From the IMG/VR virus record IMGVR_UViG_3300044712_002068, positions 6,816 through 70,815 of that record: a stretch of 64,000 nt of DNA. The stretch is one strand, 5' to 3'. Position numbers and translations under genes: made by a program. Source of the stretch: a virus. Under the pieces are notes generated by a model. It did not search any database. It saw only the letters and a program-made list of their open reading frames with translations, and was not told the origin of the DNA. Position 1 is the stretch's first letter. Each line of letters opens with the position of its first letter. Positions 1 to 64,000 of the stretch are shown one piece after another.

Positions 1-2
1 CA

Positions 3-446
3 AGTGAATCACCTTATGAGATCACGGATGCAGGCATCACGACAGCCACCGTGGACGGCATTTTTGTTTATTTATTTGACGGCCAGGATTCGCAGTATCT
101 CAAAAAAGTGGGCACCACTCCCACGGGCTATGAGGTGGAAGTAGACACCACAGCGCATAAGCTGATTTTCCCAGCAGCACTGGATGGCAAGCTATTTACC
201 TACACGATTCCCGTCACGGAAACCAACGTACAGCGGTATGGTGGTGCCACAGGCGACAAGTACGGCACGATCGAGTTTTGGGGCACCATTTACGGCACTG
301 AGGATCGTATCCATTTCCCCAGCCTTGACTTCAAAACGACCCCATCAATCAGCCTGACTGGGGACGTAGCAACTCTAGAGGTTGATTTCAGTGCCAACGT
401 GAGTTCAGGCGATGACGAGCCGTATGTAATCTACAAGGCCGCATGA
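3..446 (+). CDS. Major tail tube protein, C-terminal part (runs off window start)
   Basis: Frame open from base 3; beta-rich acidic sequence; position upstream of chaperone and tape measure. Confidence 0.55.
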   Translation, partial: SESPYEITDAGITTATVDGIFVYLFDGQDSQYLKKVGTTPTGYEVEVDTTAHKLIFPAALDGKLFTYTIPVTETNVQRYGGATGDKYGTIEFWGTIYGTEDRIHFPSLDFKTTPSISLTGDVATLEVDFSANVSSGDDEPYVIYKAA

Positions 447-1069
447 AGCTAGAAATAGCCACGTTTGACCTGGATTGCATTGAGTTTCAGGATCGCTACG
501 GCATTTTTAGGCAGTCTTACGGCTGCTCGCCTCGTGGCGTTGAGCTGATGCGAGCCTATATTGCACGGCTCAACGAGATCATTGAGGCACTGCCCGAGCC
601 GCAAACCGCATCAGCGCTCTATCAGCTTGACCCTGTGTTTCGCCACTGCTGCGATCGCTGCCTCGAACTCAACGGCATAGACCTAGATTGGCTCGACAGC
701 CAGGGCAGGGTGCTCACAGGGCTGCTGTTTAGCTATCAAGACGGTGCTGGGCTGCTGGTGCGGTTGAACGCGATCGCACCCGATGACGCCATGCAACCGG
801 GTGAGGGTAAGCCTGCGACGGTGCATGATACCGCAGCGGCTCTGCTGGCTGCGACAAACGACCTTAAGGCCACGTTGGAGGCATTGCAGACCCAGCCAGC
901 CAAGCAGATTAATGGGATGCTCAAAGCCCGAGCAGAGCACATGCAGGCTGCTCTGAGCCCAGAGGAGAAGCAAAAGGCCGATCGCGAGCGGTGGGCAGCC
1001 GAGCGCAGAGCCAAAAACAAGAGCAACCCTAAGCCGTTTAGGCCAGACGATCTGAGGCGAGTGAAGTAA
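443..1069 (+). CDS. Putative tail assembly chaperone
   Basis: ATGA overlap with tube gene; canonical position before tape measure; helical basic C-terminus. Confidence 0.5.
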   Translation: MKLEIATFDLDCIEFQDRYGIFRQSYGCSPRGVELMRAYIARLNEIIEALPEPQTASALYQLDPVFRHCCDRCLELNGIDLDWLDSQGRVLTGLLFSYQDGAGLLVRLNAIAPDDAMQPGEGKPATVHDTAAALLAATNDLKATLEALQTQPAKQINGMLKARAEHMQAALSPEEKQKADRERWAAERRAKNKSNPKPFRPDDLRRVK

Positions 1070-1088
1070 CGCCATTCTCTCAGCACGT

Positions 1089-1123
1089 AAAAACCCCGAT
1101 GTCATAACTGGCATCGGGGTTTT
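1089..1123. terminator. Intrinsic terminator, bidirectional-looking
   Basis: AAAAACCCCGATGTCA-loop-TGGCATCGGGGTTTTT hairpin with A/T tails. Confidence 0.8.
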
Positions 1124-1157
1124 AGGTTGGATGTGCAGCATCCGTCTAAGGTTTACT

Positions 1158-1607
1158 ATGACACGTCAAACACTTTCGAGCCTCATTGCAATCACGGTTT
1201 TATTGGGGGCGTGCAGTCAGTCGCCCCTAGAACAAAGTAAGGCGATCGCTACCCAATATCTAGAAGCGGTCAAGGCAGGCGACACAGCCACAGCCATGAG
1301 CCTATACTGCAACCCAGGCGCACAAGAGCTATCACCCATCAAAACGGTTAAGTCGTTCACTGTCGAGCCCACTGGGGAATCGACAGATCAGGGCGTTAGC
1401 TTCAACACGGTTGAGGCCACAGTGGTGAGTGTTGGCCTAACCGCAGATCACACCGATAAGTATACGATTTGGGTCATGACCCCACAGCAGGCGATCGCCC
1501 ATGAGCAGGCTGCTGCTGCGAGGTTTGCAGAGCTAGGCATGAGGCCAGAGCCCATCAACCCAGAGGAGTGGTCAAAAGCCGATCTATGTGTCGCTGTGCT
1601 CGATTAG
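1158..1607 (+). CDS. Lipoprotein (moron; possible superinfection exclusion)
   Basis: Signal peptide MTRQTLSSLIAITVLLGAC ending in lipobox LGA-C. Confidence 0.65.
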   Translation: MTRQTLSSLIAITVLLGACSQSPLEQSKAIATQYLEAVKAGDTATAMSLYCNPGAQELSPIKTVKSFTVEPTGESTDQGVSFNTVEATVVSVGLTADHTDKYTIWVMTPQQAIAHEQAAAARFAELGMRPEPINPEEWSKADLCVAVLD

Positions 1608-1641
1608 TCGGGAATGCTGGCCATAGAGCGCATAGGGCGAT

Positions 1642-4600
1642 ATGGCTGGCAAAAAGATCACGCTGGTAATCGAGACAGAGGGGGCGACACAAACCCTCAA
1701 AAATATCAAAGAGATCCAAAAAGCGGTGGGTGGGATTGGCTCTGGCAGTAGTGCGGGAGCCAAGGAAGCGAGTCGAGGTATTGCAGATCTAGCCTTTGGC
1801 TTTAACAACGTCGTGCAGGCTGCGCAGACCCTAGCTGCAACGCTCGCGCCTGCCTACGATCTGCTGATTGGCTCAAACGAGAAACTTAATCAGCAGCTGC
1901 TGCAATCGGCTGCCACCATTACCGCAACGTCCGACGTGTTCCAAAATGGCATCAAAATCGAGGACGTTGGCCAGTCGATCGACGCCCTGCAAACCCCGTT
2001 ATTAGCCGCTATCAAAGAGGTTGAGAAGGAGACTCAAAAGCTGGTGGGGGTCACGTCTGAGCAAACCTCGTCTGTGTTCAATACCATTTTGAGCAACGTC
2101 TCTCAGCTCAATAACCAATCCAAGCAGTTTCCTGACTCAATCCAAGCGGCTGCCAAGCTCGCACCCGGTCTAGTGGCCACGCTGGGCAGTTTGCAGCTAC
2201 CGATAGAGCAGGCGAGCCAAGAAATTCGCTCGATTCTAACGGGTGACATTGGGCCAGATAGCGCGATCGCCAAGGCTCTAAACCTTTCCCGTGAGCAAAT
2301 CAATGCCTATAAAGCACAGGGGATCTTAGTAGACGAACTGATCAAAAAGTTTGCGCCTTTCCTATCTGCCAATGCCAAGGCAGCGCTTAGCATTGGAGGC
2401 ATCACCTCGAATATCAAAGATATCTTCGAGATTCTCGGCAGAACGTCAGGCTCCGAGTTGCTAAACGTGGTCGTGGATCAGCTCAATACGATCTATCAGT
2501 TTCTGGAACAGAATCAGGAGGCGCTACAAAATACAGCAGTCGGCACCGTGGGGCGACTGGTTGAGGCGCTAAAGGTCGTGATTGACACCGTTACCAGGAT
2601 CGGGCAATCCATCACCGCAGCATTCTCAGGTGAGGATTTCTCAGGGCTGTCGGAGGTTGCCAACATTATTGGCGATGAGTTGATCGCAGCACTTAAGACC
2701 GCTGGTGATGTGCTGGTCGAGTTTGCCGATGTGGCGATCGCCAGTGTTAAGGGTCTACTGCCTGCATTCAAAGACATTGGCTTTGCTGCATTAGAACTAG
2801 GCAGGTTTATCGTGCAGGGGCTTAGGGCAGGGCTTGAGGCTGCATCAGCGCTCAATCAGGTCATGACTCCATTGCTCAATGTTGTGATCAAGCCCATTCT
2901 TGAGCAGGTCGGGGCGATCGCCATCAAAGTGGTGCAACTGGTCGAAAATGCCCAGTATGCAGTAGGGCTACTCACGGGTGCAGTAGGCGACAGTGGAGCC
3001 GCACTTGAAACCTACGGCAAATCGGTCGATCAAACGATTCGAGACGCGACCAGGGGACAGGGGGCTCTAACGGCTGCCATCTTGGCGCGACAGGCCGCTG
3101 AGGCAGGCGGCACCAAACTGACGGCAGAGCAGGCCGCTGCTGAGGCCGCTGCCGTGAAGGCATTGGAGGGCGACACCGCAGCGCTACGGGCAAGACGTGA
3201 CGAAATCGAGCAAACCGTTGCACTAGGCCCAGCACAGAAAAAGCAAAAAGAGCAGCTACTTGCCCAGATTGATAAAGAGATCGGGAAAAACGATCTACTG
3301 CTGGCCACGCTGGAAAAAACCGCACCGGCAACCGCAAACTCGGTCAAGGTCGCTGGAAGGGAACTTGAAAAGCTCGGAACCATTACCGATCAGCTTAAGA
3401 AAAAAGTTGACGATGCCCGACGCTCTCTATCAACGGCCACAACGAGCGAGGAGGCAGCAAAAGCCGCTAAAGACCTGCTCGACCTGACCCAACAACAGCT
3501 TGATTTAGGCGACATCACCCGAGATCAGGCGATCGCCAACGCTCAAGAGATTGCCAATAACGAGAGAATCCCAATCGAGCAACGGCTCGCAGCCCAGCAG
3601 GCATTGAGCAAATTTCAAGAGCAGGCATCAAACGATCGGGTGCAGCAGGTGCAGGCCGAACAACAAAAGGTGCAGCAGCTTGTTGCCAGTGGTCAGATCA
3701 GCGATGCAGAGGGTGAGGCGCAGTTAACCGCACTTAAGGCCAAGGAACTGGAAACTCGACTCGAAAACATTCGCGCTGCGCTCAAAGCCGAGCAGGATCT
3801 AGGGCGTGGCAACGGGCAACGAGCCAAGGATCTAAAACAGCAGGAAGCCGACCTAGTAACTCAGGTTGCAGAGGCCAGGGCAACGGCTCAAAAAGCGCAA
3901 CTGAGCAAACGGTTAGACGATATCGAGCGAGAGGGTAGACGGGTCGCAGCAGCGACAGAGCAGGCCGAATCAGAGCGCTTGCTCGCCACCCAACGACTGG
4001 TGAATGAGGGCGTTTTAACTGAACGGCAGGCGAGCCAGGAAAAGCTACAAATCACACGCGATCGCATTCAGTCGGAGTTGGCAGCCGAACAAGATAAACT
4101 CGCACAACTGCGATCGCTGCCCTCACCCACCGACCCAGACGAGCGAGAGCGGCTAGAGCAGCAAATTAGGGACTCAGTGACCCAGACGGCACGGCTACAG
4201 CTCAGCCTGCTCGAAAACGAGCGACAGGCCCAGCAAGCGCTCGCAGACGCTGCGATACAGGCAATCCGTGATCAGAGCGCTGAGGAACAGCGAGCAGCGC
4301 AGCGAAAGCAACAGTTTCAGCAGCAATTTATCTCTAATTTGGAGCGAGAAAAGGCCGCAAATCAGGCCGCATCCGCTGCACTGCAAACTCAATCTGACCT
4401 ATTGCAGTCTCAAGTCGGGTTACAGCAGGCATTGCAAAACCTCAGATCGACCACGGGACAGATTGAGATTGACCGATTAGAGCAGGCGCTGCAAATCAGG
4501 CAGCAGCTTGCCCAAACGACCGACGCAGCCACTCGGCAAGAGCTAGAACGGCAGCTATCGCTATTGCAAGGGCAAGTACAGGGCGTAAATTTGCGAGGCA

Positions 4601-5553
4601 GCGAGGCGCAACTCATTCGCCAGATTGGAGAGGAGCAAAAACGGAAAGCAGAGCAGGAACTAAAAGACCTGGAACTGCGCCAAATCGCAGCAAGGCGAGC
4701 CAACGAGCTAGAGATACAGCGCAATCAACTGGCCGCAGAGCGAGCAGTGATTGAGGCGCGGATTGCAGAAATTCAAGCACGACAGCAGGCGATCGCAGCC
4801 AATGCAGCGGTGAGAGAGGCTGACCGCAATGTACAGGCCGCTCAGCAAATCGTAGACCCAGAGGAACGGGCTCGGGCGGTTGCCGACGCCACATTTCAGA
4901 GGGATTCTGCGGTCAAAAATGTGGGCTTGGTCGAGCAACAGGTTGAGTTAGCTGGCCAGGTCACAGATCAGGCATTGCAGCAGGTCGATGCACAAGCTCA
5001 GCTTGCCGAGAACTCACGGCTCACCCTCAATGCCCAGCAGGCCACCGAACGCGCTACAGCCAGGGCCGCAGCCCAATCAACCGAGTTTTCTGCCAACCTC
5101 AGAACCGCAGCAGCATCTGCTCAGACCATTGCTCGCAGCTTGGGCGTCACCTCCGACGTGCAAGGGTTTAAGGATGGGGGTAATCCATCTGCTGGTCAGG
5201 TTGCCTGGGTGGGGGAAGCAGGGCCAGAGCTGGTCAAATTCGGAGCCAATGCACGGGTCTGGAGTAACTCCGACTCAATGCGGATTGCTCAGCGTGCTCT
5301 ATCGGGTGTGCCGTCAGTGGGGGCGATCGCCAGTGGGAACATGGGCGACCCACTGCTCAAAGCGGTGAACCGGCTCAATGATAACTTGAGTAACCTTGAG
5401 CCAGGGGTGCAGATTGGCACCCTACAGCAGAGCGTGACCAATCAAGTACCGCAGAACGAAAGGGCGATCGCGCAGCAAGTCGAGCAGGCAAATCTTGATT
5501 TATTGTGGGAATTAAAAGCAGGGCTGAGAGGTGGCAGGTTTGGCCGATTTTAA
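1642..5553 (+). CDS. Tail tape measure protein
   Basis: 1303 aa, Ala/Gln-rich coiled coil, C-terminal GFKDGG...VGEAGPELV motif typical of TMPs. Confidence 0.88.
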   Translation: MAGKKITLVIETEGATQTLKNIKEIQKAVGGIGSGSSAGAKEASRGIADLAFGFNNVVQAAQTLAATLAPAYDLLIGSNEKLNQQLLQSAATITATSDVFQNGIKIEDVGQSIDALQTPLLAAIKEVEKETQKLVGVTSEQTSSVFNTILSNVSQLNNQSKQFPDSIQAAAKLAPGLVATLGSLQLPIEQASQEIRSILTGDIGPDSAIAKALNLSREQINAYKAQGILVDELIKKFAPFLSANAKAALSIGGITSNIKDIFEILGRTSGSELLNVVVDQLNTIYQFLEQNQEALQNTAVGTVGRLVEALKVVIDTVTRIGQSITAAFSGEDFSGLSEVANIIGDELIAALKTAGDVLVEFADVAIASVKGLLPAFKDIGFAALELGRFIVQGLRAGLEAASALNQVMTPLLNVVIKPILEQVGAIAIKVVQLVENAQYAVGLLTGAVGDSGAALETYGKSVDQTIRDATRGQGALTAAILARQAAEAGGTKLTAEQAAAEAAAVKALEGDTAALRARRDEIEQTVALGPAQKKQKEQLLAQIDKEIGKNDLLLATLEKTAPATANSVKVAGRELEKLGTITDQLKKKVDDARRSLSTATTSEEAAKAAKDLLDLTQQQLDLGDITRDQAIANAQEIANNERIPIEQRLAAQQALSKFQEQASNDRVQQVQAEQQKVQQLVASGQISDAEGEAQLTALKAKELETRLENIRAALKAEQDLGRGNGQRAKDLKQQEADLVTQVAEARATAQKAQLSKRLDDIEREGRRVAAATEQAESERLLATQRLVNEGVLTERQASQEKLQITRDRIQSELAAEQDKLAQLRSLPSPTDPDERERLEQQIRDSVTQTARLQLSLLENERQAQQALADAAIQAIRDQSAEEQRAAQRKQQFQQQFISNLEREKAANQAASAALQTQSDLLQSQVGLQQALQNLRSTTGQIEIDRLEQALQIRQQLAQTTDAATRQELERQLSLLQGQVQGVNLRGSEAQLIRQIGEEQKRKAEQELKDLELRQIAARRANELEIQRNQLAAERAVIEARIAEIQARQQAIAANAAVREADRNVQAAQQIVDPEERARAVADATFQRDSAVKNVGLVEQQVELAGQVTDQALQQVDAQAQLAENSRLTLNAQQATERATARAAAQSTEFSANLRTAAASAQTIARSLGVTSDVQGFKDGGNPSAGQVAWVGEAGPELVKFGANARVWSNSDSMRIAQRALSGVPSVGAIASGNMGDPLLKAVNRLNDNLSNLEPGVQIGTLQQSVTNQVPQNERAIAQQVEQANLDLLWELKAGLRGGRFGRF

Positions 5554-6046
5554 TATGCTGCGGTTCCCCATACCAGAACCGCTGCTGACAACCTACAACA
5601 CAGCCGAAAATGCAGACCTGTTTGATGCGGAAAACTCCCATCTAATCTTGTATGTGCAGCCTGGGGGCTATCGCCCAGTGTGGACAGCGACGGGTGAAAC
5701 CTCGCTGGTCGATGGCTATGGCTCGACCGTCGTGCAAACTGCCAAATGGCGCTATGGGTTTGATGTGGCCACCATTGAGGGACGAACAGCACCCTATGAG
5801 ATAATCCGCACGCTGGCTCAGACCGCTGCTGCGGTGAAGGGACAATATAGCGCGATCGCAGTGTGGGATTATGTCAATCCCGAGCCAGGGGACGCAGCAG
5901 CAACAGGCTACACGGTGCGCAATACTCGGCTAGAAAACATCCAGCCCAGTGGCACAATCCGCGCAGACTCGGCATTTAATAGCGCTCGATACTCGCAAGG
6001 GTTTCAGTTTCGCTTGGTCGAGATTGAGGCGCGATCGCAGTATTGA
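5531..6046 (+). CDS. Putative distal tail protein
   Basis: 171 aa, overlaps end of TMP gene; positional inference. Confidence 0.45.
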   Translation: MAGLADFNMLRFPIPEPLLTTYNTAENADLFDAENSHLILYVQPGGYRPVWTATGETSLVDGYGSTVVQTAKWRYGFDVATIEGRTAPYEIIRTLAQTAAAVKGQYSAIAVWDYVNPEPGDAAATGYTVRNTRLENIQPSGTIRADSAFNSARYSQGFQFRLVEIEARSQY

Positions 6047-6050
6047 AATC

Positions 6051-6083
6051 GTTTTGAAACGTTTCAAAACGTTTTGGACGGGT
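6051..6083. repeat. AAACGTTT phased palindrome array, copy 1 of 5
   Basis: GTTTTGAAACGTTTCAAAACGTTTTGGACGGGT; related arrays at 12929, 13706, 17826, 18071. Confidence 0.85.
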
Positions 6084-6101
6084 TGAGGTCAATTTGTTAA
6101 T

Positions 6102-6266
6102 TTAAGCTTGCTGCCATTGGTCGAACAGCTGCTGTAATACGTCTGCTGGCGATTCCTTGCTAACGCCATGAGAGGCGATGAACTCCTCAAAAGATTCCTC
6201 TTGCTCAATGTCCAGAGAGTTATCGTTTACGATGGCATCCCATGCGCTCTCGCCTGAAAATTGCAT
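6102..6266 (-). CDS. Small acidic protein (54 aa), not in ORF track
   Basis: MQFSGESAWDAIVNDNSLDIEQEESFEEFIASHGVSKESPADVLQQLFDQWQQA translated by hand. Confidence 0.5.
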   Translation of the reverse strand: MQFSGESAWDAIVNDNSLDIEQEESFEEFIASHGVSKESPADVLQQLFDQWQQA

Positions 6267-6599
6267 TTAGTTACCTGATAGAAGGATGATGGCGATCGCC
6301 GCTCTCAATGCCCCCAGAGCGAGGGCGATCGCTACTCTTATTCTATCGAGAGGAAATCATCGGAGGTTGCAGGCTAGACCATAGAGTTTATCTGTCTGCC
6401 ATTTGCGCATTATCAGGTCAAAGTTTTCGCTGCTGAAAATACGGCAGTCCACACCACCAGACTCGAAATGCCAGAAAAGGGAATATCGTGCAGGTGCGCC
6501 ACCGCTGCAAATCCAAAAAACGGTTTCGTCATCCATGATTTTGATGGTGGGCGATCGCTCCCAGTCTGCACGTTAGCAAAGCGATCGCCTGCCCTAATA

Positions 6600-7070
6600 C
6601 TAGCCGCATCCCTTACCCACTTCACCAGGGCTGTCGGGCTTTACAAAATCTTTTGCACTGACCCAACCCTGTGGGCACCAAAACCCCCACTGTCGAATTT
6701 TAGGTCCAGTGATAAACAGGCTCACGACCGGGGCATCGTTGATCAGTTCAAGGCGATGCAGGGCTGTGGCATGGCGAAAAATGATGTCACCCTCACTCCG
6801 CTCTACTATGCCGTCTGGCGTCACCTCCCGATAGGCATTGATTAGCAAGATAGACAGGTTTGCCCACGGGTGATCATGCAGTTCCTTGTCTTTATCGCTG
6901 CGCTGGATCAGGTGCAGGTAGAGGTTAAGCACAGGATTGCGGGGTATCAGATGCCATCGCAGCAAGAGGGGGGAATCCTCTGAACCGATCATGAAATCGG
7001 GCGGTCGCCCTGCCTGAGTGCGGTCTGATAGCCTTAAGAGCGATCGCCTGAGAAACCGAGGAATTTTCAC
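6600..7070 (-). CDS. Cupin-fold phage protein
   Basis: YLHLIQRSD..LHDHPW...YRE...HRLEL...SLFITG..RQWGFW pattern. Confidence 0.65.
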   Translation of the reverse strand: MKIPRFLRRSLLRLSDRTQAGRPPDFMIGSEDSPLLLRWHLIPRNPVLNLYLHLIQRSDKDKELHDHPWANLSILLINAYREVTPDGIVERSEGDIIFRHATALHRLELINDAPVVSLFITGPKIRQWGFWCPQGWVSAKDFVKPDSPGEVGKGCG

Positions 7071-7087
7071 ACGGGAATCCTAGAAAC

Positions 7088-9565
7088 ATGCTGACCCTAG
7101 TTTCTCCCAATCTGCCGACCGTTACCACGGAGCCCCAATATGGTGGCGTCGTTGGCTCGCTGCCCACTGCGGATGTAGGGGCGATCGCCACCATATACGA
7201 CCGGCGTGAAAATTCGCCCCTAGAACAAAGTGCAGTTTTAGAAATTCCGTCCTACGCGGATGGCGAAATTTTCATCACCGCACCGACCGGGGTGGGGGCT
7301 GTGCTATCGGTGCGGTTGGATGGGTTGCTCTACTCGCCTGCTGACAAGTTGCCACGCAAGCCTGGAACCTACACGTTCAACCCCGAGACACTAGAGCTGG
7401 CGATCGCACTGCTGCCAGGGCAGAGCCCTACGGTGGGCACGTCGATCCAGTACCGATATAAGTTGGCTCGTCATTCGGGCTTAACTGCGCTTAGCAATGC
7501 GCTCAATGAGCAACAGCCCGACCTATTTAGAAACTGGAATGTTTCGGGTACGGTTTCGGTTTCTAGGTCGCTAGAGGGGCAACCATCAGGGAGTCTAGAG
7601 TTCTACATTCAGAGCGGCTATGAGGCGAGCGTGAGATCGACGTTCACACCGGGTGAGAAATTCATCTTTCACGGGTTTGGATACAGCGTTAACAGCCTCA
7701 AAATCGAGCGGCTGCGCAATGGGCTGATCAAGGCCAGCATTTCGCTGGGTGGCTATTGGGAGAATGAATTAGACGAGCCCGTTGCGCTGAATGATGCCGC
7801 TCCAGTGACTGGTGACGATGCCGCAGACGGTGCGACCAAGGGCAGCGAGAAAGCTGATAACTGCAACAGGGGTGTAGTCGGACTCGGCAATTTTGCCCGT
7901 AGGGTCGGGGTACCGCTGCGAGGTGTAAACGTATCGCGCACCGTGCCAGCCGACACCCCAGCCGACGCGACCACGACGCTCGGACAAGAGGTACAGAGTC
8001 GAGCACTGGGGGCTGGGGCCGTCGTGCGCTACAGCGACCCTAATGCTGTCGTAATTGAGCGGTGGGCCGCAACGAAACACCATATTTTGAGCGCTGCGGA
8101 TATCGTGTCTGAGTCGATATCCATCAACCTGCAAGGCGATGGAGCCACCGATAACAGCAGCACCGACGGCACAGCCAGCAAGCTGGCTCAAGAGTTCAAA
8201 AACACGCGCCTTGACCTGGATCAGGGCGATGGGGCCAGCGCTGACGACTCTCAGGGCGATGTCAAGCAGGTTTTTTATAGTGGCGATCGCTCTTATTTCC
8301 TGTCTGTGCAGGTGGACTCCTTTCGTGATACCGGCCATGCGTTTGACAATGGTGGGCCGACCAAAACCCTCAAAAAAGTGGTCAAGCTGAACGGGCAAAC
8401 CCTCACTGAGAATGAGCAGGTGTGGGGCTATTGCTACGCAGCCACCGACGTTTACACCCTGATCAGCGCAGCGGGAGGCAGTCAGACCCGCTACGGGTGG
8501 CGATACTCTGGGCCGTTTGTCAATGGTCAGGCTTTTTGGCGAAAGGTGAGCGATGTCTCGACCGAATATATCTATGGTGAGTATGGCTATTTGGTGGGGG
8601 TGAAAACCACGGGCTATAAGCTGGCTCGGTTCAACAGCGATCGCGACCAGAAAAGTTTAGAGATTAAGCTGGCCATGGTCACGGGTGTGGCTGCAAATAG
8701 CGATCCAGGGGCTATCACGGTAGGGATTGAGAGTCTAGTAAAGCAGCTCGCACTGCGAACCGACTTCCAGAAACTTGCTGTCAACGACACCACGACCTAT
8801 AACCTTGCTCCATTCCGGGGGCTTTACCCCGACATAGAAAAGGGGCAAAGTGAAGATTGGGTAGAGCCGCTCTATGCCGAGCGGATGCAGCGAATTGACC
8901 GGACGGAGGCCATCACACCCGACCCAGAATCGACCAACGAGAAACCTAAGCCCGATCTAGTGGTCGGCAAAAACTATCGAGAGGAAAAGTCGGTTGAGAT
9001 TGTCTATCCAACTGCCACAATTCCAAAGAAGAATTACCAGCAGAACAAGGACTTTTATAGAGCCGTGAGCCTCACCCAGAATGCAGAGGGGCCAGGGCTC
9101 AAAGATGGCCTAACTACCGAGCAATTCGACGACAATTCGGGCAGGCCCAGCGTGCAGACCCGACTCACCAAAACAGGCGATCGCTGCCGACCGATTGCGC
9201 TCAATGCCGCCAAGACGGGCATGAAATACTTGCTCAAAACCGCAGGGGTAAACACCACATCCGACAAGGTTGAAGACGGCAGCGTAAATTATCCAGGCGC
9301 GACCACGCCAGAGGAGGGGCTAAAGGCTGCCGAGACTCAGGCCAGTATCGACAACACCACGACGGTGGAAACCTGGGAGCTGACCGTGCTGCCCACTAGA
9401 CGCTACACCGAGGGCGATCGCGTCACTGTTCTAGGGGTGACGTTTATTGTGCTCAGCGTGACGGAGGCGAGGAAAATTCAGGGCAATTTAGTGACCAGTG
9501 ATGGATGGCAACTGACGCTGGGTAAATACCTAGCACCAAGGATAGAACTAAGGGAGGTGGGTTAG
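7088..9565 (+). CDS. Large tail/baseplate hub-like structural protein
   Basis: 825 aa, position in tail cluster, C-terminal EGDRV..LG..F.V.SV hub-like beta region. Confidence 0.5.
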   Translation: MLTLVSPNLPTVTTEPQYGGVVGSLPTADVGAIATIYDRRENSPLEQSAVLEIPSYADGEIFITAPTGVGAVLSVRLDGLLYSPADKLPRKPGTYTFNPETLELAIALLPGQSPTVGTSIQYRYKLARHSGLTALSNALNEQQPDLFRNWNVSGTVSVSRSLEGQPSGSLEFYIQSGYEASVRSTFTPGEKFIFHGFGYSVNSLKIERLRNGLIKASISLGGYWENELDEPVALNDAAPVTGDDAADGATKGSEKADNCNRGVVGLGNFARRVGVPLRGVNVSRTVPADTPADATTTLGQEVQSRALGAGAVVRYSDPNAVVIERWAATKHHILSAADIVSESISINLQGDGATDNSSTDGTASKLAQEFKNTRLDLDQGDGASADDSQGDVKQVFYSGDRSYFLSVQVDSFRDTGHAFDNGGPTKTLKKVVKLNGQTLTENEQVWGYCYAATDVYTLISAAGGSQTRYGWRYSGPFVNGQAFWRKVSDVSTEYIYGEYGYLVGVKTTGYKLARFNSDRDQKSLEIKLAMVTGVAANSDPGAITVGIESLVKQLALRTDFQKLAVNDTTTYNLAPFRGLYPDIEKGQSEDWVEPLYAERMQRIDRTEAITPDPESTNEKPKPDLVVGKNYREEKSVEIVYPTATIPKKNYQQNKDFYRAVSLTQNAEGPGLKDGLTTEQFDDNSGRPSVQTRLTKTGDRCRPIALNAAKTGMKYLLKTAGVNTTSDKVEDGSVNYPGATTPEEGLKAAETQASIDNTTTVETWELTVLPTRRYTEGDRVTVLGVTFIVLSVTEARKIQGNLVTSDGWQLTLGKYLAPRIELREVG

Positions 9566-9789
9566 TGTCTGCGTTTATTGAGCGGTTGATTTTGCGGGTT
9601 AAGGCAGCGTTGCCAGGGGTGAGCGAGCAGGCGATCTTAAATGCCCTGCGGATGCATAACTGCACACTTGAGCAGTTGGCCGATCGGGCTGAGCAACGCG
9701 AGTTACTGCTGTTAAATGGGGCGATCGCCAGAGCACCTAGGCCAGAGGTCACGCCGAGCGATGTAGCAAAAGCATTGGAGGAAATTTAA
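9565..9789 (+). CDS. Hypothetical protein
   Basis: Translationally coupled ORF. Confidence 0.5.
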   Translation: MSAFIERLILRVKAALPGVSEQAILNALRMHNCTLEQLADRAEQRELLLLNGAIARAPRPEVTPSDVAKALEEI

Positions 9790-10025
9790 TGGAAATTAGA
9801 GAGCAATTGTCAGACGTGCAGCATGATATCTGGGCGCATTGGATGCGTTATCAGTTTTCCGTTTGCACCCAAAACCCAGATGGGTCGTTGACCATTCCTG
9901 CTGCATCGGTCAAGCACTGGCAACGACAAATAGACACCCCATACAGTGATTTGACCGAAAAAGAGAAGGACAGCGATCGCGAGCAGGCTGACAAAATTCT
10001 TGCGGTATTAGAAGAGGTTGGTTAA
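9789..10025 (+). CDS. Small phage protein with RyR-like motif
   Basis: HDIWAHW...PYSDLTEKEKDSDRE. Confidence 0.5.
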   Translation: MEIREQLSDVQHDIWAHWMRYQFSVCTQNPDGSLTIPAASVKHWQRQIDTPYSDLTEKEKDSDREQADKILAVLEEVG

Positions 10026-10230
10026 TGAAAAGGAGGGGTATTTGCAATTAACTTTTGATAAAAGCACTTCAACCGTATGGCTGTTTGCTACTCCTAATGA
10101 GTTACTGCAAATAGCTGCAATTGCCCAGGAAAGGGCGACAGAGGCGCGATTGGGGGATTCTTTAACGATTGTCGAGCAGAACATCGGTCGATCAAACCTT
10201 GTTTTTAGAATTAGTGCCAATAAACCGTAA
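10018..10230 (+). CDS. Hypothetical protein
   Basis: Overlapping ORF in run of small genes. Confidence 0.4.
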   Translation: MVNEKEGYLQLTFDKSTSTVWLFATPNELLQIAAIAQERATEARLGDSLTIVEQNIGRSNLVFRISANKP

Positions 10231-10283
10231 GGAATGGCCGAATTCATTGTTGATCTTTATCTCGCCATGAGAAAGGAGGGCTA

Positions 10284-10487
10284 ATGGCACGTTTGAGCGC
10301 ACGCATTTTGAACGAAATTCAAGCACTGCAACAGCTCATCCTCAACAACCGGGTGAGTGTGCAGACCTTCCGCAGCACTGCGGAGGGGGGCAGCTATCAG
10401 CAGGTCAAGCGAGGCGGTGGGGCGATCGCCAAGATCCCTCTGGCCGACTCGCAGAATAGTGTTTCACGCACGGGGAGATTTAGATGA
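10284..10487 (+). CDS. Hypothetical, possibly virion-associated
   Basis: Strong RBS AAGGAGG; SRTGRF motif also present in 16148..17770. Confidence 0.55.
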   Translation: MARLSARILNEIQALQQLILNNRVSVQTFRSTAEGGSYQQVKRGGGAIAKIPLADSQNSVSRTGRFR

Positions 10488-10777
10488 TAGAGGAACGAAC
10501 GATCAGCCTATCTCTGGACGGTGATCAGTGGCTCGCGTTGCTGGGCGAGAACATTCAAGAGGGTATCTGCGGGTTTGGCGACTCACCCAAGGCCGCACTG
10601 CTTAAGCTTGCAGAGCAACTGCCGATAAAGGTATTTCAGGCCGACTACAATGCCCCACGCAAAGGCGATCTCTCTGTGGATGAAATCTATGCTTTCAACC
10701 GAGAGGAAGCCGACCAGATTGCAGCCCTACGCAATCTGAAAATTGTGGACGAGAGAATAGAGGGTATCAGCCTGTGA
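10484..10777 (+). CDS. Hypothetical protein
   Basis: ATGA-coupled ORF; WLALLGENIQEGICGFGDSP motif. Confidence 0.5.
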   Translation: MIEERTISLSLDGDQWLALLGENIQEGICGFGDSPKAALLKLAEQLPIKVFQADYNAPRKGDLSVDEIYAFNREEADQIAALRNLKIVDERIEGISL

Positions 10778-12864
10778 CCAGCACCTATGCATCCATCCGA
10801 CAGACAACCCCAGACGTTAGTTTTGCCGCTGCCGCTGGCGGTTCTCTCACGGGCTCAGGCTCGATCTGGCTGTGCATCCAAGCGCGTAACCGTGCAGGGC
10901 GAAACCTGCTGAGCACTCCCGTGCAGGTGAGCTATAGCGCAGGCCAGAAAATCGCCTGCACCATTGGCACCGGAGCCAGGGCCACGGGTGAGGAGATTAT
11001 CGAATACGTGATCTCAGGCTTCAGTTCAAACACGCCTTCATCCATGAAACGGCTCGCGTCATGGCGTGCAAAAGATGCATTTGTGCTAGGGGCAACTAAT
11101 TACCCAGGGCAAGGCAACGATCGCCCATTACCCCATACAATCGACCTCACCCACGATGCCCATTTATTAGGTGGAGCAACTGTGATCAACTCAGATGCTC
11201 TACCCACAAACCGGATCAACGGGATGATCCGGTTTGTGACCAGTGAAGCCGAGTATTGGCGCTATGACGATGAGGCCGAGAGCGGAGAGCTGGCAGCAGG
11301 GTCGGGCTATTGGGTGGTGTCGAGCGCTGGTGAGCTCAGCTCATATCAGGCCAGCACAACTGACGCAGGGGGCTGCGATCGCCCTCTCCTAAACCTCTCG
11401 CCTGCTGATGTGCTCTCGCCTCCTGCCTATGCGGGGGATGGGTCTGACTCTTACCCTGTGCAGCTCTGGTATAGCAACGGGCTGACTGACGACGGAGGGG
11501 CTGTAAACGAGCAGGGCTATCAGCTCGCCTTGCAGATTCGGCTTGATGGGGCCAACAAATCGACCCTGTTTAGTGGTCGAGTAGTCGCTCGCCTGCTCGG
11601 CTATGTAGACAGGTCAACAGGCATCCTTGATGAGGCGATCGCCTCCGTGGGAGACGACATCGTTCTCAGCGCTGCCGACTCACCCGACGACACACCCCGA
11701 CTGGGAAACCTCACCCTGCCCCTAGAACTTTTGCGAGGTAATGCAGCAGTCTACGCGCTATTTTTCCGCTTCAACGTAGAAGAGTTGACCGGGCAATGGG
11801 GCGATCGCGTGCTCGATGGTTCGCAGTTCACCACAATTCTGTATCCAGAGGGGCTACTGGGGAACCCAGACAAAAGCTGGAACATTACCGGCGACGTGAT
11901 TTTTAACGTCACCGATCGCATGAGAGTTTTGCCAACCCAGTCGGCAGCGGTGCGCTCGGCAGGGCAGTGCATGATCCAAGGGTTTAGCTCGCCCTCTGTT
12001 GCCGCGCAACTGCTCATCGGCATTGCAGCGGATACCGCAGATCAGCAGGTCGTGATATCGGCAGCGCTCGCAGGGGATGCGCTGGTGAGGGCACCCGGTG
12101 AGCCACTCGGGGGCACCGATGGACTCAGGGCACTGATCAGCACGCTGCCCGGTGAATGGGTGGCGAGTGACTACACCAGCACCGTGAGCGTGAGTGGGGC
12201 ACAGGTGATTCAGCTATCAATTACCTATCCTGACGCGATCCGTGACGATTACCCCGACGTTATTAAGGGGGCGATCGCAGCGTTCAACGTGCCCAGTCTG
12301 CGGATCTATATTCAGCAGGTAAGCACGGGTGATATTTATCGGCTCACTGCTGAGCCAATCCCTACCGCACCCTCGCAAACCCTCACCCTACAAAGTCTTG
12401 CGGGGTCTGTGGTTGGGGCGTTGCCATCGTCACCGGCGAGCGAGTTCTGTTTATTCGACTACGGCACAATCGGGGCAACGGTGGCCAGTGGATCGGGATC
12501 ATTTCCTGCGGATGATTACCGGGTCGCGATCGCCTACTGGTTCCCATCACCAAGCACGGCAGTAACGGCCATCAGCCACGACACGGTAGATGGGTGCATA
12601 CCTGAGATCGAACCACTCACGACCCTGATCGAATCGGGTAAATATTGGGGTGCTGCGGTGGCAACCGTGGCCCAGCTCACAGCATTAGAGGGCGTAACCG
12701 ACAATCAATATCGGTTCTGTGAGGAGGTTGGTTACAGGTGTAGGTATGACGCTACATCATTGGAGTTGGCTGATGATGTGACGATTTTCGAGCCTGATGA
12801 CGGGATAGGCCGATGGTTTGCAGAGGTGCCCATCAGTCTAGTGGATTTTTATAGCTTCGCTTAA
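10774..12864 (+). CDS. Tail/baseplate-associated structural protein
   Basis: 696 aa Gly/Ser/Thr-rich, acidic, beta-rich; within tail cluster. Confidence 0.5.
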   Translation: MTSTYASIRQTTPDVSFAAAAGGSLTGSGSIWLCIQARNRAGRNLLSTPVQVSYSAGQKIACTIGTGARATGEEIIEYVISGFSSNTPSSMKRLASWRAKDAFVLGATNYPGQGNDRPLPHTIDLTHDAHLLGGATVINSDALPTNRINGMIRFVTSEAEYWRYDDEAESGELAAGSGYWVVSSAGELSSYQASTTDAGGCDRPLLNLSPADVLSPPAYAGDGSDSYPVQLWYSNGLTDDGGAVNEQGYQLALQIRLDGANKSTLFSGRVVARLLGYVDRSTGILDEAIASVGDDIVLSAADSPDDTPRLGNLTLPLELLRGNAAVYALFFRFNVEELTGQWGDRVLDGSQFTTILYPEGLLGNPDKSWNITGDVIFNVTDRMRVLPTQSAAVRSAGQCMIQGFSSPSVAAQLLIGIAADTADQQVVISAALAGDALVRAPGEPLGGTDGLRALISTLPGEWVASDYTSTVSVSGAQVIQLSITYPDAIRDDYPDVIKGAIAAFNVPSLRIYIQQVSTGDIYRLTAEPIPTAPSQTLTLQSLAGSVVGALPSSPASEFCLFDYGTIGATVASGSGSFPADDYRVAIAYWFPSPSTAVTAISHDTVDGCIPEIEPLTTLIESGKYWGAAVATVAQLTALEGVTDNQYRFCEEVGYRCRYDATSLELADDVTIFEPDDGIGRWFAEVPISLVDFYSFA

Positions 12865-12987
12865 AATGGCATCAATCAGGTGATATCACAACACACTACC
12901 CTTGTACTGCTACAGGGGTTTTTTAATGCGTTTTGAAACGTTTCAAAACGTTTGTGGAACCCTAGCCTTAGTGTATTGGGTGCAGCT

Positions 12988-13116
12988 ATGTCCTACTTGT
13001 CCAACAATCCGCAGATCAGGCTACTGCTGGCGATGCTGTGGGTTGTGTCGTGGCCGTTTCGTTTTTTGTGGCGTAGGCTTCAGACGCACAAGGCTAAGCC
13101 TCGAAAGGTTCGCTAA
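12988..13116 (+). CDS. 42-aa hydrophobic/cationic membrane peptide convergent on endolysin
   Basis: MSYLSNNPQIRLLLAMLWVVSWPFRFLWRRLQTHKAKPRKVR translated by hand. Confidence 0.45.
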   Translation: MSYLSNNPQIRLLLAMLWVVSWPFRFLWRRLQTHKAKPRKVR

Positions 13117-13646
13117 ACCATTTTTAGAGCATCGCTTTTCACTCGCTCAAGACGGTTTGTCCAGCCCTTCCCAAAATAAAGCCAGGTTTTCAGCGATCGC
13201 AAAAATGATTTGCGTCGATCGCAGTAGCTCTTGATCAACGTCTCGACTCCATGGATGGCGACGTAGGCAGCGATCGCCTTGAGCGTGAACGCGCCGATAA
13301 TACAGTCTGGATTAGCTCCGACAAGCGATTGCAACTCTTTAGCCGCTTTAGCGGGGCTGCTGTTGACCGCATAGTCAAATACGATGTAATCGACTCCACT
13401 GGGCAAATCGTCACCTCGCACGTTTGCCCAGTATTTTGCTCGGTAGATGTCCGACGCCTCTTGAGCGCTTAGGTTTTTTACATCGTCTTTCGTGCAGGGC
13501 TCCTCTCGCCACTCTGTGAGGGTATCCAGGGTGATGCCTCGATTTGTGGCACCACCCGAATCGTGTGGGTTATCGACCCAACCGCCCTCGCTCTGCAAGA
13601 CTAAGATCAGCGATCGCCCAAAATTGTCTTTCAACATCCTACCCAA
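13113..13646 (-). CDS. Endolysin, glycoside hydrolase family 108 with peptidoglycan-binding C-terminus
   Basis: EGGWVDNPHDSGGATNRGIT, FDYAVNS, FGKGWTNR motifs. Confidence 0.92.
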   Translation of the reverse strand: MGRMLKDNFGRSLILVLQSEGGWVDNPHDSGGATNRGITLDTLTEWREEPCTKDDVKNLSAQEASDIYRAKYWANVRGDDLPSGVDYIVFDYAVNSSPAKAAKELQSLVGANPDCIIGAFTLKAIAAYVAIHGVETLIKSYCDRRKSFLRSLKTWLYFGKGWTNRLERVKSDALKMV

Positions 13647-13672
13647 ACCCTACAGAGGCAGTATGCCCAGTA

Positions 13673-14179
13673 CTAGCGAACCGCAACGGGTGCAGGTTTT
13701 TGACTCGTTTTGAAACGTTTGGAAACGTTTCGGACGGGTAGCTTGATATCGGGCGATCGCCTGCGTGGTGTCGCTGGCTTGGCAGGCTGCGGAGTCGAGA
13801 TCTCGAATAGGTTGAGTTGCCCTCTGCGCTCTCGCTTTTTGTAACTGTTGTGGGCTCGAAATGGGCGATCGTGCGCTAGGTGACAGGTCGTGCAGAGCGC
13901 TCGCAGGTTGCTGCGATAGTTATGGCTCCGATCCTGATCCAGGTGGGCCACCCCTAGAACAAAGCGTGCTCGCTTTTCACGTCGCGAAACTGAGGCACGA
14001 GTACAAAACGCCTCCCACGGTTCACCCGGTTTACGGCATGGGCGATCGCAGTCCTCACACGTCCAGTTAGCCTCGCTCTTAATCTGGTGAGAGAGGTCTT
14101 CCCAGTCGGGTGGGTAGTAGGGGCGATCGAACCGAGTGATCGACATTTGTTCTAGGGGCGAAATGCTAATTGCTACCAT
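13673..14179 (-). CDS. HNH endonuclease-like protein
   Basis: YPPDW...CEDC...VAHLDQDRSHNYRSNLRALCTTCHLAHD. Confidence 0.8.
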   Translation of the reverse strand: MVAISISPLEQMSITRFDRPYYPPDWEDLSHQIKSEANWTCEDCDRPCRKPGEPWEAFCTRASVSRREKRARFVLGVAHLDQDRSHNYRSNLRALCTTCHLAHDRPFRAHNSYKKRERRGQLNLFEISTPQPAKPATPRRRSPDIKLPVRNVSKRFKTSQKPAPVAVR

Positions 14180-14222
14180 TCTGCATTGCGGGAATCCTGA
14201 ACGTAGTCACGAGAAAACCTAA

Positions 14223-14603
14223 ATGGCAGCAACCCCGCAATTTATTAAAACTCCGGTGATTGGCTCGGCAGCGATCGCCACAGCTAACACCAACTTAGAC
14301 GGCACGGGCACAATGGCAGTGCTCGCCACTGGCAGTTCAAAGGGCACGGTGATCAGGCGAGTGGTGGCGATCGCCGCTGGCACGGTCACAGATGGATTTA
14401 TCAGGCTATTCATCCACGATGGCAGCAGCAGCCGATTTTATGCCCAGTTGCCCGTGGCGGCCGCAACACCATCGGCAACGGTGGCCGCATGGCAGGGAGA
14501 GATAGAGTTGTTTGACTGCGTTTTGCCTAGCGGTTACAGCCTACGGGCTGCAACCTACAAGAGTGAATCATTTGCCGTTCATGCGTTTGGGGGTGATTTA
14601 TGA
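14223..14603 (+). CDS. Tail-fibre-associated small structural protein
   Basis: Thr/Ala-rich beta protein ending LPSGYSLRA...GGDL, upstream of fibre gene. Confidence 0.5.
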   Translation: MAATPQFIKTPVIGSAAIATANTNLDGTGTMAVLATGSSKGTVIRRVVAIAAGTVTDGFIRLFIHDGSSSRFYAQLPVAAATPSATVAAWQGEIELFDCVLPSGYSLRAATYKSESFAVHAFGGDL

Positions 14604-15460
14604 GCCAGTTAGGAGGCAGTATTTTGGGGTTCCCCGGCAGCGAGCTGCCGCCATTAGCCGACTCAATCCGAATTGAGTTTCTATTTGGGCAGGGCGCACC
14701 GGGGGCGATGCTCGGCAAAAAAGGCGACCTGTATTTAGACGGAAATACGCGCTATCTGTACAAAAAAATCAGCGCTCACGGCTGGAAACTGTCGGGCGTG
14801 CTGTCCTCGCAAATTTTGACCGGCTCCGCAGCGCCGGACGACGGAGACGGCAACCCAGGCGATCTGTACTTTCGCGCCAATGGGGAAGCGTACAGCAAGG
14901 GGGCAACGACCTGGGATCTAATTGCCGACCTGACTGGGCCAGTTGGGGCAACGGGGGCCACAGGGGCAGCGGGAACCGTTAGCGCAGCGTCTGCGCTGGT
15001 GTTAGAGGAGGTGTTTAGCACGCCCAGTACCAGTATGGGTGAAGTGCAGGTCTATAACCTGTTTGACGAGCTGCGCTGGCGACTGGAGAGCGACGGAACT
15101 GAATATATTGCCGCCGCCCTCAACCAACCGCAGACGTTCACCGCTGCTCAGAATGTTGCAACCCACGTTCTAGCCGATGGGGCAACGATTAACACTGATT
15201 GCAGTCTGAGCAACGTGTTTAGAGTCGTGCTCGGAGGCGATCGCACACTGGCCGACCCGACCAATTTGGTTGATGGGGGCACTTACGTGTGGATGGTTCG
15301 CCAAGACTCGACCGGGGGGCGATCGCTTACCTATGGCTCGGCATTTATCTGGATGGGTGGTAACGTGACCCCATCGCTATCGGTTGACCCAGGAGCCACC
15401 GACCTAATTACCTGCATTAGCGACGGCACGAGCCTGTTTTGCAATTTCGTAGGGGCATAG
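14600..15460 (+). CDS. Tail fibre protein with short collagen-like segment
   Basis: G.PGDLY repeats, GPVGATGATGAAG, C-terminal QDSTGGR...W.GG..P.LS....D fibre domain. Confidence 0.7.
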   Translation: MSQLGGSILGFPGSELPPLADSIRIEFLFGQGAPGAMLGKKGDLYLDGNTRYLYKKISAHGWKLSGVLSSQILTGSAAPDDGDGNPGDLYFRANGEAYSKGATTWDLIADLTGPVGATGATGAAGTVSAASALVLEEVFSTPSTSMGEVQVYNLFDELRWRLESDGTEYIAAALNQPQTFTAAQNVATHVLADGATINTDCSLSNVFRVVLGGDRTLADPTNLVDGGTYVWMVRQDSTGGRSLTYGSAFIWMGGNVTPSLSVDPGATDLITCISDGTSLFCNFVGA

Positions 15461-15462
15461 CT

Positions 15463-16170
15463 ATGGGCTTTACCTTGCCCGTTGGGCTATTTGCGGGGCA
15501 GTCGAGCAGCGTTCCGGGTGATGTGCTCACGGGTCTGGTTGCTGCATGGAATTTCGAGAGCGACTTTACTGATCAGGTGGGCAGCAACGATCTGACCAAT
15601 ACTGGCAGCGTGGCGATCGCCGCTGGGGTCGTGGGGAATGCAGCGGAGTTTGACGGAGCCAGCAGCCTAAGCTCTGCCACGACTGCCGATCTTGAGATGG
15701 GTGCGGTTGACTTCACTATCAGCATGATCGTGGTTCTAGGGGCAGGTGGGTCGAGCGCTGAGCTGCTGGGCAAATGGACAAACATTGCAGACCCTGAATA
15801 CCGGATCACCCTCGACTCAGACGATACCGTTTATTTTCAGGTGCAGAACCCTGGCACGGTTTCAAACTCGTTTGTCGTGCTCTCGGTCGGCTCGCCTTAT
15901 CTGGTGATTGCCAAGCATCGGGCGTCTGACGGCACCATATCTCTGAGGGTGCTGGCGTTGGGTGGGGTCGATGACTATCGAGCCGAGATTCCAGGGATAT
16001 CAATTAACGCAGCCTCGACCGGTACGTTTCGCATTGGCAAGGGCAGTGTGCCCTATATCCCTAACGGTACGCTGATCGACGCTGTACACATCTGGAAACG
16101 CTACCTCTCGCCTGCTGATGAGGAGCTGCTAATCAATGGGGGTCTAGGTGCCGAGTATCCGTTTACGTGA
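15463..16170 (+). CDS. LamG/concanavalin-A-like domain protein (receptor-binding candidate)
   Basis: GLVAAWNFE...GVVGNAAEFDG...DFTIS...IDAVHIWKRYLS. Confidence 0.75.
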   Translation: MGFTLPVGLFAGQSSSVPGDVLTGLVAAWNFESDFTDQVGSNDLTNTGSVAIAAGVVGNAAEFDGASSLSSATTADLEMGAVDFTISMIVVLGAGGSSAELLGKWTNIADPEYRITLDSDDTVYFQVQNPGTVSNSFVVLSVGSPYLVIAKHRASDGTISLRVLALGGVDDYRAEIPGISINAASTGTFRIGKGSVPYIPNGTLIDAVHIWKRYLSPADEELLINGGLGAEYPFT

Positions 16171-17770
16171 GGGGCTCTATCCGGACGCGAGAGCGCTGAG
16201 TCTGGGCAATCTCGGCCAAACCATTTGGGTGCAAATCCCTGGTTATACGGCCACATTGCAGGCGATCGCAGCCACCGAGATCAACCGCACCACGGGGCTG
16301 ATGGTTTCGGTCGATTCCGCAGGCGCTGCACGAGTCTTTAACGAGATTCCACAGCGCACGGTGGTGAGCAGGACTGGGCGGTTTTTTCAGACTCGACCGC
16401 TGCCCATTGCAGAGCAGGAAACGCTCTATGGTGTGGTCTATGCCGTGGTTACAGCTAGGGGCATCCTGGTCGGAGGCGATCGCCTGACCCCAGCGCTGAT
16501 TGAGGTGCCCAGCCCGGTCGAGCGAATTCAAGTCCAAAACCCAAACCTTGTGACAATTGTGTCGTGGGGTTCAGACACCACAAGTCTTACAGACGGACAT
16601 CTCTATCAGTGGATAGAGGGGATTCAATCCGACGAGCCGCGATCGCTGGATGCCCTGCTGGGGGGCGGGTGGATTCAAAGCCGAGAGATGACGGTCACCG
16701 GCTCAACCGTGAGCGTATTTTCTGGGCTGTACTATCTGTCCTCGCCTGATGGCAGCGAAACAACGGGCGAGCTGTCGGGCACAGATGCATCGCTGGCAGG
16801 TGGCTCGACTGACCTGCTTGCTCAAGTGCCGATCATTGCAGGCATCACTCGATCGTGTAGCGTGAGCCAGTTTGACACATTCACTACGATCACGGGCACC
16901 TACGATGCTCAGCAGCCGCTGATGATGCGGGGCGATGGTCAGCAGTCGCTGGTCGTGCATCGCTACGGGTCAATATCCGAATCAGAGAGATTGCAGACCA
17001 GTCGCCTGTTTCTGGCCGACCCATCGGGCGGTGAGATATCGGTGAACAGTGCTCCAGGCATCGCAATCGAACTAGACCCCGTGACCGTGACTCCAGGCGC
17101 GATCGCCCTAGAACCCGGTTTTGATTTTGACAATTATTTAGACAGCAGCCCTAGACCTGTTATCGCAGCGCTCAGCGGCATGACCATCGTGCTGGTGAGT
17201 CGGGTTGATGGAGTTATCACTAAGGGGTTTGGGGTTATCACGGGTTACATCACAAGTTCTATTCCTGGCTCATTTGGCGGCAAAACACGACTTGAAGTTG
17301 TCAACGTGATGATTGACCGGGTGTTAGAGGTGCCGTTTGATGGCGCTCTGAGTACGGCGGGTTTAGGCAATGTCGCCATGCTCTACAGCAACATCGGCAG
17401 CGCGATCGATTTCCTACTGCAATCCCAGGTTTATCGCTATGTGTCGATCGGTGGCAATGCGACCGGGTTATCGACCACGGGCGACCTTAGCGAAAAGGTT
17501 CCCCTGGGAAACTTCAATCTGATCGGCAACAGTCTGATCGACGGCAGCGCATTTGTGCAGTGGATCGCAGACAAAATCTATGTGTCTGAGAACCTGACCC
17601 AAAACCTATCGGACGCTGCCGACTCCTATGCCGATGAATGGCGACTGATACCGTCAGACGATGGACTGCTGTTTGTTAAACAGGATGAACCGCTCACCGC
17701 TAGCCGCTCGGCCATCACAGAGCCAGATGAAATCTACAGCCTGCTATCCAGTGCGTTCTATGAGCGCTAG
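16148..17770 (+). CDS. Hypothetical structural protein
   Basis: 540-aa Ser/Thr/Gly-rich ORF continuing the fibre operon. Confidence 0.45.
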   Translation: MPSIRLREGLYPDARALSLGNLGQTIWVQIPGYTATLQAIAATEINRTTGLMVSVDSAGAARVFNEIPQRTVVSRTGRFFQTRPLPIAEQETLYGVVYAVVTARGILVGGDRLTPALIEVPSPVERIQVQNPNLVTIVSWGSDTTSLTDGHLYQWIEGIQSDEPRSLDALLGGGWIQSREMTVTGSTVSVFSGLYYLSSPDGSETTGELSGTDASLAGGSTDLLAQVPIIAGITRSCSVSQFDTFTTITGTYDAQQPLMMRGDGQQSLVVHRYGSISESERLQTSRLFLADPSGGEISVNSAPGIAIELDPVTVTPGAIALEPGFDFDNYLDSSPRPVIAALSGMTIVLVSRVDGVITKGFGVITGYITSSIPGSFGGKTRLEVVNVMIDRVLEVPFDGALSTAGLGNVAMLYSNIGSAIDFLLQSQVYRYVSIGGNATGLSTTGDLSEKVPLGNFNLIGNSLIDGSAFVQWIADKIYVSENLTQNLSDAADSYADEWRLIPSDDGLLFVKQDEPLTASRSAITEPDEIYSLLSSAFYER

Positions 17771-17850
17771 AACGGGGGTATCTGTGCCCATTTAGGGATC
17801 TGGGCATACAATCTAGACACGTCTTAAAACGTTTTGAAACGTTTCAAACC

Positions 17851-18396
17851 ATGGAAACACTTGAGGCAACGCTTGACCGGGTGCCGATCAAAGACCTGAT
17901 TGGCGATCGCTACAACAAATCAATGCTCTACAGGATGTTTAGCGAAATGAATATCGTGCCCACAAAGGTGGGACGAGAGGGATTCATCACGCCAGAGCAA
18001 GAGCGAATGCTTGAGCAATACGCACTAGCCAAGGCCAGCGGCAAGGAGGCACTTGAGGCCTTCCTATCAAACCCGTCTGGAAACGTTTCAAAACGTTTTG
18101 AAACGTTTGAAGCGGATTACGAATCAGCCGACCTTGCACCCCTAGAACAAAATCAGCCCAGTGGGGTGTGGCTACTGGTCGAGGCGATCGCCACCCGGTT
18201 GCAGCAGGCCAAACCCGAACCGCTGGCCCTACAGCGGCAGCTAGAGGAGGTTGCCGAGCACGGTTGGCATCTCTCCACTGCGCAGCTGAGGGAAATTCTA
18301 GGGACTGGCCCTGTAGAGGGCGATCGCTACGGGTTTCGGTTTAGCAAGTCGGGCAAGATGGGCCGCCAGATGGGCTGGAAAGTTGAGAAAAACTAG
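17851..18396 (+). CDS. Putative DNA-binding protein with AAACGTTT arrays upstream and inside the gene
   Basis: N-terminal HTH-like segment, C-terminal LSTAQLREILG; arrays at 17826 and 18071. Confidence 0.5.
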   Translation: METLEATLDRVPIKDLIGDRYNKSMLYRMFSEMNIVPTKVGREGFITPEQERMLEQYALAKASGKEALEAFLSNPSGNVSKRFETFEADYESADLAPLEQNQPSGVWLLVEAIATRLQQAKPEPLALQRQLEEVAEHGWHLSTAQLREILGTGPVEGDRYGFRFSKSGKMGRQMGWKVEKN

Positions 18397-18437
18397 CCCA
18401 ATAAAAAACCCCGTCAATGCGGGGTTTTTTGTTGGGC
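18396..18437. terminator. Bidirectional terminator between convergent genes
   Basis: AAAAAACCCCG-TCAATG-CGGGGTTTTTT. Confidence 0.85.
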
Positions 18438-18656
18438 TAAGCTGCGTCGTCCATCTGCTTTCCTCGGCGCATCGTCAGGCGATCGCGCATCGGTTGATCG
18501 ACCCACCAAACCCCACGAGTAGAGCGGGTGAGGCACTGAGAACATCGGCATAGTGACGCATCAAGACCGGGAATCAAATCATCTCCCGTTTTTATGCCCG
18601 TGCAGGGGTCAACCATGAGTCTGCCACCAATGCCAATCAGAACTAATTCAAGCTGC

Positions 18657-18782
18657 TCAGTCCTCGGTTTCATCGTCGCTATCGTCATCGTCGCTGCTCT
18701 CTGGTTCGGGGTAGTCGTCATATTCTTCGATCAAATCAGGGTCAACGTCAACATCATGGGGATGGTCTGAGCTGTAGGTCAT
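18657..18782 (-). CDS. 41-aa hyperacidic peptide, not in ORF track
   Basis: MTYSSDHPHDVDVDPDLIEEYDDYPEPESSDDDDSDDETED; AGGAG RBS 5 nt upstream. Confidence 0.55.
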   Translation of the reverse strand: MTYSSDHPHDVDVDPDLIEEYDDYPEPESSDDDDSDDETED

Positions 18783-18797
18783 AGATTCTCCTGCGGG

Positions 18798-19307
18798 TTA
18801 GTTGTGGGAAAACCGATTTTGGATGTTGAGTCTCGGCTGAAGGCGTTGAATCAAAACGGACTCTAACTCTCTGACTTCGGATGCCTCAACAGATAAAAAA
18901 CTTACTTTTATAGACCTGCCAAAAATCTTAACCAGCGTACCCAAGACGTTGTGTTTTTTCAGTCTGCGCAGCAAGCTTTTTTTAGACATTCCAATATATT
19001 GAGCAGTTGAACTACTAAATATGCAGTAAAGACCCGGCTCGTCAGGCATTAAACCAATTTCATCAATGCCTAACGTAGGCCAGAGGCGAGGGTTCATCAT
19101 CTCGCCTCCAAACTTCTGCATGTTTTCCTCACCAGCACGAATAGCTCGCTCCAAACGTTTTTGTTCTTTTGCCTGTTTGAGCAAAGACACTTTTACCGCC
19201 TCACCGCAGACAAACACGCGATTACTGGGCTGACTCCCCTGCTTAGCTACCCCAAGCTTTATTTTTGCGGTCACAAAGCGATCGCGCAATTCTTCAATAG
19301 TCATCAT
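18798..19307 (-). CDS. GIY-YIG nuclease domain protein
   Basis: PGLYCIF...YIGMS..LLRRL..H...E..LIQRLQPRLN. Confidence 0.75.
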   Translation of the reverse strand: MMTIEELRDRFVTAKIKLGVAKQGSQPSNRVFVCGEAVKVSLLKQAKEQKRLERAIRAGEENMQKFGGEMMNPRLWPTLGIDEIGLMPDEPGLYCIFSSSTAQYIGMSKKSLLRRLKKHNVLGTLVKIFGRSIKVSFLSVEASEVRELESVLIQRLQPRLNIQNRFSHN

Positions 19308-19549
19308 TCATCCTCGCTACTAAGCCATTCCTCCTCTAGTTCCTCCAGCGTTATGCCGCGATACTTTGCGATCGCAGTCATTTCCTGCTGAATTTCAGCC
19401 CAGTTAGCCTCAATCCTGTTTTGGATGATGTTCGCGCCTAGCGTGGCTCGATTGGTGCCTTTGAGCTTTGCCCAAAGAAGCAATTTTCGGTGATACCAAT
19501 CCGGTAACGAAACCCCAAAACGCACCATTGCCATCAAGTCCATAAACAT
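19304..19549 (-). CDS. Ribbon-helix-helix-like regulator
   Basis: VRFGVSLPDW beta strand followed by two helices. Confidence 0.5.
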   Translation of the reverse strand: MFMDLMAMVRFGVSLPDWYHRKLLLWAKLKGTNRATLGANIIQNRIEANWAEIQQEMTAIAKYRGITLEELEEEWLSSEDE

Positions 19550-19781
19550 CCTCCAGTTATACAGCTTGAGCGCTGTTTGGGCTTTATTGATGCACCAGTG
19601 TATCTCTAGTGTCTCACAGTTGTATCAGTTGTGCTATAAGTATGGAACGAGATGGAACGACTGATGAAACTAGCGCTTTGAGGTTTTTTCTGAAAAATGG
19701 AACGGTCTAGCAAGTTCCATTAGGCGTTTCAGCGTTCCAACCCCGTCCAAAGCATTGTTCCTCCGTTGTTAAGGAGTCGAT

Positions 19782-20342
19782 TTGATGAATGTGTCTCTAT
19801 CTAAGTTCTGCAAAGACCGAAACCTAGCCAAAACCAGTGTTTATCGTCGCTGTGAAGAGTTGAGAATCAGCACCTCTGACGGGCTTACACCTGAGGCTGT
19901 AAAGCAGCTAGAGCATGAATTTGGAGCAGTTGCGCCCTCTGCGGGAAACTCAACCGTGTCTGTAGAGGTTGGCAATCACAGTATTGAATTGTCAGCGCCT
20001 CAACTGCCTCAAACCTACAGCTTGGAAGGGTTGCGCACTGGCGCGGCTGTGTCTTTTGAAGATCCTTTAGCTATTGCTGCTCAGTTTCTCAATGCGGCTG
20101 ATGGACTAAAAGACGCAATGCAGCAAGACATCGAGATTCGGCAAAGCAAGGTAAATCAAACGGTTGCCGCCAAAGAAGCGATCGCAGCCAAAAGACAGGA
20201 ATTAGAGCTTGAAGCAAGACTGTACAAGCTCCAAACCCAGAAGCTTGACAGCACACTGAGCAATGAAACTGCTGCTCTGCAACAGCAGTTAAAAGCCTTG
20301 CAATCTTTGGGAAAGCCCGACGCCTCAACCCCACAGCCCTAA
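19782..20342 (+). CDS. HTH plus coiled-coil protein
   Basis: SLSKFCKDRNLAKTSVYRRC HTH; coiled-coil C-half; GGAAC/GTTCC repeats upstream. Confidence 0.55.
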   Translation: MMNVSLSKFCKDRNLAKTSVYRRCEELRISTSDGLTPEAVKQLEHEFGAVAPSAGNSTVSVEVGNHSIELSAPQLPQTYSLEGLRTGAAVSFEDPLAIAAQFLNAADGLKDAMQQDIEIRQSKVNQTVAAKEAIAAKRQELELEARLYKLQTQKLDSTLSNETAALQQQLKALQSLGKPDASTPQP

Positions 20343-20620
20343 TCATTGCCGTGCTGGTGGCGATCGCCGCTGGCATGGCAATCACCTCGCAGCCCTGCAA
20401 ACCCACGCTGATCAACGCCAACACACCGCCCCTAGAACAATGAGCAAAATCACAGTTTACGTTCGCCATGCACCCATCGGAGAAGAGATTTTTTGGTGTA
20501 TTGCCATGATTCTGGCGATCGCCCTATCACTGGCCGTAATGATTGCGCTGTGGCGGTTTGGCTCGATCGGTGGGTTTGTGATTGGGTTTCTGTGCTGCTA
20601 CCTGATGAGGAAATAGAAGC

Positions 20621-20854
20621 ATGAAAATGCGAGCGATTTACGAGTTTTTGGCTAACCAGGCCATTGAGATGGCCACCGTAAACTGGCTCTATTTCTGGGC
20701 TCGCGAAACTGAGGCCAGACAAGAGGCAGACCCAGAACTAGTCCGTCTGCTCGGTCGAATTTCAGCCCGAGCCTATAGGCGAGCGCATCAACATGCCAGA
20801 CGGGCTCTGATGTGGAGCCGAAAGGCATCTAGCACCCCTAGAACGGAGGTATAA
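20621..20854 (+). CDS. Hypothetical protein
   Basis: ORF co-oriented in 19782-24340 operon. Confidence 0.45.
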   Translation: MKMRAIYEFLANQAIEMATVNWLYFWARETEARQEADPELVRLLGRISARAYRRAHQHARRALMWSRKASSTPRTEV

Positions 20855-20859
20855 GCCCG

Positions 20860-21318
20860 GTGAGAATTTTCTATCAGATTCAACGCAGACCGGCGTTTTA
20901 CGCAGGGATTGCACTGGTAGGCATCCAGTTGATCCTATCTGCACCCAGCCTCGAATCGCAGATGAAAGAACAGGAAATGAGGCGAGGCGAGCGCATGAGC
21001 GAGCGCAAAGCTCAGACCGAGCTAAAGCTACAGGATCAAGCCCGTGCCGAGCGTGCCGAGATTGCCCTAAAACGCTATCAGACCGGGTGTCTGAGGGTGA
21101 TTAACCGAGACAACCAAAACAAGCCGATCTCCCTAAACGAGGGTGAACCCGTGCTTGATTATTGGAACTCGAAACCCCTAGCACCGGGCGTCGTGGTCTG
21201 CGACAACTTTGGCGTAACGGGTGTTATCGACCAAAACCAAAAAGTCTCGGAACTAGCTGTATTGCTGGATTTGAGCCTGATACCTGATGCCATTAACAAA
21301 GTAGACGGAGGACATTGA
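20860..21318 (+). CDS. Membrane-anchored hypothetical protein
   Basis: N-terminal hydrophobic helix, RY..GC and VCD..G.TG motifs. Confidence 0.55.
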   Translation: MRIFYQIQRRPAFYAGIALVGIQLILSAPSLESQMKEQEMRRGERMSERKAQTELKLQDQARAERAEIALKRYQTGCLRVINRDNQNKPISLNEGEPVLDYWNSKPLAPGVVVCDNFGVTGVIDQNQKVSELAVLLDLSLIPDAINKVDGGH

Positions 21319-21319
21319 T

Positions 21320-22057
21320 TTGAAAGCATTACGTTGGATTGTTGTTATTTTGACGCTGGTTTTGCTGTCAGCCTTGACCATGCTGAACGTGCAGCCCTAC
21401 ATCAGCATGGCTCGTCAATTGGTGGCCATGATCACCGATGTGCCATTCCTTGATTTCCTCATGCTCATTCCACTGGTCAGCAGCGTGATCAGCCTCGTTG
21501 GGCGAATTGCCGCTGATGCGTTTGGTGTGGCGCTGTGGGGCGTTTTGCAACTGCTGCAAGTGCTACCAGGCATCATGCGGGGTGATTTGAAGATCCTCGA
21601 TACCTTGATCCGGGGTGTGAACAGCATCGTTCCCCATGTGATTAAAGAGAGCGATTCTGAGGTTTTGCAAGAGCTGAAAGAGGACTACAACGCTGCGCCT
21701 AAGAAATGGCTCAAGCGTGCTGGCACGCTGGCGATCGTGGCCTATTTGGTGGATACCGTGCTCTGCTTTTTGCGGTTTCCTCCCTATCAGGGGGGCGTGC
21801 TGGGGTTCTGGAATGACGTGCAAATGGGTGTGCAGACCCTTGATTCTGTGGACTGGGCAAACCTCACCAGTGCGATCGCCACTCTATTCGGCTTTGAGTT
21901 GATTTTGACCTTTGCGATCTGGATTGCTCAAGGCATGGCCCTATTTAACCGACGACGCACGCCTGTGCAGCAGACGCAGCAACAGCAGCAGACGCAGCAG
22001 CCACCGCAAGGGGGCACCTACTACAACGGACGGAGACGGGGCCGAGCTTACCCCTAA
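21320..22057 (+). CDS. Multi-pass membrane protein
   Basis: Several long hydrophobic segments, Gln-rich basic tail. Confidence 0.65.
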   Translation: MKALRWIVVILTLVLLSALTMLNVQPYISMARQLVAMITDVPFLDFLMLIPLVSSVISLVGRIAADAFGVALWGVLQLLQVLPGIMRGDLKILDTLIRGVNSIVPHVIKESDSEVLQELKEDYNAAPKKWLKRAGTLAIVAYLVDTVLCFLRFPPYQGGVLGFWNDVQMGVQTLDSVDWANLTSAIATLFGFELILTFAIWIAQGMALFNRRRTPVQQTQQQQQTQQPPQGGTYYNGRRRGRAYP

Positions 22058-22113
22058 GCATCTAAACGCAACGGGGTGGGCAGTGCTCACCCCTTATTTT
22101 TGAGGTTGGAATC

Positions 22114-23649
22114 ATGCAGCAAGATTTTGAAAATCCAGGGTTTGAGACAGGTAAGATTTGGGCGATCGGTTGGGGTGTGGCGGCATTCTTGAGCCTAGCC
22201 AGTGGGGGCATATTGGGGGCGATCGCCTTTGGGCTGCTGGCCTTTGATTCGATTGCAGAGGGCGAACGCGATGACGATGACGACAGGCCACCGCACTTGA
22301 TGACTGGCAGCAATAGCAAGGCACTGCCTGCGGCCTATGGCAACCCATTCGAGCCCCTACCCAACACACCCCCACCATTCACGGGCTATATCGACCCGTT
22401 TGCACCCTTTGATCAGGCATCTGAGCAGGCTGCTGAGGCGTTCACCATCCCTGACGGGGTAGACGTGTTTGCAGAGCCTCAAGAGGTGCCCAGAATGCCC
22501 GTGCAGCCACCCGTAAGCGTGCAGGTATCGCCTGCAATAGACATCCATAACCATATCGAGCCTGCTGCTGCCCAGAGAGCGGTTAGAACCGCTTCCCCAG
22601 CCCAGTCAGACCGTAGAACCCTAGCACCTGACCTGTCGATGTATCCCGACCCTAAGCAGAGGATGCAGGTTTTGCTTAAGGCTATGGCTCAGAGCGGTTT
22701 TCCCGTTGGGTCGCTGATCAACCACCCCTTTGTTTGGTGCTGGGGGCGATCGCAATCTGGAAAGACCACGATCGCCATCATGTTGGCAATGGCTCGCCTC
22801 GCTATGGGCCACAAAATCAGCTATTTCACCACTGATGATGATTACCCCAGCGATCTGAAGTGGTCACGGGTTGAGGACTCTGCGGAAGGGTACGCATTCG
22901 CCCTAGACGACGTAACAGCAACGATCGTCGCTGCATCTAAGGGCAAGCTCGCCGGTAATGGTTGGGTGTTCGATGAGATGTTTGCGGCCTACACTCAGCA
23001 TGGTGTCGCGATTCAGCCCCTACTCACTGCCGTGCTAATGAAAGGAGCTAAGACCCGATCGGGGTCGATTGGCATCTCGCAGGCAGACACCAGCAGCGCT
23101 CATGGCCTAAAGGGGATTGATGCAGCATGGCGAGATGAACGGGTGAGCATTCAGGCGCTGCATGTTGAGGATGCGCTCGGCAACCGTCAGCCGACAGGGC
23201 GCTATCTGGTAGCGAGGGGCGAGACAGATGAAGAATGGATTTTACCCGAGTGGATGCTCACCGAATTGAATCAGTGGGGCTCGCCTGATCCAGTGGTTTG
23301 GATGCAGCGACACTTCCCTGAATTGGGGCAAACTGCGTTTTCAGGCGAGCCGAAAAACACCGAAAAACCGTTTTCGGAGCCGAAAAATTTTCGGGTTGCC
23401 GAAAAAGCCGAAAACCCTATCGAAAACAGGGGTTTGAGCCCGGTCGAGGTCATTTTCGAAAATGACCGAAAAACTCTTTTCACCCGGTTTTCGGTGCCAT
23501 TTGAGCAGGCGAAAGAGCTAGTTGAAAAACAGGTCGAGACATTGGGCAAGACGGAAGCGATCAAGCTGCTCTGGGGGGTTAGCCCTGGCAGCAGCAAGGC
23601 ATATCAGAGCGCACTGGAAGAGTACAAAATTCTCACAGGAGAAGAGTAA
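22114..23649 (+). CDS. Membrane-anchored P-loop ATPase (FtsK/HerA/VirB4-like)
   Basis: N-terminal TM segment, Pro-rich linker, Walker A GRSQSGKTT, Walker B WVFDE, ISQ motif. Confidence 0.65.
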   Translation: MQQDFENPGFETGKIWAIGWGVAAFLSLASGGILGAIAFGLLAFDSIAEGERDDDDDRPPHLMTGSNSKALPAAYGNPFEPLPNTPPPFTGYIDPFAPFDQASEQAAEAFTIPDGVDVFAEPQEVPRMPVQPPVSVQVSPAIDIHNHIEPAAAQRAVRTASPAQSDRRTLAPDLSMYPDPKQRMQVLLKAMAQSGFPVGSLINHPFVWCWGRSQSGKTTIAIMLAMARLAMGHKISYFTTDDDYPSDLKWSRVEDSAEGYAFALDDVTATIVAASKGKLAGNGWVFDEMFAAYTQHGVAIQPLLTAVLMKGAKTRSGSIGISQADTSSAHGLKGIDAAWRDERVSIQALHVEDALGNRQPTGRYLVARGETDEEWILPEWMLTELNQWGSPDPVVWMQRHFPELGQTAFSGEPKNTEKPFSEPKNFRVAEKAENPIENRGLSPVEVIFENDRKTLFTRFSVPFEQAKELVEKQVETLGKTEAIKLLWGVSPGSSKAYQSALEEYKILTGEE

Positions 23650-23855
23650 TGTTGAGTTTTTTTGAGTGGTTATTTAGCCCATTGGAACCCACTACGCAGC
23701 CCGAACCCGAGCCCATGATCGACACCGATATCGACCTTGATGAGGAAATCTTTGGACGGTTGCAGGCACTAGAGCAAGACAACGATAATTTACGGCTGCG
23801 ACTGGCCAGCCTAGAGCAGCAGTTGAGTGATCTGCGCCGGACATTAGCGCGATGA
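23649..23855 (+). CDS. Small coiled-coil protein
   Basis: Coupled to ATPase stop codon. Confidence 0.5.
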   Translation: MLSFFEWLFSPLEPTTQPEPEPMIDTDIDLDEEIFGRLQALEQDNDNLRLRLASLEQQLSDLRRTLAR

Positions 23856-24340
23856 GGGTTGACTGTGATTTTCTCGGCAGAGTTGCCGACCTCGACTCAC
23901 CCGGCATCTACCTGATTTATTGCACGGCGACCAGGCTGAGTTATGTGGGGTCGGCAACCAGCACAATGCACCAGCGCAGGCTTAGGCACATGAATGATTT
24001 GCGCAAGGGCACCCACCACTGTCGAGCGCTACAGCGTGACTGGAACCGATACGGCTCTGATGCGTTTGAGTTTAGAGTTCTAGAGCGCACGTCTCGAAAC
24101 CTTCTGAAGCGGGAGACGGCATGGATTATCAAACTGAATGCGGAATATAACCGGAGCTGGCCCGGTGTGCAGACTGCGATCGCACGAGATGAGAACGGCA
24201 GGATCGTGCTGCTGGCCAGCTACAGGTATTTAGACCGCATGTCCTCGCACAGGGCACCCAAAGAGGAGTTTGACTGGCTGCGGTTCCTGCTGGTCTGCGC
24301 GTTTATGTATCTGGTGTTTGATCTGTGTTTTGGCCGATAA
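23852..24340 (+). CDS. GIY-YIG endonuclease with C-terminal hydrophobic helix
   Basis: PGIYLIYC...YVGSA...R..H...L..G.HH...LQ.DW..YG...FEF.VLE. Confidence 0.8.
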   Translation: MRVDCDFLGRVADLDSPGIYLIYCTATRLSYVGSATSTMHQRRLRHMNDLRKGTHHCRALQRDWNRYGSDAFEFRVLERTSRNLLKRETAWIIKLNAEYNRSWPGVQTAIARDENGRIVLLASYRYLDRMSSHRAPKEEFDWLRFLLVCAFMYLVFDLCFGR

Positions 24341-24430
24341 AAAAGCCCTGCGCCTGTGAGAGCAGGGCAGGGCTAGGGATGCATTGATGCGGCTATCGTA
24401 GCCTATTTAGGATGGGCGATCGCTCATAGC

Positions 24431-24700
24431 TTAGCCGATCTCCCAAAAACCAGTAGCGTGAATAATTTCACCTCTGTAAACCCATTTCAAGCCACCATGA
24501 AACTCGACCAAATCAAAGCAAATTTGAACGTCCTCTACTCTATCCGTCGGACTGCTTGAGTAGCCAGGTTTTTTGGTGATTCGTGGAACTTGGACAACGG
24601 TTTGCATTCGGTTTTCTGATTTCAGAAAATTGTTTGGGTCGGGCAATCTTCTGATTGCCTCTAAATATTCACTCGTGGTAACTGATTGTTGCTCAGCCAT
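24431..24700 (-). CDS. Hypothetical protein
   Basis: Start MAEQQ overlapping upstream gene stop. Confidence 0.45.
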   Translation of the reverse strand: MAEQQSVTTSEYLEAIRRLPDPNNFLKSENRMQTVVQVPRITKKPGYSSSPTDRVEDVQICFDLVEFHGGLKWVYRGEIIHATGFWEIG

Positions 24701-25076
24701 CGCGATCGCCCTCCATGGGTAATGTGTCCTCAAGCCTTTTGTGCTGCTCTCCAACGACCTGCAATTTGTCGATATTCGAGCAGTTGCGAGCCCATACCCG
24801 AACCCAGACATTGTGACCCCATGCAAGCTGATGATAGAGCCACCCAACGCAGGGCACCTCTCTGCCAACCCTCGAATGATGGCAGGCCATGATGTGAGGG
24901 TGAAACGGATCGTCTGATGTCAGATTTTCGACCATCTGCCGATGTTGCTCGACCGAGTACCCATTAGGGATGTCGTGGGGGTCAGTGGCGACTTTCCACG
25001 GGCATTTTGAGCATTGCTTTGTTCGGGTTAACTGCCAGGTTTCGACCATAGTTCTAGGGGCGATCGCCTCCCTCAT
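24693..25076 (-). CDS. Cys/His-rich phage protein (DUF6283-like)
   Basis: CSKCPW...MACHHS...CVGWL. Confidence 0.55.
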   Translation of the reverse strand: MREAIAPRTMVETWQLTRTKQCSKCPWKVATDPHDIPNGYSVEQHRQMVENLTSDDPFHPHIMACHHSRVGREVPCVGWLYHQLAWGHNVWVRVWARNCSNIDKLQVVGEQHKRLEDTLPMEGDRDG

Positions 25077-25356
25077 TCTCTACTGGGCCAGCAAACACAG
25101 CGCACAGCGCATCACTTAGCGATGTGTCTTCATCTTCGTCGGGGTCATCGTCATAGCTCGGAGAGTCACCCGTCAGCAGTTCAAAGATTGCCTCAGCAGC
25201 AACTAATACTGCTCGCTCTGTCGGGTGCTGCGACTCATACAGATACATCAAGTCGGCTGGTAGCCGTGCGTCATGGGTGGCGTAGATGATTTTAGCTATG
25301 TCAAAAACCACCTCTCTTTGACTGCAGTCAAACTGTGCGCTAATCGTTACTGACAT
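25054..25356 (-). CDS. Hypothetical acidic protein
   Basis: ORF in leftward operon. Confidence 0.45.
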   Translation of the reverse strand: MSVTISAQFDCSQREVVFDIAKIIYATHDARLPADLMYLYESQHPTERAVLVAAEAIFELLTGDSPSYDDDPDEDEDTSLSDALCAVFAGPVENEGGDRP

Positions 25357-25532
25357 GGCGATCGCCCTCATAATCACTAGCCTCAAACCCAGCACAATCA
25401 GATGCATCAGTTGCAGCACCGGACTGATCGGCGTTGTTAAAGTACTCCTCAAATTCGGCTGTCTGCGGGTGTGAGCAGTAGCCGAGCCAAGGCGCGTCTG
25501 GCTCGTGATAGTTGCAATCCCAGCAGGTGAGA

Positions 25533-25757
25533 TCAGGCATCGCTACTGTCCTCCACATAGAGAGTGCCATTCAGCCAAGCCTCGATAATTGCCCGAGCCA
25601 GTTCAGTCGAGCTTAGGCTGCTCGCTTCGACGCTATCCACCCACTTTTGATAATGAGATTTGCGGAGCCTGAGTCCAATAGTCTTAGGGTGCAAGGAATC
25701 AGGCGACTGCACAAATTTACCAGATTCATTCCGAGCGATCATTTCTGTTTCATGCAT
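25533..25757 (-). CDS. RHH/CopG-like regulator
   Basis: RNESGKF...KTIGLRL...ELARAIIEAWL; divergent from promoter at 25820. Confidence 0.55.
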   Translation of the reverse strand: MHETEMIARNESGKFVQSPDSLHPKTIGLRLRKSHYQKWVDSVEASSLSSTELARAIIEAWLNGTLYVEDSSDA

Positions 25758-25819
25758 ACTAACCTCTCAAATACTATCTTGCTAGCCATCGTAACCCAAA
25801 GATTAGCCACGGGCAACAA

Positions 25820-25848
25820 TTGACACCCATTGCTAGCAACGGTAATAT
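25820..25848 (+). promoter_or_regulatory. Strong sigma70-type promoter with palindrome in spacer
   Basis: TTGACA-17 bp-TAATAT; TTGCTAGCAA palindrome within spacer. Confidence 0.75.
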
Positions 25849-26056
25849 AGTACGCATGGGGCAACACCCCATCGGGAGCCGACCGAGAGAACCGGCAGGG
25901 GGTTGAGGATTCTCTCAGCGGCTGCTACCCCTACGAAAAAGCAGCCATTCACTAAGCCCGTTCTCCAGAAGTGCCCATTCAACGCAAAAGCGATCGCCCT
26001 CAGTCTCGCAAACCGAGCGATCGCCAATGCAGCACCCAACACAAGGCACTAAAACC

Positions 26057-26251
26057 ATGTTCAACGTTTCGAGCTTAATTGTCAGCACTTTTCTGATTGG
26101 TTTGATTTGGTCGCTGCTCGATCCTTTATTCCACCGTGGCAGCGGTCGGCTTGATTTTCTGGTTTCCGCTGCGACGGTTTCAGCTTTTGATCCAGGGCCA
26201 GGGCATGACTATGGTGGCCCCACTGGATCGGTAGGCAGCAGCACCCGCTAG
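26057..26251 (+). CDS. PatX-like peptide (hydrophobic leader + HRGSGR)
   Basis: MFNVSSLIVSTFLIGLIWSLLDPLF-HRGSGR-...GGPTGSVGSSTR. Confidence 0.6.
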   Translation: MFNVSSLIVSTFLIGLIWSLLDPLFHRGSGRLDFLVSAATVSAFDPGPGHDYGGPTGSVGSSTR

Positions 26252-26317
26252 GATTGAGCGCACCGCTGGGAGTAGCGCCCCAGCATCACTTGATAGGGCG
26301 ATCGCCCAAGGATAAAA

Positions 26318-26641
26318 ATGAACACAAACCCCGATGAGCTATCGCAAAACTTTCATCTCATCCGTGACGAAATCGAGCAAATCAAGCGCCTTGAAAGCGA
26401 ATTGATTTGCCGAAAGAAAATCTTAAACACTTCGATCGAAGCCTTTGTGAGGGAAGCCTTGCATGTGCTGCCCTGTGAAGCTTGGTTAGACTGCGGCAAT
26501 GGCCTATTTGTCTATATTGAGCACCCTGACAACTGGAACGATGAAAACGCGCTGAAAAATATCCAATTTATCCAACCCACCACGATCAAGAGAGAAGTTG
26601 ATCTTTGGGTTGCAGACCAAGAAGCGCTAGAAGCCGAGTAA
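26318..26641 (+). CDS. Hypothetical protein
   Basis: ATG with AAGGA RBS. Confidence 0.55.
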   Translation: MNTNPDELSQNFHLIRDEIEQIKRLESELICRKKILNTSIEAFVREALHVLPCEAWLDCGNGLFVYIEHPDNWNDENALKNIQFIQPTTIKREVDLWVADQEALEAE

Positions 26642-26687
26642 ATCACAGCCAGTCTGACAAAGACCCCATAACGTATCAACCAAAACT

Positions 26688-27689
26688 ATGGACTATATTC
26701 TCTACCATCACGTTAAACCGGGGCACCCGTGCCCTGATGGCGTTGCGGCTGCCTGGGTCGCCCATCTTAACTATCCAAGTGCAACAGTTCTAGGGGCAGC
26801 CTACGGCTATCCCGTGCCCATTGAGCCACTAGGGGGCGATCGCCTGATTATTGTCGATTTCAGCTTTCCCTCTGCGCAGTTGCAAGACTGGGCAAGGCGA
26901 GGGGTCGATATCATCCTCATCGACCATCACAAAACCGCACTGAACGACCTGGCAGGGTTTAGCGCCTCGCTCTCAGGCTGCACGTCCTACGGCACGACAG
27001 GCGAGGGGCGAATCAGCGAGCATATTAAGCTGGGAAACACGAGCATCAGACTGCTGTTTGATATGCAGGAATGCGGAGCCACACTGGCATGGAAAGAACT
27101 GTTTCCACAGACGCGGATTCCAGGGTTTCTGCGCTTTGTGCGCAGTCGTGACCTGTGGCTAGACTGCGACCTATTTGCCGACCCTATCCCACCGACGCTG
27201 ATTGTTCATGAGGCGATATCAAGCCTCAAGAATGAGATCTGTAAAGAGTTTGGCCGAGAGCATGGCGCGTTTATCCTGTTCGATTCACTGGCGTGGATGG
27301 GTGAGGCCGAGCTGCTTGCCTTTGCCTCGCCGCTGGGCATCCCGTTGGTTGAGGAAAAACGGCAGCAGGTGAGGGCGATCGCGAGCCGTTGGGAGTTGGG
27401 GCAGTTGCCTGGTCTGGCAGAAAAGGGGCAGTTTTTTGACATCCCCATCGTGGAGCTGGCCAGTGATGGCAGCGAGGATCGGTTTAAGTCTGATGTGGGG
27501 AATTACATTTGCAAGAGTGTGCCCACTGCGCCATTCTGCGCCATCGTCAACAGCGACGGCAGCTATGACCTGCGCAGCAGTCGCGATGGGTCAAACTTCG
27601 ACGTGAGTGCGATCGCCAAGCTGCTGGGGGGTGGTGGGCATCACAACGCGAGCGCATTTCGAGCAAAACCCGATTTCACGCAAGGTTAG
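26688..27689 (+). CDS. DHH/DHHA1 family phosphoesterase
   Basis: YHH..CPDG, IVDFSF, IDHHKT, DLW, GGGGHHNAS motifs. Confidence 0.88.
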   Translation: MDYILYHHVKPGHPCPDGVAAAWVAHLNYPSATVLGAAYGYPVPIEPLGGDRLIIVDFSFPSAQLQDWARRGVDIILIDHHKTALNDLAGFSASLSGCTSYGTTGEGRISEHIKLGNTSIRLLFDMQECGATLAWKELFPQTRIPGFLRFVRSRDLWLDCDLFADPIPPTLIVHEAISSLKNEICKEFGREHGAFILFDSLAWMGEAELLAFASPLGIPLVEEKRQQVRAIASRWELGQLPGLAEKGQFFDIPIVELASDGSEDRFKSDVGNYICKSVPTAPFCAIVNSDGSYDLRSSRDGSNFDVSAIAKLLGGGGHHNASAFRAKPDFTQG

Positions 27690-27987
27690 CAATGCACAGC
27701 GCTTTCAACATCCCCGTAAAATCATGATTCTCTATCTTTGTACGGCTCAGAACTTGACCTGGCAACCCATCAAATACGTTGAGCCTATGCATCGTGATCG
27801 CATTCGCGATGGATACACAGCAGCAGGATACGGCGTCATGATTCTGCGATTTGACGAGGCTCGCGATCGCGGACTTCCTCTGCCCTCGGAGCCAACAAAA
27901 AACCCGGTCGAACCGGGTAAGCAGTGACACATTGACAGTAAAACCCATTAACCCTATCAGTATTCCCTCACAGCCACCACTAGAACA

Positions 27988-28362
27988 ATGAATACTCAAG
28001 AAACTACCAACGGTGTAAAGGCCGACTTAATGCCTGAAATCCTGCTGATGTTAAAGGCGATCGCCAGCCAAAATCCACCCGCATGGCAGCGTCCACTGAG
28101 AACCTATAGCAAGTTTGAATGGTCTAAAATTGGCGCGTCAGTCGTGACCAAAGATGAGCATGGGGCAACGAGCGTTAGCTGGTGTGGCCACATCTATGTC
28201 AGAAGGTCTGGCGATAACCGCAGGTACGGCGCATCGATTTGGTTCAGTCGCTCTGCGGGTAAGGGCGATGACGACGAGCCGCAGTATTTGAGGCTGATCA
28301 CTTTTAAGGATGGAGCTAAGGCCGAGCCCTTGCCCGAGTACGTTGCCAACGCTCTGCGATAG
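27988..28362 (+). CDS. DdrB-like single-stranded DNA-binding/annealing protein
   Basis: FEWSKIGA...GHIYVRRS...WFSRSAG...YLRLITF resembles Deinococcus DdrB (FDWSLIGA..GHAYRRR..YSRG..YVTLAIF). Confidence 0.7.
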   Translation: MNTQETTNGVKADLMPEILLMLKAIASQNPPAWQRPLRTYSKFEWSKIGASVVTKDEHGATSVSWCGHIYVRRSGDNRRYGASIWFSRSAGKGDDDEPQYLRLITFKDGAKAEPLPEYVANALR

Positions 28363-28382
28363 TCACCCCTAGAACTTTTGTC

Positions 28383-28958
28383 ATGGTTGCCTACAATTTC
28401 AAGGCTCAATTTGCGCCACTGGTCGAGGCTGGCATCAAACGCCAGACCATCAGAGCCAGGGGTAAGCGACGGCACGCAGCTAAAGGCGATCGCCTGCAAC
28501 TCTACACAGGGCAGCGATCGCCCACATGCCGTAAGCTGTTGCCAGACCCAGAATGCACCGAATCAGAGGCGATCGCCATTACGGCCACGGGGCAAGTGTT
28601 TGTGGGTGTGGGTTCCAAAATTCGGCAGCTCGACCCTGAGAGCGTTCGAGAACTGGCAGTTACATCAGGCAAAGATATGGATTCACCCTCAACCTCACTA
28701 TCGCGATTTATCAAACACTGGAGGGAGACGCAAGAACCGCCAGTCTCCCTACTGGAGTTCTGGCTCCGATTGCAGCAAGTAAGCAGCATGAGCCAAGAAC
28801 GGTTTCAGGCGATCGTTGACGGGCAGGTACAGCCGGATCAAATAACCAACGTTGATCTACTGTTTATCAGCGGCGTTGTGCGTGACAAACAGGGCGAGGC
28901 TTTCACCCTGGAGTATCTACAAGCCGTGAATATGGGGCTGCTTGATAGATTCAACTAA
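28383..28958 (+). CDS. ASCH-domain protein
   Basis: YNFKAQFAPLVEAGIKRQTIR...GDRLQLYTGQR. Confidence 0.7.
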   Translation: MVAYNFKAQFAPLVEAGIKRQTIRARGKRRHAAKGDRLQLYTGQRSPTCRKLLPDPECTESEAIAITATGQVFVGVGSKIRQLDPESVRELAVTSGKDMDSPSTSLSRFIKHWRETQEPPVSLLEFWLRLQQVSSMSQERFQAIVDGQVQPDQITNVDLLFISGVVRDKQGEAFTLEYLQAVNMGLLDRFN

Positions 28959-29879
28959 GCTCACTGGGGTCAATGAGACCGAATGCTCTGCTGATTTTTG
29001 CCTAGCTTTTGATCTTTTGCTATTTTGAGAAACTTCCGCCCATTCAGGATGTTGCCATCTGTTTTGAATTGGGGTTGTAAACGCTTTTTCCACAGACCAA
29101 CCACTTCTGAGTCGTTGCCCTAAAATCCTATGATTCATGCCTAGCTCATCTCCCCAGTCGGCTAGGCACTGAGTCTTTCCATTCCACTCGACCTTCTTAT
29201 TCCTTCTGGTGTTTCTAGCTTGTTGAGCCGTCGTTGCCCATTCGCAATTTTCAATGCAATAGCTTCCATTCACGTCTCTTCTTTCAATCGTCAAACCCTT
29301 TTCTGGCACGCCCATATCATCAACAAAGTTCTGAAACACTCGCCAGCGATCGCAAACCGTAATTCCTCTACCGCCATAATCCTTCCATGCTGAATTGTTT
29401 GGATTGGTGCAGCGTTGGATCATGTTGTTCCAGATCTGCCGTACCGGATGGTCGTACAAACCATGCTTAATCCTGATGCAGCCACAAGAGCGGGTTCCCC
29501 CATTCCTAAGATTTGTTGTTGTAACAATTGCGATTTCCCCGCAATCGCACAAGCATTCCCACATCCGTCTAGGTTTCTTGTACTGGGGGTCTCTAGGTGC
29601 TTCTTTAATCACAGTCAAGCGCTCAAACCTCTGTCCCACAAGGTTCATCTGAGCGGCACGCGCTTTAAATCTTTCTGCGACCTGCTCCCTGTGCAAACAT
29701 CCACAGGATCGAGTATTAGTGTTTGTAAGTCGCGATCGTGGAACCTCAATCGCATTACCACAATCACAAATGCACTTCCAAAGCAATTCTCTTTTTTCGT
29801 TGCGACGAAACGCACCCGTTGTCGTCAATCGACCAAACCGAGTGCCTGTTTCGATCGGAAGGCATTTAGAATTATTCAT
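28917..29879 (-). CDS. Phage HNH homing endonuclease
   Basis: Two GxRFGRLT..W.C.CDCG..SCGC repeats, then MIQRC.NPN..YGGRGITVC.RW..DMG..TIERRDVNG.Y..ENC.WAT. Confidence 0.85.
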   Translation of the reverse strand: MNNSKCLPIETGTRFGRLTTTGAFRRNEKRELLWKCICDCGNAIEVPRSRLTNTNTRSCGCLHREQVAERFKARAAQMNLVGQRFERLTVIKEAPRDPQYKKPRRMWECLCDCGEIAIVTTTNLRNGGTRSCGCIRIKHGLYDHPVRQIWNNMIQRCTNPNNSAWKDYGGRGITVCDRWRVFQNFVDDMGVPEKGLTIERRDVNGSYCIENCEWATTAQQARNTRRNKKVEWNGKTQCLADWGDELGMNHRILGQRLRSGWSVEKAFTTPIQNRWQHPEWAEVSQNSKRSKARQKSAEHSVSLTPVSLVESIKQPHIHGL

Positions 29880-29991
29880 GTTGACCTGTTTAGTAGGTTG
29901 ACCGCGCCCTTGGGTATGTCCAGTACCGCAGGGGCATCCTACTATTTTACCCTCAAAAACCGCTGAAAGCTAGTGATATCAATAGGTTTGG

Positions 29992-30219
29992 TCAAACCTC
30001 GTCCGGATCAACTCGGTCAAAACATTCGATTAAATCATCCAAACTGCATTGATACGCCCTCATAAACAGCTTAACCTTTGCAAAAGACAATCTAGGGGAT
30101 TTGTCGAACCGCTCCCACTTGCTGACCGCATTGCTAGTTGTTTTAAGCACTTTGGCCACATCCTCTTGCGTTAATCCAGCTCTTAACCGCAGATCGGCAG
30201 GGGTGAGTCTATTTCTCAT
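29992..30219 (-). CDS. XRE-family HTH regulator
   Basis: LRLRAGLTQEDVAKVL....AVSKWE. Confidence 0.88.
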   Translation of the reverse strand: MRNRLTPADLRLRAGLTQEDVAKVLKTTSNAVSKWERFDKSPRLSFAKVKLFMRAYQCSLDDLIECFDRVDPDEV

Positions 30220-30282
30220 ACAATTATTACGGACTGGTCTAGCCAGCCCATTGGCTAGCTAGACCAGAAGCCCAAAAACGAC

Positions 30283-30322
30283 AACGGGCAACCCCCGCCC
30301 TGAGAAAGTTGGGGTTGCCCGT
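30283..30322. terminator. Strong hairpin (terminator or RNA structure)
   Basis: ACGGGCAACCCC...GGGGTTGCCCGT. Confidence 0.55.
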
Positions 30323-30583
30323 CCTAATTTTGCACTGAAATCAGCTCAGTGCCGTGAATTCAAAAAAGTCGTCCAGTATTTCATTAATCCGCAACATTCC
30401 CAGCGCCTTGTTGCTGTCAGCAATGTGATTCGTCTAAAGACCAAACACAAGCACCAGCAGCAGCTAGAGCCATTTAATGTCAACATTAATTAATCCTAAA
30501 AACGTACTTGCAAGATTTACGGAATTAGCAATATTGTTGTAAATAGCATTTTTCGTGGCTGTCTAATATCAGGTTTTCTCCTA

Positions 30584-31255
30584 ATGGATCTACAAAATTC
30601 AAGCCATTCAGCACTGACTGAATGGCTGTTTGGCGCTGTTCAGGGTTGCGAAGAGTTGAAAGCAAAATGCACAAGCTTGCAAGATAGAAAAACGCAAAAC
30701 CTTGTCATCGTCTGCGCTGACTCGGAGGTGGTCAATCGACTGCCGCTGCCACTGCTTGAGAGGGTTGCAATTAAAGCCATTCAGTTTGATGCGCCCTTTG
30801 TTGAAGTGTGGACCTTGGCGGAATGGACATCTGAAAGCCCCGATCGCCGCCCAGAATACGTTTACTCTGCTCAAGCTGCATTGCTGCTGGTGCGCCAAGT
30901 GGGTCTATTGCGGGTGCCGTCAGCGGCTGTGTCAATTCCTGGAATTGGGCAAAACGGCTCTATTGCGATCGCCCGAATGCATGACCACGTTGGCTTGTAT
31001 TGCGCAAATATTGAGCAGCATTGCGCTGCCAAGGCCAATGATTGGCTGGGCAAGGATATGAGCCGATATCACATCCCCAGCGAACTAGAGCGGCTCGTCC
31101 GGTCATTAGAGCAGCATGGGCGTATCGCGAGCTTTACCTATCGAGCCCTCGACTTTGAGCTGCGTGAAAAGGAGTTGACCGTTAATGCGTGGCTGGCAGA
31201 ATACCAGGGCGATCTCTGCCGTGTGGTAGAGGTGCTACATTCAGCCCTTGTGTGA
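30584..31255 (+). CDS. Hypothetical protein with C-terminal PAS-like domain
   Basis: DWLGKDMSRYHIPSELERL...FTYRA...TVNAWL...RVVEV resembles PAS fold pattern. Confidence 0.45.
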   Translation: MDLQNSSHSALTEWLFGAVQGCEELKAKCTSLQDRKTQNLVIVCADSEVVNRLPLPLLERVAIKAIQFDAPFVEVWTLAEWTSESPDRRPEYVYSAQAALLLVRQVGLLRVPSAAVSIPGIGQNGSIAIARMHDHVGLYCANIEQHCAAKANDWLGKDMSRYHIPSELERLVRSLEQHGRIASFTYRALDFELREKELTVNAWLAEYQGDLCRVVEVLHSALV

Positions 31256-31825
31256 GCCGTTAAGCGCTTTTATAGGCGCGTTAACGTCAATCCCGATCAG
31301 TCGGAAAAAAGGGGTGCTATCTCCATCGTCTCGGAGCTTGCGCCCCATTTCTAGGATCTCGATTAGATTTGGCGTTGCACCTGCAAAAATCTCACGGAGC
31401 CGTGACTCGGGCATCCTCAACAGTTCCGCCAACTGGGCAGGGCTCACGCCGAGTCTGACCATCTCTTTCCGAAGGAATTCGGCCAGGTCGCCCTCAACCT
31501 TGGCTCCTTCAGTAAACGGAATTTCGCCGGTTGCCATTCTAAACAAGTCTCTAGGCTGAGAAAACGGCAGCCCGGTTCTAGGGTCTGGAATCAATTCACC
31601 CAATGCGATTAGGGTTTCAGCGCTGGGCTCGTTGGCGATCACGCCCTCTGTATTGTGGCGATTTTTCCGCAGTCGCCCAATGGTAGACGACCCGACGCCA
31701 GCATCACCGCTTAGAGCCTTAGACGCTCGACTCATATCGTTTTGACTAACAAAAAGCCTGCCCTCTCCGATCAAGCTGTCGAGGTAGAGGGCGATTTGTT
31801 TTAGGGCTAAAGGTGAATAAAGCAC
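31241..31825 (-). CDS. CI-like repressor with two HTH-like domains
   Basis: SQNDMSR...GVGSSTIGRL and LGVSPAQLAELL.MPESRLREI; divergent from Cro-like gene. Confidence 0.65.
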   Translation of the reverse strand: MLYSPLALKQIALYLDSLIGEGRLFVSQNDMSRASKALSGDAGVGSSTIGRLRKNRHNTEGVIANEPSAETLIALGELIPDPRTGLPFSQPRDLFRMATGEIPFTEGAKVEGDLAEFLRKEMVRLGVSPAQLAELLRMPESRLREIFAGATPNLIEILEMGRKLRDDGDSTPFFRLIGIDVNAPIKALNGSHKG

Positions 31826-31950
31826 GGGGGTACCTGCTGCGCTACGTACAGCGTACTACACGCGAAATGAATATCAATTTTCTATCTTGCGTGTCACGCA
31901 TGATACGGGCTATAGTATTTGAAGTCCACAAACACCCCAAAAATTGCAAA

Positions 31951-32145
31951 ATGAGCGAGCGTCACGAAGTCTACAAACCTATTGCTATTAGGGCGTTAGA
32001 GCGTGGTGATGGTATCGATAAAACTTTTCACTTAATGAAGGGTTTTGTAAACCGTAGATTGATTGCCAAATGGAGCCAGGAAATTGGGGCTCGGGCTGTC
32101 AGGGTTCGAGGTAAATCAGCTCAGCGCTCTCGTAAGGCTGCATAG
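31951..32145 (+). CDS. Cro-like small basic protein
   Basis: 64 aa, divergent from repressor, first gene of early rightward operon. Confidence 0.45.
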   Translation: MSERHEVYKPIAIRALERGDGIDKTFHLMKGFVNRRLIAKWSQEIGARAVRVRGKSAQRSRKAA

Positions 32146-32451
32146 CCAAAAAATTAGCCGCTGCACCCCAGCCAGGTAGTGCAACGGCCAATTAAGTTTT
32201 CCTTCAGATCAAAGACAGCTAACTATGATTTTACATTCCGCAATAGAGAGATCTACAAGATCTCTCCGACACATTCCGGCAAAACGCCCAAAGTTGCGTC
32301 ATCAGGCGATCGCCAAAACCCTCAGAGCGCTCACTGGGCTGACAGGGTTTGAGCGTGACCACGCTGCATTGATGATCGTCAGCATTCACCCCACCGCAGG
32401 CGATCGCAGGGTTCTAGAGGCCATTGCAGAGCGGCATCTAGGGGGTGCGCT

Positions 32452-33324
32452 GTGAGTACCGAGCGAAAGCCTGCCAGCGAATTGAAGCTGCATGATGAGT
32501 TTGATGCCTACAGTGGCACCCATTTAAGACGAGTCTCAATCAATCGAGTGCCAGAAATTCAGGGCGATCGCGTGCTGCTATCCGTTCGCCCTGCCTCGTT
32601 CTTTGGCAAGGCCACAAAAGTTTGGTTTAGGTCAGATGCGTTAGTCGAGGTTTACCTCACCCGTGAAGCGAGGCTTAGCAAAGCAGAGCAGGATCGTAAG
32701 CGGGTTTTAGATGTGTTTGGTGGGGTGCCCTACAGCCAGAGCCCCTACGAAATTCAAGGGCAGGTATGCGGCGAGATGTCGCTCTCACGGGTTCGGATTG
32801 TTTTGTGCGACCTAGCACGGCACGGTGAACTGATTCGCAAGCGTCGGGGTAGGGGTAACTGCACGTTTTACCGACCACCGTTGGCGATCGGCACATCTGT
32901 GATTGACACCTCTGGCACCCGTGCAGGCGTTGTAATTGAGCGCAAGCTACTCAGGACAGAGAATAAGCCCTATCCGGTCGTGCAGTGGATGGATGGATCG
33001 AAATCATTTGGCAGTGAGCAAGGGCTTGAGCCAATGGAGCCAGGGAAGGGGCTACGGCTCAAGAGTTTAATCAAAAAGACTCCTCCGTTACTGGTCAGGC
33101 AGTTCGGTCAGCAAGATATTCCACTCGATCTGATCTATCGAGCGAATGAATGCAAGGGCAGGGCCAGGGCTCGCGCCTTTGTTGAAATTGCCGAGTGGAT
33201 TGGGGCTTATTCCAATTGCCGTGGTGGGGTTCTGATGGACTGCGATCATGCAGCGCTGCTGGATTACCTGGATTACTGCCTGCCCGGTTGGCGAAATATG
33301 CACCAAAGGCAGGTGGCCGCATGA
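32452..33324 (+). CDS. Hypothetical protein with central winged-HTH-like segment
   Basis: SPYEI...SLSRVRIVL.DLARHGEL. Confidence 0.45.
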   Translation: MSTERKPASELKLHDEFDAYSGTHLRRVSINRVPEIQGDRVLLSVRPASFFGKATKVWFRSDALVEVYLTREARLSKAEQDRKRVLDVFGGVPYSQSPYEIQGQVCGEMSLSRVRIVLCDLARHGELIRKRRGRGNCTFYRPPLAIGTSVIDTSGTRAGVVIERKLLRTENKPYPVVQWMDGSKSFGSEQGLEPMEPGKGLRLKSLIKKTPPLLVRQFGQQDIPLDLIYRANECKGRARARAFVEIAEWIGAYSNCRGGVLMDCDHAALLDYLDYCLPGWRNMHQRQVAA

Positions 33325-34097
33325 TTGCCCTTAAACAGCAAACGACCCCACGGGTCGTTATTGCCCTGCCTCCGGTCTATCAGCCGAGAGTGGGTGAGCA
33401 GGTGAAATTCTCGCTCTTTTTGTTTGGTGAGGAACGGCAGCTTGTTGGATTGGTGCAAGAGAATGCCATCCCTAACACGGCACTGCTGATCTACGAATAC
33501 AAGTTGCCGCCCAAACATACGCTGGCACCGATTTACAAAAAGAGTTTCCCCTATCCCAAGGACGGCATTTTTAGGGGTGAGGTGCAGGTGCCCCTAGAAC
33601 AAGTGTCGCCCTACGACGGTGATCAGCTTGAGCTGCCCACCAAAAAACCGACCCAGGCCCAGCAGCGAGCACAGCGCAAAGCAGAGCGAGCCAGGAAGGA
33701 AGCTGATAAGGTCGCGCAGGCTGAGGCGATCGCCAAGGCCACTCGCAGCGCAGAGCTGCGCACCGATCAGATGCTGGCTGAGGCTGCGCAAGCTGAGGAT
33801 CTGCACACTCGGCTATCGCTGCTAGAGCAAGAACGCGATTGCATTAAATCTGAGGGTGCGATGGGCTTAAAAGGTGCATGGATTGAATGCAATAAAGTCC
33901 ACGAAAAAGACTTTATTCAGGCTGTCTGGAATGCTCGCAAGCCAATCTTTAGATCGACCAAAGGAGGGCTAACAAAGAGCCAATATATCGGCAAAGAGGG
34001 CAGCTTAAAACATCAGCAAGCGGGTGCGCAGTGGAGCCGTAGACAGCGTTATGAGACTGTCTGCGCACAGATTGAAGTTCTATCAGAGGGCATTTAA
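33321..34097 (+). CDS. Hypothetical protein
   Basis: ATGA-coupled ORF; C-terminal W..RKPIF...KSQYIG motif. Confidence 0.5.
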   Translation: MIALKQQTTPRVVIALPPVYQPRVGEQVKFSLFLFGEERQLVGLVQENAIPNTALLIYEYKLPPKHTLAPIYKKSFPYPKDGIFRGEVQVPLEQVSPYDGDQLELPTKKPTQAQQRAQRKAERARKEADKVAQAEAIAKATRSAELRTDQMLAEAAQAEDLHTRLSLLEQERDCIKSEGAMGLKGAWIECNKVHEKDFIQAVWNARKPIFRSTKGGLTKSQYIGKEGSLKHQQAGAQWSRRQRYETVCAQIEVLSEGI

Positions 34098-34430
34098 GTG
34101 ATACCAGACGATCCAGGATTGAGCCTTGAAAACATCGCAGACGGTGCGGTCGTTGAACAGTTTGCGATCGAGCTGCAAAACGTTTTGAGAAACATTGCAG
34201 ACCCAAACACCCGAGCGCTATTTAAGCGTGAAATAACCATGAAAGTCGTGTTTATTCCTAACGAGGATCGCGACTTAATTTCGATGGGTGTGCAGTGTAC
34301 GTCAAAACTGGCTCCGCCCAAGGCGATCGCTGCCACGGTGGCGATGTCGATTCGAGGCAGTTTGGTCAGTGCCTCAGAAATCAAGCCTCCGAAACAACTC
34401 ACGTTTATCGAATCCCTTAAAGAGAACTAG
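34098..34430 (+). CDS. Conserved phage protein (YfdP-like partner of next gene)
   Basis: GAVVEQF..EL..VL.NI.DPNT...KREIT...P...SKLAP. Confidence 0.6.
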   Translation: MIPDDPGLSLENIADGAVVEQFAIELQNVLRNIADPNTRALFKREITMKVVFIPNEDRDLISMGVQCTSKLAPPKAIAATVAMSIRGSLVSASEIKPPKQLTFIESLKEN

Positions 34431-34433
34431 AAC

Positions 34434-35168
34434 ATGGCAGAGTTAATTCCTTCAGATGCGGTCAAGGCCATTCAAGCAAGTGTAGACGTTCAGCGGGTTG
34501 AGGTAGACGGGCTGATTTACACCTCTAAGCCCGTTTATTTGCCGCCAGACGAGCCAAGCGTTACCCCGATAACTGTTCATACCCTCACAGGTCTTGTGGA
34601 CTATTTACGGGCTGATCTGGATGAGGTTCAGCACGCAGTTCAGATCCATGTGGTTGGGCCGACTCTGGTGAGGCTGGTCACTTCACCAGAAGGGCGTGGT
34701 CGCGATCGCAGCAGCTATCTAGTGGCCGACTGCAAGCCCATCATTGGTGGGGGCTACTCCTTTGGTCAGTTCAGGCCCAGCGAGAATTTCATCATTGACC
34801 TGATGAGCTTATTTGAGCGGACGGAGGCGATCGCCAACATCCTGGCAGTGGTCGGAAACGTCAGAGAGGAGAGCGTTAGGAGTTCCAGTGATGACGGCAT
34901 CACGCAGACGGTAACGGCTCGCCAAGGCATTGCACGGGTCACTAATGTCGAGGTTCCCAACCCGGTTATCTTGCGACCCTACCGCACGTTTCCAGAGGTC
35001 GGGCAGCCTGAGTCTGCTTTTGTGCTGCGGCTCAAATCGGGGAAGGATGGAGAGCTGCCGAGCTGCGCTCTGTTTGAGGCCGATGGGGGCAGGTGGAAAT
35101 TAGACGCAATTTACAACATCAGACAGTATCTGGCCGAGGCGCTGCCAGAGGCCACGATTCTGGCGTAG
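34434..35168 (+). CDS. Conserved phage protein (YfdQ/DUF2303-like)
   Basis: TLTGLVDY...DDGITQ...PNPV.LRPYRTFPEV.QPES.F..R...LFEADGGRW. Confidence 0.6.
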   Translation: MAELIPSDAVKAIQASVDVQRVEVDGLIYTSKPVYLPPDEPSVTPITVHTLTGLVDYLRADLDEVQHAVQIHVVGPTLVRLVTSPEGRGRDRSSYLVADCKPIIGGGYSFGQFRPSENFIIDLMSLFERTEAIANILAVVGNVREESVRSSSDDGITQTVTARQGIARVTNVEVPNPVILRPYRTFPEVGQPESAFVLRLKSGKDGELPSCALFEADGGRWKLDAIYNIRQYLAEALPEATILA

Positions 35169-35315
35169 GGGTGGCGTGATGACTCACGGGAAAAACAAGG
35201 GTCGTGGTTGGCGTATTGAGCGCTGGCATCGTCAGCTCTGCCTGCGGTTATTCGAGCAGGGCTGGCGATGGGACTGGGAATCAGGATCGTGGATACGGGG
35301 CAAGGAGGCTGAGCG

Positions 35316-35861
35316 GTGAATCAAATTAGTGGCGATCGCACTGCGGTCGATTTATCGGTAATCAATCACGGCTCACTAAGCGCTAAAGCCATAGGGCTGT
35401 ATGGGGTCATCTGCTACCTGCAGCAACATGAAGGGATTGAATACCCTTGCATTGACGATATTGAGCCGTTATGCGCTGAGGGTAGAACGGCTGTCATCAG
35501 CGGGTTAAAAGAGTTGCGGAGATTTGGCATTATCCCAGCTCGACCACCCCACCCAGACACCAGAAAACCTGGCTATCTCTATGTGTTCAAAAAGGTCGAG
35601 CGCAGTGAGTTCAAGATTGGTTGCTCTACCCAGGCTGTTGTAAGGCGCGAGCAGTTGCGCAAAAAGCACGGGGATCTGGAAACCGTTATGTGTTTTCCGG
35701 TGAGTGATATGGGCGGAACTGAGACGCAATTACATCAACTTTTTGTGTTTAAGCACATTGAGGGGGAATGGTTTGACCTGAACTCAGAGGATTTGAAGCA
35801 AATTCGCGATCGCGTGACCAACCACTGCACTCAGGAGGTGACTGAATGTGGTGATGTCTGA
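35316..35861 (+). CDS. HTH plus T5orf172/MUG113 (GIY-YIG-like) domain protein
   Basis: LSAKAIGLY HTH-like start; GYLYVF...FKIG.S...E..LH..F...GEWF. Confidence 0.75.
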   Translation: MNQISGDRTAVDLSVINHGSLSAKAIGLYGVICYLQQHEGIEYPCIDDIEPLCAEGRTAVISGLKELRRFGIIPARPPHPDTRKPGYLYVFKKVERSEFKIGCSTQAVVRREQLRKKHGDLETVMCFPVSDMGGTETQLHQLFVFKHIEGEWFDLNSEDLKQIRDRVTNHCTQEVTECGDV

Positions 35862-37419
35862 AAACCTAGAGCCGCAGGAATCATTTGCCGTTGGTGACGA
35901 GAGAGACTTAGGAGCCGTCATCCCATCATCATTAGACGATTTCGGGCTAGACCCTTACGAGTTTCGCATTTATGCCCGTCTGGCTCGCAGGGCAAACAAC
36001 GGGGGCGCTGCCTACGAAAGTGTTTCACGTATGGCGAAAGCATGTCGAATAGGCGATCAAAAAGTGAAAGAGGTTCTCAGGTTTCTGCTTGCGGCTGGGA
36101 TGGTTTCCAAGCATTCCAGGCAAGGCCAAACAACCGTTTACCGACTCAAGGCAAATCAACACTGGACACATCCTGAGATGCTTGACGAACTTAGGCGGAA
36201 AACCTCATACCACCCAGGTGCTAGAAACACCCAGGTGTCAGCAACACCCAGGTGTCAGCAACACCCAGGTAAACAAAAAAGAAGGGAGGTAGGTGTTGAG
36301 GACACCCAAGGGGTAGGTGTTGAGGACACCCAAGGGGTAGGTGTTGAGGACACCCAAGGGGTAGGTGTTGAGGACACCCACAAAGGAATCCCTATTAAGG
36401 AATCCAATGAAGGAATCCCTTTAAGGAATCCCGATCAAGAGTGTGGTGCGATCGCTATCGCTAACGCACCACGCCCACATATTTCAACAGCGGAAATTGA
36501 TCAAAGCCAATCAGGGCAAGCTGTCACAGACCCATTGTCAGAGTCAGGCGCCAGGCAGAACACAACTGTTAAAGCAAGGCAGGCTGCACAGGGCAAGGGT
36601 TCCGAGCCGAAAAACTCCAAGGAAAGAAAAAAGCGGTTAGAGGATATGACCGCAGCGCAGGTCTACGGGCTGTTGCCGGATCGCGATCGCTATGAGCGGC
36701 ATTGGGTCTGGTATTGCAATCAGTGCGCAAAGGCCACCGATTCTAAGGGCAAGACGCCTAACCCCGGAGATAAAAAACTCGCTGCGATCGCATGGATTGA
36801 GATGGAAATTGACAGCATTTACGACGAATACCGGGAGGGATGCAGGGTTTTTAACTGGAAGGGGGTAGGGATTCCCCATTTCTCGGTATTCCTGCGAGGC
36901 AACAAGACAGACGGGAAAGAGCCGTATTGGAGGGCTGCGCTTGAGCAGCACAAGGCACGGCAACAGCAGACAGACCCTGATTTAGTCGAGGCTATCGAGC
37001 AAACCTCTGAACCATGGGGCAGCTATCAAAACCCCGATCCTGGGTTTTTAGACTACCTACTGCGGATCTGCCTGCCCAAACTGCCCTGTAACAAGGGCGT
37101 GACCCTAAACAAAGGCGATGCCCACAAATGGCTGAACAGGGCCAGGGTCGAGCCGTTGCGCCTTGATGCTGCGCTGATTGAGTGGAGCAGCTATCAAGAC
37201 TGGCTTAAGCGACGGGAGGGAGCCAGCAGCGCTGCTGCCATCGAAAATCAGCCTAAACCTCTATCAGAGGCAGACACTGACACCCGACTATCGACCCTCA
37301 ATGAGTGGTTGAGAAATGGACGCAGGGAGAGCGTCAAGCAGGCGATCGCCACCAATCCCCAATGGGGTCTAGTGCTGAGCAATGGGGGCACGGAGGTGAC
37401 ATGCAAAATGACCGCTTAA
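35848..37419 (+). CDS. Replication initiator (lambda O-like, N-terminal wHTH) with internal origin
   Basis: LDPYEFRIYARL.RRA...YES...MA..C.I wHTH followed by tandem repeats. Confidence 0.75.
   Translation: MVMSENLEPQESFAVGDERDLGAVIPSSLDDFGLDPYEFRIYARLARRANNGGAAYESVSRMAKACRIGDQKVKEVLRFLLAAGMVSKHSRQGQTTVYRLKANQHWTHPEMLDELRRKTSYHPGARNTQVSATPRCQQHPGKQKRREVGVEDTQGVGVEDTQGVGVEDTQGVGVEDTHKGIPIKESNEGIPLRNPDQECGAIAIANAPRPHISTAEIDQSQSGQAVTDPLSESGARQNTTVKARQAAQGKGSEPKNSKERKKRLEDMTAAQVYGLLPDRDRYERHWVWYCNQCAKATDSKGKTPNPGDKKLAAIAWIEMEIDSIYDEYREGCRVFNWKGVGIPHFSVFLRGNKTDGKEPYWRAALEQHKARQQQTDPDLVEAIEQTSEPWGSYQNPDPGFLDYLLRICLPKLPCNKGVTLNKGDAHKWLNRARVEPLRLDAALIEWSSYQDWLKRREGASSAAAIENQPKPLSEADTDTRLSTLNEWLRNGRRESVKQAIATNPQWGLVLSNGGTEVTCKMTA
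36211..36432 (+). repeat. Iteron-like origin repeats inside rep gene
   Basis: 17-bp CACCCAGGTG units, 24-bp GGTAGGTGTTGAGGACACCCAAGG x about 4, AAGGAATCC x4. Confidence 0.85.
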
Positions 37420-37638
37420 AAACGCTCATTCAGTCCATCTCGCAGCTCTCGCATAAATTCACCATGCCGAGCGCTGGCGTGATTGTGCCACCCGCTAACC
37501 GATTCGACCAGATGCGCTGCTGGTTGAGTGACCCGATTTTGAGAGACGAGGCAGCCCAGTGGGCAAAACGGCACGACGTTGAGATTGTCTACAGCGAGTA
37601 CGGGGTTCCAATTGACCTGATCAAAAACACGGAGTCGG

Positions 37639-37914
37639 ATGATTGACATGCAATCTGAACTTTATTGCTCGCCCCTAGAACAATGGTCAGAACCGTGCTC
37701 TCCCGACCTAGCAGGCGAACTGGCCGCCATCAAAATCTACTGGCGATCGCAGAGTCTGTCTTGGGATGATGAGCGGCTGATTCAGTGGTTTGAGCGATCG
37801 GGCATCAAATACCCCGATACGGCTGCGCTGCATGGCTTGTCTGATTTAGCGGTCAAAAAGTTGGCTCATGACCTACAGCAAACATTTGGCAGGGGTGGGC
37901 AATGCAGCAGCTAG
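37639..37914 (+). CDS. Hypothetical protein
   Basis: Overlapping ORF in early operon. Confidence 0.45.
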   Translation: MIDMQSELYCSPLEQWSEPCSPDLAGELAAIKIYWRSQSLSWDDERLIQWFERSGIKYPDTAALHGLSDLAVKKLAHDLQQTFGRGGQCSS

Positions 37915-38159
37915 ACCTACTCAATTACGTGCCAAGCGCTCAAGAAATGGCGATCGCCTACGATCTTGAGCCACCAAAAAACATCAATCACCACGTTGTT
38001 GCGCACTGGCAGCGCTGCGCTGATGTCTACCTGAGTCTGATGGGTCGCATTGCAAGGGGCGATCGCCTGCCTCAGAACGTTAAACGCCACGAAATTGGCC
38101 GATTGATGGCCATGCGAGAAACCGCACTGCAACGAGCCAGGGAGGGGAAATGCAACTAG
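37902..38159 (+). CDS. Hypothetical protein
   Basis: MQQLDL start; overlapping ORF. Confidence 0.45.
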   Translation: MQQLDLLNYVPSAQEMAIAYDLEPPKNINHHVVAHWQRCADVYLSLMGRIARGDRLPQNVKRHEIGRLMAMRETALQRAREGKCN

Positions 38160-38800
38160 AACTACTCAACCGATCGCCCAAACAACTGCTGTCAGGCTGT
38201 CACCATGTTCCTAGCTGGTTGACGATTAACGAGCAGCAGGAACTGATCAACGACCTGCGGGAATGGTGCGCCGGTGGGTTCTGGACACCCAAAATGCCCA
38301 ACGGCACCCCGATGAATCATCCACTGTGTGGGCTCGGGCTTAACTGGCAGCCCTATGAATATCTGCCGACCGATCGCCCATTCCCAGGCAGGTTGATGTT
38401 TTTGGCTAAGAGGGCGATCGCGGCTACGCTGCCACACTGGCAAACCGAATTTTGGCCAGACGTCGGAATAGTCAACTATTTTCCGCCTAGTAGCTCGCTG
38501 GGGCTGCATCAAGACAGGTCTGAGGCAGAGAACCTTAGAGATGCAGGCAGTCCAGTGGTAACGATTTCGTTGGGCGATGCTGCGCTGTTTCGATTGGGGC
38601 AGCGTGCCCACCGTGACCCACCGTACAGCGATGTCGAGCTGCGCAGCGGCGATCTAATCGTGATGGGTGATTACTCTCGCCTGTGCTTTCATGGCATCCC
38701 CAAGATTTTCGGAGGCACCGCACCGGCTGCGCTGGAAATGAAGCCAGGGCGACTCAGCGTGACCATCAGACAGGCAAACGTTTTAGAGGTGAAAGCATGA
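38150..38800 (+). CDS. alkB: AlkB-family 2OG-Fe(II) dioxygenase
   Basis: NYF...LGLHQD.SE...VVTISLG...L.SGD...FHG...GR.S.T.R. Confidence 0.9.
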   Translation: MQLELLNRSPKQLLSGCHHVPSWLTINEQQELINDLREWCAGGFWTPKMPNGTPMNHPLCGLGLNWQPYEYLPTDRPFPGRLMFLAKRAIAATLPHWQTEFWPDVGIVNYFPPSSSLGLHQDRSEAENLRDAGSPVVTISLGDAALFRLGQRAHRDPPYSDVELRSGDLIVMGDYSRLCFHGIPKIFGGTAPAALEMKPGRLSVTIRQANVLEVKA

Positions 38801-39056
38801 CACTTCGAGGCTGGATCGGTTATCTACAGTGTTTTTTTCACGACACAAGATCGTGGTGTATCGCTATGGGTCGGCATACCGCACCCACTGCTCACGCTGC
38901 CCAAATCCAAACCACTGGACGGCAAGAGAACTGCTGCACAGCCTTAAGACCTGGCTCGGGCTAAAGGCACGCTCGATCAGGGATTGGGTGAAGGGCGATC
39001 GCAGCGATGATATGCCGTTCTAGGGGTGAAATTTACCAAATTAAGGAGCTAAAACC

Positions 39057-39722
39057 ATGACCGAAACGACTGCAACGTACAGAGCTGGAATGCCCACAAT
39101 CCCCGACAGACTGCGATCGCGACCCATCCAAAACGGCTACCCTGTGCCGTGGTTCGCAATTCAGATTGATGGAGTCTACGACTTTCGCATCGTAGACAAA
39201 CCCAGGATAGGCACAGCACTGAAAGAAAAACTGTGCTGGTGCTGTGGCCAAAAAATGGGAGCCTACAAAGCATTTCTGATAGGCCCGATGTGCGCTGTCA
39301 ACCGGGTTATCAGTGAGCCTCCATCACATCGCGACTGCGCAGAATGGACGGCAAAAGTGTGCCCATTCCTCGCTCAGCGGCAAGAATTTAGGCGAGATAT
39401 TAACCTCGATCCTAAATATTCCGTTCACCTAGAACAGCCACCAGGAAACGCGATCATGCGGCAACCGGGTGCTACATGCCTGTGGATTACTAAGAGCTTC
39501 AGGCTGCTCAGTGTGAGCAACGGTCTGCTATTCGACTTAGGTGAGCCGACAGAGGTGCTCTGGTTCAAAGAGGGCCGACCAGCGACCCGAGCTGAGGTTT
39601 TGGAGTCGATAGAGAGCGGATACCCAATCTTGCTTGATATGGCGAGGCAGGAGGGGGCCGCATCAGTGCGAGAGCTTGAGCGGATGAAAACCAAGGCGAT
39701 GGAGTTAATACCCAATGAGTGA
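39057..39722 (+). CDS. Conserved Cys-rich phage protein
   Basis: GYPVPWF..DFR...CWCCG...GPMC...EPPSH.DCA....CPFL. Confidence 0.6.
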   Translation: MTETTATYRAGMPTIPDRLRSRPIQNGYPVPWFAIQIDGVYDFRIVDKPRIGTALKEKLCWCCGQKMGAYKAFLIGPMCAVNRVISEPPSHRDCAEWTAKVCPFLAQRQEFRRDINLDPKYSVHLEQPPGNAIMRQPGATCLWITKSFRLLSVSNGLLFDLGEPTEVLWFKEGRPATRAEVLESIESGYPILLDMARQEGAASVRELERMKTKAMELIPNE

Positions 39723-40239
39723 TTTTTTAGACGTTAGAACGAGTGCAATGGTCGATCTTGAGAGCGGTGATCCTGGGGTTGCGATTGTTTTTGGGAATCA
39801 ATACGCTTACCTCGCAACGCCAGACGCAATGGATCACGGGCTTGACCTGATCACATCTGCGATCGCGTCTAAGTTTGACGCCCTGATTGTTGGATGGGCA
39901 GTCGAGCGACTAAAGATGTCTGCCAACGAAATTGATTCAATGATGAAGTTTGCCAGAACTGCACAAGCCCCAGACATTGGGATTGAGGCCGCACTAAAAC
40001 GCGATCGCGAGCGAGAGCAGGGGCGTAAATACATTGAGATGGGAATCGAACATATTTCGTTGGCTTACAGGTCAGATGTTGAAGCGCTCATATCTCAATA
40101 TTTGCTCAGCGAGTTGAACTATTCAGAGGGCACAGCACAGCAGGTTGTTCAGGAGCTGCGCGAAAAGAGCAAAGCAGCAGCATCTACGGTTGTTGATGAT
40201 CGGGCTGATGACGATAGCTATGAGGGCGATCGCCCATGA
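39715..40239 (+). CDS. Hypothetical protein
   Basis: Coupled ORF. Confidence 0.5.
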   Translation: MSDFLDVRTSAMVDLESGDPGVAIVFGNQYAYLATPDAMDHGLDLITSAIASKFDALIVGWAVERLKMSANEIDSMMKFARTAQAPDIGIEAALKRDREREQGRKYIEMGIEHISLAYRSDVEALISQYLLSELNYSEGTAQQVVQELREKSKAAASTVVDDRADDDSYEGDRP

Positions 40240-40490
40240 GCCTCAGAGTCGATCAATTCACAGCACACCTGGAATCTTTACCAGCAAGGGACACAGCGAC
40301 AGCGCTGATCCTGCTGGCGTGTCGAAAGCAGGATGAGAACATGCTCGCAGGGACGATGGTTTATTTTTCTCGCCAGTTTGGAACCCAGTATTGGGCTGAT
40401 CTACTTGTTGATGAAATTGAGCCACTTTTGAACGCAGAGGAATGCGCATGGATGTGGCAAACGGTCAACACGGGAGGCGATCGCCCATGA
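40236..40490 (+). CDS. Hypothetical protein
   Basis: ATGA-coupled ORF. Confidence 0.5.
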   Translation: MSLRVDQFTAHLESLPARDTATALILLACRKQDENMLAGTMVYFSRQFGTQYWADLLVDEIEPLLNAEECAWMWQTVNTGGDRP

Positions 40491-40682
40491 ACGCATACAT
40501 CAGACAAAAGGGGCTGTACAACGCCCTAGTCAAAAGCGGAGGCAGGCTCTACCGCTGGAACGTGACGCTTGGCCTATTGCCTCACTCAACTGTGATTGGA
40601 ATTGGGGCTTTTCCCGTGCTCGACCTAAGCCAACGACCCGACCTACAGCGAGAGATTGACCAAGCTGCAAAGCATTTGAGGG

Positions 40683-40955
40683 TTGACCATGACTGACATG
40701 TTTACCATCCCCGAAAAGGGCTCGCCTATGGATATCGCGAGAGATCTGGCCTACAGCCCATCTGTGCAGGCCGCGATCGCGGATCTGATGTGTACCTTGC
40801 GCAGCGAGGCCAAGCGGCTCGGCATCCCAGATTCAGCCATCACGCAGGCGATCGCCCTCGTCAACCGACAGGATATTCCGCTTGACGACCTGATCAGCAT
40901 GAAAGTCGAGGAGCGTTTCACCGATATTTTGACGCTGCTCAAGTCGAGCGGTTAG
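40683..40955 (+). CDS. Hypothetical protein
   Basis: Overlapping ORF. Confidence 0.45.
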   Translation: MTMTDMFTIPEKGSPMDIARDLAYSPSVQAAIADLMCTLRSEAKRLGIPDSAITQAIALVNRQDIPLDDLISMKVEERFTDILTLLKSSG

Positions 40956-41017
40956 CCGCTCGCCCCTAGTCAACTCACTTCAAATCAGGCAAACTAACTT
41001 AAGAGAGACTTGAAACG

Positions 41018-41377
41018 ATGGCAAGCACTTCAGATCTACAGCAGCAGGTTGAATTTCTGACTCAGGAGCACAAGCTTTTGAGAGAGGAGCTTGAGTGGAT
41101 GCGAATGATTGTCGGCACGGTCGGCATTGATGGCCCATGGGTAAGCCCAGCGATCGCGGGTACGGTGTTTGGTCGCAGTCGTGAAAGGGTTATGGCTGAT
41201 ATCAACCTGGCCGAGCAATTGCGAAACGGCAAGAAACAGCAGGTCAACTTTATTTATGGTGTTCACTACCGCAACGACCAGACCCATGATTCTGGACAGC
41301 CGACCTGGAAAGTTAACCTCCTTAAGTACTCTGAATACACCAGAATCCCGCCAGACCAGATCAGGGTCGCGTGCTAG
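41018..41377 (+). CDS. Putative excisionase/recombination directionality factor
   Basis: WVSPAIAG..FGRS wHTH-like, G.HY...WKVN wing; convergent with integrase. Confidence 0.55.
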   Translation: MASTSDLQQQVEFLTQEHKLLREELEWMRMIVGTVGIDGPWVSPAIAGTVFGRSRERVMADINLAEQLRNGKKQQVNFIYGVHYRNDQTHDSGQPTWKVNLLKYSEYTRIPPDQIRVAC

Positions 41378-42521
41378 TGCTCAGAATCTCTCGCAGCTTC
41401 ATTTCTTCAAAAATGGATTGCTGTTGCTTCTCACTGATAGCTTGATGGTAGGTTTTCGCATGGATCGATACGCTATGCCCTGCCCACCGTGCAGCCAGCG
41501 AATCAGGAACGCCCTTTACAGCCGTTCGGATACACCACGCATGTCTAAGAGCCTTGGGGCTGTGCCAGATGCCAAGTTGACGAAAGGCCGTTGTCACCTT
41601 TTCACCTAAGACGTTGTTGCTGTGACCATCGGGATCGATGCCAGGAAAGCGCACATCCCATAATTCAAACTGCGATCGCCAGCTAGGCAGGCAGGGATAC
41701 GTTAACCGTTGCCCGGTCTTAGTGTTGTTAAAAACTCGTAGCGCTTCAGTCTGTTCGGTGAACCGAGCCAAATCGAGGTTAAACAACTCTGATGGGCGAA
41801 TGCCATAGACCGCATAGATACCGTAGGCCCATCGCCACTCTGGATTTTTGATCGATTGCCAGGTTTCTAAAATTTGCTCGTCAGTGGGCAAATCATCAGG
41901 GTTTATAGGCTCGGCTTTATACCCTTGCTTCAATAGCTTTACCTCTACCTCAAACTGCTTGAGGTCGGCTGCATCTAATGCGCCAAGTCGCTGCATGAAT
42001 TGAGCCAGTCTGCGGTAAGACATGCAATAAAACTCACGGTTTCGGCTCGCAGGCTCCGATCGATTTTCAATCGTTTCCTTCATGAGCGTGAGTGTGAGCG
42101 GTGCAGACTGAGGCAGTTTCTGAAAGTAGAGCCAGTAATTTTTATGATAGGAATTTTCTTTGTTTGGGTCTTTCTTTGTGTGACTCCAATGATCGGCAGT
42201 GTAGCGCTCAATCCACTCTGCAACTGTCTCAGGTGGCTTGTGTTTTCCCTTTAGCCATGGCGACCATTCAAATTTTCCATCCAATATCTGAGCATCAATC
42301 AGTTTGACCCGTTTGGCGATCGCGCTGAGTCCTGATGCCGACGCACTGACGCCGAGTGCAAGCTCATGCCGTTTAACAGCACTATCACCCGGTCTAATCG
42401 GCAGATGACTGGAACGCAGGTACAGACGCCCATCTTTGGCGCGAATGTCGCACTTTTCAAGGGATTGATTGATCTGGGCTATCCGCTCGGCTAGATCCAC
42501 GTCTCCCCAATTTCTCCCCAA
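41361..42521 (-). CDS. int: Tyrosine integrase
   Basis: YGIRPSE, KTG.R, LRHAW, AGHS..IH..TY catalytic residues; adjacent to attP. Confidence 0.92.
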   Translation of the reverse strand: MGRNWGDVDLAERIAQINQSLEKCDIRAKDGRLYLRSSHLPIRPGDSAVKRHELALGVSASASGLSAIAKRVKLIDAQILDGKFEWSPWLKGKHKPPETVAEWIERYTADHWSHTKKDPNKENSYHKNYWLYFQKLPQSAPLTLTLMKETIENRSEPASRNREFYCMSYRRLAQFMQRLGALDAADLKQFEVEVKLLKQGYKAEPINPDDLPTDEQILETWQSIKNPEWRWAYGIYAVYGIRPSELFNLDLARFTEQTEALRVFNNTKTGQRLTYPCLPSWRSQFELWDVRFPGIDPDGHSNNVLGEKVTTAFRQLGIWHSPKALRHAWCIRTAVKGVPDSLAARWAGHSVSIHAKTYHQAISEKQQQSIFEEMKLREILSTSTRP

Positions 42522-42776
42522 TATCTCCCCAGAATTATCGCATCTCAGCCCAGAAAATCTAACTTGAGTGAGTCAAAAAAGAAATCTAGGCGAGGGGCGA
42601 CAATCGGCTAAAAGCCTTTTAGGGGCTGGAACGGAGAGGGAGGGATTCGAACCCTCGGTACGGTCTTACGATTCGTACAACAGATTAGCAATCTGCCGTG
42701 TTAACTGCGAGAGCCTTTATTTGCAAGAGTTTTCAGGATCAATTATTTTCAGTTCCCCTATTTCTCCCCAGTTGGG
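42502..42776. other. attP region with arm-type repeats flanking the core
   Basis: TCTCCCCA repeats at 42502-42531 and 42753-42770 on either side of the tRNA-identical core. Confidence 0.7.
42632..42698 (-). tRNA. Partial tRNA-Ser(GCT), 3' 67 nt only; att core, not a functional tRNA
   Basis: Minus strand: GCAGATTGCTAATCTGT anticodon arm, long variable arm, GGTTCGAATCC T-arm, CTCTCCG acceptor 3' strand; 5' acceptor strand and D-arm absent. Confidence 0.88.
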
Positions 42777-42849
42777 TGACCGCAGTTTTTACAGGCTTTG
42801 CTGCGCTGAGATAGGGTGAGTAAATATCAAACCACAAAAAAGCGACCGC

Positions 42850-44193
42850 TTGACATCCTCCCCTGCCTGAAGGCGAGGGGATTCCTAAGACTCACGACTT
42901 AGGTTTCTGTTTCATAGCACTTGCCTTCCGAGATTTGCTCTCTTCGGGTCTTATAGTCGCTCCACAGACTAACACTGCCTGTCCAGCAGCTAAATGGTTT
43001 TTAGCAGCATTCACATCTCGGTCATGGTGAGCATTGCATTTAGGACAATCCCATTCACGAATATTGAGCGGAAGCTTTTCAACAACATGCCCACAACACG
43101 AACACGTTTTAGAACCAGGGAACCAGCGGTCAAGCTGGATAAAAGTGCGTCCATGCCAACTAGCCTTGTAGGCCAGTTGGCGGGTCAGCTCACCCCATCC
43201 AGCATCGGATATGGAACGCGCCAACTTCCGGTTTTTGACCATGTTTTTCACTGCCAACGACTCAGCGACGATGGTTTGGTTTTCTCTCACCAATCGCGTT
43301 GTCAGTTTGTGCAGGAAATCTTGACGAGAATCTTTAATCTGCGCATGGATACGCGCCACTTTGAGCCGTGCTTTATCTCGGTTCCGAGAGCCCTTAGTCT
43401 TGCGGCTAAGCGCTTTCTGGGCACGTCTGAGCTTTTTGTAAAGTCGGTTAAAGTGCTTGGGGTTAGCAACCTTCTCACCATCACTGGTTGTAACCAGACT
43501 GGTGATACCGGCATCAATCCCGATCGCTCTGTCAACCCTTGGCAATGGCTCAATAGTGGGGTCATCCACCAACAGAGAAACAGTCCACCTTCCCGATGGC
43601 TCAAGCCTCACTGTGATAGTGGAAGGCTCAACATCCCTAGGCAGTGTACGGCTCCATCGAATCGGCAAAGCCTCGGAGCACTTAGCCAAAAACACCTGTC
43701 CATCTTTCCAGCGGAAAGCAGAGCGGGTAAACTCTGCACTGCCACCATTGCGCTTCTTTTTAAAGTTGGGATGCTTCGCTCTACCTGCCCAGAAATTGGT
43801 AAATGCAGTTTGCAGATGCCTCAATCCCTGTTGCAGCGGAACGCAGCTAACCTCATTCAAAAAGCTCAAGCTCTCGTCTTTTTTCCAGCCAGTCAACATC
43901 GAAGACGATTGGTTATATCCAATCCGCTCTTGATGCTGATACCACGCCTCCGTCCTCGCTGCCAACGCCCGGTTATACACTAAACGCACACAGCCAAGAG
44001 TCCGTCTCAGCAAGGTTTCTTGCTCAGTGGTTGGATAAAAACGAAACTTGTAAGCGCGTTCTGTCATGCTTCACAGTCTAACATTTGCTTTGTGAAGTTA
44101 GTACAAATGTTTGGTGATTTCACGGTATTGAACCACTCAATCACCGCCCCTATCCCTCACTGCCATTCATGACAGGGTCTCCCGGAGATAACG
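42850..44193 (-). mobile_element. IS200/IS605-family (IS1341-type, tnpB only) element
   Basis: Right-end hairpin GAATCCCCTCGCCTTCAGGCAGGGGAGGATGTCAA; left-end hairpin near 44150-44193 preceded by TTCAT. Confidence 0.75.
42892..44067 (-). CDS. tnpB: RNA-guided endonuclease TnpB
   Basis: AYKFRFYPT, GIDAG RuvC-I, ESL RuvC-II, CSCCG/CPKC zinc finger, DRDVNAA RuvC-III. Confidence 0.95.
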   Translation of the reverse strand: MTERAYKFRFYPTTEQETLLRRTLGCVRLVYNRALAARTEAWYQHQERIGYNQSSSMLTGWKKDESLSFLNEVSCVPLQQGLRHLQTAFTNFWAGRAKHPNFKKKRNGGSAEFTRSAFRWKDGQVFLAKCSEALPIRWSRTLPRDVEPSTITVRLEPSGRWTVSLLVDDPTIEPLPRVDRAIGIDAGITSLVTTSDGEKVANPKHFNRLYKKLRRAQKALSRKTKGSRNRDKARLKVARIHAQIKDSRQDFLHKLTTRLVRENQTIVAESLAVKNMVKNRKLARSISDAGWGELTRQLAYKASWHGRTFIQLDRWFPGSKTCSCCGHVVEKLPLNIREWDCPKCNAHHDRDVNAAKNHLAAGQAVLVCGATIRPEESKSRKASAMKQKPKS

Positions 44194-44439
44194 ATGAAGC
44201 AGTGAAAAGGGGCGATCGCGAGCCAGGTTTTAAGTCTGTTTTGATGGATAAAATATGAATGGCGATCGCCACCGCTGTTCTAAAATCACCCAACTGCTAA
44301 CGCTAGGCTCATGGCAGCCATCCCTATGGCTCAACCGGGAGGAGGTACGGGGTATGACAATAACCCAAGTTGAGAAAATCGGTCACAGCAGGCGATCGCC
44401 GCCCCTAGAATAAAAGTCAACCATTGTTCTAGGGGCGGG

Positions 44440-44802
44440 TTAAGTATCATCCGTGGGTGGCTGAAAGGGTGGGGGGATTGCCTCAACAAAGTGCAGTGAG
44501 GTCAGCAGGCCAAACGCATACCCATAGGCTAGGGGGTCACTGAGGGTCGCCGCTGGAATCAGTAACTTGCCTCCGATCGTCTGAGGCACGATCTTAAACG
44601 CTCGGTCTAGATTGAGGTCTGCTAGTTCCGGCAGTTGCTCAAGCGGCAGCTCTAGCCACCAATTTTCAATCAAACTGCGCTGCTCTGAGTCGAATTCTCG
44701 ATTGAGTTGAAAAAAGTCTCGCAGAAACTGCTGCGCGTCTGGCTCCAAGTCGTTGAAGCTCAGCGGAGTCGAGCGCATTGTAGACAAGATGGTTTCGATC
44801 AT
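44440..44802 (-). CDS. Hypothetical acidic protein
   Basis: Coupled to upstream gene. Confidence 0.5.
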   Translation of the reverse strand: MIETILSTMRSTPLSFNDLEPDAQQFLRDFFQLNREFDSEQRSLIENWWLELPLEQLPELADLNLDRAFKIVPQTIGGKLLIPAATLSDPLAYGYAFGLLTSLHFVEAIPPPFQPPTDDT

Positions 44803-45653
44803 TAGGGGGCTCCTACTCTGGCGATCGCTAGGTTGAAATTTCGCACGGCATTGTAAAGCAGTGCTATTTCGGCGTTGCCCACTCCTGCTAGTCCGTCAGT
44901 CAGTGCGCACGCAAACACTCGGGCTGTGTTCAGCATGTTTCCGTCAGGCGCTCCGTTGTTGTTTCTCGCTAGATAGTATGGCGCAAGGGTAATGGGCGTT
45001 TGGGTACGACTTACGGTGCTTGATATAATCTCTGTTGCGTTTCTGTAGATACCTATGGCATTTGAAGACGGAGATTGCAGCGATAATGCACCATCGCCGC
45101 TCACCCCAGGATAGGAAAGCAGCACTCCATCGGAAACATTATCGCAGCGTCCTTGAAGTGTTCCGTTTGCGTTTGTGAGTCGATAAGTGTAGGTTGATCC
45201 TGCGTCGATACTTCCGCCTAGCATCCAGTATTGAGCTGGGTCAATTAACCCAGTGCCATACAGAAAGATCCCACAATTGCTTGTGTTAACGCCTGTCATG
45301 CCGATGTTTGAGGCGATCGCCCTGCCTGAACCAGGGGCTAGGCCGTTCGATTCGCTGTAGTCGCCTGCCACGATATTGATCAGCGTTGCATCAGGGCCGT
45401 AGGCTGCGGTTCGAGCTGCGCTGAGATTCCCACCGCAAAGCAGTAGCAACTGTCTGATTTTGCTTGCAATCGGTTCTAGGGGCAAGAAAACGAACTCGTC
45501 CGCAGCGGCTAGGGTTGGGTCGCTGATGCTGCCGCCATTGGCCAAAATCGCAGCTTTCCAGGCAATAGCGCGATCGCTCAAATTACTGGCTGATCCAGAC
45601 TGTAAAACAGCGCTGTTACCTATTTGGCTCAGCGGCACGGCTCCAATCATCAT
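44802..45653 (-). CDS. Lectin/LamG-like virion protein
   Basis: W.AAI.ANGG.IS start; Gly/Asn/Ser-rich beta sandwich ending LY.AV..F. Confidence 0.5.
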   Translation of the reverse strand: MMIGAVPLSQIGNSAVLQSGSASNLSDRAIAWKAAILANGGSISDPTLAAADEFVFLPLEPIASKIRQLLLLCGGNLSAARTAAYGPDATLINIVAGDYSESNGLAPGSGRAIASNIGMTGVNTSNCGIFLYGTGLIDPAQYWMLGGSIDAGSTYTYRLTNANGTLQGRCDNVSDGVLLSYPGVSGDGALSLQSPSSNAIGIYRNATEIISSTVSRTQTPITLAPYYLARNNNGAPDGNMLNTARVFACALTDGLAGVGNAEIALLYNAVRNFNLAIARVGAP

Positions 45654-46093
45654 GCTGCTTTCCTCTTGGCGACATTGAACCGACCGGAGAGCACATCCCC
45701 CGCACCGTCAACATTGTTGAGGTCAATCACCCGCATTCGATGGTCATCAGGGATGATTACCGGCGAAATGGGCACGGTGATCAGGTCGCCTTTTGCCTCG
45801 CTCGCCTCTGGCAGGCCAATGCCGAACGAATAGTAACGGGTCTGGCTGGCAGTCTGCAGAACCCCACTCGGGCACCTGAGAAAACTAGAGCCTGCATTCA
45901 CGTTATCCGCTGTAAATGCCAGCCTGCGATCGCCATTTGTGGCACTGGTGATGTATTTTACGAATCCGCCTAAGATTTGATAGTAGTAGTCATCTGGCAC
46001 GTCGATCGTGAGGACGTGAGAGGAAAAGATCCCATCAATGATCGTTGACTGCCAGTTTCCAGACTGATAAATCAGACCCTCAAAACTTCCCAT
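45650..46093 (-). CDS. Small beta-rich putative virion protein
   Basis: Composition and operon context. Confidence 0.45.
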   Translation of the reverse strand: MGSFEGLIYQSGNWQSTIIDGIFSSHVLTIDVPDDYYYQILGGFVKYITSATNGDRRLAFTADNVNAGSSFLRCPSGVLQTASQTRYYSFGIGLPEASEAKGDLITVPISPVIIPDDHRMRVIDLNNVDGAGDVLSGRFNVAKRKAA

Positions 46094-46131
46094 AAACCCT
46101 CTGCCTATTTTCTACAGGGTTCCCGCAGGGC

Positions 46132-46467
46132 TCAGGCGTCGGTTTGCGGCTCCCCAAAATAAACAACGATATCGCCCCTAACCGGAAACTTTACCGACCC
46201 GTCTGGATAGACCCGTTTGAGGGTGTGGGTATAGCGCACGCTGGGCACCAGCCGGATCGAGTCGGCTTTTGGCAGCGACACAATCAGGTCGCCGGTCTGG
46301 TCGGCCAGCTCGCACGTAAAGGAGGCGATCGCAGTCCCCAAAAAATTGAGTATTTCCGATGTGAATGTGCTGCCGGTTAGATCCTCCGGCTGTCCATCTG
46401 GGGTTTTGAAACTCAGGGTCGTGCTGTAGTCCTCACCTGAGATGATCGTGTGTCGATAGTTGCCCAT
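46132..46467 (-). CDS. BppU-like baseplate/fibre adaptor protein
   Basis: ISGEDY...P.DLTG.TF..EI...G.L.VSL...Y..TL...G.V...VRG.I.V. Confidence 0.55.
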   Translation of the reverse strand: MGNYRHTIISGEDYSTTLSFKTPDGQPEDLTGSTFTSEILNFLGTAIASFTCELADQTGDLIVSLPKADSIRLVPSVRYTHTLKRVYPDGSVKFPVRGDIVVYFGEPQTDA

Positions 46468-46621
46468 GGTTTGCTCTAGCGCATGATAGTAGTATTCCCG
46501 TGCCATTGTTCTAGGGGCGAAATCCGACATTTCCGACAGTAGGGCAAGAATTTGTGTCGGATCACTTGGGAACTCTGAGCACAGCAGCGTTTTTACTGCA
46601 AGATATTGGGCGATCGCCACT

Positions 46622-47281
46622 ATGGTCAGACGAACAAAATACACGCCTGAGAACGTGCAAAAAATACTCGATACGATGGCTCAAACCGGCTCAGACGGCA
46701 GCAGCGCCAAGGCTGGAACAATCAGCCGAGATACGCTCTATGCGTGGATCAATAGATATCCTGAGTTTGCTGAGCAAGTCAGTCAAGCTAAGGCAGAGTA
46801 TCGAGAGACTTGCCCTGAAGTGCTGGTGAGGCAGGCTAACAAGGCGTTTTCTGACTACCTGTATGGCCGAATGGAAAAGGTTGTGAGAATCACCAAAAAA
46901 GGAACGACAAGCCGAGGGGATGGCGAGATCGGCTATGAGGAGGAAGTGATCCAGCGCGTTCCGGTGGGGGTGCCTCGCTGGGCTATTGAGCGAGTGTTGG
47001 GCAAGCCAATGGATGTTTTGGAGGCTGCTAAAACATTCGCTGAGGCTGGAATCCTTCCCCATTGGATTGTGCAGCGAATCGCTGAAGAAATCGAAGGGGC
47101 TAAGAAGGGCATCAGGAACGCTTTTGAAGGTGTTTTGCCTGATGCTGACTTTAGAGCGGAAAAGCCCGGTCTATCGCCGCAGACCGCCGCAGCAATCAGG
47201 GCTCATGTTTTGGGCATTGACTTGGCTCAGCAAAACAATTTAGACGACTCAAAGCCTTTGACAGAGGAGGTTTCACGGTAA
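46622..47281 (+). CDS. terS: Terminase small subunit
   Basis: RRTKYTPE..Q.I...A..AG.IS..TLY.W...YPEF.E; upstream of large subunit. Confidence 0.7.
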   Translation: MVRRTKYTPENVQKILDTMAQTGSDGSSAKAGTISRDTLYAWINRYPEFAEQVSQAKAEYRETCPEVLVRQANKAFSDYLYGRMEKVVRITKKGTTSRGDGEIGYEEEVIQRVPVGVPRWAIERVLGKPMDVLEAAKTFAEAGILPHWIVQRIAEEIEGAKKGIRNAFEGVLPDADFRAEKPGLSPQTAAAIRAHVLGIDLAQQNNLDDSKPLTEEVSR

Positions 47282-47356
47282 AATTAAAGATAGCAATGCC
47301 TCTCGCGAGCTGGTAACTCCAGAGGCTCTAACCCTTGGCAAGAAGGATCAGCAAAA

Positions 47357-48091
47357 TTGATGATAGAGCACTTTGATGCTGCAAAGTATTTCCTTGGAAA
47401 GCTTTGCAAATACGGTCACGAATGGAATGAATCGGGTCAATCACTTCGCACCCTAGCAAATCGTTCATGCTATCAGTGCTGCTTACTTGCATCACAGCGA
47501 TGGAAACAACGCAATCCTGAGAAAACTCAGGAATATAGCCGCGAACAGTGGGGAAAGAATCCACGCAAGCGATCGCCTGAATACTATCGTGATTACTACA
47601 GGCGAAATGCAGAGGGCTATAAACGCCGGAATGCAAAGTACAGAGCCAAGCGTTCAACGGGCTTTGTTGAGGGTGTGAGGCGATACTCTCAACTGCACTG
47701 GAAAGAGCAGTATTTGAAGCATAGAGATGAGGTTCACGCTTACCGGAGGCAACGACGGGCCAAATCAAGAGGGGTGAGAGTGGAGCCCTACACAGCGCAG
47801 GATCTTGGCGATCGCCTTAAGTTGTTTGGGGGCAAGTGTGCATACTGTCAGCAGTTGCTTGATTCGGCAGGCGAGCCACACTGGGATCATGTTGTGCCCA
47901 TTTTAAGGAATGGGGTAGATGGGCTTTCCAACCTTGTGCCATCGTGTAAGCATTGCAATTGCCGTAAATGGGCGCATGACGCCTATGCATGGTACTCAAG
48001 ACAGCCGTTTTTCTCTCGTGAGCAATGGCAGCTAATCAATGAAGCTTGCAGCTATCCATCGGAGCATCAGCAAAAGCCTATTAGCGAGTGA
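47357..48091 (+). CDS. HNH endonuclease
   Basis: GKLCKYGH N-terminus; CAYC...HWDHVVP...G...SNLVPSC.HCN..K. Confidence 0.88.
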   Translation: MMIEHFDAAKYFLGKLCKYGHEWNESGQSLRTLANRSCYQCCLLASQRWKQRNPEKTQEYSREQWGKNPRKRSPEYYRDYYRRNAEGYKRRNAKYRAKRSTGFVEGVRRYSQLHWKEQYLKHRDEVHAYRRQRRAKSRGVRVEPYTAQDLGDRLKLFGGKCAYCQQLLDSAGEPHWDHVVPILRNGVDGLSNLVPSCKHCNCRKWAHDAYAWYSRQPFFSREQWQLINEACSYPSEHQQKPISE

Positions 48092-49466
48092 TGACGGTCG
48101 AGGCACAGGAGGCGATCGCCTGCTCATGCCCGATGGGGTTGACTGGCGAGCGATGCCACCGGCGTTGATGCCCTATCAGCAGCGGTGGGTATCGGATGAC
48201 TCGCCTATCAAAATCTGTGAGAAGTCCAGACGGGTCGGTCTGACATGGGCCGAGGCTTGTGATTGCGTGTTAGATGCTGCCAGCGCTGGGGGCAGGAGCG
48301 TGATCTATGTCTCGTATAACTTCGACATGACTGAGAACTTTATTCGAGATTGCGAGTTTTGGGCGAAAGCCTTTAAGCTCGCAGCGTCTGAGGTTGAGGA
48401 GGTCATGCTCGAAGATGAGCAAATTCTCGCCTATCAGATCCGGTTTTCATCGGGCAACACCATAAAGGCTCTGTCAGGCAAACCGAACAACATTCGAGGC
48501 AAGCAGGCGCGTGTCGTGATTGATGAGGCCGCATTCTGTGACAATCTAGCGGGTCTGGTCAAGGCTGCGATCGCCCTGCTGATGTGGGGTGGCAGGATTT
48601 CGATCATCTCGTCTCACAATGGCGTTGATAACCCGTTTAACCTGCTGATTGAAGCGGTTAAGGCTGGCGAGCTGACCTACTCACGGCATCGAATCACGCT
48701 AGATGATGCGCTGATTGATGGGCTCTATGAGCGTATCTGTCTAACCCAAGGCCAAAAGTGGAGCCCAGACGCAGAGGACGAATGGCGATCGCAGCTATAC
48801 CGAGACTATGGCATTGATGCAGAGGAAGAACTCGACTGCATACCGTTCAAAGCTCGGCCCGGTGGCGTGTTTAATCGCGACTGGTTTGAGGTGGTTGATT
48901 CTATCCCCAATGGGGGCACCGAGTGCCGATTCTGGGATATGGCCGCCACAGCTCAAGAGCAGAACAGTGAGGCGTGTCTAACCTCTGGCGTGCGGATGAA
49001 GCGGATCGGCAATATCTACTATATTGGCCACGTTGATGCTGAGCGACTAGGGCCAGCAGAGGGTGACGATCGCATCGTTAGCTGCGCCCAGCAGGATGGG
49101 CGGTTTTGCATGGTCAGGTGGGAAAAGGAGGGGGGTAGCGCTGGCCCCAAGGTCGATGCATACCTTAAGGCTCGTCTGGCAGGGTTTAACGCCACGGGCA
49201 TCAAGCCGCTGGGGGATAAGCTGCTGAGAGCCAAACCATTCGCCTCAGAATGCAAGCGAGGCAACGTGAAAGTATTAAGAGCCGACTGGACAGACCAGTA
49301 TTTAGACTGGCTCCATGCGTTTGACGGGCTATCAGGCAAGGGCAAGATTAACGACCCGATCGACGCCAGCAGCGGAGCCTACAGCGTATTGAAGGAGACG
49401 ATCGATCGGGTTGAGTTTGCCACGACCGGACGCAAGCGGATCGCCTCACAAATGAAGGGGTATTGA
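48039..49466 (+). CDS. terL: Terminase large subunit (Mu gp28-like ATPase plus RNase H-like nuclease)
   Basis: LMPYQQRW, EKSRRVGLTW, IRGKQARVVIDEAAF, WDMAA, DPIDASSGA. Confidence 0.92.
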   Translation: MKLAAIHRSISKSLLASDDGRGTGGDRLLMPDGVDWRAMPPALMPYQQRWVSDDSPIKICEKSRRVGLTWAEACDCVLDAASAGGRSVIYVSYNFDMTENFIRDCEFWAKAFKLAASEVEEVMLEDEQILAYQIRFSSGNTIKALSGKPNNIRGKQARVVIDEAAFCDNLAGLVKAAIALLMWGGRISIISSHNGVDNPFNLLIEAVKAGELTYSRHRITLDDALIDGLYERICLTQGQKWSPDAEDEWRSQLYRDYGIDAEEELDCIPFKARPGGVFNRDWFEVVDSIPNGGTECRFWDMAATAQEQNSEACLTSGVRMKRIGNIYYIGHVDAERLGPAEGDDRIVSCAQQDGRFCMVRWEKEGGSAGPKVDAYLKARLAGFNATGIKPLGDKLLRAKPFASECKRGNVKVLRADWTDQYLDWLHAFDGLSGKGKINDPIDASSGAYSVLKETIDRVEFATTGRKRIASQMKGY

Positions 49467-49471
49467 CCCAG

Positions 49472-49509
49472 TTCTTACTCTTGACAAGAGTAAGAATGTC
49501 TCTTATATT
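49472..49509 (+). promoter_or_regulatory. Strong sigma70 promoter with palindromic operator over -35
   Basis: TTGACA-17-TATATT; inverted repeat TTCTTACTCTTG-A-CAAGAGTAAGAA. Confidence 0.8.
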
Positions 49510-49537
49510 GGGTGAATACCACTCGGGGGACAAGGGC

Positions 49538-49942
49538 ATGGCAATTATCTCTTACGACGATTTTGAAGGGCACCACATCGGTCATGAGATTGACGCTGAA
49601 TTCACCCGTTTGGGCGTCGGCGATCTTGGTGACGGGGGCCTGGAGTCGTCAGGCCCGTTTTGGGATCTTGGAGGTAGCCCAATTCTTGAAAAGAAGCCGG
49701 AAAGTCTTGACCCAATCAAAGCCGTGGTTTTCATTCGCAGTAGTGATGCGATGTGGCGTTGTTGGGCTGCTCCCCTGCTGGCTCACCTCAAAACGATTGA
49801 GAGCGGAACGTATTACAGGTCTATTTGGAAGGAAATAGCGCTGTTTGAGGTTGCGTATAAAGATGCTGACGATCGGCTCTCTCGTCAGGTAGGTGCAGAG
49901 AATCAACCCAATGCAGCTCAGATGTCTGCTCTAATCGCCTAA
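49538..49942 (+). CDS. Hypothetical acidic protein (moron)
   Basis: ATG immediately after strong promoter. Confidence 0.55.
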   Translation: MAIISYDDFEGHHIGHEIDAEFTRLGVGDLGDGGLESSGPFWDLGGSPILEKKPESLDPIKAVVFIRSSDAMWRCWAAPLLAHLKTIESGTYYRSIWKEIALFEVAYKDADDRLSRQVGAENQPNAAQMSALIA

Positions 49943-50003
49943 ACCTCGCGATCGCCCCTCTCGCCAATCAGGGGCAATTGATACCACTCAGAGGGCACCT
50001 CAA

Positions 50004-50243
50004 ATGCTTTTTACTCAAGTAACCGAAATCAACGAACCCTGGGCAAACTTGCAAGCTAAAACTGAAGGATTTAAGCCATGCAAGGCACGCTATGAAGACG
50101 GCGTGCTAACCATGCGCCTTCCCGGTGGTGACGACTACGCAGAAGAGACTCTAGAAGTTGCAACCTTGAAGCAAGCTAAAGAAGTTTTCCTTAGAACAGC
50201 ACTTGATTTTGCTAAAGGCTCCGACGCTTACAACAGTCTTTAA
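50004..50243 (+). CDS. Small hypothetical protein between 17-bp direct repeats
   Basis: GATACCACTCAGAGGGC at 49980 and 50271. Confidence 0.55.
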   Translation: MLFTQVTEINEPWANLQAKTEGFKPCKARYEDGVLTMRLPGGDDYAEETLEVATLKQAKEVFLRTALDFAKGSDAYNSL

Positions 50244-50318
50244 CGCAACAAAACCCGCGATCGCTTTTCAGATACCACTCAGAGGGCGATCACGGGTTTC
50301 ATTTTGGAGAATACCACA

Positions 50319-50582
50319 ATGCCCAGACGACACGGATCACAGAACAAAGGCGGGAAGCTGCCCACCGGCGAGCCCGCTAGAGCCAGTACGCCCAAAAGCA
50401 ATGCAGGTCATGCCCTGCCCGAAGACGTCAAGCAGGCGATCGCCTCACTACCTCAGATTGAGTCTGGCGAGTGGAGTAAGAGCTATCTGGCTGAGCAGCT
50501 CTGGAAAAATTACCTTGGGATGCCAGCAGACTACGACTGGGCGGATCTTGAAATCATAGCCAAGGGTGAAATACTCGTCTAA
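50319..50582 (+). CDS. Small putative RHH-type regulator
   Basis: Basic N-terminal arm, ALPEDVKQAI...SKSYLAEQL. Confidence 0.4.
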   Translation: MPRRHGSQNKGGKLPTGEPARASTPKSNAGHALPEDVKQAIASLPQIESGEWSKSYLAEQLWKNYLGMPADYDWADLEIIAKGEILV

Positions 50583-50603
50583 AGGTTGCCCCTAGAACTT
50601 TGG

Positions 50604-51236
50604 TTATTTCTCGTCCGGCCAGATCGGGGTTTCATCCAGCAAAATGCCCTGCACGCTATCGATTCGACTGCCCTCACTCTGAACGTTCCAATGCCCACCC
50701 ATTACCTCTTTACCTACCAACACGAACTCTAGGGGCCATGCGATCGCCTGTGGTTTGCGGGTGAGCAGGGTGAGGGCGAGCTTATCGGTTATGGGCACCG
50801 CATACAGGCTGGGATAGGGTTGATTGCCCTGTAAATCTGCATCCCACTGAAACAGCAGCTCTGAATCATAGGAGCCCTCTGAATCAAGAAATCGGCTCGC
50901 CTTGAAAATAGAGATTCGGTGGGTGGTGTTGCCTCGTCGCCTGCGGGTCTGCCCTGGCAGCGGCTCAAGCGAGTCGCAGCAAATGTGAATTTTGTAAGGC
51001 TCGCCTTCAGTCGCTTTTTTGAACGGAATATATGTCCAGGTTCGCACCGCTCGGGGTGTGTCGCGTGACACCCGTTTGACCCTGCCGTGTCTGCCTATTT
51101 TTGTTTCTATCACCTCATAGGGTTTGTGCAGCTCTGGTCTGCGCTGTGCCCAGAGCGATCGCCTCACCCAGTCGAGAATATCAATAACAATTCGGTCGAG
51201 CCGCATTTCAAGATTTCCAAACCTTGAGCAGGTCAA
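50604..51236 (-). CDS. Hypothetical protein
   Basis: Long ORF overlapping upstream membrane gene. Confidence 0.5.
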   Translation of the reverse strand: MTCSRFGNLEMRLDRIVIDILDWVRRSLWAQRRPELHKPYEVIETKIGRHGRVKRVSRDTPRAVRTWTYIPFKKATEGEPYKIHICCDSLEPLPGQTRRRRGNTTHRISIFKASRFLDSEGSYDSELLFQWDADLQGNQPYPSLYAVPITDKLALTLLTRKPQAIAWPLEFVLVGKEVMGGHWNVQSEGSRIDSVQGILLDETPIWPDEK

Positions 51237-51591
51237 TTAAGCGCTGTATCTGCTTTTGGTCGAAAATCACCAGAAATACACCGCAGATATAGAGGGCGAT
51301 CGCCCACCACGGCACCGCAGCCAGCCCTACGTTTAACTCCATTTGCCCATTCGTGCTTTTGAGACTGGGGCTGCTGCTGATGGCTGCCACAACGGCCAGC
51401 ATGACCGTGAGCGTGACCAACCGCAGCAGCTGATCCAGTCTGCTGGCTGTATCCTCCGCTCGGGTTTTTGCTCTGCGCAGCTGGGCGATCGCGCTGCTCT
51501 GCTCTAAATCCTGCTTGGCCTTGGCCTGCATGACCTTTTCGAGGCTAGCAACTCGGGTTTCTAGGGCATCGATCCGGGTTGGGTCATCCAT
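51208..51591 (-). CDS. Holin-like protein (coiled coil + 2 TM)
   Basis: MDDPTRIDALETRV coiled coil, two hydrophobic helices, basic C-terminus; late-type motif upstream. Confidence 0.45.
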   Translation of the reverse strand: MDDPTRIDALETRVASLEKVMQAKAKQDLEQSSAIAQLRRAKTRAEDTASRLDQLLRLVTLTVMLAVVAAISSSPSLKSTNGQMELNVGLAAVPWWAIALYICGVFLVIFDQKQIQRLIDLLKVWKS

Positions 51592-51672
51592 GGGCTCACC
51601 TCGCTTTTCCACAGCATTCCCGCGCCATTTTTCGAGCGGGAATGCTGTAGATGCCGCCCAATAGAGTCGCCC

Positions 51673-54600
51673 ATGGTCGCCGTACCCAGACAGCTTAGAG
51701 CCGAGATTGCAACCGCTAAACGGGATGTGGTTTACCCCGTGTATGGGGGCGATCGCCTGCAACCCGTCGATGAGCTGCTGCTCTACCACGGGCAGATGAG
51801 ACAGTGGGATACCTACGAGGATCTACTGCTTGACCCGCATATCTGGGCTGTAATGCAGAAACGGTGGAATGCGGTGGTCTGCCGTGAGTGGGAGGTCAAA
51901 CCGGCGAGCAATAGCGCACCTGATAAAAAGGCTGCGGATATCGTCAGGGCCAATCTAGAGGCGCTTGCAACCCGCACGCCAACGGAGGAAAAGGGAGAGG
52001 CGATCGTCACCACGGCTGGCGGGTTTGACCAAACCTCGCTTGGCCTATTGGATGCGATTCTGAAGGGGTTTGCCGTTGGTGAGATTATCTGGGGTGCGGA
52101 CGGTAAGGAAAATTTCATTGATGAGATTCGCATTAAAAATCAGCGGCGGTTTACCTATGTGGCAGGCGATCGCGGCTATAAGCTCAAGCTGCTGACGACG
52201 GAACAGCCATTTAATGGCATCACACTGCCTGCACGAAAGTTTATTGTCCACACGTTCCAGGGCTATAAGTCGCCCTATGGGTTTGGGCTGGGTGCCAAAC
52301 TGTTCTGGCCAAAATTCTTTAAATCCAATGACATCAAGTTTTGGCTAGCGTTTTGCGACAAATACGGCTCACCCACTGCGGTGGCCACCTATCCCGATGG
52401 TCGAGATGACTTGAGGGATGAGTTATTGAAAATGATCGATCGCATTGCCCAAGAAACGGGCATCGCGATCCCTGATGGCACTGCGCTGAGCTTTTTGGAG
52501 GCAACCCGTAGCAGTACGATCAACTGCTACAAAGACCTGGCCGACTACATGGATCGGGAGGTTTCTAAGGCCGTTTTGGGTGAGACGGGCTCGACTGACC
52601 AGACTGGTGGTGATGGCGGCAGCCGTGCCCGTGATCAGGTGGGCAATGATGTGCGGATCGAGATTGCCAAGGGCGATGCTGACCTGCTCAGCGATACCCT
52701 AAACCGCACGCTGGCTAAATGGTTGACGGAGTACAACGTACCCGACGCCACACCGCCCAAAATTTGGCGCAAATTTCCTGAGTTGGAGGCGAGCGAGGAT
52801 CTAGGGGCTCGTGCGACGAGAGACGAGACGATTGTTCGGTTTATGGAGCTTAAGCCGAGCACCAAATACATCAAAGACACCTACGGGATTGAGTTGATTG
52901 AGCCCGAGCCAGAGCCCCAGCAGCCCTCGACCCTCGACAAGCTTGGCAGTATTTTCGGAGGGGGTGCCCAGCCTGCTGCGATTCCTGACGGAGGCGCTGC
53001 CAATGCACCCGCAGCAGATGCGTCGCCGGAGGCAGACACCCCGACACCTAACACCGCAGATCTGAGCGAGCCGATCGACTTTAGGGGTGATCCTGGCAAG
53101 GCCGCAAAACGACGCACCTGCACCAAAGGGTTTGGGTGTGGTGACACCTGCATCAGCCGTGCAAAGCAGTGCCGTAAAGACTTAGAAGCTGAGGCACTCG
53201 AAGCGCAGCGCTATCTAGCTCGACAAAGCATTAAGCTACAGCTCGATAAAGAGGAGCTGCAACGGCAACTAGCAGAGATGCAAGCCAAGCTGGCAGAAGT
53301 CGAGGCACAGGCGCTCGCAACCCCTGAACCCGGCAGCGTTCTAGATGTGCCTATCGAGTCTCTAAACTTTGACCCTGAAAGGTTTCAATACAAGTTGGTG
53401 CATGGGGCAACGGGTTCTAGTGGCTCGTTGTCTGGGGTCAAGACTTGGGATGCCAACCTCGCTGGATTAGTGCAGGTGTGGCGTGACCCTGCTGATGGCA
53501 AGACCTACGTGGTAAATGGTCACAACCGAGCCAATCTGGCCAAACAGCTAGGGGTTGATAACGTCACCGTGCGCTATTTAGATGTCAAGGATGCCCGTGA
53601 GGCGCGTGTGACAGGCGCGATCACAAACGTAGCTGAAGGCCGTGGGACAGCCATCGACGCTGCGAAATTCTTCAAGGATTCAGGGCTCACCCGTGAGGAT
53701 TTGCAGCGTAAAGGCATCCCCATGAGGGAGGCGATCGCCACCCATGGCCTAGCGTTGAGCGAATTGGATGATGCCCTATTCAGGCGCGTAATCGATGGCG
53801 ATATGCCTCAAGAGCGAGCCGTAATCATTGGGGGCAGTGGGCTCAAAAAGGATGAGCAGCGATCGCTCGTTGACCTGATTGAGCAGCAGGAGAAAAAAGG
53901 CCGACGCATCACCAACGAGGTGATCAGCGAACTCACCGACGTGGTTAAATCGTCTGGCAGTCAGAGCGAGCAGCAATTTGACCTATTCGGCATGACCGAA
54001 ACGACCCGAAACCTGGCACTAGAAAAGGCCACACTACAAGCCAACATCCGCAAGAAGCTGAGCCGTGAGAAGAAACTATTTAGCACGGTGGCTAAGTCGC
54101 GAGCCGCTAAAGACCTGGCTAAGGCAGGCAACCAGATCGATATCGAGCGTTCTAAGGGCGTGTCGGATCAGGCCGCTCAGACCCTGGCAGTGTTTGACCA
54201 GCTTAAAAACCTATCGGGACCAGTCAGCAGCCTGATCAACCAGGCAGCCGAGCGGGTTGCCAATGGCGAGAAAGCCGACCGGGTGACAGATGACCTGTAC
54301 CAAAAAATGGTGAGCAGCCTGCCAGATATCCTGTCGGGCAAGACGGTCGAGTTTGCCGAGTTTATGCAGGGTGCGATCGACTTTGCTCGGCTCAAAAATG
54401 CTGGCAACACCCAGCAGGCAAAAAACTGTAAAAAGGGCTGGCCCTGCGGGTTTACATGCCTGTCTCGGGCTAAGAAGAATTGCAAAAAACCGATTGAAGG
54501 ACAGGCGAAAGCTTACGTCGATTGGTTAGAGCGAAAGATTCAGCTCACACCGGGCAACAGTTTGAGTCAGCTAGATAAAGGAGAGGCGATCGCCAATCGG

Positions 54601-55227
54601 CTGCTACCATCAGACAAGCCATCAGACAAGCCTAAAACCCGTGCAGACGGAACTCTGATGGCAGTTCTAGAGATAGAAGATAGGCTTAGACCTAATCGCT
54701 TTGAAACCCTCGTTGCATTCGATGCAGATGGCAATCAGGTATTTTCCAGGGAAGGGGACAAAGACTCTGTTGATCTGGAAAATGCAGAAACGGTGTTGTC
54801 GCTTAAGGGTATGGTCGTGACCCATAACCACCCATTAGGATGGAATTACCAGGAGGGCGAGCCAGGGCACAAAGGAAACTCGTTCTCTAAAGACGACTGG
54901 AACCTGTTCGCTTATGGCGAGATGGCTGAAATGAGAGCGGTTTCGATCGGGTATCGCCACTCGATTAAGGCTCCCGAGAATGGATGGGGCAGCGGTGAGC
55001 CGATGGATCGCGTCGATCGGCTTGACAATGCATGGAGGCAGGCAAAGAGAGAGGTTGACGTGATTTCGCACATGTCGATTGATCTGGGCTATGCACTCGG
55101 ACAGGCTCAAGGAGAGAGAGCGGTTGCCGCTGCCAACGCAGAATTTCATCATGAGATGGCTGTCAGAGTGGCCAAAAAGTTAGGCTTGACCTACATCAGA
55201 GAACCGTATGAGCCAGTTTCAACTTGA
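51673..55227 (+). CDS. Portal protein (Mu gp29/DUF935) fused to Cys4 tag, ParB-like domain, second Cys4 tag and JAB-like domain
   Basis: DPHI...[37 protein letters not shown]; VVNGHNR ParB motif; THNHP..SFSKDD. Confidence 0.88.
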
Positions 55228-55411
55228 TAAATCCCTCTCAATCCCTGCCTACAGCACCGTTTGCAGCAGGTGCAGACACCTCAACCGTGAGGGCGATCGC
55301 CAGTGTGCTGCATTCCCCAGCGAGATCCCGTTACCCATTTGGTTGGGTGAGAATGACCACACCCAACCCTATGAGGGTGATCAGGGTATTCAGTTTGAGG
55401 CGATCGCCTGA
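55208..55411 (+). CDS. Small Cys-rich protein, candidate immunity partner
   Basis: CSRCRH...CAAFP.EIP..IW.G..DH..PY.GD.GIQFE; overlaps portal stop. Confidence 0.6.
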
Positions 55412-55479
55412 CCCGCCCCTAGAACAAATGCCAAAATAGACCACGGGAATGATGGGAGCAGTGCTACGGATGCCCACCC

Positions 55480-57969
55480 ATGCCCGAAACTCTGCCCAGC
55501 GACTCAAAAGACCGCATCTTAAACGAGTTACTCTACCTGCAACTCACAGACAATCTAAAGCCCGTCAGTGAGTTGCCAGAAGAATGGCAGGCTGCGGACT
55601 ATGCCGAGCGAGATGACCTAGATAAGGTGTGGAGCCAGTACCACGATACGGTCAACATGACGGCATCGCAGCTTAAGCAGTGGTCTGAGGGTGAGTATTC
55701 TAAAGCTGCCAGTCAGGGGCGATCGCCCATCACCCGCAATCTTGAGCTACTGAGCACGCCTAAAGACAAGTGGACAGCAAAACATATCCGATGGGCAAAA
55801 AAGACCATCGGGTTTGTGGCACGGATGAAGGAGGCAGGCCAGGGCGAGCCAGTCAGCAAAGATATACCCTACTCAAAGCGTGATATCAGCCTGAAAAATT
55901 GGGCGTATGACCCTAAGAGCAGTTCAGACCACTCTGAATCGCTCGGTTTCAGCGAAGGAGTCAACCGGGTTGTGATGAGGTCTGGGGCGATTGACTTTAG
56001 AGCCGTAATCGACCGGGTTGTTAAGTCGAACGGGCTAGAGATTGGGCTTGAATATTTGCCCGGTGGGGTGCGGTTCCCTGGCACCAAACACAGCAAAAAG
56101 CTGCGCTGCGGCTATGGCCACATCAGGGGCTATCAGGGCAACGATAAGGAGGCACTCGACTGCTACGTTCACCCCGATGTGCTCGATGGGGTTGAGGGTG
56201 CAGGCGATCGCCCCATGTTCGCTGTATCTCAACTCTCGCCAGAGGATGGCGATTTTAATGAGTACAAAATCATGATCGGGTGGGAATCGGCTGACGCTGC
56301 TGAGCAGGCTTACCTCAGAGAAATGCCAGAGGAGTATTTTGGGGGGATTGAGGAGGGCGATCGCGAGTGGTTGCAACAGTTCCACAAATCAGCCAGTTTT
56401 GAGGAATCGATCGACTTTGCACGCCTCAAACTGGCAGGCAATACCCAGCAGATTAAGAACTGCACCAAAGGCTGGCCTTGCGGGTTCACCTGCTTGAGCC
56501 GAGCTAAGAAAAATTGCAAACGGCAGTTAGAGGGGCAATCTGCTGACCTGCAACAGTGGCTAGAGAAAAGCGCAGCAGCGACACCCAAGGATCAGCCACA
56601 AGTCACCACCAAAACAAAACGTCTTACCTTAGACGATGCACTGAAAATCCCCAAAGCCGAGCGTCCATCTATCGTCAAGATTGGCGATAGCTTCAAAGAA
56701 AAGGATGCACCGTACATCGTTGAAGAGGGGCCATACGGCGATCGCAAGCGCTACGCAGAGGATGCCTACACCGATTCATTCATGATCCGCAGCCAAAACA
56801 GTGGGCAACTGGCTCGATACTATGCGGTGATGTCTGACGGCACGACGCAGGGGCTAGATTCTGCGTTTATGCTGTCGAAGCCAGAGCATTACTCAAAGCT
56901 CAAGCGCAAGCTGACCGGCAGCGGTGGGGGCATTGATAGCGCTGCTCGGGAGTATTGGAAGCTCGCAGGCGAGGAGGAACGCACTGCACTGGCCAACGAT
57001 GCCACGCTGCTGGGGCGTGTTAAAGAGCTATTGCCACAATCGACCATCGGCAGCCCTAAATCAGTTGTGCTCGCCTATGATGAGCATCCTGAGTGGGGTA
57101 GACGTGAATACCTCGTGATTGAGGGTGAGCGAGGGTTTCGCACGATCCAAAACATCGACTTTGAGCCCAAAACAAAGGGCAGGTTTTCATCGGGAAATAA
57201 GCCGATTGATGAGGTCTTAGACGAGGAATCTAAAGCCAGTGGGCTATTTTTCGATCGGCAGATGCCTCAGTATTGGAATGCTGACGCGATCGCCAGTGGG
57301 CTAGGAGTCAAGCGGCTGCCCGACGTGTCTGTACCTCCTAATACCTCAAGTGTTTCTGAGGCTGCTGCTCGCAGAGTGCAGTATTTCAGGGATAAGCAGG
57401 ATGCACGGTTTTCAACCGACTCGACCCCAGCGAAACCCCGAATCGAGCTTAAGGATGCTGTGACCCCAGACGACCGGGCAAAATACGCTCGGCAGGAGCT
57501 AGAACTAGCCCGTCAGAGCGGCGATCGCACCCGTATCAGCAAATGGGAGGCAGAAGCAAAGCGCACCCGTCAGGCAGCATTAGAGGCCGAGCAGCAGCGA
57601 CTCAGCCAAACCCAAACCAGCTTGTTTGGAGTGGATGAGCACAGCAATTTGCCGCTGTTCAATTTCAGTGAGGATCGAGCACTCGATATTGCTGCAATCT
57701 TTGCAGAGCAGGCCATTGAGCAGGCTAAACCAGCGATCGCCCAATGGACTGGCACCATACAGAAGCTAATCAACGAGGTGGCGAGCGGGTCTGGCTCCGA
57801 CCGAGAGAAGTTTATCGAGTTGCAAGAGCGCTTACCCGAGCTTTACCCACGGCTCTCGATCGTTGAGTTTGCCGACGTTCTAGGGGCGGCTTTGTCGGCT
57901 GCTGAGGGGGCTGGTCGGTATGAAGTGATTGAGGGTCTAGGGGTTGAGGAGGCGAGTTTTGAGCTTTAA
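55480..57969 (+). CDS. Polyvalent protein: DUF3140-like, inorganic-pyrophosphatase-like, Cys4 tag, unknown domain, portal-type C-terminal helical domain
   Basis: VNMTASQL..W...SLKNWAYDP; YGHIRG..G.D.EALDCYV...SQ....FNEYKIMIG; LPELYP.L....LGAAL.AA...GRYEV. Confidence 0.7.
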   Translation: MPETLPSDSKDRILNELLYLQLTDNLKPVSELPEEWQAADYAERDDLDKVWSQYHDTVNMTASQLKQWSEGEYSKAASQGRSPITRNLELLSTPKDKWTAKHIRWAKKTIGFVARMKEAGQGEPVSKDIPYSKRDISLKNWAYDPKSSSDHSESLGFSEGVNRVVMRSGAIDFRAVIDRVVKSNGLEIGLEYLPGGVRFPGTKHSKKLRCGYGHIRGYQGNDKEALDCYVHPDVLDGVEGAGDRPMFAVSQLSPEDGDFNEYKIMIGWESADAAEQAYLREMPEEYFGGIEEGDREWLQQFHKSASFEESIDFARLKLAGNTQQIKNCTKGWPCGFTCLSRAKKNCKRQLEGQSADLQQWLEKSAAATPKDQPQVTTKTKRLTLDDALKIPKAERPSIVKIGDSFKEKDAPYIVEEGPYGDRKRYAEDAYTDSFMIRSQNSGQLARYYAVMSDGTTQGLDSAFMLSKPEHYSKLKRKLTGSGGGIDSAAREYWKLAGEEERTALANDATLLGRVKELLPQSTIGSPKSVVLAYDEHPEWGRREYLVIEGERGFRTIQNIDFEPKTKGRFSSGNKPIDEVLDEESKASGLFFDRQMPQYWNADAIASGLGVKRLPDVSVPPNTSSVSEAAARRVQYFRDKQDARFSTDSTPAKPRIELKDAVTPDDRAKYARQELELARQSGDRTRISKWEAEAKRTRQAALEAEQQRLSQTQTSLFGVDEHSNLPLFNFSEDRALDIAAIFAEQAIEQAKPAIAQWTGTIQKLINEVASGSGSDREKFIELQERLPELYPRLSIVEFADVLGAALSAAEGAGRYEVIEGLGVEEASFEL

Positions 57970-58021
57970 CAGCAGCAGCCCCGCGCTCTACCTGAAAGGT
58001 GAGCGTCGGGAAGAATGCGCG

Positions 58022-58168
58022 TCAGTTGATGGGGTTCAATACCCCAGAGATTGACAATTTTCTCAGCAACTCACGAATAACATCGGACTGCGTTCTGTCT
58101 GTCAGCTTGCAGTACTTTTGCAAATGCTCAATCTCACGATCTGGCAATCTAATACTAATCTGTGGCAT
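58022..58168 (-). CDS. CopG/RHH regulator of the IS
   Basis: MPQISIRLPDREIEHL..YC....RTQSDVIRELLR. Confidence 0.8.
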   Translation of the reverse strand: MPQISIRLPDREIEHLQKYCKLTDRTQSDVIRELLRKLSISGVLNPIN

Positions 58169-58204
58169 GGTAGCAAATTTATAGTGATATGCTACAATAG
58201 TATC

Positions 58205-59434
58205 ATGCAAACCGCCTACCAGTACCGATTAAGATTGACTCGACAACAGCAAGCCACAATTGATAGCTGGCTTGAACTTTGCCGTAGGCAGTACAACTAT
58301 CGGATGGCAGAGAGGTTTAACTGGTGGGAGCAAAACCGCTGTGATATAAACGCTTGTCCACTTGTTTGCTATCTGCCAGAACTTAAAGACCGTCCTGACT
58401 TCTATTCGCAAAAAAGAGATCTAGTCAACTCCAAAAAGCTGTTTCCAAGGTATGCAGAGATTCCTTCTCATACCTTGCAAGATGTAGTAAAGCGCGTAGA
58501 AAAGACGTTTGACCGATGGCTAAAAGGGGATTGCAATGGCAAGCGTAGCGGCAAGCCGCGATTTAAGGGTATAGGGCGCTATCGGTCACTAGGCTTTCCT
58601 GACCCAGTAAAAACTGAACATATTCAGGGCAAGTTTATTCAACTTCCCAAACTTGGCAAGTTAAAGCTGATTTTGCATCGCCCCATTCCTGACGGATTCT
58701 CTATCAAGACTGCTGTAATTACCAAAAAAGCAGATGGCTACTGCATCGCGCTGTCACTGAAAGATTCGTCTGTACCTGAACTTAGCCCTGATCTGCCAAC
58801 TGTAGATAACACTATCGGGATTGATATGGGGCTGAAATCCTTTTTGATTGACAGCGACGGAAAAGACGAGCCGATCCCCCAGCACTACCGCAAAGCCGAA
58901 AAGCAATTGCGACGAATACAGCGCTCTCTATCTCGCAAGAAAAAAGGGTCAAACAACAGACGCAAAGCAGTCAAGCGAGTTGCTCGTCAGCATCTTAGGG
59001 TTGCTAATCAGCGCAAAGACTTTCACTACAAAACAGCTAAAAAACTGTTATCCAAAGGGAAAAACATCGGGCATGAAAGCCTGAACATTAAGGGTTTGGC
59101 AAAGTCTCGGCTAGCCAAATCGGTTAACGATGCTGGATGGGGGCAATTCCTGCAAATCCTTTCAATTAAAGCTGCAAATGCTGGGTTGATGACGATTGCG
59201 GTAAATCCAAACGGCACAAGCCAGGATTGTTCAGGTTGCGGCACAAAAGTTCCAAAGACGCTTGCTGTCAGGTGGCATAGCTGCCCTGAATGCAAATGTG
59301 AACTCGACCGTGACCACAATGCAGCTATTAATATCAGGAATAGGGCGGTAGGGCATTCCGTTCTTAAAGCTTCTGGAGTCCTAAGCAATAGCCGGACTGC
59401 GAAGGAAGAAGCCCGCGCTCTATGCGAAGCATGA
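58205..59434 (+). CDS. tnpB: RNA-guided endonuclease TnpB
   Basis: AYQYRL, GIDMGL, HESL, CSGCG/CPEC, DRDHNAA. Confidence 0.95.
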   Translation: MQTAYQYRLRLTRQQQATIDSWLELCRRQYNYRMAERFNWWEQNRCDINACPLVCYLPELKDRPDFYSQKRDLVNSKKLFPRYAEIPSHTLQDVVKRVEKTFDRWLKGDCNGKRSGKPRFKGIGRYRSLGFPDPVKTEHIQGKFIQLPKLGKLKLILHRPIPDGFSIKTAVITKKADGYCIALSLKDSSVPELSPDLPTVDNTIGIDMGLKSFLIDSDGKDEPIPQHYRKAEKQLRRIQRSLSRKKKGSNNRRKAVKRVARQHLRVANQRKDFHYKTAKKLLSKGKNIGHESLNIKGLAKSRLAKSVNDAGWGQFLQILSIKAANAGLMTIAVNPNGTSQDCSGCGTKVPKTLAVRWHSCPECKCELDRDHNAAINIRNRAVGHSVLKASGVLSNSRTAKEEARALCEA

Positions 59435-59544
59435 GCGTCGGGAGTATGTCACGAGTGGATCGACTTTGCAGTTACCGCAGCAAAGACAGGCTCAAAAAAC
59501 TGTGTAAGGGAAATCTAAAGGCAGCAACACGAGGTAAAAACACC

Positions 59545-59970
59545 ATGGCGCAACCGATGACACTGCCCGAGAACCCAACGGCAGAGCAGTTTAACAAAGC
59601 AGAACCGATTATCGTGCAGGCGATTATCGAAGAATATTACCGAGACGGCATCACGCCACTCACGCGGGTCGAGGGCGACCCCAACACAAACGAGTTTCAG
59701 CGGACTGCACCAGGGGAATATAAGGGCGTTTTTAGCAGCGCTGACGGCAAGACTCAGTTTGCGTTTGAGATTAACAAAAGCGATATCAACTATTCGCCCC
59801 TAAACCCTGAAACCATTGACGCAATGGAGTCTGAGGGCGATGAGGTGAGCTTTAGTGAGGCGATCGCCGATGTCACGATGGAAACCCGTTTAGGGGTGTT
59901 TCACCGTCGTGGTGTTGACGGATTGGCAGAATTCTATGAGTGGCTTGATGAGTCGGATGATGAGGGCTAA
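59545..59970 (+). CDS. Acidic hypothetical head-module protein
   Basis: GAGG RBS, late-type motif upstream, contains VSFSE linker. Confidence 0.55.
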   Translation: MAQPMTLPENPTAEQFNKAEPIIVQAIIEEYYRDGITPLTRVEGDPNTNEFQRTAPGEYKGVFSSADGKTQFAFEINKSDINYSPLNPETIDAMESEGDEVSFSEAIADVTMETRLGVFHRRGVDGLAEFYEWLDESDDEG

Positions 59971-59972
59971 TC

Positions 59973-62900
59973 GTGGCCACAGCTTACGAACGGCTCAAGT
60001 TTGACGAGGCGATCGCCTACTTTAAGCAGAAAATACCGCTGCCTACCGAAACTTGGCAGCAAATTATCAACGACGCTCAAGACTGGGCCTTTACACTTTC
60101 AGGGGTCGAGAGTGCCCTAGTTTTGCAGACGGTTTACGATAAACTGCTGCAAATCTTGGAGGCTGAAAGCGAAACAGTAGACACGTTTCAGGAGTTTGCC
60201 GATACCTTTCAGCAGACCATGCAGGCCGCTGGCTATGGGCAGCAGTCGCCTTGGCGAGTGGCGCTGGTCTATGGGCAGAATATTCGCACGGCTTACAATG
60301 CAGGGCGATATCGGCAGCAGACTGACCCTGAGTTGATGGCTGCTAACCCCTACCTGCAATGGGTGCACGACCACCCGTTGGAGCCTCGACCCCACCATAA
60401 GGCGCTACACCTAAAGGTTTTTAGGGCTGATCATCCCATCTGGAAAACCATCTATCCTGCATCGGGGTTTGGTTGTTTCGCCAAAGGAACATTAGTCGCA
60501 ACCGAAAGCGGCTGGAAACCCATTGAATCAATTGCTGTGGGCGATCGCGTCATTGGGGGCAGCGGTGACATCAAGCCTGTAAACGCCGTTCACTCGATAC
60601 CCTACAGCGGAGAGATGATAAGGGTTTCCTGTAAAGGTGTTGACGATACTCTTGCGACCCCAAACCACCGTTTTTTGACTGCCAGGGGTTGGATCAGAGC
60701 TGATTCTCTGCTTGAGAGCGATGTACTCATCCAGGTCGGCCAACTTCCCAGCATTGACATATCGGTTGGCAAGGTAAACAAGATCGATTCCGCTGCTGAC
60801 AATGCTTGCGTGACGCTCCCAAGAGAGAGGCAGTCGAGCAAGGCCAAAACATTCAATCCCCAAACTCAATGCAGGGATAAACACGTCAATCCAATAGGGG
60901 TAGACGTGATGATTATGAATAACCTCAAAACCCATCGCCCTGATGTGGTTGATAACCGCAGCCTCAATCTTCGTAGGCTTGGCGATTGCACAGGGGTGGC
61001 TCAATGGGTTGAGCTTGTGTGTGCGTTTAAGGCTGGCGACGATTTTTGCCCTAACGTCAGGTCTTCTAGCAGATGTAGTGATCCTGAGTTTTTCAGCAGC
61101 AGTTCTCCGGCCAGGGCAGTTCTCTTTGGTCTTGCCAGTATTTGGAGCCCGACCCTCGGCGGACATCCTCCTCATAACCTCTTTGCCGACCTGCCGGGTC
61201 TTCTCTCTCCGCTCATCATTACCAGCCCATTGAAGGGCGACGGCTTCACTGCCTCTTCTAACGGGTACGTTAAGCTGCTCGAAAAGCTTCATGATGCTGT
61301 GATTTCCAGCACTCCAGCGATCGCACAACTGCCTGATCGTCATCTTGTCCACAACGTAGAGCCTGTGCAAAACGTCTCCGATCTCGCCAGCCTGACAGCC
61401 CTCAATAGCTGCAATTTTGCTCAGCAATTGAACACTGATCTCACCCTTGGCCAGACGCCTGCGGGGAATGCCAAAGTAGCTCATTATGCCGAAAACAGCG
61501 GACACGGAGCACTGGAATCTATCAGCGATCGCCTGCAACGTCATTTCCTGCTCAATGTAGAGGAGCCGCAAGGCTTCGTTAGCGGGGCACCCCTCGATCG
61601 ATTCGATTCGTTGAATGAGTTTCTGAGATGGTGCGCTACCCATGCGACTCTTACCCCAATAAACAGGCTAGAAAAAACGCTCTACACTGGCACCGTGCAT
61701 GATTTAAGTATATCCCAAGATGAAAGCTATGTAATCGTTTCAGGGATTGTGCATAATTGCCGTTGTCGGGTTTTTGGTTTGAGCGATCGCGACCTGGCAC
61801 GAGAGGGGCTCGCAGTTGAGGAGCCACCGAGCCAGACGGTTACAATCCGCGATCGCATCACGGGCAAAACACAGCGAGTGCCAGCGATCGAGGTTGATGG
61901 GGTACTGTATCCCATTGCAGAGCCAGGTTTTACCACGGCACCGGGGGCGTCACCCCTAGAACAGCGGCAACAAATTTTAGAGGGTGCGCTCAATCGCATG
62001 AGCCCACGACTGCGAGAGTTGGCAGCGCAGCAGATTGACTTTACCGAAACCCTCGACTTTGCACAGCTCAAAAACGCAGGCAACACCAAACAGACCAAAA
62101 ACTGTGTTAAAGGGTGGCCTTGTGGGTTCACCTGCCTCAGCAGGGCCAAGAAGAACTGTAAACGCAAGCTAGAGGGGCAATCGGTCAGTCTTCAGGAGTG
62201 GCTCAAGCTAAATCAGGCTATAGGCTCAAATGAGTTTGCCGAGCGCTACGCCGCATCGTGGAGCAATGCCCCAGATGATCTCAAGTCGGTTATTGGTGCA
62301 CAACCCAAGCCCAAAGAGCTATCTGGAACCGTAGAGAGAGTAGCCTACTTTCAGTCTTCAATGGGCGGCATTTATATGAATGGCTACACGCCAGACCACC
62401 CACAGGGCGAGGGGGTTTGGCGGCATGAGTATGGCCATCATCTTGACCATGAATTGGTGGCCAGCGCGATCGCCCTGGCTGATAAACAGATTGCTGCAAA
62501 GCGCTCTGAGATGGGCAAAGGTACCCGCAGCATTCAAGAGGCAAGCAAGCTGAGTACAGAGTTTTTGAGGCTGCAAAACGATCGAGCCAGTCTAGACAAG
62601 GTGCGCTACACCTCAAGCGCTAGCGGCTATACCAGGAAGGTGCACAACGATAGCGATCGCTTGGTCAAGGGCCGAGCGCAAACGTTAGAGCTGATGAGTA
62701 CTGGGTATGACAAGCTCAGCGCCTATGCCGAATCAATCAGGCGCGACCCAAAACAGCGAAGCGAGTTTACCGTAATTGACAAAGCAAGAATCGGCGGTAT
62801 CCCAATCAATGTGAGGAACGGCGCTCGATCCCTTGCAGACTACCCAGATGATGACAGGCTCTACTATCTGCGCGGGTTTTACAAAGACTACGAGCGAGGG

Positions 62901-63371
62901 CAGATAGAGCGCGATCGCCATTCTGATGCTGATGAAAACGCCCATGCTGCGCAGTGGGGCGATCGCCACTTTGAGGGGAGAGACGATATTTATGCCCAAA
63001 CGTGGCAAGAGGCGCGGCGGATGGGCGTTGAGCTAACCCCAGGCAACACGGCGAGCCTGATCACCGCAGACCGTTTTAACGACCGAGAGCTATTGGTCGC
63101 ATTTGTTGACGGGAAGATCGCTAGTGAAGACAAAATGAGCGGAGTAACGCCTGATTTTATTGGCTCAATCACCCTGAACAAAGTAGGGCGGGGGCATAGT
63201 GACGACTACTATGCCAGCTCTCCAGACAACCGCTACACCGAAACGTTTGCCAATTTTGTCGCGATGTACGGCTCAGGAAAGCCATACTATAACAATCTGA
63301 TGAATGACCTTGCCCCAGAGACTTACGCTGCCTACCGAGAGCTGATCGACGATGCTGCAAGACAAACTTGA
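59973..63371 (+). CDS. MuF (gp30-like) head morphogenesis protein with intein, Cys4 tag and C-terminal zincin-like domain
   Basis: F.EAI.YF..K, AFT.SG, N..TAY.AGRY, PRPHH..LH..VF..DHP.W..IYP..GFG/CRC; RHEYGHHLD and ETFAN. Confidence 0.88.
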   Translation: MATAYERLKFDEAIAYFKQKIPLPTETWQQIINDAQDWAFTLSGVESALVLQTVYDKLLQILEAESETVDTFQEFADTFQQTMQAAGYGQQSPWRVALVYGQNIRTAYNAGRYRQQTDPELMAANPYLQWVHDHPLEPRPHHKALHLKVFRADHPIWKTIYPASGFGCFAKGTLVATESGWKPIESIAVGDRVIGGSGDIKPVNAVHSIPYSGEMIRVSCKGVDDTLATPNHRFLTARGWIRADSLLESDVLIQVGQLPSIDISVGKVNKIDSAADNACVTLPRERQSSKAKTFNPQTQCRDKHVNPIGVDVMIMNNLKTHRPDVVDNRSLNLRRLGDCTGVAQWVELVCAFKAGDDFCPNVRSSSRCSDPEFFSSSSPARAVLFGLASIWSPTLGGHPPHNLFADLPGLLSPLIITSPLKGDGFTASSNGYVKLLEKLHDAVISSTPAIAQLPDRHLVHNVEPVQNVSDLASLTALNSCNFAQQLNTDLTLGQTPAGNAKVAHYAENSGHGALESISDRLQRHFLLNVEEPQGFVSGAPLDRFDSLNEFLRWCATHATLTPINRLEKTLYTGTVHDLSISQDESYVIVSGIVHNCRCRVFGLSDRDLAREGLAVEEPPSQTVTIRDRITGKTQRVPAIEVDGVLYPIAEPGFTTAPGASPLEQRQQILEGALNRMSPRLRELAAQQIDFTETLDFAQLKNAGNTKQTKNCVKGWPCGFTCLSRAKKNCKRKLEGQSVSLQEWLKLNQAIGSNEFAERYAASWSNAPDDLKSVIGAQPKPKELSGTVERVAYFQSSMGGIYMNGYTPDHPQGEGVWRHEYGHHLDHELVASAIALADKQIAAKRSEMGKGTRSIQEASKLSTEFLRLQNDRASLDKVRYTSSASGYTRKVHNDSDRLVKGRAQTLELMSTGYDKLSAYAESIRRDPKQRSEFTVIDKARIGGIPINVRNGARSLADYPDDDRLYYLRGFYKDYERGQIERDRHSDADENAHAAQWGDRHFEGRDDIYAQTWQEARRMGVELTPGNTASLITADRFNDRELLVAFVDGKIASEDKMSGVTPDFIGSITLNKVGRGHSDDYYASSPDNRYTETFANFVAMYGSGKPYYNNLMNDLAPETYAAYRELIDDAARQT
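60474..61757 (+). mobile_element. Intein (428 aa) in MuF
   Basis: Block A CFAKGTLV, block B ATPNHRFLT, block F VHDLSI, block G IVHN followed by +1 Cys; splicing restores GFG-CRCRV. Confidence 0.92.
60528..61643 (-). CDS. Antisense-encoded HTH + DUF559/Vsr-like endonuclease nested inside the intein
   Basis: Two LY....MT...IA/LC HTH repeats ending IPRR/VPVR, NUMOD-like basic linker, PTKIE...YWIDVFIP...IECFG nuclease motif. Confidence 0.78.
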   Translation of the reverse strand: MGSAPSQKLIQRIESIEGCPANEALRLLYIEQEMTLQAIADRFQCSVSAVFGIMSYFGIPRRRLAKGEISVQLLSKIAAIEGCQAGEIGDVLHRLYVVDKMTIRQLCDRWSAGNHSIMKLFEQLNVPVRRGSEAVALQWAGNDERREKTRQVGKEVMRRMSAEGRAPNTGKTKENCPGRRTAAEKLRITTSARRPDVRAKIVASLKRTHKLNPLSHPCAIAKPTKIEAAVINHIRAMGFEVIHNHHVYPYWIDVFIPALSLGIECFGLARLPLSWERHASIVSSGIDLVYLANRYVNAGKLADLDEYIALKQRISSDPTPGSQKTVVWGRKSIVNTFTGNPYHLSAVGYRVNGVYRLDVTAAPNDAIAHSN

Positions 63372-63543
63372 CCTCTATTACCTCAAGTTTGGGCATACCT
63401 TTTCGGTGTTTGCCCTTGACCTGAGTAGCCCTGAGGTATCGCAGCGGCTTGAGCAGTTGATTGATGCAGCACTGGCAGGCGATCGCGGCCCTGTGACAGA
63501 CGCTGATTTGGGTATTTCTGTGCCCAAAGACGCCCTGATTTAA
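63352..63543 (+). CDS. Small protein overlapping MuF stop, candidate immunity partner
   Basis: 63 aa, YYLKFG..F...LIDAAL. Confidence 0.5.
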   Translation: MLQDKLDLYYLKFGHTFSVFALDLSSPEVSQRLEQLIDAALAGDRGPVTDADLGISVPKDALI

Positions 63544-63564
63544 CCAATGTTCTAGGGGTGGGCT

Positions 63565-64000
63565 GTGGCAAAAATCCGAATCACTACACGCGACCTACAG
63601 CCACTCCGCCTATCGCTTGAGCAGTATGAGGCATTTATCAGACGGCCTACTGTAGCGCTCAAACGCATCGGAGCCTATCAAGAGCGGCGATATCAAAAGG
63701 CATTCGACGCTAACCGCACGCCCGAGGGGGCAGCATGGCCTAAGCTGGCACCCTCAACCATTGCCAGTAAACGCAACCCCAAAATGCTGGTTGAGACGGT
63801 TGGGCGCATCCCTGCGTCACTGTTCCATGAAGTGGTGAACGGGGTGATCACGGTGGGGTACGGCGACCCATTGGCCCAGATCCACCACGACGGAGCCAAG
63901 ATCAGACCCCATAAAATCATCCCAAAAAACAAGAAAGCGCTCTACTGGAAAGGGGCGTCTCACCCCGTGCGCTCGGTCAATCACCCAGGCTCGACCCTGC
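63565..64000 (+). CDS. Phage virion morphogenesis protein (Mu gpG-like), runs off window end
   Basis: Hand translation: F....TPEG.AW..LAPST...K...L.ET.G, IHHDG, IIPKNKKALYWKG..HPV.SVNHPG. Confidence 0.82.
   Translation, partial: MAKIRITTRDLQPLRLSLEQYEAFIRRPTVALKRIGAYQERRYQKAFDANRTPEGAAWPKLAPSTIASKRNPKMLVETVGRIPASLFHEVVNGVITVGYGDPLAQIHHDGAKIRPHKIIPKNKKALYWKGASHPVRSVNHPGSTL

Follow-up and report, generated by a model that had tools for sequence, protein, structure and literature searches.

A phage-specific asymmetric word dispersed through the genome of a temperate cyanobacterial phage: a possible stoperator-like docking site

The genome of a temperate phage of a cyanobacterium contains an asymmetric word, CCCCTAGAAC, that is maintained by selection at the DNA level. 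Among the genomes searched, it was found in the phage only, unlike the host-wide HIP1. The word is probably read by something on the phage DNA, putatively a phage protein, and we tentatively regard it as a dispersed docking site similar to the stoperators of Cluster A phages. The analyzed window is a 64-kb stretch corresponding to bases 6816–70815 of the virus record (70,815 bases), and its coordinates are used below.

The window holds 24 exact copies of CCCCTAGAAC, 13 on the + strand and 11 on the − strand, and both this count and all 24 coordinates listed in the first-pass annotation were reproduced. Upstream of the window, record positions 3142(−) and 5318(+) carry two additional copies, bringing the total in the whole record to 26 (14 + and 12 −). 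Dinucleotide-preserving shuffles (n = 100) gave a mean of 0.06 copies and a maximum of 1, and Markov models of order 0–4 predicted 0.08–0.23 copies for both strands together against the 26 observed, in agreement with the earlier estimate of about 0.1 copy by chance. Orders 5–6 were unusable as a null because they are contaminated by CCCCTAGAAC itself. When synonymous codons were shuffled with all called proteins kept, the coding copies vanished and a mean of 6.6 copies was left, essentially those touching no shuffled codon. The enrichment thus persists after both Markov and codon correction, the check named in the first-pass annotation, and the word is under selection at the DNA level, as for HIP1. 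Permitting one mismatch added just 12 sites, and the expectation for 0–1 mismatches was 2.8. Apart from words derived from HIP1, CCCCTAGAAC is the sole dispersed 10-mer this abundant; the runner-up has 9 copies and is part of clustered AAACGTTT arrays. The gene map was made with our own crude caller.

The true word is at least 12 bp long. A YR dinucleotide directly precedes CCCCTAGAAC in 26 of 26 copies, compared with 38% ahead of other CCCC runs. Position −2 is C in 20 copies and T in 6, with 16 G and 10 A at position −1, which bears out the 5' extension proposed in the first-pass annotation. The preceding dinucleotide is CG (10 copies), CA (10) or TG (6) and never TA. On the downstream side, A occupies +1 in 15 and +2 in 14 of the 26 copies, and the copies at gene junctions share the form TCG-CCCCTAGAAC-AATGGT. 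The word YR-CCCCTAGAAC is asymmetric: it differs from its own reverse complement, and the palindromic derivatives CCCCTAGGGG and GTTCTAGAAC have 0 occurrences each. The cyanobacterial LexA box was considered as a candidate and rejected. Its consensus is given as RGTACNNNDGTWCB, with two half-sites, in the accessible text of one report (PMC3091678). Inspected by eye against GWAC-N4-GTWC, the word gives one AGAAC half-site, and the second half amounts to only GTY in the copies inspected. The invariant YRCCCCT part is not accounted for by the LexA box.

The word occurs in both coding and intergenic DNA, as described in the first-pass annotation. In coding DNA, it reads P-L-E(-Q) in the sense direction and V-L-G in the antisense direction. 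The sense copies lie at 1224..1233(+) in ORF 1131–1607 (S-P-L-E-Q), 7217..7226(+), 129 nt past the first start of ORF 7088–9565 (S-P-L-E-Q) with a 9-nt inverted partial copy about 30 nt upstream, 11719..11728(+) in the middle of ORF 10774–12864 (P-L-E-L), 18139..18148(+) in ORF 17851–18396 (P-L-E-Q), 33591..33600(+) in ORF 33195–34097 (P-L-E-Q), 45473..45482(−) in ORF 44802–45653(−) (P-L-E-P), and 61953..61962(+) in a MuF-like gene, 59973–63371 (S-P-L-E-Q). Antisense copies reading V-L-G are located at 9428..9437(−), 128 nt short of the end of ORF 7088–9565, 13951..13960(+) within the HNH ORF 13673–14146(−), 15733..15742(−) in ORF 15439–16170, 26787..26796(−), 99 nt into a DHH phosphoesterase gene (26688–27689), and 57877..57886(−), 83 nt short of the end of ORF 55480–57969. 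The word spells 10 of the 15 P-L-E and 6 of the 17 V-L-G tripeptides, both of which are about twice as frequent as expected. The cause is not codon usage or protein sequence; rather, the word inflates these tripeptides.

Other copies are placed directly ahead of genes. The copy at 14149..14158(−) is 2 nt 5' of ATG 14146 of the HNH ORF (157 aa). The copy at 20429..20438(+) lies in a 97-nt gap, 1 nt 5' of ATG 20440 (58-aa ORF), and that at 20835..20844(+) lies in the final codons of ORF 20621–20854, followed by GGAGG and GTG 20860 (152 aa). The TAG within the copy at 25051..25060(−), which overlaps a HIP1 site, is the stop codon of ORF 25054–25452(−), and the copy is 1 nt 5' of ATG 25049 of a 118-aa DUF6283 ORF. 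A 9/10 variant, CCACTAGAAC, at 27977..27986(+) is 1 nt 5' of ATG 27988 of a DdrB-like gene, and the exact copy at 28366..28375(+) occupies the 20-nt gap 3' of the same gene, 7 nt 5' of ATG 28383. The copy at 46508..46517(−) is 1 nt 5' of ATG 46506 (124-aa ORF, phrog_1084). The copy at 37672..37681(+) shows the full TCG...AATGGT junction consensus, and its ATG opens just 28 codons. Further copies are located at 39017..39026(−), antisense and 30 nt 5' of ATG 39057, within a gap of 256 nt; at 50589..50598(+), 6 nt 3' of a TAA stop codon in the 21-nt space that separates two convergent genes; at 55416..55425(+), in a 68-nt gap, 4 nt 3' of the stop of ORF 55208–55411 and 54 nt 5' of ATG 55480; and at 63549..63558(−), antisense in the short gap from ORF 63352–63543 to the next + gene. 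The copy at 44426..44435(−), 4 nt 3' of the stop of ORF 44440–44802(−), forms a 12-bp stem with a 9/10 copy, CCCCTAGAAT, at 44402..44411(+), so the hairpin reported earlier at 44399–44438 exists.

The spacing of the copies is more even than expected by chance (coefficient of variation, CV, 0.57 versus 0.95; P ~0.002), also under nulls preserving the coding/non-coding split, and the mean density is about one site per 2.7 kb. On the individual strands, the spacing is weakly regular (CV 0.58, P = 0.03, and CV 0.73, P = 0.24), and the strand order is random. By strict calls, 8 of the 26 copies are at junctions, and up to 12 of 26 when starts are revised by eye, leaving 14–18 in coding DNA. The junction copies are co-oriented with the genes in a ratio of 10:2 (P = 0.04), and the overall sense:antisense ratio of 18:8 is not significant (P = 0.08). 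Of the 49 gaps that are 10 nt or longer, 8 hold the word, and none of the 7 divergent (−+) gaps of this length does. Closest to a divergent gap is the copy at 14149, which, by strict calls, sits 21 nt inside the ORF flanking the 43-nt gap 14180–14222. Of the four longest stretches free of the word, one covers an immunity-like region with Cro-like and XRE HTH genes (28366–33591) and another the integration region (39017–44426), and these two lysogeny modules contain no copy. The two TnpB genes (42892–44067 and 58118–59434) have no exact copy either, consistent with what had been seen by eye.

The phage also carries HIP1 (GCGATCGC), with 167 copies compared with 32 after synonymous shuffling, and the corresponding A-I-A tripeptide occurs 81 times against 10.9 expected. 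By strict calls, 8 of the 26 copies of CCCCTAGAAC contact non-coding DNA, compared with 20 of the 167 HIP1 copies (P = 0.009). The density of CCCCTAGAAC per kb is about 4-fold higher in non-coding DNA, whereas HIP1 has no such preference. The comparison with HIP1 made in the first-pass annotation therefore holds for DNA-level selection, as does the asymmetry noted there, but not for the distribution, because CCCCTAGAAC is phage-only among the searched genomes and enriched in non-coding DNA.

The integrase gene (41361–42521, − strand; phrog_1, E = 2.5e-10, with a weak Pfam match below the cut-off) adjoins a 70-nt, att-like 3' fragment of tRNA-Ser (42629–42698); the phage is therefore temperate. 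Its gene products include a sigma factor (Sigma70_r2 plus KilA-N; phrog_351, E = 6e-31), several candidate DNA-binding proteins, and many site-specific nucleases (three HNH, two GIY-YIG, one T5orf172 and two TnpB genes, plus an intein). A module of DHH/RecJ-like and DdrB-like genes has copies or variants of the word at 26787, 27977 and 28366, within 1.6 kb. An XRE-type candidate of 194 aa is an ORFan, with no homologues for model building, and neither this candidate nor ORF 17851–18396 matched a solved structure at E ≤ 0.5. Pfam searches of 90 ORFs gave no methyltransferase or Vsr-type match at E ≤ 0.01. No primase family was matched in the scanned ORFs, and the replication protein is an O-like initiator.

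The word was searched for in cyanobacteria as a 10-mer in 473 genomes and as a 12-mer in 301 genomes, 210 of them additional. None of the 473 genomes showed enrichment of the 10-mer; the maximum was 38 copies per 5-Mb genome, and the highest density was 7.6 per Mb compared with 368 per Mb in the phage. The 12-mer was likewise not enriched in any of the 301 genomes, with at most 5 copies per genome. These surveys took in each of the 89 genomes from the family with a tRNA-Ser that matches the att-like fragment at 100% identity, and none is enriched. Within the genomes searched, the motif is thus not a host-wide repeat. No spacer or prophage match that would identify the host was obtained in the 301 genomes. 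A search for relatives with an analogous word, for co-evolution of word and protein, found none.

The reading that we favor, tentatively and by analogy, is that CCCCTAGAAC serves as a dispersed, stoperator-like docking site of a putative phage-encoded DNA-binding protein. We infer the protein reader, its encoding by the phage and the transcriptional outcome alike. Selection on the DNA would keep YR-CCCCTAGAAC as a phage-specific recognition site, and a sequence-specific phage protein would dock along the lytic operons, roughly once every 2.7 kb, where it may silence or punctuate transcription. The sites would be placed in gene junctions where this is cost-free and, in long genes, written into the codons. 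The word-free immunity-like and integration regions are what the stoperator logic predicts. However, more than half of the copies are within genes, and 8 of the 26 run opposite to the local gene. Typical operator sets are also far less exact than this one, in which 26 copies are exact and only about 12 sites have one mismatch. The missing copies in the seven divergent gaps also count against an operator because operators of early promoters are expected there. A protein-binding site had been among the first suggestions for this motif, and it is kept as the best reading.

A DNA-transaction site of a phage enzyme, marking localized single-strand nicks like those of Pseudomonas phages tf and Rembedalsseter, a hotspot for the phage's own recombination, or landmarks of priming or packaging, is a somewhat unlikely alternative. 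An exact, long and asymmetric word, evenly spaced irrespective of orientation, fits an enzyme target better than a regulatory site, and the richness in site-specific nucleases and the copies crowded in the DHH/RecJ-like and DdrB-like module point the same way. Nick-associated 9-mers are enriched in 61 phages according to the accessible text of PMC11780129; however, the nick words described there are on one strand only, compared with 14:12 here. Primase start signals were rejected in view of the missing primase match in the scanned ORFs, the O-like initiator and the weak per-strand regularity (P = 0.03 and 0.24). It is less likely that the word is an expression element at gene starts, with TCGCCCCTAGAAC-A-ATG as its junction form and the intragenic copies as by-products. 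It could then be a start-associated sequence of the Cluster K type, or the −10/discriminator of promoters for the phage sigma factor, giving leaderless mRNAs from the A of ATG. Six copies (14149, 20429, 20835, 25051, 28366 and 46508) are 1–15 nt 5' of same-strand ORFs of 58–191 aa, the variant at 27977 is likewise ahead of a start, and an automatic test found 5 start-associated copies where 0.94 were expected (P = 0.0024). Four of the six are so close to the start (1–2 nt) that a Shine-Dalgarno sequence would not fit between, as expected of leaderless starts, and a phage sigma factor is present. However, only 6–7 of the 26 copies are at starts, only 8 of the 49 gaps are occupied, eight copies are antisense, and eight intragenic sense copies are at least 257–2339 nt from the next start. 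Moreover, no conserved −35-like block is found upstream, the AATGGT/TTTGGT flank also occurs with no gene downstream at 44426, 50589 and 63549, and in a candidate host relative, the best complementarity to 16S rRNA spans 7 nt and lies away from the 3' end of the rRNA.

Biased repair or gene conversion without function, in which a methylation-linked, very-short-patch-like process of the host or phage turns near-cognate sequences into the exact word, appears improbable. The genome is plainly painted with HIP1, both TnpB elements lack the word as well as HIP1, exact copies heavily outnumber those with one mismatch, and the CG, CA and TG dinucleotides with TA absent would correspond to an ideal CpG plus two tolerated deamination products. 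Such a drive should give Poisson spacing and no junction or orientation bias, whereas we found even spacing and an about 4-fold higher non-coding density, unlike for HIP1 in this genome; furthermore, a host-encoded drive should paint the host too, which is not seen in the genomes searched. The methylation or repair origin proposed initially, for which the scan of 90 ORFs gave no methyltransferase or Vsr-type match, keeps the place of a minor rival only through the CG/CA/TG pattern. A host-wide uptake- or Chi-like word of an unsampled host lineage, acquired like HIP1 by prophage amelioration, is very unlikely. Its statistics are uptake-like: the word is exact and asymmetric, lies on both strands, prefers one reading frame, is more frequent in non-coding DNA and has one inverted pair in a hairpin after a gene. 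No spacer or prophage match in the 301 genomes points to a host. In a k-mer screen of loci with related terminases, AAAGTGCGGT, which we take to be the Pasteurellaceae USS, had 6–7 copies in 12–21 kb, and GCAGCCTGAA, presumably a DUS of the Neisseriaceae type, had 20–28 copies in 9–15 kb; therefore, prophages carry host words at such densities. However, no enrichment was found in the 473 (10-mer) and 301 (12-mer) genomes, including the 89 that match the tRNA-Ser. The Chi/KOPS-like signal of the first-pass annotation is also made unlikely by the lack of strand polarity and by the phage's own Rec-like genes. As far as the available text of PMC12315714 goes, Chi-rich phages are those without Rec modules, and a phage with its own Rec-like genes belongs to the class reported without Chi. 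Finally, it is doubtful, but conceivable, that the phage marks its genome autonomously, a putative phage reader of the evenly spaced 12-bp word in either orientation separating phage from host DNA. If true, such marking could, for example, steer or restrict recombination, packaging, silencing or attack by nucleases, and it would be a private phage counterpart of host words such as Chi, DUS or perhaps HIP1.

Dispersed phage-specific words are known in a few phage groups (stoperators, SAS and nick motifs), and the reader or purpose is unclear for most of them. The presence of a host-type word (HIP1) and a phage-only word in one genome allows a direct comparison of their maintenance, since spacing, placement with respect to genes and presence in hosts all set the two apart. 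If the reader is found, it may represent a new silencing or self-recognition system, a cyanobacterial tool with 12–19 bp specificity and a test case for a wider class of hyper-abundant phage words.

The closest known system is that of the Cluster A stoperators. In the accessible text of PMC9283540, these are asymmetric sites of about 13 bp, numbering more than 20 per phage genome, that sit in promoters or short intergenic spaces with their orientation strictly along transcription; the sites of L5 are intergenic and strictly oriented, and the reader is an immunity repressor like gp71, a monomer with two domains. As described there for L5 gp71 and the TipsytheTRex repressor, the phage analyzed here is temperate and has more than 20 asymmetric sites of 12–13 bp; 8–12 of its 26 copies are at short gene junctions, where their orientation tends to follow transcription (10:2). 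However, more than half of the CCCCTAGAAC copies are in genes and about one-third are antisense, the copies are exact whereas the stoperator consensus given there is degenerate, the divergent promoter gaps are empty, the host is cyanobacterial, and no gp71-like repressor was recognized. The SAS/ESAS of Cluster K mycobacteriophages, to the extent covered by the available text of PMC3203893, are also phage-specific asymmetric repeats a few nt 5' of ATG that the host lacks, some copies include the stop codon of the upstream gene, and their function is likewise unknown. Virtually all SAS copies are 3–7 bp upstream of the start codon in one orientation with an AGGAG core, whereas CCCCTAGAAC lacks AGGAG, runs in both directions, is not restricted to one genome arm and has 6–7 of its 26 copies at starts. 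WACTRTGAC of the Pseudomonas phages tf and Rembedalsseter, in the portion of its description available to us, is another short, asymmetric, phage-specific word inside and outside genes whose function is unknown, over-represented, like CCCCTAGAAC, about tenfold or more; it is confined to one strand and clustered to one genome end, whereas CCCCTAGAAC is on both strands and evenly spread. USS, DUS and the Chi sites of Chi-rich phages are exact asymmetric words of 8–12 nt, present on both strands of temperate phages at about one per 1–3 kb, and part of the USS/DUS copies are in hairpins after genes. They are abundant in the host chromosome, whereas no such abundance of CCCCTAGAAC was found in the genomes searched, and the phage has a Rec module. 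HIP1, whose properties are taken from the accessible text of PMC5861425 and PMC13756078, co-occurs with CCCCTAGAAC in this phage; both are hyper-abundant, are spaced non-randomly and override codon and amino-acid preferences within genes. However, HIP1 is palindromic and occurs host-wide, whereas CCCCTAGAAC is asymmetric, in the phage only among the searched genomes, about 6 times rarer in the phage than HIP1 and preferentially located in non-coding DNA.

Each of the 24 exact copies of the 10-mer that the first-pass annotation had located by eye was recovered at its coordinate in the window (13 on the plus strand and 11 on the minus strand), where 0.06 copies are expected, and the whole record contains 26. 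The claimed enrichment withstood both corrections applied to it. Markov models of orders 0-4 predict 0.08-0.23 copies, and a mean of 6.6 copies was left after synonymous codons had been shuffled in all called genes with the proteins kept. Essentially, the copies left lie wholly outside the shuffled codons. Because the coding copies mostly vanish in the shuffle, neither protein sequence nor codon usage accounts for them. Instead, the word itself shapes tripeptide usage: P-L-E was observed 15 times against 6.3 expected, with 10 of the 15 spelled CCCCTAGAA, and V-L-G 17 times against 8.8 expected, with 6 of the 17 spelled GTTCTAGGG. All 16 clearly coding copies are in frame with CTA as the Leu codon, and two more that are coding under the strict gene calls (20835 and 46508) are in a CCT-AGA frame. 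One-base variants occur at only 12 further sites, none of which varies at T-A-G. Avoidance of CTAG was ruled out (208 observed, 225 expected). From the exactness of the word and the rewritten codons, it is evident that something reads double- or single-stranded DNA (or RNA) at these sites.

The recognition site is longer than ten bases. Positions -2 and -1 are pyrimidine-purine in 26 of the 26 copies (CG in 10, CA in 10, TG in 6, and TA in none); such a step precedes 38% of the other CCCC runs. Positions +1, +2, +4, and +5 are also informative, and no conserved block was found further upstream. The common form of the sense copies at gene junctions (n = 10) is TCG-CCCCTAGAAC-AATGGT, which gives the 19-mer TCGCCCCTAGAACAATGGT. 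Neither palindromic derivative of the word occurs in the genome. RNA structure was rejected, with inverted partial copies of at least 7 nt nearby at 2 sites, compared with 1.7 in the controls, and with fold z-scores mostly near 0. Pairing of the word with rRNA was likewise rejected, and so was a LexA box, of which the word holds only a half-site (judged partly by eye).

The copies are more evenly spaced than expected by chance, with a coefficient of variation of the gaps of 0.57 against 0.95 (P ~ 0.002). This evenness persists under null models that keep the division into coding and non-coding DNA, and after the DNA of the IS and the intein is removed. Of the stretches that lack the word, the four longest hold a 1303-aa gene (1224-7217), the integrase, the att fragment, and a TnpB element (39017-44426), an HNH gene with Cro-like and XRE HTH genes (28366-33591), and the portal gene (50589-55416). 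Some distances between neighbouring copies recur in the whole record (4076/4081/4081, 1579/1584/1596, and 2290/2291). Five pairs of gaps agree within 5 nt where 0.6-0.7 are expected, at a nominal P ~ 0.001 that is inflated because the comparison was made post hoc.

The positions of copies relative to genes were taken from a gene map made with our own codon-score caller, and all position, junction, and orientation figures carry this caveat. Non-coding DNA is touched by 8 of the 26 copies, compared with 20 of the 167 copies of HIP1, the palindromic hyper-abundant cyanobacterial word, in the same genome (P = 0.009). Approximately 12 of the 26 lie at gene junctions once starts that are clearly too long have been corrected by eye. 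Of the 49 gaps that measure 10 nt or more, only 8 contain a copy. Six copies and one 9/10 variant are located 1-15 nt upstream of a real-looking ORF start; in the variant and in four of the six copies, the word runs into the start as word-A-ATG or word-AA-ATG. An automatic test found five copies near starts against 0.94 expected (P = 0.0024). Use of the TAG as a stop codon was rejected as an explanation of the word, since it is the stop of the upstream gene in only 1 of the 26 copies. Relative to the local gene, 18 copies are sense and 8 antisense (P = 0.08), and at junctions 10 are sense and 2 antisense (P = 0.04). Copies are balanced between the strands (14:12), with a random strand order along the genome. 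Even spacing that ignores orientation, together with a preference for cheap positions at junctions, resembles what selection for chromosome-wide coverage would give.

HIP1 has 153 copies in the window; therefore, the host is a HIP1-bearing cyanobacterium. Counts of the 10-mer covered 473 distinct genomes of cyanobacteria (4 found via loci, 401 phylum-wide with one overlapping, and 69 further members of an 89-genome family) and showed no enrichment; the maximum was 38 copies in 5.0 Mb, in which the reversed control word had 27. The highest density was 7.6 per Mb, compared with 368 per Mb in the phage. The 12-mer CGCCCCTAGAAC, found 10 times in the phage, occurred no more than 5 times in any of 301 genomes of the same order, 210 of which were new. 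A 14-mer scan of genome contigs gave, among the matches listed, single ones at chance level, and none of 169 loci from the genome-contig and viral scans held a second copy of the 10-mer. An already described host-wide repeat, which the first-pass annotation had named as grounds for refutation, is rejected for the genomes searched, which are samples outside which the true host may lie. A k-mer screen of the same kind caught uptake-sequence-like words in Mu-type prophage loci of other bacteria, which indicates that the approach has power. These words were AAAGTGCGGT, with 6-7 copies in each of three metagenome loci, and GCAGCCTGAA, with 20-28 copies in each of six; the loci carry related terminase genes and are 9-21 kb overall. 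We take both to be host words of the uptake-sequence type (USS/DUS) carried by prophages.

The word is also absent from the known relatives of the phage. A query of the IMG/VR portal returned no relatives, a megablast search of the phages collection gave no match, and the relatives of the terminase share only 45-60% identity. No exact copy was found in the whole records of four full-length IMG/VR relatives and one further locus (L186), or in the metagenome loci of the terminase relatives. No analogous private word stood out in the short loci of these relatives, with non-HIP1 10-mers reaching at most 3-6 copies in the closest. Prophages in two genomes have only terminase genes in common with this phage. 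The phage itself is present as contigs in four rhizosphere metagenome runs, three of which may be its source; no RNA run was among those listed. The run contigs show no differences at the copies covered, and their divergence is too low to test conservation. At 21132-21282, approximately 30 differences in 150 nt of the gene 20860-21318, mostly at third codon positions, separate the window from the contigs of two runs. The DNA on either side is identical, and the difference suggests a locally diverged allele or a recombination patch. A literature string search with the word and its complement matched 267 papers; the 20 listed used such strings in unrelated primers or oligonucleotides.

The window spans bases 6816-70815 of a single virus record of 70,815 bases. 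The first and last 127 bases of the record are identical (record 1-127 and 70689-70815; window end 63874-64000), and this exact terminal direct repeat indicates a complete genome of 70,688 bp that is circular or circularly permuted. Pfam was run on 90 ORFs and PHROGs on 20, of which 19 were also scanned with Pfam; together these cover all but a few small ORFs of our gene map. Pfam identified a large terminase, a Mu-type portal, a MuF-like protein with an intein, and a GH108 lysin, and Pfam and PHROGs together a capsid protein, a cement protein, Mu gp36/gp37-like proteins, a head protease, an O-like replication initiator, a DHH phosphoesterase, and a DdrB-like protein. Methyltransferase, Vsr-type, and primase families gave no match at E <= 0.01 in these scans (Pfam, 90 ORFs; PHROGs, 20), and Rfam gave none.

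A tyrosine-type integrase of 386 aa is encoded at 41361-42521(-) (phrog_1, E = 2.5e-10; the Pfam Phage_integrase match is weak and below the cut-off). It adjoins the 3' two-thirds (approximately 70 nt) of a tRNA-Ser(GCU)-like gene at 42629-42698, read by eye; ARAGORN found no whole tRNA. On these two features, the phage is temperate. The tRNA-Ser fragment matches two cyanobacterial genomes, both in the 89-genome family, at 100% identity and many others at 87-96%. It is probably the att core and offers the strongest lead to the host at present. A search of the 301 genomes for spacer-like or prophage matches to 20 kb of phage DNA found none. A TnpB element lies directly past the fragment. The two TnpB (OrfB_IS605) genes (42892-44067 and 58118-59434) lack HIP1 sites, compared with a genome average of one per approximately 420 bp, and their DNA has 75% identity or less to cyanobacteria (best 72-75%). 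They look like recent arrivals. The load of homing-endonuclease-type genes is unusually heavy for a 71-kb phage: three HNH, two GIY-YIG, and one T5orf172/HTH_36 gene (13673-14146(-), 18798-19307(-), 23852-24340, 28917-29879(-), 35316-35861, and 47357-48091), the intein in 59973-63371, and the two TnpB elements. Arrays of AAACGTTT(C/T)AAAAC are clustered at approximately 6051-18110 and provide the next commonest 10-mers (9 copies) after HIP1 and the word.

The word is present in the phage and at background frequency in the hosts searched, which points to a phage-encoded reader. Candidates include a 291-aa protein at record coordinates 1358-2233 with Sigma-70 region 2 (E = 8.6e-17; phrog_351, E = 6e-31) and KilA-N. 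This sigma factor has the KilA-N DNA-binding domain in place of region 4, and its gene precedes the head genes just upstream of the window. Other candidate readers are a 254-aa HTH_23 protein (record 302-1066(-)), a 75-aa Cro-like protein (29992-30219(-)), and a 194-aa XRE-type ORFan (31241-31825(-)). The ORFs 39057-39722 and 17851-18396 are further candidate DNA-binding proteins. The head maturation protease (record 2275-3675; phrog_976, E = 5e-76), also a candidate reader, has an XRE/Cro-type HTH inserted at approximately residues 240-300, an odd fusion for a virion protease.

Several other explanations were weighed. The word may be the target of an enzyme, as a nick, recombination hotspot, or priming site, which would fit its exactness and even spacing; known nick words are single-stranded in their distribution (PMC11780129), and we consider this reading unlikely. 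A start-associated or promoter element would account for the word-A-ATG copies and the missing room for a Shine-Dalgarno sequence, with the phage sigma factor as a possible reader, but it fits at most 10 of the 26 copies and seems quite unlikely for the set. A function-free repair or conversion drive agrees with the CG/CA/TG pattern and the clean TnpB elements, whereas the spacing and the junction bias do not fit it; this explanation is very doubtful. It is highly improbable that the word belongs to an unsampled host, possibly as a genus-specific sequence, for which the sampling of the surveyed genomes leaves room.

Among described systems, the closest is the stoperator set of Cluster A mycobacteriophages. 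According to PMC9283540, a monomeric two-domain repressor binds these asymmetric 13-mers, which number more than twenty, lie at promoters and in short intergenic spaces, and follow the direction of transcription. In agreement with this model, the word is asymmetric, similar in copy number, and biased to junctions, the phage is temperate, and its lysogeny modules lack the word. However, many copies lie inside genes or are antisense, none lies inside a divergent promoter gap, and the word is extremely exact. Because the fit to the stoperator model is partial, we do not class the word as a stoperator; the reading that we prefer, tentatively, is a stoperator-like dispersed site of a candidate phage-encoded reader.

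What the first reader, a model, noticed from the sequence alone, without database searches (positions are those of the whole stretch)
26057..26251. Phage-encoded PatX/PatS-like HRGSGR peptide
Seen: the first substantial ORF after a near-consensus sigma70 promoter (25820-25848) encodes a hydrophobic leader followed by HRGSGR (26132-26149) and a C-terminal GGPTGSVGSSTR. Established: RGSGR is the HetR-inhibiting motif of PatS, HetN and PatX, and PatX proteins have a hydrophobic N-terminus plus HRGSGR in filamentous cyanobacteria. Inference: the phage may make a diffusible morphogen mimic that blocks HetR-dependent differentiation along the filament, or use it as a phage-to-phage signal. The Gly-rich ...GSSTR tail could be a second processed peptide. 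A 5-6 residue match can arise by chance, but the size, leader and promoter position agree with PatX.
Basis: partly seen in the sequence, partly recalled or inferred. Interest (0 to 1): 0.82.

Follow-up and report, generated by a model that had tools for sequence, protein, structure and literature searches.

The report
Cyanophage small ORF carrying PatX peptide
A virus of thin filamentous cyanobacteria has a small, still unproven early gene containing the short peptide that its likely hosts use to switch off their developmental regulator HetR, so the virus may tamper with that switch.

Summary
Window 26057-26251 (alternative start 26027) is an open frame behind a TTGACA-17-TAATAT promoter. It encodes a hydrophobic N-terminal helix, then HRGSGR, then a 33-residue Gly/Pro-rich tail. 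The window is a complete 70.8-kb cyanophage (153 HIP1 sites).

RGSGR alone is no evidence: 0.46 copies are expected per window. The composite is rare: about 1.5e-4 per window for a small ATG ORF with a hydrophobic N-terminus followed by HRG[ST]GR.

The phage's TnpB is closest to genomes of one order of filamentous cyanobacteria. There, 30 of 57 genomes carry F-HRGSGR, mostly in small hetR-linked PatX ORFs. Two of these share PLFHRGSGR with the phage. One shares 12 of 17 residues.

Against a working gene:
- It has no homologue anywhere searched.
- Its codon usage is weak.
- It fails NF047413.
- Its build lies outside every PatX sampled (spacer 2 aa, tail 33 aa).
- A 12/13-bp hairpin, of a kind mostly found between genes in this phage, covers the motif codons.

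Best reading (about 0.5): a PatX-derived early gene whose peptide targets host HetR. The main rival is a structured leader or attenuator with a fortuitous ORF. Nothing shows expression or binding. The scan noted similar phage RGSGR ORFs before, on at least 13 other genomes. I found none in print.

The parts
25820..25848 (+). Sigma-70-type promoter-like site (TTGACA, 17 nt, TAATAT), about 180-210 nt upstream of the ORF starts.
   Evidence: 10 of 12 matches. 3 sites were found in 25400-26800, against 1.1 +/- 1.0 in shuffles.
25856..25872 (.). Perfect 17-bp palindrome ATGGGG-N5-CCCCAT, 8 nt after the -10 box, at the expected transcript start. It meets the GGGnnnnnCCC requirement reported for HetR binding. 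Its function is unknown.
   Evidence: I14. PMC4192349 passages. GGGGN5CCCC occurs 3 times in the window against 0.97 expected. GGGN5CCC occurs 12 times against 16.2 expected.
25873..26056 (+). Structured 5' leader with several stem-loops and two HIP1 palindromes.
   Evidence: One search lists the inverted repeats. 25856-26056 folds with z = -2.81. 25855-26320 folds with z = -2.85, and 0 of 100 shuffles fold as well. No Rfam family matches.
26057..26251 (+). Candidate gene of 64 aa (74 aa from the ATG at 26027), including the stop codon.
   Evidence: The 74-aa form is a called protein in the public protein collection (P0001). It is the best of six frames by codon score (-0.002 against -0.10 to -0.40). 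That score is only the 2nd percentile of 177 in-frame windows of long ORFs.
26066..26128 (+). Hydrophobic N-terminal segment (residues 4-24), either a signal sequence or a membrane anchor.
   Evidence: maximal 11-residue hydropathy 2.73, against 1.67-2.99 in the 18 PatX ORFs that have such a segment; helix at residues 4-27.
26120..26158 (+). Extended PatX-type motif D-P-L-F-HRGSGR-L-D-F. The hexapeptide is at 26132-26149 and its Ser codon is AGC.
26133..26178 (+). Hairpin with 13-nt arms (12 of 13 paired) and a 20-nt loop, followed by TTCAGCTTTTGA. The 5' arm is the HRGSG coding sequence.
   Evidence: I2.: -28.9 kcal/mol, z = -2.40, and 3 of 200 shuffles fold as well..
26150..26248 (+). 33-residue tail after the motif: a short helix-prone stretch, then a Gly/Pro-rich stretch with low model confidence.
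   Evidence: helix at residues 29-43 with pLDDT about 72, and the last 20 residues at pLDDT 55-58.
26318..28362 (+). Downstream genes on the same strand: a 107-aa ORF, a DHH-like protein (26688-27689) and a DdrB-like protein (27988-28362). These form the early replication and recombination module that the promoter would also serve.
   Evidence: The 107-aa ORF has an AAGGA Shine-Dalgarno core.

Best explanation
The ORF is a phage copy, much rebuilt, of the mature-peptide region of host PatX. It is the first gene behind a strong early promoter.

Inferred steps: the product inserts into, or crosses, the membrane by its hydrophobic N-terminus. Host peptidases trim it, as they trim PatX. An HRGSGR-containing peptide then binds the hood domain of host HetR and stops HetR binding DNA. 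This would happen in the infected cell and possibly in neighbouring cells of the filament.

Shown here: the sequence features, the cyanophage context, the presence of hetR and patX in the candidate host order, and the likeness of the motif flanks to PatX of that order.

Not shown: translation, export, processing, binding, or any effect on the host.
For: (1) Chance. The composite of a small ATG ORF, a hydrophobic N-terminus and a later HRG[ST]GR is expected 1.5e-4 times per window.

(2) Host lineage.
- HIP1 occurs 153 times against 1.8 expected.
- The phage TnpB (42892-44067) has 274 confirmed relatives among 352 pattern hits. All but one of the 80 kept lie in cyanobacterial records. The top hits, at 85% and 83%, are in G001 and G002. 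Both belong to the order of G005.
- All 5 of the 5 TnpB-near genomes I searched have HetR_C above the cut-off.

(3) PatX in that order.
- 30 of 57 genomes hold F-HRGSGR-coding DNA: 31 matches against 3 for the reversed control.
- 29 matches lie in Met-started ORFs of 29-71 aa.
- 24 of those 29 have a HetR hallmark on the same strand within the 3-kb locus.

(4) Flanks.
- The phage's PLFHRGSGR is identical, 9 of 9 residues, to the PatX ORFs of G430 and G431.
- Phage residues 23-39 share 12 of 17 residues with the PatX ORF of G413.
- On a +/-5 position matrix built from 23 motifs in 20 hetR-linked ORFs across the phylum, the phage flanks score 4.18. P = 0.011 against 83,203 six-frame positions. 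P is 0.007-0.015 for half-widths 3-5 and 0.04 for half-width 6.
- None of 8 chance RG[ST]GR sites in cyanobacterial loci exceeds -1.04.
- The best-match identity test gives P = 0.0035 over 12 positions and P = 0.0065 over 4 positions.

(5) Rarity of the pattern.
- D-x-x-F-HRGSGR-coding DNA occurs in 1 of 401 cyanobacterial genomes, with 0 control matches. That one is the hetR-linked ORF of G005.
- A related strict pattern hits 26 stretches in all IMG/VR. None of the 26 lies in a small hydrophobic-leader ORF or a HIP1-rich contig.

(6) Codon. The motif Ser codon is AGY in 22 of 22 PatX motifs, and AGC in the phage. AGY is 35-46% of the phage's Ser codons.

(7) Profile. My PatX profile ranks this ORF first of 1,491 six-frame segments, at E = 9e-5. 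The next is at 1.3. The motif drives most of this score.

(8) Literature. The hexapeptide HRGTGR binds HetR with a KD of 88 nM and abolishes its DNA binding. PatX needs export and cleavage to act (PMC12756182, section 8 and passages).

(9) Start context. An AAGG core lies 10 nt before ATG 26057. That is no worse than 19 of 37 other gene starts here.
Against: - Orphan. Only itself was found among 5.8 billion clustered proteins. In 1.84 billion representatives it matched itself plus four long multi-stretch proteins. It has no relative in 301 cyanobacterial genomes read in six frames (best E 0.004 per genome). It has none in IMG/VR or in named phages. Conservation therefore cannot be tested.
- Weak coding signal. 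The codon score is -0.002, the 2nd percentile of 177 in-frame windows. 4 of 52 spurious nested ORFs score as high.
- Hairpin over the motif. A 12/13-bp hairpin covers the motif codons. The window has 13 distinct such sites against about 1 expected. By my reading against the ORF list, 7 or 8 of the other 12 lie between genes or at gene ends.
- Structured region. The tile starting at 26101 is the 3rd most structured of 142.
- No such hairpin in the hosts. Host patX genes have 5-11 pairs in 25 ORFs, against 12 here.
- Build outside every PatX sampled.
- NF047413 does not match.
- The N-terminus-only profile is not significant.
- An order-specific flank matrix that leaves out the F gives P = 0.16.
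- Two intermediate windows of the identity test give P = 0.08 and P = 0.17.
- The host is inferred, not shown. A 20-kb stretch of phage DNA (window 20001-40000) matches none of the five TnpB-near genomes.
- Signal-less, unprocessed PatX did not bind HetR in a two-hybrid test (PMC12756182). Processing on both sides of the motif would therefore be needed.
Confidence: 0.5

Rival explanations
1. The stretch is a structured 5' leader with an attenuator or terminator hairpin in front of the early operon. The open frame is fortuitous, or at most a leader ORF whose translation through the hairpin modulates read-through. The peptide sequence has no function.
For: - 25855-26320 folds with z = -2.85, and 0 of 100 shuffles fold as well.
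- The leader has z = -2.81 and the ORF z = -2.32, the 7th percentile of 142 tiles. The tile at 26101 is the 3rd most structured.
- The 12/13 hairpin is followed by a T-rich stretch.
- Such hairpins are about 13-fold enriched in this phage and lie mostly between genes.
- Codon score is weak.
- No homologue exists.
- The protein-atlas recognition value is 2171, below the 2300 that 91 in 100 known proteins reach. The tool warns that this does not decide whether a gene is real.
Against: - This reading must take as chance the composite expected 1.5e-4 times per window.
- It must also take as chance the PatX-like flanks: P about 0.01, and 9 of 9 and 12 of 17 identities with PatX of the TnpB-indicated order.
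- The loop is 20 nt and the T-run is broken. The terminator scan did not call the hairpin.
- 4 or 5 of the other 12 strong hairpins do lie inside long ORFs, so a hairpin does not exclude coding.
- Several of the most structured tiles are inside genes.
- No Rfam family matches.
Confidence: 0.2
2. The ORF is PatX-derived and translated but works differently from PatX. One option is a membrane-anchored protein displaying HRGSGR at the cytoplasmic face, which would hold HetR at the membrane without processing, as a HetN-like internal display. Another is a decoy that occupies the PatX export or PatP trimming route and so lowers the host's own signal. A third is a decaying captured fragment.
For: - The motif sits 2 residues after the hydrophobic helix, with two Arg on its C-terminal side, followed by 33 more residues. 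This build is unlike any exported PatX sampled.
- The flank likeness points to PatX descent.
- HetN carries the motif internally (PMC7761841, introduction passage). Its membrane association is recalled, not read.
Against: - Unprocessed cytosolic PatX did not bind HetR in a two-hybrid test (PMC12756182).
- No topology prediction tool was available.
- The charges flanking the helix are balanced (D, R, R, D), so the positive-inside rule does not decide.
- Nothing distinguishes these options from the best explanation except experiments.
Confidence: 0.17
3. The ORF is a real small single-pass membrane protein of unrelated function, such as superinfection exclusion or host take-over. HRGSGR and its flanks are coincidence.
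For: - Small orphan membrane proteins are common in phage early regions (general knowledge).
- No PatX family model matches.
- The N-terminus is not PatX-specific.
- The order-specific flank matrix is not significant.
Against: - HRG[ST]GR is expected 0.0009 times in about 21,000 coding residues at the phage's own amino-acid frequencies.
- Flank tests give P of about 0.004-0.04 in most settings.
- The same order was indicated independently by TnpB likeness.
Confidence: 0.13

Closest known systems
PatX: the small hetR-associated RG(S/T)GR protein of filamentous cyanobacteria (Asl2332 type; NCBIfam NF047413; PMC7761841, PMC12756182, PMC11298460)
   Same: Small size and a hydrophobic N-terminus without a basic n-region. 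HRGSGR is the exact hexapeptide in 15 of 21 hetR-linked ORFs sampled across the phylum, and in all 29 ORFs of the candidate host order (those 29 were found with an F-HRGSGR pattern). The Ser codon is AGY. The flanks P-L-F before the motif and L-D after it occur in PatX of that order.
   Different: It is phage-borne and not linked to hetR. There is no spacer between the leader and the motif (2 aa, against 5-67). The tail is 33 aa, against 0-16. There is no DIF1 promoter. NF047413 does not match. No similarity was detected outside the roughly 13-17 residues around the motif.
HetN of Anabaena/Nostoc PCC 7120
   Same: The RGSGR motif is internal rather than C-terminal (PMC7761841 passage). It is membrane-associated (recalled, not read).
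   Different: HetN is a protein of about 287 aa in the short-chain dehydrogenase family (recalled). The phage ORF is 64 aa and has no Pfam domain.
PatS (13-17 aa, C-terminal RGSGR)
   Same: It carries the pentapeptide that inhibits HetR (PMC7761841 abstract and passages).
   Different: PatS has no hydrophobic leader, ends at the motif and is thought to be made in the cytoplasm (PMC12756182, discussion passage).
Leader ORFs that overlap an attenuator hairpin (pyrBI type; recalled from general knowledge, not read here)
   Same: A short ORF runs through a GC-rich hairpin followed by T residues, downstream of a strong promoter and upstream of the operon.
   Different: The hairpin loop is 20 nt and the T-run is broken. 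Nothing shows termination. Such leader peptides have no reason to copy a host signalling peptide together with its flanks.
Phage arbitrium peptides (AimP; recalled)
   Same: A small phage-encoded precursor with a signal sequence is processed outside the cell into a hexapeptide.
   Different: No AimR-like receptor gene was found beside the ORF: neighbours had no Pfam or NCBIfam match of that kind. The hexapeptide here copies a host signal, not a phage-specific one.

Membership tests
PatX | RG(S/T)GR motif, usually preceded by His | tested here: met
   HRGSGR lies at residues 26-31 of the 64-aa form. In my sample 15 of 21 ORFs, and 17 of 23 motifs, have His before the motif.
PatX | Hydrophobic N-terminal (Sec-type signal) segment | tested here: met
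   Maximal hydropathy is 2.73, against 1.67-2.99 in 18 of 21 PatX ORFs. The model has a helix at residues 4-27. No signal-peptide predictor was available, so neither cleavage nor export is shown.
PatX | Motif at or near the C-terminus | tested here: not met
   The tail is 33 aa. It is 0-16 aa in 21 ORFs across the phylum and 0-11 aa in 29 ORFs of the candidate host order. One multi-motif ORF (L231) has earlier motifs further from its end.
PatX | Spacer of tens of residues between the signal segment and the motif | tested here: not met
   The spacer is 2 aa. It is 9-67 aa in 18 ORFs and 5-37 aa in 27 ORFs.
PatX | Match to the curated model NF047413 (cut-off 30 bits) | tested here: not met
   There is no hit at E <= 10 by hmmscan or by six-frame search of the whole phage. 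The test is weak. In 5 control genomes with hetR-linked RGSGR ORFs, only 1 hit passed the cut-off, and that was in the unpublished G003. The ORFs of G002 and G005 were not hit at all.
PatX | PatX-like residues flanking the motif | tested here: inconclusive
   The phylum-wide matrix gives P = 0.011 (range 0.007-0.04 over settings). There are 9 of 9 and 12 of 17 identities with single PatX ORFs. The best-identity test gives P = 0.0035 to 0.17 depending on the window. The order-wide matrix without the F gives P = 0.16.
PatX | Linkage to hetR, or a DIF1 (TCCGGA) promoter | tested here: not met
   TCCGGA occurs only at 16180 and 30002. The ORF sits in a phage early region, not beside hetR. DIF1 was also absent within 500 bp upstream of all 20 host patX ORFs examined, so this feature does not discriminate in this lineage.
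PatX | The released peptide binds HetR and blocks its DNA binding | not testable with these tools
   This needs ITC or EMSA with peptide and HetR. The literature values are for HRGTGR and Nostoc HetR (PMC12756182).
PatX | Definition given by Elhai and Khudyakov 2018 | not tested
   The paper is not held. Its criteria are known to me only through citing papers and recall.
PatS | 13-17 aa, no leader, motif at the C-terminus | tested here: not met
   The ORF is 64-74 aa, has a hydrophobic leader and has a 33-aa tail.
Intrinsic terminator or attenuator | GC-rich stem, short loop and a U-run directly after the stem | tested here: inconclusive
   The stem has 12 of 13 pairs at -28.9 kcal/mol. The loop is 20 nt and the tail TTCAGCTTTTGA has 6 T in 12. 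The consensus scan did not call it.
HetR-binding site | GGGnnnnnCCC inverted repeat (PMC4192349 passage) | tested here: met
   ATGGGG-CAACA-CCCCAT lies at 25856-25872. The pattern itself is not enriched in the window: 12 against 16.2 expected. Binding is untested.

The most novel reading that the evidence does not exclude
The phage wires HetR into its own early switch. A 17-bp GGGG-N5-CCCC palindrome, of the kind HetR binds, lies on the transcript start of the early promoter. The first gene behind that promoter makes the HetR-releasing peptide. A little read-through would then free the promoter from HetR, giving a self-reinforcing switch that senses host developmental state. The exported peptide could spread along the filament, silencing HetR-driven responses in neighbouring cells. 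One such response might be sacrifice of an infected cell by necridium formation, which unrestrained HetR can cause according to PMC7761841. That would make the peptide a viral counter-measure against a multicellular, abortive-infection-like defence.
Probability: 0.08. Interest if true: 0.9.

Novelty: new variant of a known kind. Interest (0 to 1): 0.6.

Why it matters
RGSGR peptides are the diffusible inhibitors of a classic bacterial reaction-diffusion patterning system. A virus that makes its own copy would be a virus manipulating cell-to-cell developmental signalling in a multicellular bacterium.

It would also give a handle on what HetR and PatX do in non-heterocystous filaments, which PMC11298460 calls a mystery.

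Four full-text searches found no paper on a phage-encoded PatS, PatX or RGSGR peptide. This scan had already noted comparable ORFs on at least 13 other genomes (AI notes that I did not check). This window is therefore one more instance, and an orphan one.

Its particular value is the link between the phage's motif flanks and PatX of the host order, an order that the phage's transposase indicates independently. Its particular weakness is the hairpin and the poor coding signal.

Tried and rejected
**Homologue and relative searches that found nothing useful**
- The search for homologous proteins and the search of protein representatives.
- tblastn against named phages: 3 Pseudomonas phage hits at E 1-4, which is noise.
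- Megablast of window 20000-32000 against phages.
- Pfam and NCBIfam scans of the ORF.
- Protein atlas.
- IMG/VR scan with the ORF: 11 pattern hits, none confirmed.
- IMG/VR scan with the neighbouring DHH gene: 6 pattern hits, none confirmed.
- Metagenome scan with the DHH gene. The only long relative (L242) is 36% identical, has no HIP1 and has no RG[ST]GR nearby.
- Terminase relatives are about 50% identical, both in IMG/VR (59 loci) and in 36 of 301 cyanobacterial genomes. That is too distant to test synteny or to name a host.
- A 20-kb piece of phage DNA against the five TnpB-near genomes gave no match.

**Jobs that gave no answer**
- Complex prediction, with the HetR hood domain of G005 (as an alignment) and ORF residues 21-64: no answer, score 0.00. 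This is evidence neither way.
- The look-up of sequencing runs: no RNA holder listed. There are four DNA holders labelled rhizosphere metagenome, three of them possible sources.
- Read laying: contigs only, identical to the window where they cover it, no variants. No population test of the frame was therefore possible.

**Ideas considered and dropped**
- That the palindrome at the transcript start copies host patX promoters: only 2 of 20 host patX upstreams hold GGGN5CCC, which is the background rate.
- GGGCAAC as an operator word: it occurs 26 times against 10.4 expected, but mostly inside genes.
- An RNA family: no Rfam match.
- That the host patX genes carry the same hairpin: they do not.

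**Not seen**
- I did not request the supplements of PMC12756182 (PatX and PatP distribution tables) or of PMC11298460 (Figure S1, the patX-hetR promoter). They may hold PatX sets that would widen or narrow my architecture ranges.
- Elhai and Khudyakov 2018 is not held.
Full report
**What is there.**
The + strand frame at 26027..26251 (74 aa) has a second ATG at 26057 (64 aa). It reads: a hydrophobic N-terminus, then DPLF, HRGSGR (26132-26149), LDF, and a 30-residue Ala/Ser then Gly/Pro-rich end. The frame lies in a 560-bp gap between a leftward 74-aa ORF (25533-25757) and a rightward 107-aa ORF (26318).

A TTGACA-17-TAATAT site sits at 25820-25848 (10 of 12 matches). Downstream on the same strand follow a DHH-like protein, a DdrB-like protein and further replication or recombination genes. 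The ORF would therefore be the first gene of an early operon.

A single-sequence AlphaFold model gives a confident helix at residues 4-27, a weaker helix at 29-43 and a low-confidence tail.

**What the window is.**
It covers bases 6816-70815 of a 70,815-bp virus record that has terminal repeats and is rated complete. I found an exact 127-bp repeat. PHROGs name a large terminase, portal, minor head protein and replication initiator.

The cyanobacterial HIP1 word GCGATCGC occurs 153 times against 1.8 expected. G+C is 0.48-0.57. No named phage resembles it at the DNA level.

**Chance.**
RGSGR occurs once in six frames of the window and of the whole genome.
- 0.46 copies of RGSGR and 0.70 of RG[ST]GR are expected from composition.
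- 39.5% and 51% of 200 simulations hold at least one. The pentapeptide alone therefore means nothing.
- With His in front the expectation is 0.020 per window.
- Within the 36 small ATG ORFs that start with a hydrophobic segment it is 1.5e-4.

How many windows from phages of hetR-bearing cyanobacteria the scan read is unknown to me. At a few hundred, the composite would still be expected less than once.

**Host lineage.**
The phage carries a TnpB gene (42892-44067). In the species-representative genome collection, 274 of 352 pattern hits are confirmed relatives. All but one of the 80 kept lie in cyanobacterial records, mostly filamentous genera.
- The best hit is 85% identical (G001).
- Three follow at 83% (G002, G003, G004). 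G002 is titled Elainellales.
- All five genomes I then searched (G001-G005) have the HetR hood domain above the cut-off. G003 is unpublished.
- G001, G002 and G005 fall in one order of 57 held genomes.

G+C and HIP1 density of loci from that order (0.46-0.58; 0-3.6 per kb) bracket the phage (0.53; 2.4 per kb). G001 itself is HIP1-poor.

This is an inference from one mobile gene and from composition. A 20-kb piece of phage DNA (window 20001-40000) matched none of the five genomes.

**What PatX looks like in real genomes.**
I read passages of PMC7761841, PMC12756182 and PMC11298460. They say:
- PatX is a small RG(S/T)GR protein found with HetR in filamentous cyanobacteria.
- It has a Sec-type signal sequence and must be exported and cut by the peptidase PatP.
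- The hexapeptide HRGTGR binds HetR at 88 nM and abolishes DNA binding.
- Signal-less uncut PatX does not bind.
- In Leptolyngbya BL0902 patX lies immediately upstream of hetR.

I then collected my own sample.
- HetR_C is present in 74 of 301 cyanobacterial genomes.
- I fetched 40 hetR loci and found a same-strand upstream RG[ST]GR ORF in 16 of them, 17 ORFs in all.
- Four more came from G002-G005, giving 21 ORFs.

These 21 ORFs are 29-115 aa long. 18 have a hydrophobic N-terminus. The spacer from that segment to the motif is 9-67 aa. The tail after the last motif is 0-16 aa.

In the candidate host order, 30 of 57 genomes hold F-HRGSGR-coding DNA: 31 matches against 3 for the reversed control. 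29 matches lie in Met-started ORFs of 29-71 aa with spacers of 5-37 aa and tails of 0-11 aa. 24 of the 29 have a HetR hallmark on the same strand in the locus.

**For a PatX relation.**
- *Flank matrix.* A +/-5 position matrix from the phylum-wide sample (23 motifs in 20 ORFs, without G003) scores the phage flanks at 4.18. Of 83,203 six-frame positions of the window, 1.1% score as high. The figure is 0.7-1.5% for half-widths 3-5 and 4% for half-width 6. None of 8 chance RG[ST]GR sites in cyanobacterial loci exceeded -1.04. An untrained site in the hetR locus of G001 scored 4.32.
- *Identities.* The phage's PLFHRGSGR is identical to the PatX ORFs of G430 and G431. Phage residues 23-39 share 12 of 17 residues with that of G413.
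- *Rarity.* D-x-x-F-HRGSGR-coding DNA occurs in 1 of 401 cyanobacterial genomes, namely G005's hetR-linked ORF, with no control match. A strict version hits 26 stretches in all IMG/VR. All 26 are in G+C-rich or HIP1-poor contigs, and none lies in a small hydrophobic-leader ORF.
- *Codon.* The motif Ser codon is AGY in 22 of 22 PatX motifs and in the phage. AGY is 35-46% of the phage's Ser codons.
- *Profile.* My PatX profile puts the ORF first of 1,491 six-frame segments at E = 9e-5, with the next at 1.3. The motif drives most of that score.

**Against it.**
- *Orphan.* No homologue was found in any search.
- *Family model.* NF047413 does not match. That model also missed or under-scored four of five control loci.
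- *N-terminus.* A profile of PatX N-termini ranks the phage N-terminus about 27th of 700, at E 6.8.
- *Order-wide flank tests.* A flank matrix without the F gives P = 0.16. The best-identity statistic runs from 0.0035 to 0.17 depending on the window.
- *Build.* The spacer of 2 aa and the tail of 33 aa lie outside all 50 PatX ORFs sampled.
- *Codon usage.* The score is -0.002. Long-ORF windows average 0.169 +/- 0.08 (n = 177). Nested spurious ORFs average -0.095 +/- 0.07 (n = 52), and 4 of them score as high. The frame is still clearly the best of the six.
- *Hairpin.* Bases 26133-26145 pair with 26166-26178 in 12 of 13 positions. The fold is -28.9 kcal/mol with z = -2.4. The window holds 13 distinct sites of that strength against about 1 expected. 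By my reading against, 7 or 8 of the other 12 lie between genes or at gene ends, and 4 or 5 lie inside long ORFs.
- *Structure overall.* The whole 25855-26320 stretch is more structured than all 100 shuffles. One tile of it is the third most structured of 142.
- *No hairpin in the hosts.* Host patX genes have 5-11 pairs over the motif, against 12 here.

**Weighing.**
The chance reading must absorb a composite of about 1.5e-4 per window. It must also absorb flank likeness at roughly the 1% level, to PatX of the very order that an unrelated gene points to.

The gene reading must absorb a hairpin that is uncommon inside genes here (a few per cent for a 195-bp stretch). It must also absorb a low codon score and an unprecedented build.

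I put about two in three on the motif region being PatX-derived rather than accidental. I put about 0.5 on the full chain: translated, trimmed, and acting on HetR. A leader ORF read through an attenuator would reconcile the hairpin with translation, but this is conjecture.

**Side observation.**
A perfect ATGGGG-N5-CCCCAT palindrome lies 8 nt after the -10 box (25856-25872). A passage of PMC4192349 gives the hetP site as GAGGGGTCTAACCCCTC and the structural requirement as GGGnnnnnCCC.

The pattern is not enriched in the window: 12 against 16.2 expected. The four-G form occurs 3 times against 0.97 expected. The odds of one falling within 100 bp of this promoter are therefore about 0.5-2%. Host patX upstreams do not carry it (2 of 20). 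It may equally be a 5' RNA stem or a phage operator.

**Known or new.**
Four full-text searches found no paper on phage-encoded RGSGR, PatS or PatX. The scan's own notes list 16 similar findings in at least 13 other genomes. They are unchecked AI notes. One of them gave me the NF047413 accession, which I tested.

Mechanistically this would be a known inhibitor in a new carrier and with a new build, so I class it as a new variant of a known kind.

Noticed in passing
window 25856-25872: A perfect 17-bp palindrome ATGGGG-N5-CCCCAT lies on the expected transcript start of the early promoter. It satisfies the GGGnnnnnCCC rule for HetR sites. The word GGGCAACA also occurs at 25811, just before the -35 box.
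   Followed up: partly
window, 13 sites (e.g. 1089, 6046, 18394, 30234, 30283, 44398, 51608): Strong inverted repeats with 13-nt arms and at least 12 pairs occur about 13 times more often than in simulations. Most lie between genes. Several have long loops and weak T-tails, so they may form a family of terminators or protein-binding sites.
   Followed up: partly
window 42892-44067 (-): An IS605-type TnpB gene sits next to a weak integrase-like ORF (41361-42521). Its nearest relatives (83-85% identical) are in MAGs of filamentous cyanobacteria. This was useful as a host marker.
   Followed up: yes
L152 (G004:C185), and the same place in unpublished G003: Two PatX-like ORFs lie upstream of hetR. 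The one next to hetR matches NF047413, but its motif has decayed and no RG[ST]GR is left. A 30-aa ORF further upstream ends exactly in HRGSGR. This looks like a division of labour, or a replacement in progress.
   Followed up: partly
L231 (G269:C4), 1547-1891 (-): A 115-aa hetR-linked ORF carries four RG[ST]GR motifs (H/Y-RGSGR and YRGTGR) in tandem behind one signal segment. It looks like a poly-precursor.
   Followed up: no
L271-L300 (order of G005): In this order most PatX tails after HRGSGR have the form C-x4-5-C, two cysteines 5-6 residues apart, and end 6-8 residues after the motif. This suggests a disulphide-closed C-terminal cap that the phage ORF lacks.
   Followed up: no
20 hetR-linked PatX ORFs: The Ser of RGSGR is coded by AGY in 22 of 22 cases and never by TCN. 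AGY is one transition from the ACY Thr of RGTGR.
   Followed up: partly
window 26688-28958: A DHH-like phosphoesterase (below the Pfam cut-off), a DdrB-like single-strand-binding protein (E = 7.6e-14) and a protein with a weak DprA SAM-domain match lie in a row. This is an unusual recombination module for a cyanophage.
   Followed up: no
window, whole: GGGCAAC occurs 26 times against 10.4 +/- 3.6 expected, mostly inside genes.
   Followed up: no

Follow-up and report, generated by a model that had tools for sequence, protein, structure and literature searches.

The gene encoding a MuF-type minor head protein in this phage is interrupted by a long intein whose insert carries neither a LAGLIDADG nor an HNH motif, and the locus raises the question of where the homing endonuclease is encoded and which strand of the insert is under selection. 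The DNA analyzed here—a 64,000-nucleotide stretch of an uncultured phage genome (positions 6,816 to 70,815 of IMG/VR record IMGVR_UViG_3300044712_002068), referred to as the window—holds 153 copies of the octamer GCGATCGC, known as the cyanobacterial HIP1 repeat. We conclude that the element is very probably a mobile class-1 intein at a conserved MuF site, in which the homing endonuclease is not an in-frame domain but a separate 371-amino acid gene, antisense to the intein and in the same codon register. We favor this reading because constraint switches strand within the intein, three codons are absent from the minus-strand gene, only the minus-strand product is predicted to fold in this region, and its fold is of the Vsr/DUF559 type. 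Only about 90 codons of Hint-N and about 36 codons of Hint-C are conserved and predicted to fold in the MuF frame; read from the minus strand, the approximately 300 central codons encode two HTH modules, a helical linker and a predicted Vsr/DUF559-type nuclease core.

The plus-strand orf at 59973..63371 encodes 1,132 amino acids. Its N-extein (167 aa; 59973..60473, plus strand) matches Pfam Phage_Mu_F at aa 79-168 (E = 5.5e-9) and phrog_220, 'minor head protein and DNA pilot' (E = 8.5e-45), up to profile position 1057, and its C-extein, which begins CRC (61758..63371, plus strand), picks up the phrog_220 profile at position 1058. The exteins thus adjoin at positions 1057|1058 and removal of the intein restores the host protein, so the insertion is clean and in frame. 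The intein itself spans aa 168-595 of the orf (428 codons; 60474-61757, plus strand), with splice junctions GFG|CFAKG... and ...IVHN|CRC, and has no stop codon in the host frame, as compared with 25 and 33 in the two other plus-strand frames. These boundaries, set from an alignment of 12 host frames, coincide exactly with those of the initial annotation, and its claim of intact splicing blocks is borne out by the class-1 residues C168 (Cys1), TPNH in block B and VHN in block G, followed by C596 as the +1 Cys. Pfam Hint_2 (31.3 bits, cut-off 28.4), Intein_splicing and Hom_end_hint all match the MuF orf, and the AF2 model of the sense intein matches mini-inteins in Foldseek (E = 3e-5, probability 1.00) and finds no folds other than Hint and mini-intein ones. 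Across the entire 1,132 residues, Pfam and NCBIfam gave no LAGLIDADG or HNH family at E <= 1, in agreement with what had been claimed for the insert.

The insertion site is shared among related loci. MuF was found in nine of ten host orfs, and in all nine of these the match ends at position 107 of the 112 in the profile; in eight orfs a Hint-type domain, its N-terminal end placed by Pfam, starts at the last residue of the MuF match or no more than 7 residues away (L007, which has an Intein_splicing match only, is outside this count). The window and each of the 11 loci in the host-frame alignment retain Cys1, TxNH, HN and the +1 Cys.

The minus strand carries the 371-codon orf that had been annotated at 61643..60528; its codons align exactly with those of the plus frame, as 59973 and 61641 are each multiples of 3. 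On the evidence of its homologues, AF2 model and codon avoidance, we predict that it is an antisense homing endonuclease gene (60528..61643, minus strand, including the stop codon). Six homologues have 37-51% identity, and a profile of the minus-protein family retrieves 1596 proteins at E <= 1e-3, 36 of them at E <= 1e-30.

The product begins with two HTH modules. Module 1 (aa 1-65; 61449..61643, minus strand) has four helices at aa 7-57, matches the 'HNH endonuclease' PHROGs phrog_8446 (E = 2e-11) and phrog_7545 (E = 8e-10) over aa 15-66, and resembles HTH regulators with Z about 5. Module 2 (aa 66-130; 61254..61448, minus strand) is a duplicate of it, with 31% identity between aa 1-65 and 66-130 (BLASTP, E = 2e-11), and the two HTH repeats read by eye from the sequence are therefore real. 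It is module 2 that is common to the whole family; within alignment A2 the extra module is present in the window and in P0001 only, and L026 (360 aa) probably also carries it. A helical linker follows (aa 131-221; 60981..61253, minus strand), marked in A2 by the conserved motifs SEAVKTQW, LGKTKE, AEKLK and SSARRPEVR and modeled as helices at pLDDT 72-91; the motifs, read without a database match, suggest NUMOD-like repeats.

The domain after the linker (aa 222-317; 60693..60980, minus strand) carries active-site-like WID, IECFG and ERH motifs, placed by eye in A2, where no literal EDxHD is visible. The structural models confirm that this core has a Vsr/DUF559-type, PD-(D/E)xK-like nuclease fold: aligned with VIA-align, the modeled domain superimposes on 3hrl with Z 10.1 (rmsd 2.1, 91 of 94 residues) and on 3r3p_A, the catalytic domain of I-Bth0305I, with Z 8.4 (rmsd 2.6, 91 of 97 residues, 14% identity). 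The same two structures are the best PDB matches of the nuclease model in Foldseek, each at probability 1.00 (E 3.3e-3 and 9.2e-3, respectively); the whole 371-residue model has no PDB match at E <= 0.001. The 10-residue block means of pLDDT are 88-97 across the core (aa 211-310).

Sequence profiles give a different result. No Pfam or NCBIfam nuclease model is reached by the minus protein (the best is REase_MTES_1575 at E = 0.074, with no NCBIfam family at all), the family profile finds no PDB chain at E <= 1, and the window protein does not match Pfam DUF559 (PF04480) at E <= 1. Relatives come closer to DUF559—P0010 scores 20.6 bits, which equals the cut-off, P0009 scores 20.2, and the distant P0059 scores 59.7 (E 2.9e-16)—and membership is thus to be understood as that of the superfamily rather than of the Pfam model. 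The DUF559/Vsr-like assignment in the initial annotation thus stands by fold but not by Pfam, and the profile searches of both frames that it proposed recover the Hint domains in the sense frame but no Pfam or NCBIfam nuclease in the minus orf.

To establish which strand is conserved, 13 sequences—the window and 12 loci—were aligned. L008 was left out since its layout is that of L007, and L015-L025 were left out as partial matches to the DNA-binding region only; the host-frame alignment omits L009, in which the contig ends inside the intein, and alignment A3 omits L010 and L013, which have stops in the host frame. Because synonymous sites are saturated at 28-43% identity, selection was gauged by per-position differences and BLOSUM scores instead of dN/dS. 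Across the 13 sequences, the nuclease frame has a mean amino acid identity of 0.34 and a BLOSUM62 score per column of 1.57, as compared with 0.26 and 0.76 for the host frame. Basing the alignment on the host frame gives the same result (identity 0.345 versus 0.265; BLOSUM62 1.59 versus 0.82).

These averages conceal a change of strand. In the exteins, Hint-N and Hint-C, the host frame is better conserved than the opposite frame. Hint-N (blocks A and B; 60474..60749, plus strand), whose fold matches mini-inteins in Foldseek, lies in a segment (60450-60749) where host-frame scores are 1.5-2.9 and opposite-frame scores 0.4-1.6, with position 3 of the host codons the most variable, and its AF2 10-residue block means are 69-94 (intein residues 1-90). 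Hint-C (blocks F and G; 61650..61757, plus strand) scores 1.4-3.4 versus 0.0-1.0, with AF2 10-residue block means of 78-94 (residues 391-428). Between them is a passenger of about 300 sense codons (60750..61649, plus strand), open but unconserved and with no predicted fold. Its host-frame BLOSUM62 is between -0.6 and 0.7 up to nt 61589 and reaches 1.47 in the last block (61590-61649), and the opposite frame scores 0.8 to 2.2 (setting aside block 61350-61409, which has two data columns only). Within 60750-61649, host position 1, which is nuclease position 3, is the most variable, and the nuclease frame is the better conserved in nearly all of the region. The models agree, with a mean pLDDT of 84.1 for the minus protein (from 19 sequences) and 49.6 for the sense intein (from 10 sequences), in which residues 90-380 are all below 50. 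Conservation in the central region thus tracks the minus frame rather than the sense frame, and the insert, which had been said to read as antisense text, is conserved and predicted to fold in the minus frame only. As judged from these alignments, selection acts on both strands, and the strand under constraint changes midway through the intein.

The overlap of the two frames leaves a second signature. TTA, CTA and TCA are the sole three codons of the minus gene that put a stop into the MuF frame. None of the 371 codons of the minus orf is one of these, where 11.3 are expected (P about 3e-6). Across the 14,958 codons of 49 further long orfs in the window, the three together account for 3.3%, CTA alone, at 15.6 per 1000, is the second commonest Leu codon in the window, and the MuF exteins carry 20 TTA, CTA or TCA in 704 codons. 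The avoidance of these codons despite the frequency of CTA had been pointed out from the sequence and holds up in these counts. It also recurs: 11 of 13 nuclease orfs—those of the window and ten other loci in which the host frame is open across the insert—have no forbidden codon, against 2.7-17.7 expected, with P ranging from 0.06 (L014) down to about 1e-11 in AT-rich loci. All ten metagenome loci found with the smaller alignment A4 likewise have none (eight are complete and two are cut by contig ends; several are duplicates of viral loci). The exceptions among the 13 are L010, with two forbidden codons, and L013, with seven. L013 provides a clean natural control for the selective argument, as its host frame is broken, its nuclease orf is intact, and its seven forbidden codons are about the number expected (6.6). 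The counts support the view that the sense frame is held open through avoidance of three codons by the minus gene.

Two readings that dispense with an overlapping pair of selected genes fare poorly against these data. It is very improbable that the sense insert is a real but novel intein domain and the minus orf merely its shadow. A codon-aligned antisense frame is poor in stops and is the frame most often open by chance, and the sense frame is indeed open in most loci; but even when the sense frame guides the alignment the minus frame comes out as the better conserved, sense position 1 takes the most substitutions, pLDDT is below 50 for the modeled sense insert versus 84 for the minus protein, and the minus protein has recognizable HTH and nuclease folds. 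The minus orf is, moreover, intact in L013, where the sense frame has seven stops, and on the minus-frame conservation, the pLDDT contrast and L013 we reject this reading. Slightly less probable still is the landing of a free-standing endonuclease gene in a dead intein or MuF pseudogene, with the sense frame open by chance. L010 and L013 do show that the host frame can be broken, but the absence of forbidden codons from 11 of the 13 orfs, with P of 3e-6 for the window and values down to about 1e-11 where loci are AT-rich, rejects a pseudogene, the four splicing elements retained in the window and 11 loci argue against a dead intein, and the exteins match phrog_220 seamlessly.

A further alternative accepts the minus gene as real and selected and differs only as to its function: the product may be no longer, or not only, a homing endonuclease. 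It may instead regulate by binding DNA, or have been domesticated or lost its nuclease activity and be retained by the phage for some other role. We regard this as unlikely, although less so than the two readings above. L004, L005 and P0005 lack both acidic residues, having N and then Q or Y at the two positions (WIN plus IQC or IYC), and yet retain full-length orfs with no forbidden codons, from which it follows that nuclease activity is not universal across the family; the His of ERH is absent in 3 of 19 sequences, and the HTH modules and helical linker are conserved to the same degree as the nuclease core. The copy in the window, however, keeps WID, IEC and ERH, its fold matches that of a characterized homing endonuclease (I-Bth0305I), and phages ranging over 32-65% GC carry the element at the same exact position in a single host gene, as homing predicts.

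If the gene is an antisense homing endonuclease, as we propose, the MuF precursor would be translated through an unstructured passenger of about 290 residues, after which the pairing of Hint-N with Hint-C is predicted to release the entire intein and ligate GFG to CRC. The minus protein, putatively expressed from its own start with an SD-like motif, would cut intein-less MuF alleles of co-infecting phages, and repair of the break would copy the intein and nuclease gene together. Any mutation creating a TTA, CTA or TCA codon would truncate an essential head protein and be purged. Two selfish functions would thereby share one stretch of DNA, with the need for an unbroken head protein policing the codon usage of a gene on the opposite strand that gene callers and annotators miss. 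In practical terms, the predicted nuclease may offer a new long-site DNA cutter.

This layout is not new here. Anti-sense VSR-like endonucleases have already been described in full inteins of actinobacteriophages, including those in minor capsid proteins (IPR006528), in a 2025 preprint (Gosselin, Arsenault & Gogarten, bioRxiv 10.1101/2025.01.02.630785), and the features that it sets out are found in the window: the intein is contiguous, the sense insert has no recognizable structure (residues 90-380 at pLDDT below 50), and the anti-sense core is VSR-like (3hrl Z 10.1, 3r3p Z 8.4), the cores in the preprint being linked to 3R3P of the EDxHD family. The preprint also cites anti-sense LAGLIDADG endonucleases in inteins of Synechocystis dnaX and a Chloroflexus SpoVR-like protein (Gorbalenya 1998; Gogarten et al. 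2002), from which the window differs in host gene and in the Vsr/DUF559 type of its nuclease. The premise of the initial annotation that intein endonucleases are encoded in frame accordingly has published exceptions, in the VSR-like and in the LAGLIDADG cases.

The phage itself, uncultured and rich in GCGATCGC, is not an actinophage like those of that preprint. A tblastn search of 50,697 GenBank phage records with the window nuclease gave no match at E <= 1e-5 and 17 weak ones at E <= 1, none of them in an actinophage; the distant relative P0033, used as a query against viral contigs, found no related loci. Relative to the phages covered in the preprint, the anti-sense VSR-like intein type is thus extended from actinobacteriophages to uncultured phages of 32-65% GC, one of them rich in this octamer. 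A more distant comparison is with I-Bth0305I (Taylor et al. 2011, PMC3239194; PDB 3r3p), the founding EDxHD/Vsr-like homing endonuclease, whose gene lies in a group I intron. The nuclease domain of the window shares its Vsr-type alpha/beta catalytic fold (Z 8.4) but resides in an intein, has IECFG around the acidic residue instead of EDxHD, and belongs to a family whose profile gives no sequence match to it.

A second group of relatives is formed by 'fractured genes' (Dassa et al. 2009, PMC2677866), in which the host gene is broken into two orfs, each bearing one half of a split intein, and a Vsr-like or GIY-YIG endonuclease gene stands free between them. These share with the window a Vsr-like homing endonuclease and separate NUMOD-type DNA-binding modules at the endonuclease insertion region of an intein, in phage-like DNA. 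In the cases reported there, the last 6-69 bp of the endonuclease gene are shared with the beginning of the downstream intein half, implying that both lie on the same strand; the window, by contrast, has an unbroken host gene and an antisense nuclease. L013 and L010 are closer in layout, as MuF is split into two orfs, each with a conserved Hint half, and the intact nuclease gene lies between them, albeit in antisense orientation.

In the window, the C-terminal tail of the nuclease (aa 318-371; 60531..60692, minus strand) runs antisense to Hint-N. In all 12 loci the nuclease orf continues across Hint-N for 68-86 codons; the run-length P is 0.059 for the window and falls to 7e-4 where loci are AT-rich, and AF2 models beta strands at aa 325-361 (10-residue block means of 62-84 over aa 311-360). 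Since the extension is kept open, a stretch of some 200 nt may specify two functional proteins at once. We offer tentatively, and as somewhat doubtful, the reading that the last 55-75 or so nuclease codons and Hint-N are dual-coding under reciprocal stop avoidance and that L013 and L010 are natural split inteins arising from the antisense layout; both points go beyond the content drawn on here from the preprint (bioRxiv 10.1101/2025.01.02.630785). If the reading of L013 and L010 is right, antisense-endonuclease inteins would be an observed intermediate on the path from contiguous inteins to fractured genes. The Hint halves, with a dispensable linker of about 290 residues and possible split derivatives, are candidate inteins for protein engineering.

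The start of the nuclease gene was examined with regard to its expression. The motif GGTAAGAGT (61647..61655, minus strand), offered in the initial annotation as a promoter, ends 3 nt before the nuclease ATG, with its core AAGAG 4 nt before it; this is Shine-Dalgarno distance, so we read it as a putative ribosome-binding position and not as a promoter. Nor is there an excess of sigma-70-like sites at 60300-62100 (two, versus 1.5 +/- 1.1 in shuffled sequences), and for this reason the one on the minus strand, at 61735..61707 and 64 nt upstream of the ATG, is not counted as evidence. The early expression, independent of the late MuF gene, that had been proposed along with the promoter is conjectural. 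GGAGG- or GAGG-type motifs lie 5-9 nt upstream of the nuclease ATG in L002, L004, L005 and L009, and no SD-type motif is evident there in L003, L006, L007, L010 and L012. The distance from the ATG to the end of the intein is 114 or 117 nt in all 12 loci, and the gene start is thus fixed.

The MuF-type minor head protein gene (59973..63371, plus strand, 1132 aa; Pfam Phage_Mu_F at aa 79-168, phrog_220 at E = 8.5e-45) is interrupted by an intein at 60474-61757 (plus strand, MuF aa 168-595) that has Cys1, TPNH as block B, VHN at the C-terminus and Cys at position +1; its boundaries match exactly those of the initial annotation. In the phrog_220 profile the N-extein ends at position 1057 and the C-extein begins at 1058, so that removal of the intein gives a seamless host protein. 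The 371-aa minus-strand ORF described earlier is present at 61643..60528 and reads in register with the MuF codons (59973 and 61641 are multiples of 3), and the observation of an antisense nuclease gene in the MuF intein is confirmed. The window covers bases 6816-70815 of a parent virus record of 70,815 bp with direct terminal repeats. A plus-strand ORF at 63565-63999, still open where the window ends, has a match to phrog_26, 'tail completion or Neck1 protein' (E = 4.9e-18), consistent with a late head/neck gene block containing MuF. Just upstream of the head genes lies a mobile element, a 438-aa transposase ORF (58118-59434, plus strand; phrog_506, E = 5.8e-99) whose 3' end runs into the following ORF, which starts at 59422, and which, by eye, we take to resemble an IS200/IS605-type TnpB.

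Because the two frames are codon-aligned, a stop in the MuF frame can arise only from a TTA, CTA or TCA codon in the minus gene. The three account for 3.3% of all codons in 49 further long ORFs from the window (CTA alone 15.6 per 1000) and for 20 of the 704 codons of the MuF exteins. Not one occurs among the 371 codons of the minus ORF, where 11.3 would be expected (P about 3e-6); the proposed avoidance of these codons, of which CTA is common elsewhere in the phage, is thereby borne out. Thirteen near-full-length relatives of the minus ORF (L002-L014, 29-41% identity) were taken from viral contigs. Over the full length of the nuclease ORF the opposite strand stays open, codon against codon, in 11 of these relatives and is broken in L010 and L013. 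In the set of 13 nuclease ORFs that includes the window, 11 lack forbidden codons altogether (2.7-17.7 expected). TTA and CTA make up 62-65% of Leu codons elsewhere in L006 and L007 and are absent from their nuclease genes (P about 1e-11). All ten loci from a metagenome scan (eight complete, two cut by contig ends) likewise have an open host frame and no forbidden codons; among these, L032 repeats L007/L008, L033 and L034 are repeats of L006, and L029 and L030 are the same. Judged by codon content, the sense frame is kept open by selection. L013 acts as a natural control: it has seven forbidden codons where 6.6 are expected, so the constraint has lapsed along with the broken host frame, yet its nuclease ORF is intact, showing that it is the protein made from the minus gene that selection preserves.

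Ten host ORFs were scanned for domains. All have a Hint or intein domain and nine have Phage_Mu_F, the tenth (L009) being cut by the contig end. The Phage_Mu_F match stops at profile position 107 of 112 in all nine, and in eight of them a Hint-type domain starts at the last residue of that match or no more than seven residues away; L007 falls outside this count, having an Intein_splicing match only and no N-terminal Hint end placed by Pfam. This constant site indicates a single intein allele family. The C-terminal modules of the C-exteins vary—PBECR2, a Barnase/EndoU/ColicinE5-D/RelE-like nuclease, in L005 (5194-7641, minus strand) and L009 (4406-6052, minus strand), and LPD3 in L014 (2435-4894, minus strand)—and these MuF proteins seem to carry variable cargo domains. 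The window C-extein (537 aa) matched only phrog_220, across its first 111 residues.

With the codon register shared, a single codon alignment covers both frames, and conservation was compared for 13 sequences, the window and 12 loci (L008 was dropped as a duplicate of L007). The nuclease frame is ahead whichever frame is used for alignment: identity is 0.34 against 0.26 for the host frame, and BLOSUM62 per column 1.57 against 0.76, on the nuclease-built alignment, with 0.345 against 0.265 and 1.59 against 0.82 on the host-built one. The constraint swaps strand along the element (host-built alignment, 12 sequences). As far as nt 60749, over the extein and Hint-N, conservation lies in the host frame, with most variation at its position 3. 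Across 60750-61649 the nuclease frame is conserved (BLOSUM62 about 0.8-2.2, with the host frame at -0.6 to 0.7 up to nt 61589) and variability peaks at host position 1, the third position of the nuclease codons; the block 61590-61649 scores 1.93 in the nuclease frame and 1.47 in the host frame. From 61650, in Hint-C, conservation is back in the host frame. In these block scores 61350-61409 has only two data columns and 61410-61529 has none, because an extra HTH module of the window is missing from the other 11 sequences.

The AlphaFold2 model of the minus protein (built with 19 sequences; mean pLDDT 84.1) comprises two HTH modules of four helices each (aa 7-57 and 71-123), a helical linker and an alpha/beta domain predicted at aa 222-317, with 10-residue block means of 88-97 across aa 211-310. 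The two HTH repeats noted earlier are a duplication (31% identity, E = 2e-11), found within the 19-sequence nuclease-family alignment only in the window and the database protein P0001; the metagenome locus L026 probably has it too. Assignment of the protein as a DUF559/Vsr-like nuclease holds by fold: the alpha/beta domain aligns with the DUF559-like protein 3hrl (Z 10.1, rmsd 2.1, 91 of 94 residues) and with the I-Bth0305I catalytic domain 3r3p (Z 8.4, rmsd 2.6, 91 of 97 residues), ahead of Holliday-junction resolvases (Z 5-7), and Foldseek gives a probability of 1.00 for 3hrl and 3r3p. It is not carried by Pfam, which finds weak HTH matches and REase_MTES_1575 at E = 0.074; NCBIfam matched no family on the window protein, and in PHROGs HTH module 1 matches two 'HNH endonuclease' families (2e-11 and 8e-10). 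The sense-intein model (10 sequences) has block means of 69-94 for Hint-N (residues 1-90) and 78-94 for Hint-C (391-428), with pLDDT below 50 throughout residues 90-380; its structure matches are to Hint and mini-intein only.

Searching with a profile of the nuclease family yields 1596 proteins at E <= 1e-3, of which 36 reach E <= 1e-30. Ten were scanned, of which P0059 matches DUF559 at 2.9e-16; P0009 and P0010 are at the DUF559 cut-off. In these last two (599 and 525 aa) the entire nuclease region is C-terminal and preceded by 210-285 extra residues, and they may be gene calls running through the antisense of a C-extein, or real fusions. The core motifs WID, IEC and ERH are conserved, although L004, L005 and the database protein P0005 have lost both acidic residues and the His is missing in 3 of 19 sequences, so that some copies may be inactive.

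The nuclease ORF runs past the insert edge and 68-86 codons into Hint-N in 12 of 12 loci, ending at intein codon 9-27 (76 codons and codon 19 in the window). With the codon usage of each phage taken into account, an open run of this length has a probability of 0.059 in the window, 0.006 in L004, 0.002 in L006 and 0.0007 in L007; the run is not significant in GC-richer loci. Both frames score well at 60630-60749 (2.2-2.65 and 1.5-1.6), but near the ORF end the nuclease frame scores about 0.6, no higher than the shadow of the conserved host frame; part of Hint-N may thus be truly dual-coding.

The host MuF gene is divided between two ORFs in L013 (1476-3731) and L010 (5224-8025). The first comprises the N-extein, Hint-N and about 45 further codons before a stop; the second begins at an ATG and extends across Hint-C and the C-extein. 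Between the two, on the opposite strand, is an intact nuclease gene, and both Hint halves are conserved. The anatomy is like that of fractured genes, and the two loci are candidate natural split inteins.

The nuclease ATG lies 114 or 117 nt from the C-terminal intein boundary in 12 of 12 loci, and read in the host frame it is an invariant His. GGTAAGAGT, earlier taken for the nuclease promoter, ends 3 nt before the ATG and is better read as a Shine-Dalgarno-like site; GGAGG- or GAGG-type motifs occur at the same place in L002, L004, L005 and L009, and several AT-rich loci have no such motif upstream of the ATG. Promoter-like sites around the element are no more frequent than in shuffles. The core reading, an antisense homing-endonuclease gene within an intein, is supported; the proposed promoter and early expression are not.

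In the systems described by Dassa et al. 2009 (PMC2677866), Vsr-like and GIY-YIG endonucleases are encoded by free-standing genes between split-intein halves. The available part of a preprint by Gosselin, Arsenault & Gogarten (bioRxiv 10.1101/2025.01.02.630785) describes AlphaFold models with a structureless sense insert and an anti-sense product with a VSR-like core, and credits earlier anti-sense LAGLIDADG cases to Gorbalenya 1998 and Gogarten et al. 2002; the architecture is thus already known. Relative to that part of the preprint, the window differs in its uncultured phage, with 153 copies of GCGATCGC in 64 kb, and in a nuclease ORF that overlaps Hint-N, and the statistics on codon avoidance and the control from L013 go beyond it. 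The main value of the element is as a well-controlled example of an antisense-nuclease intein, and it gives a lead on dual coding within Hint-N and on derived split inteins.

A tblastn search with the window nuclease against 50,697 GenBank phage records gives nothing at E <= 1e-5. At E <= 1 it gives 17 weak matches, in Pseudomonas, Vibrio, Halovirus and Bacillus phages, and the majority of these carry a homing or HNH endonuclease annotation. About one copy of the GCGATCGC octamer would be expected by chance in the window, and several of those present are inside the intein and nuclease region. We take this octamer to be the HIP1 repeat of cyanobacteria, and it suggests that the phage has a cyanobacterial host.
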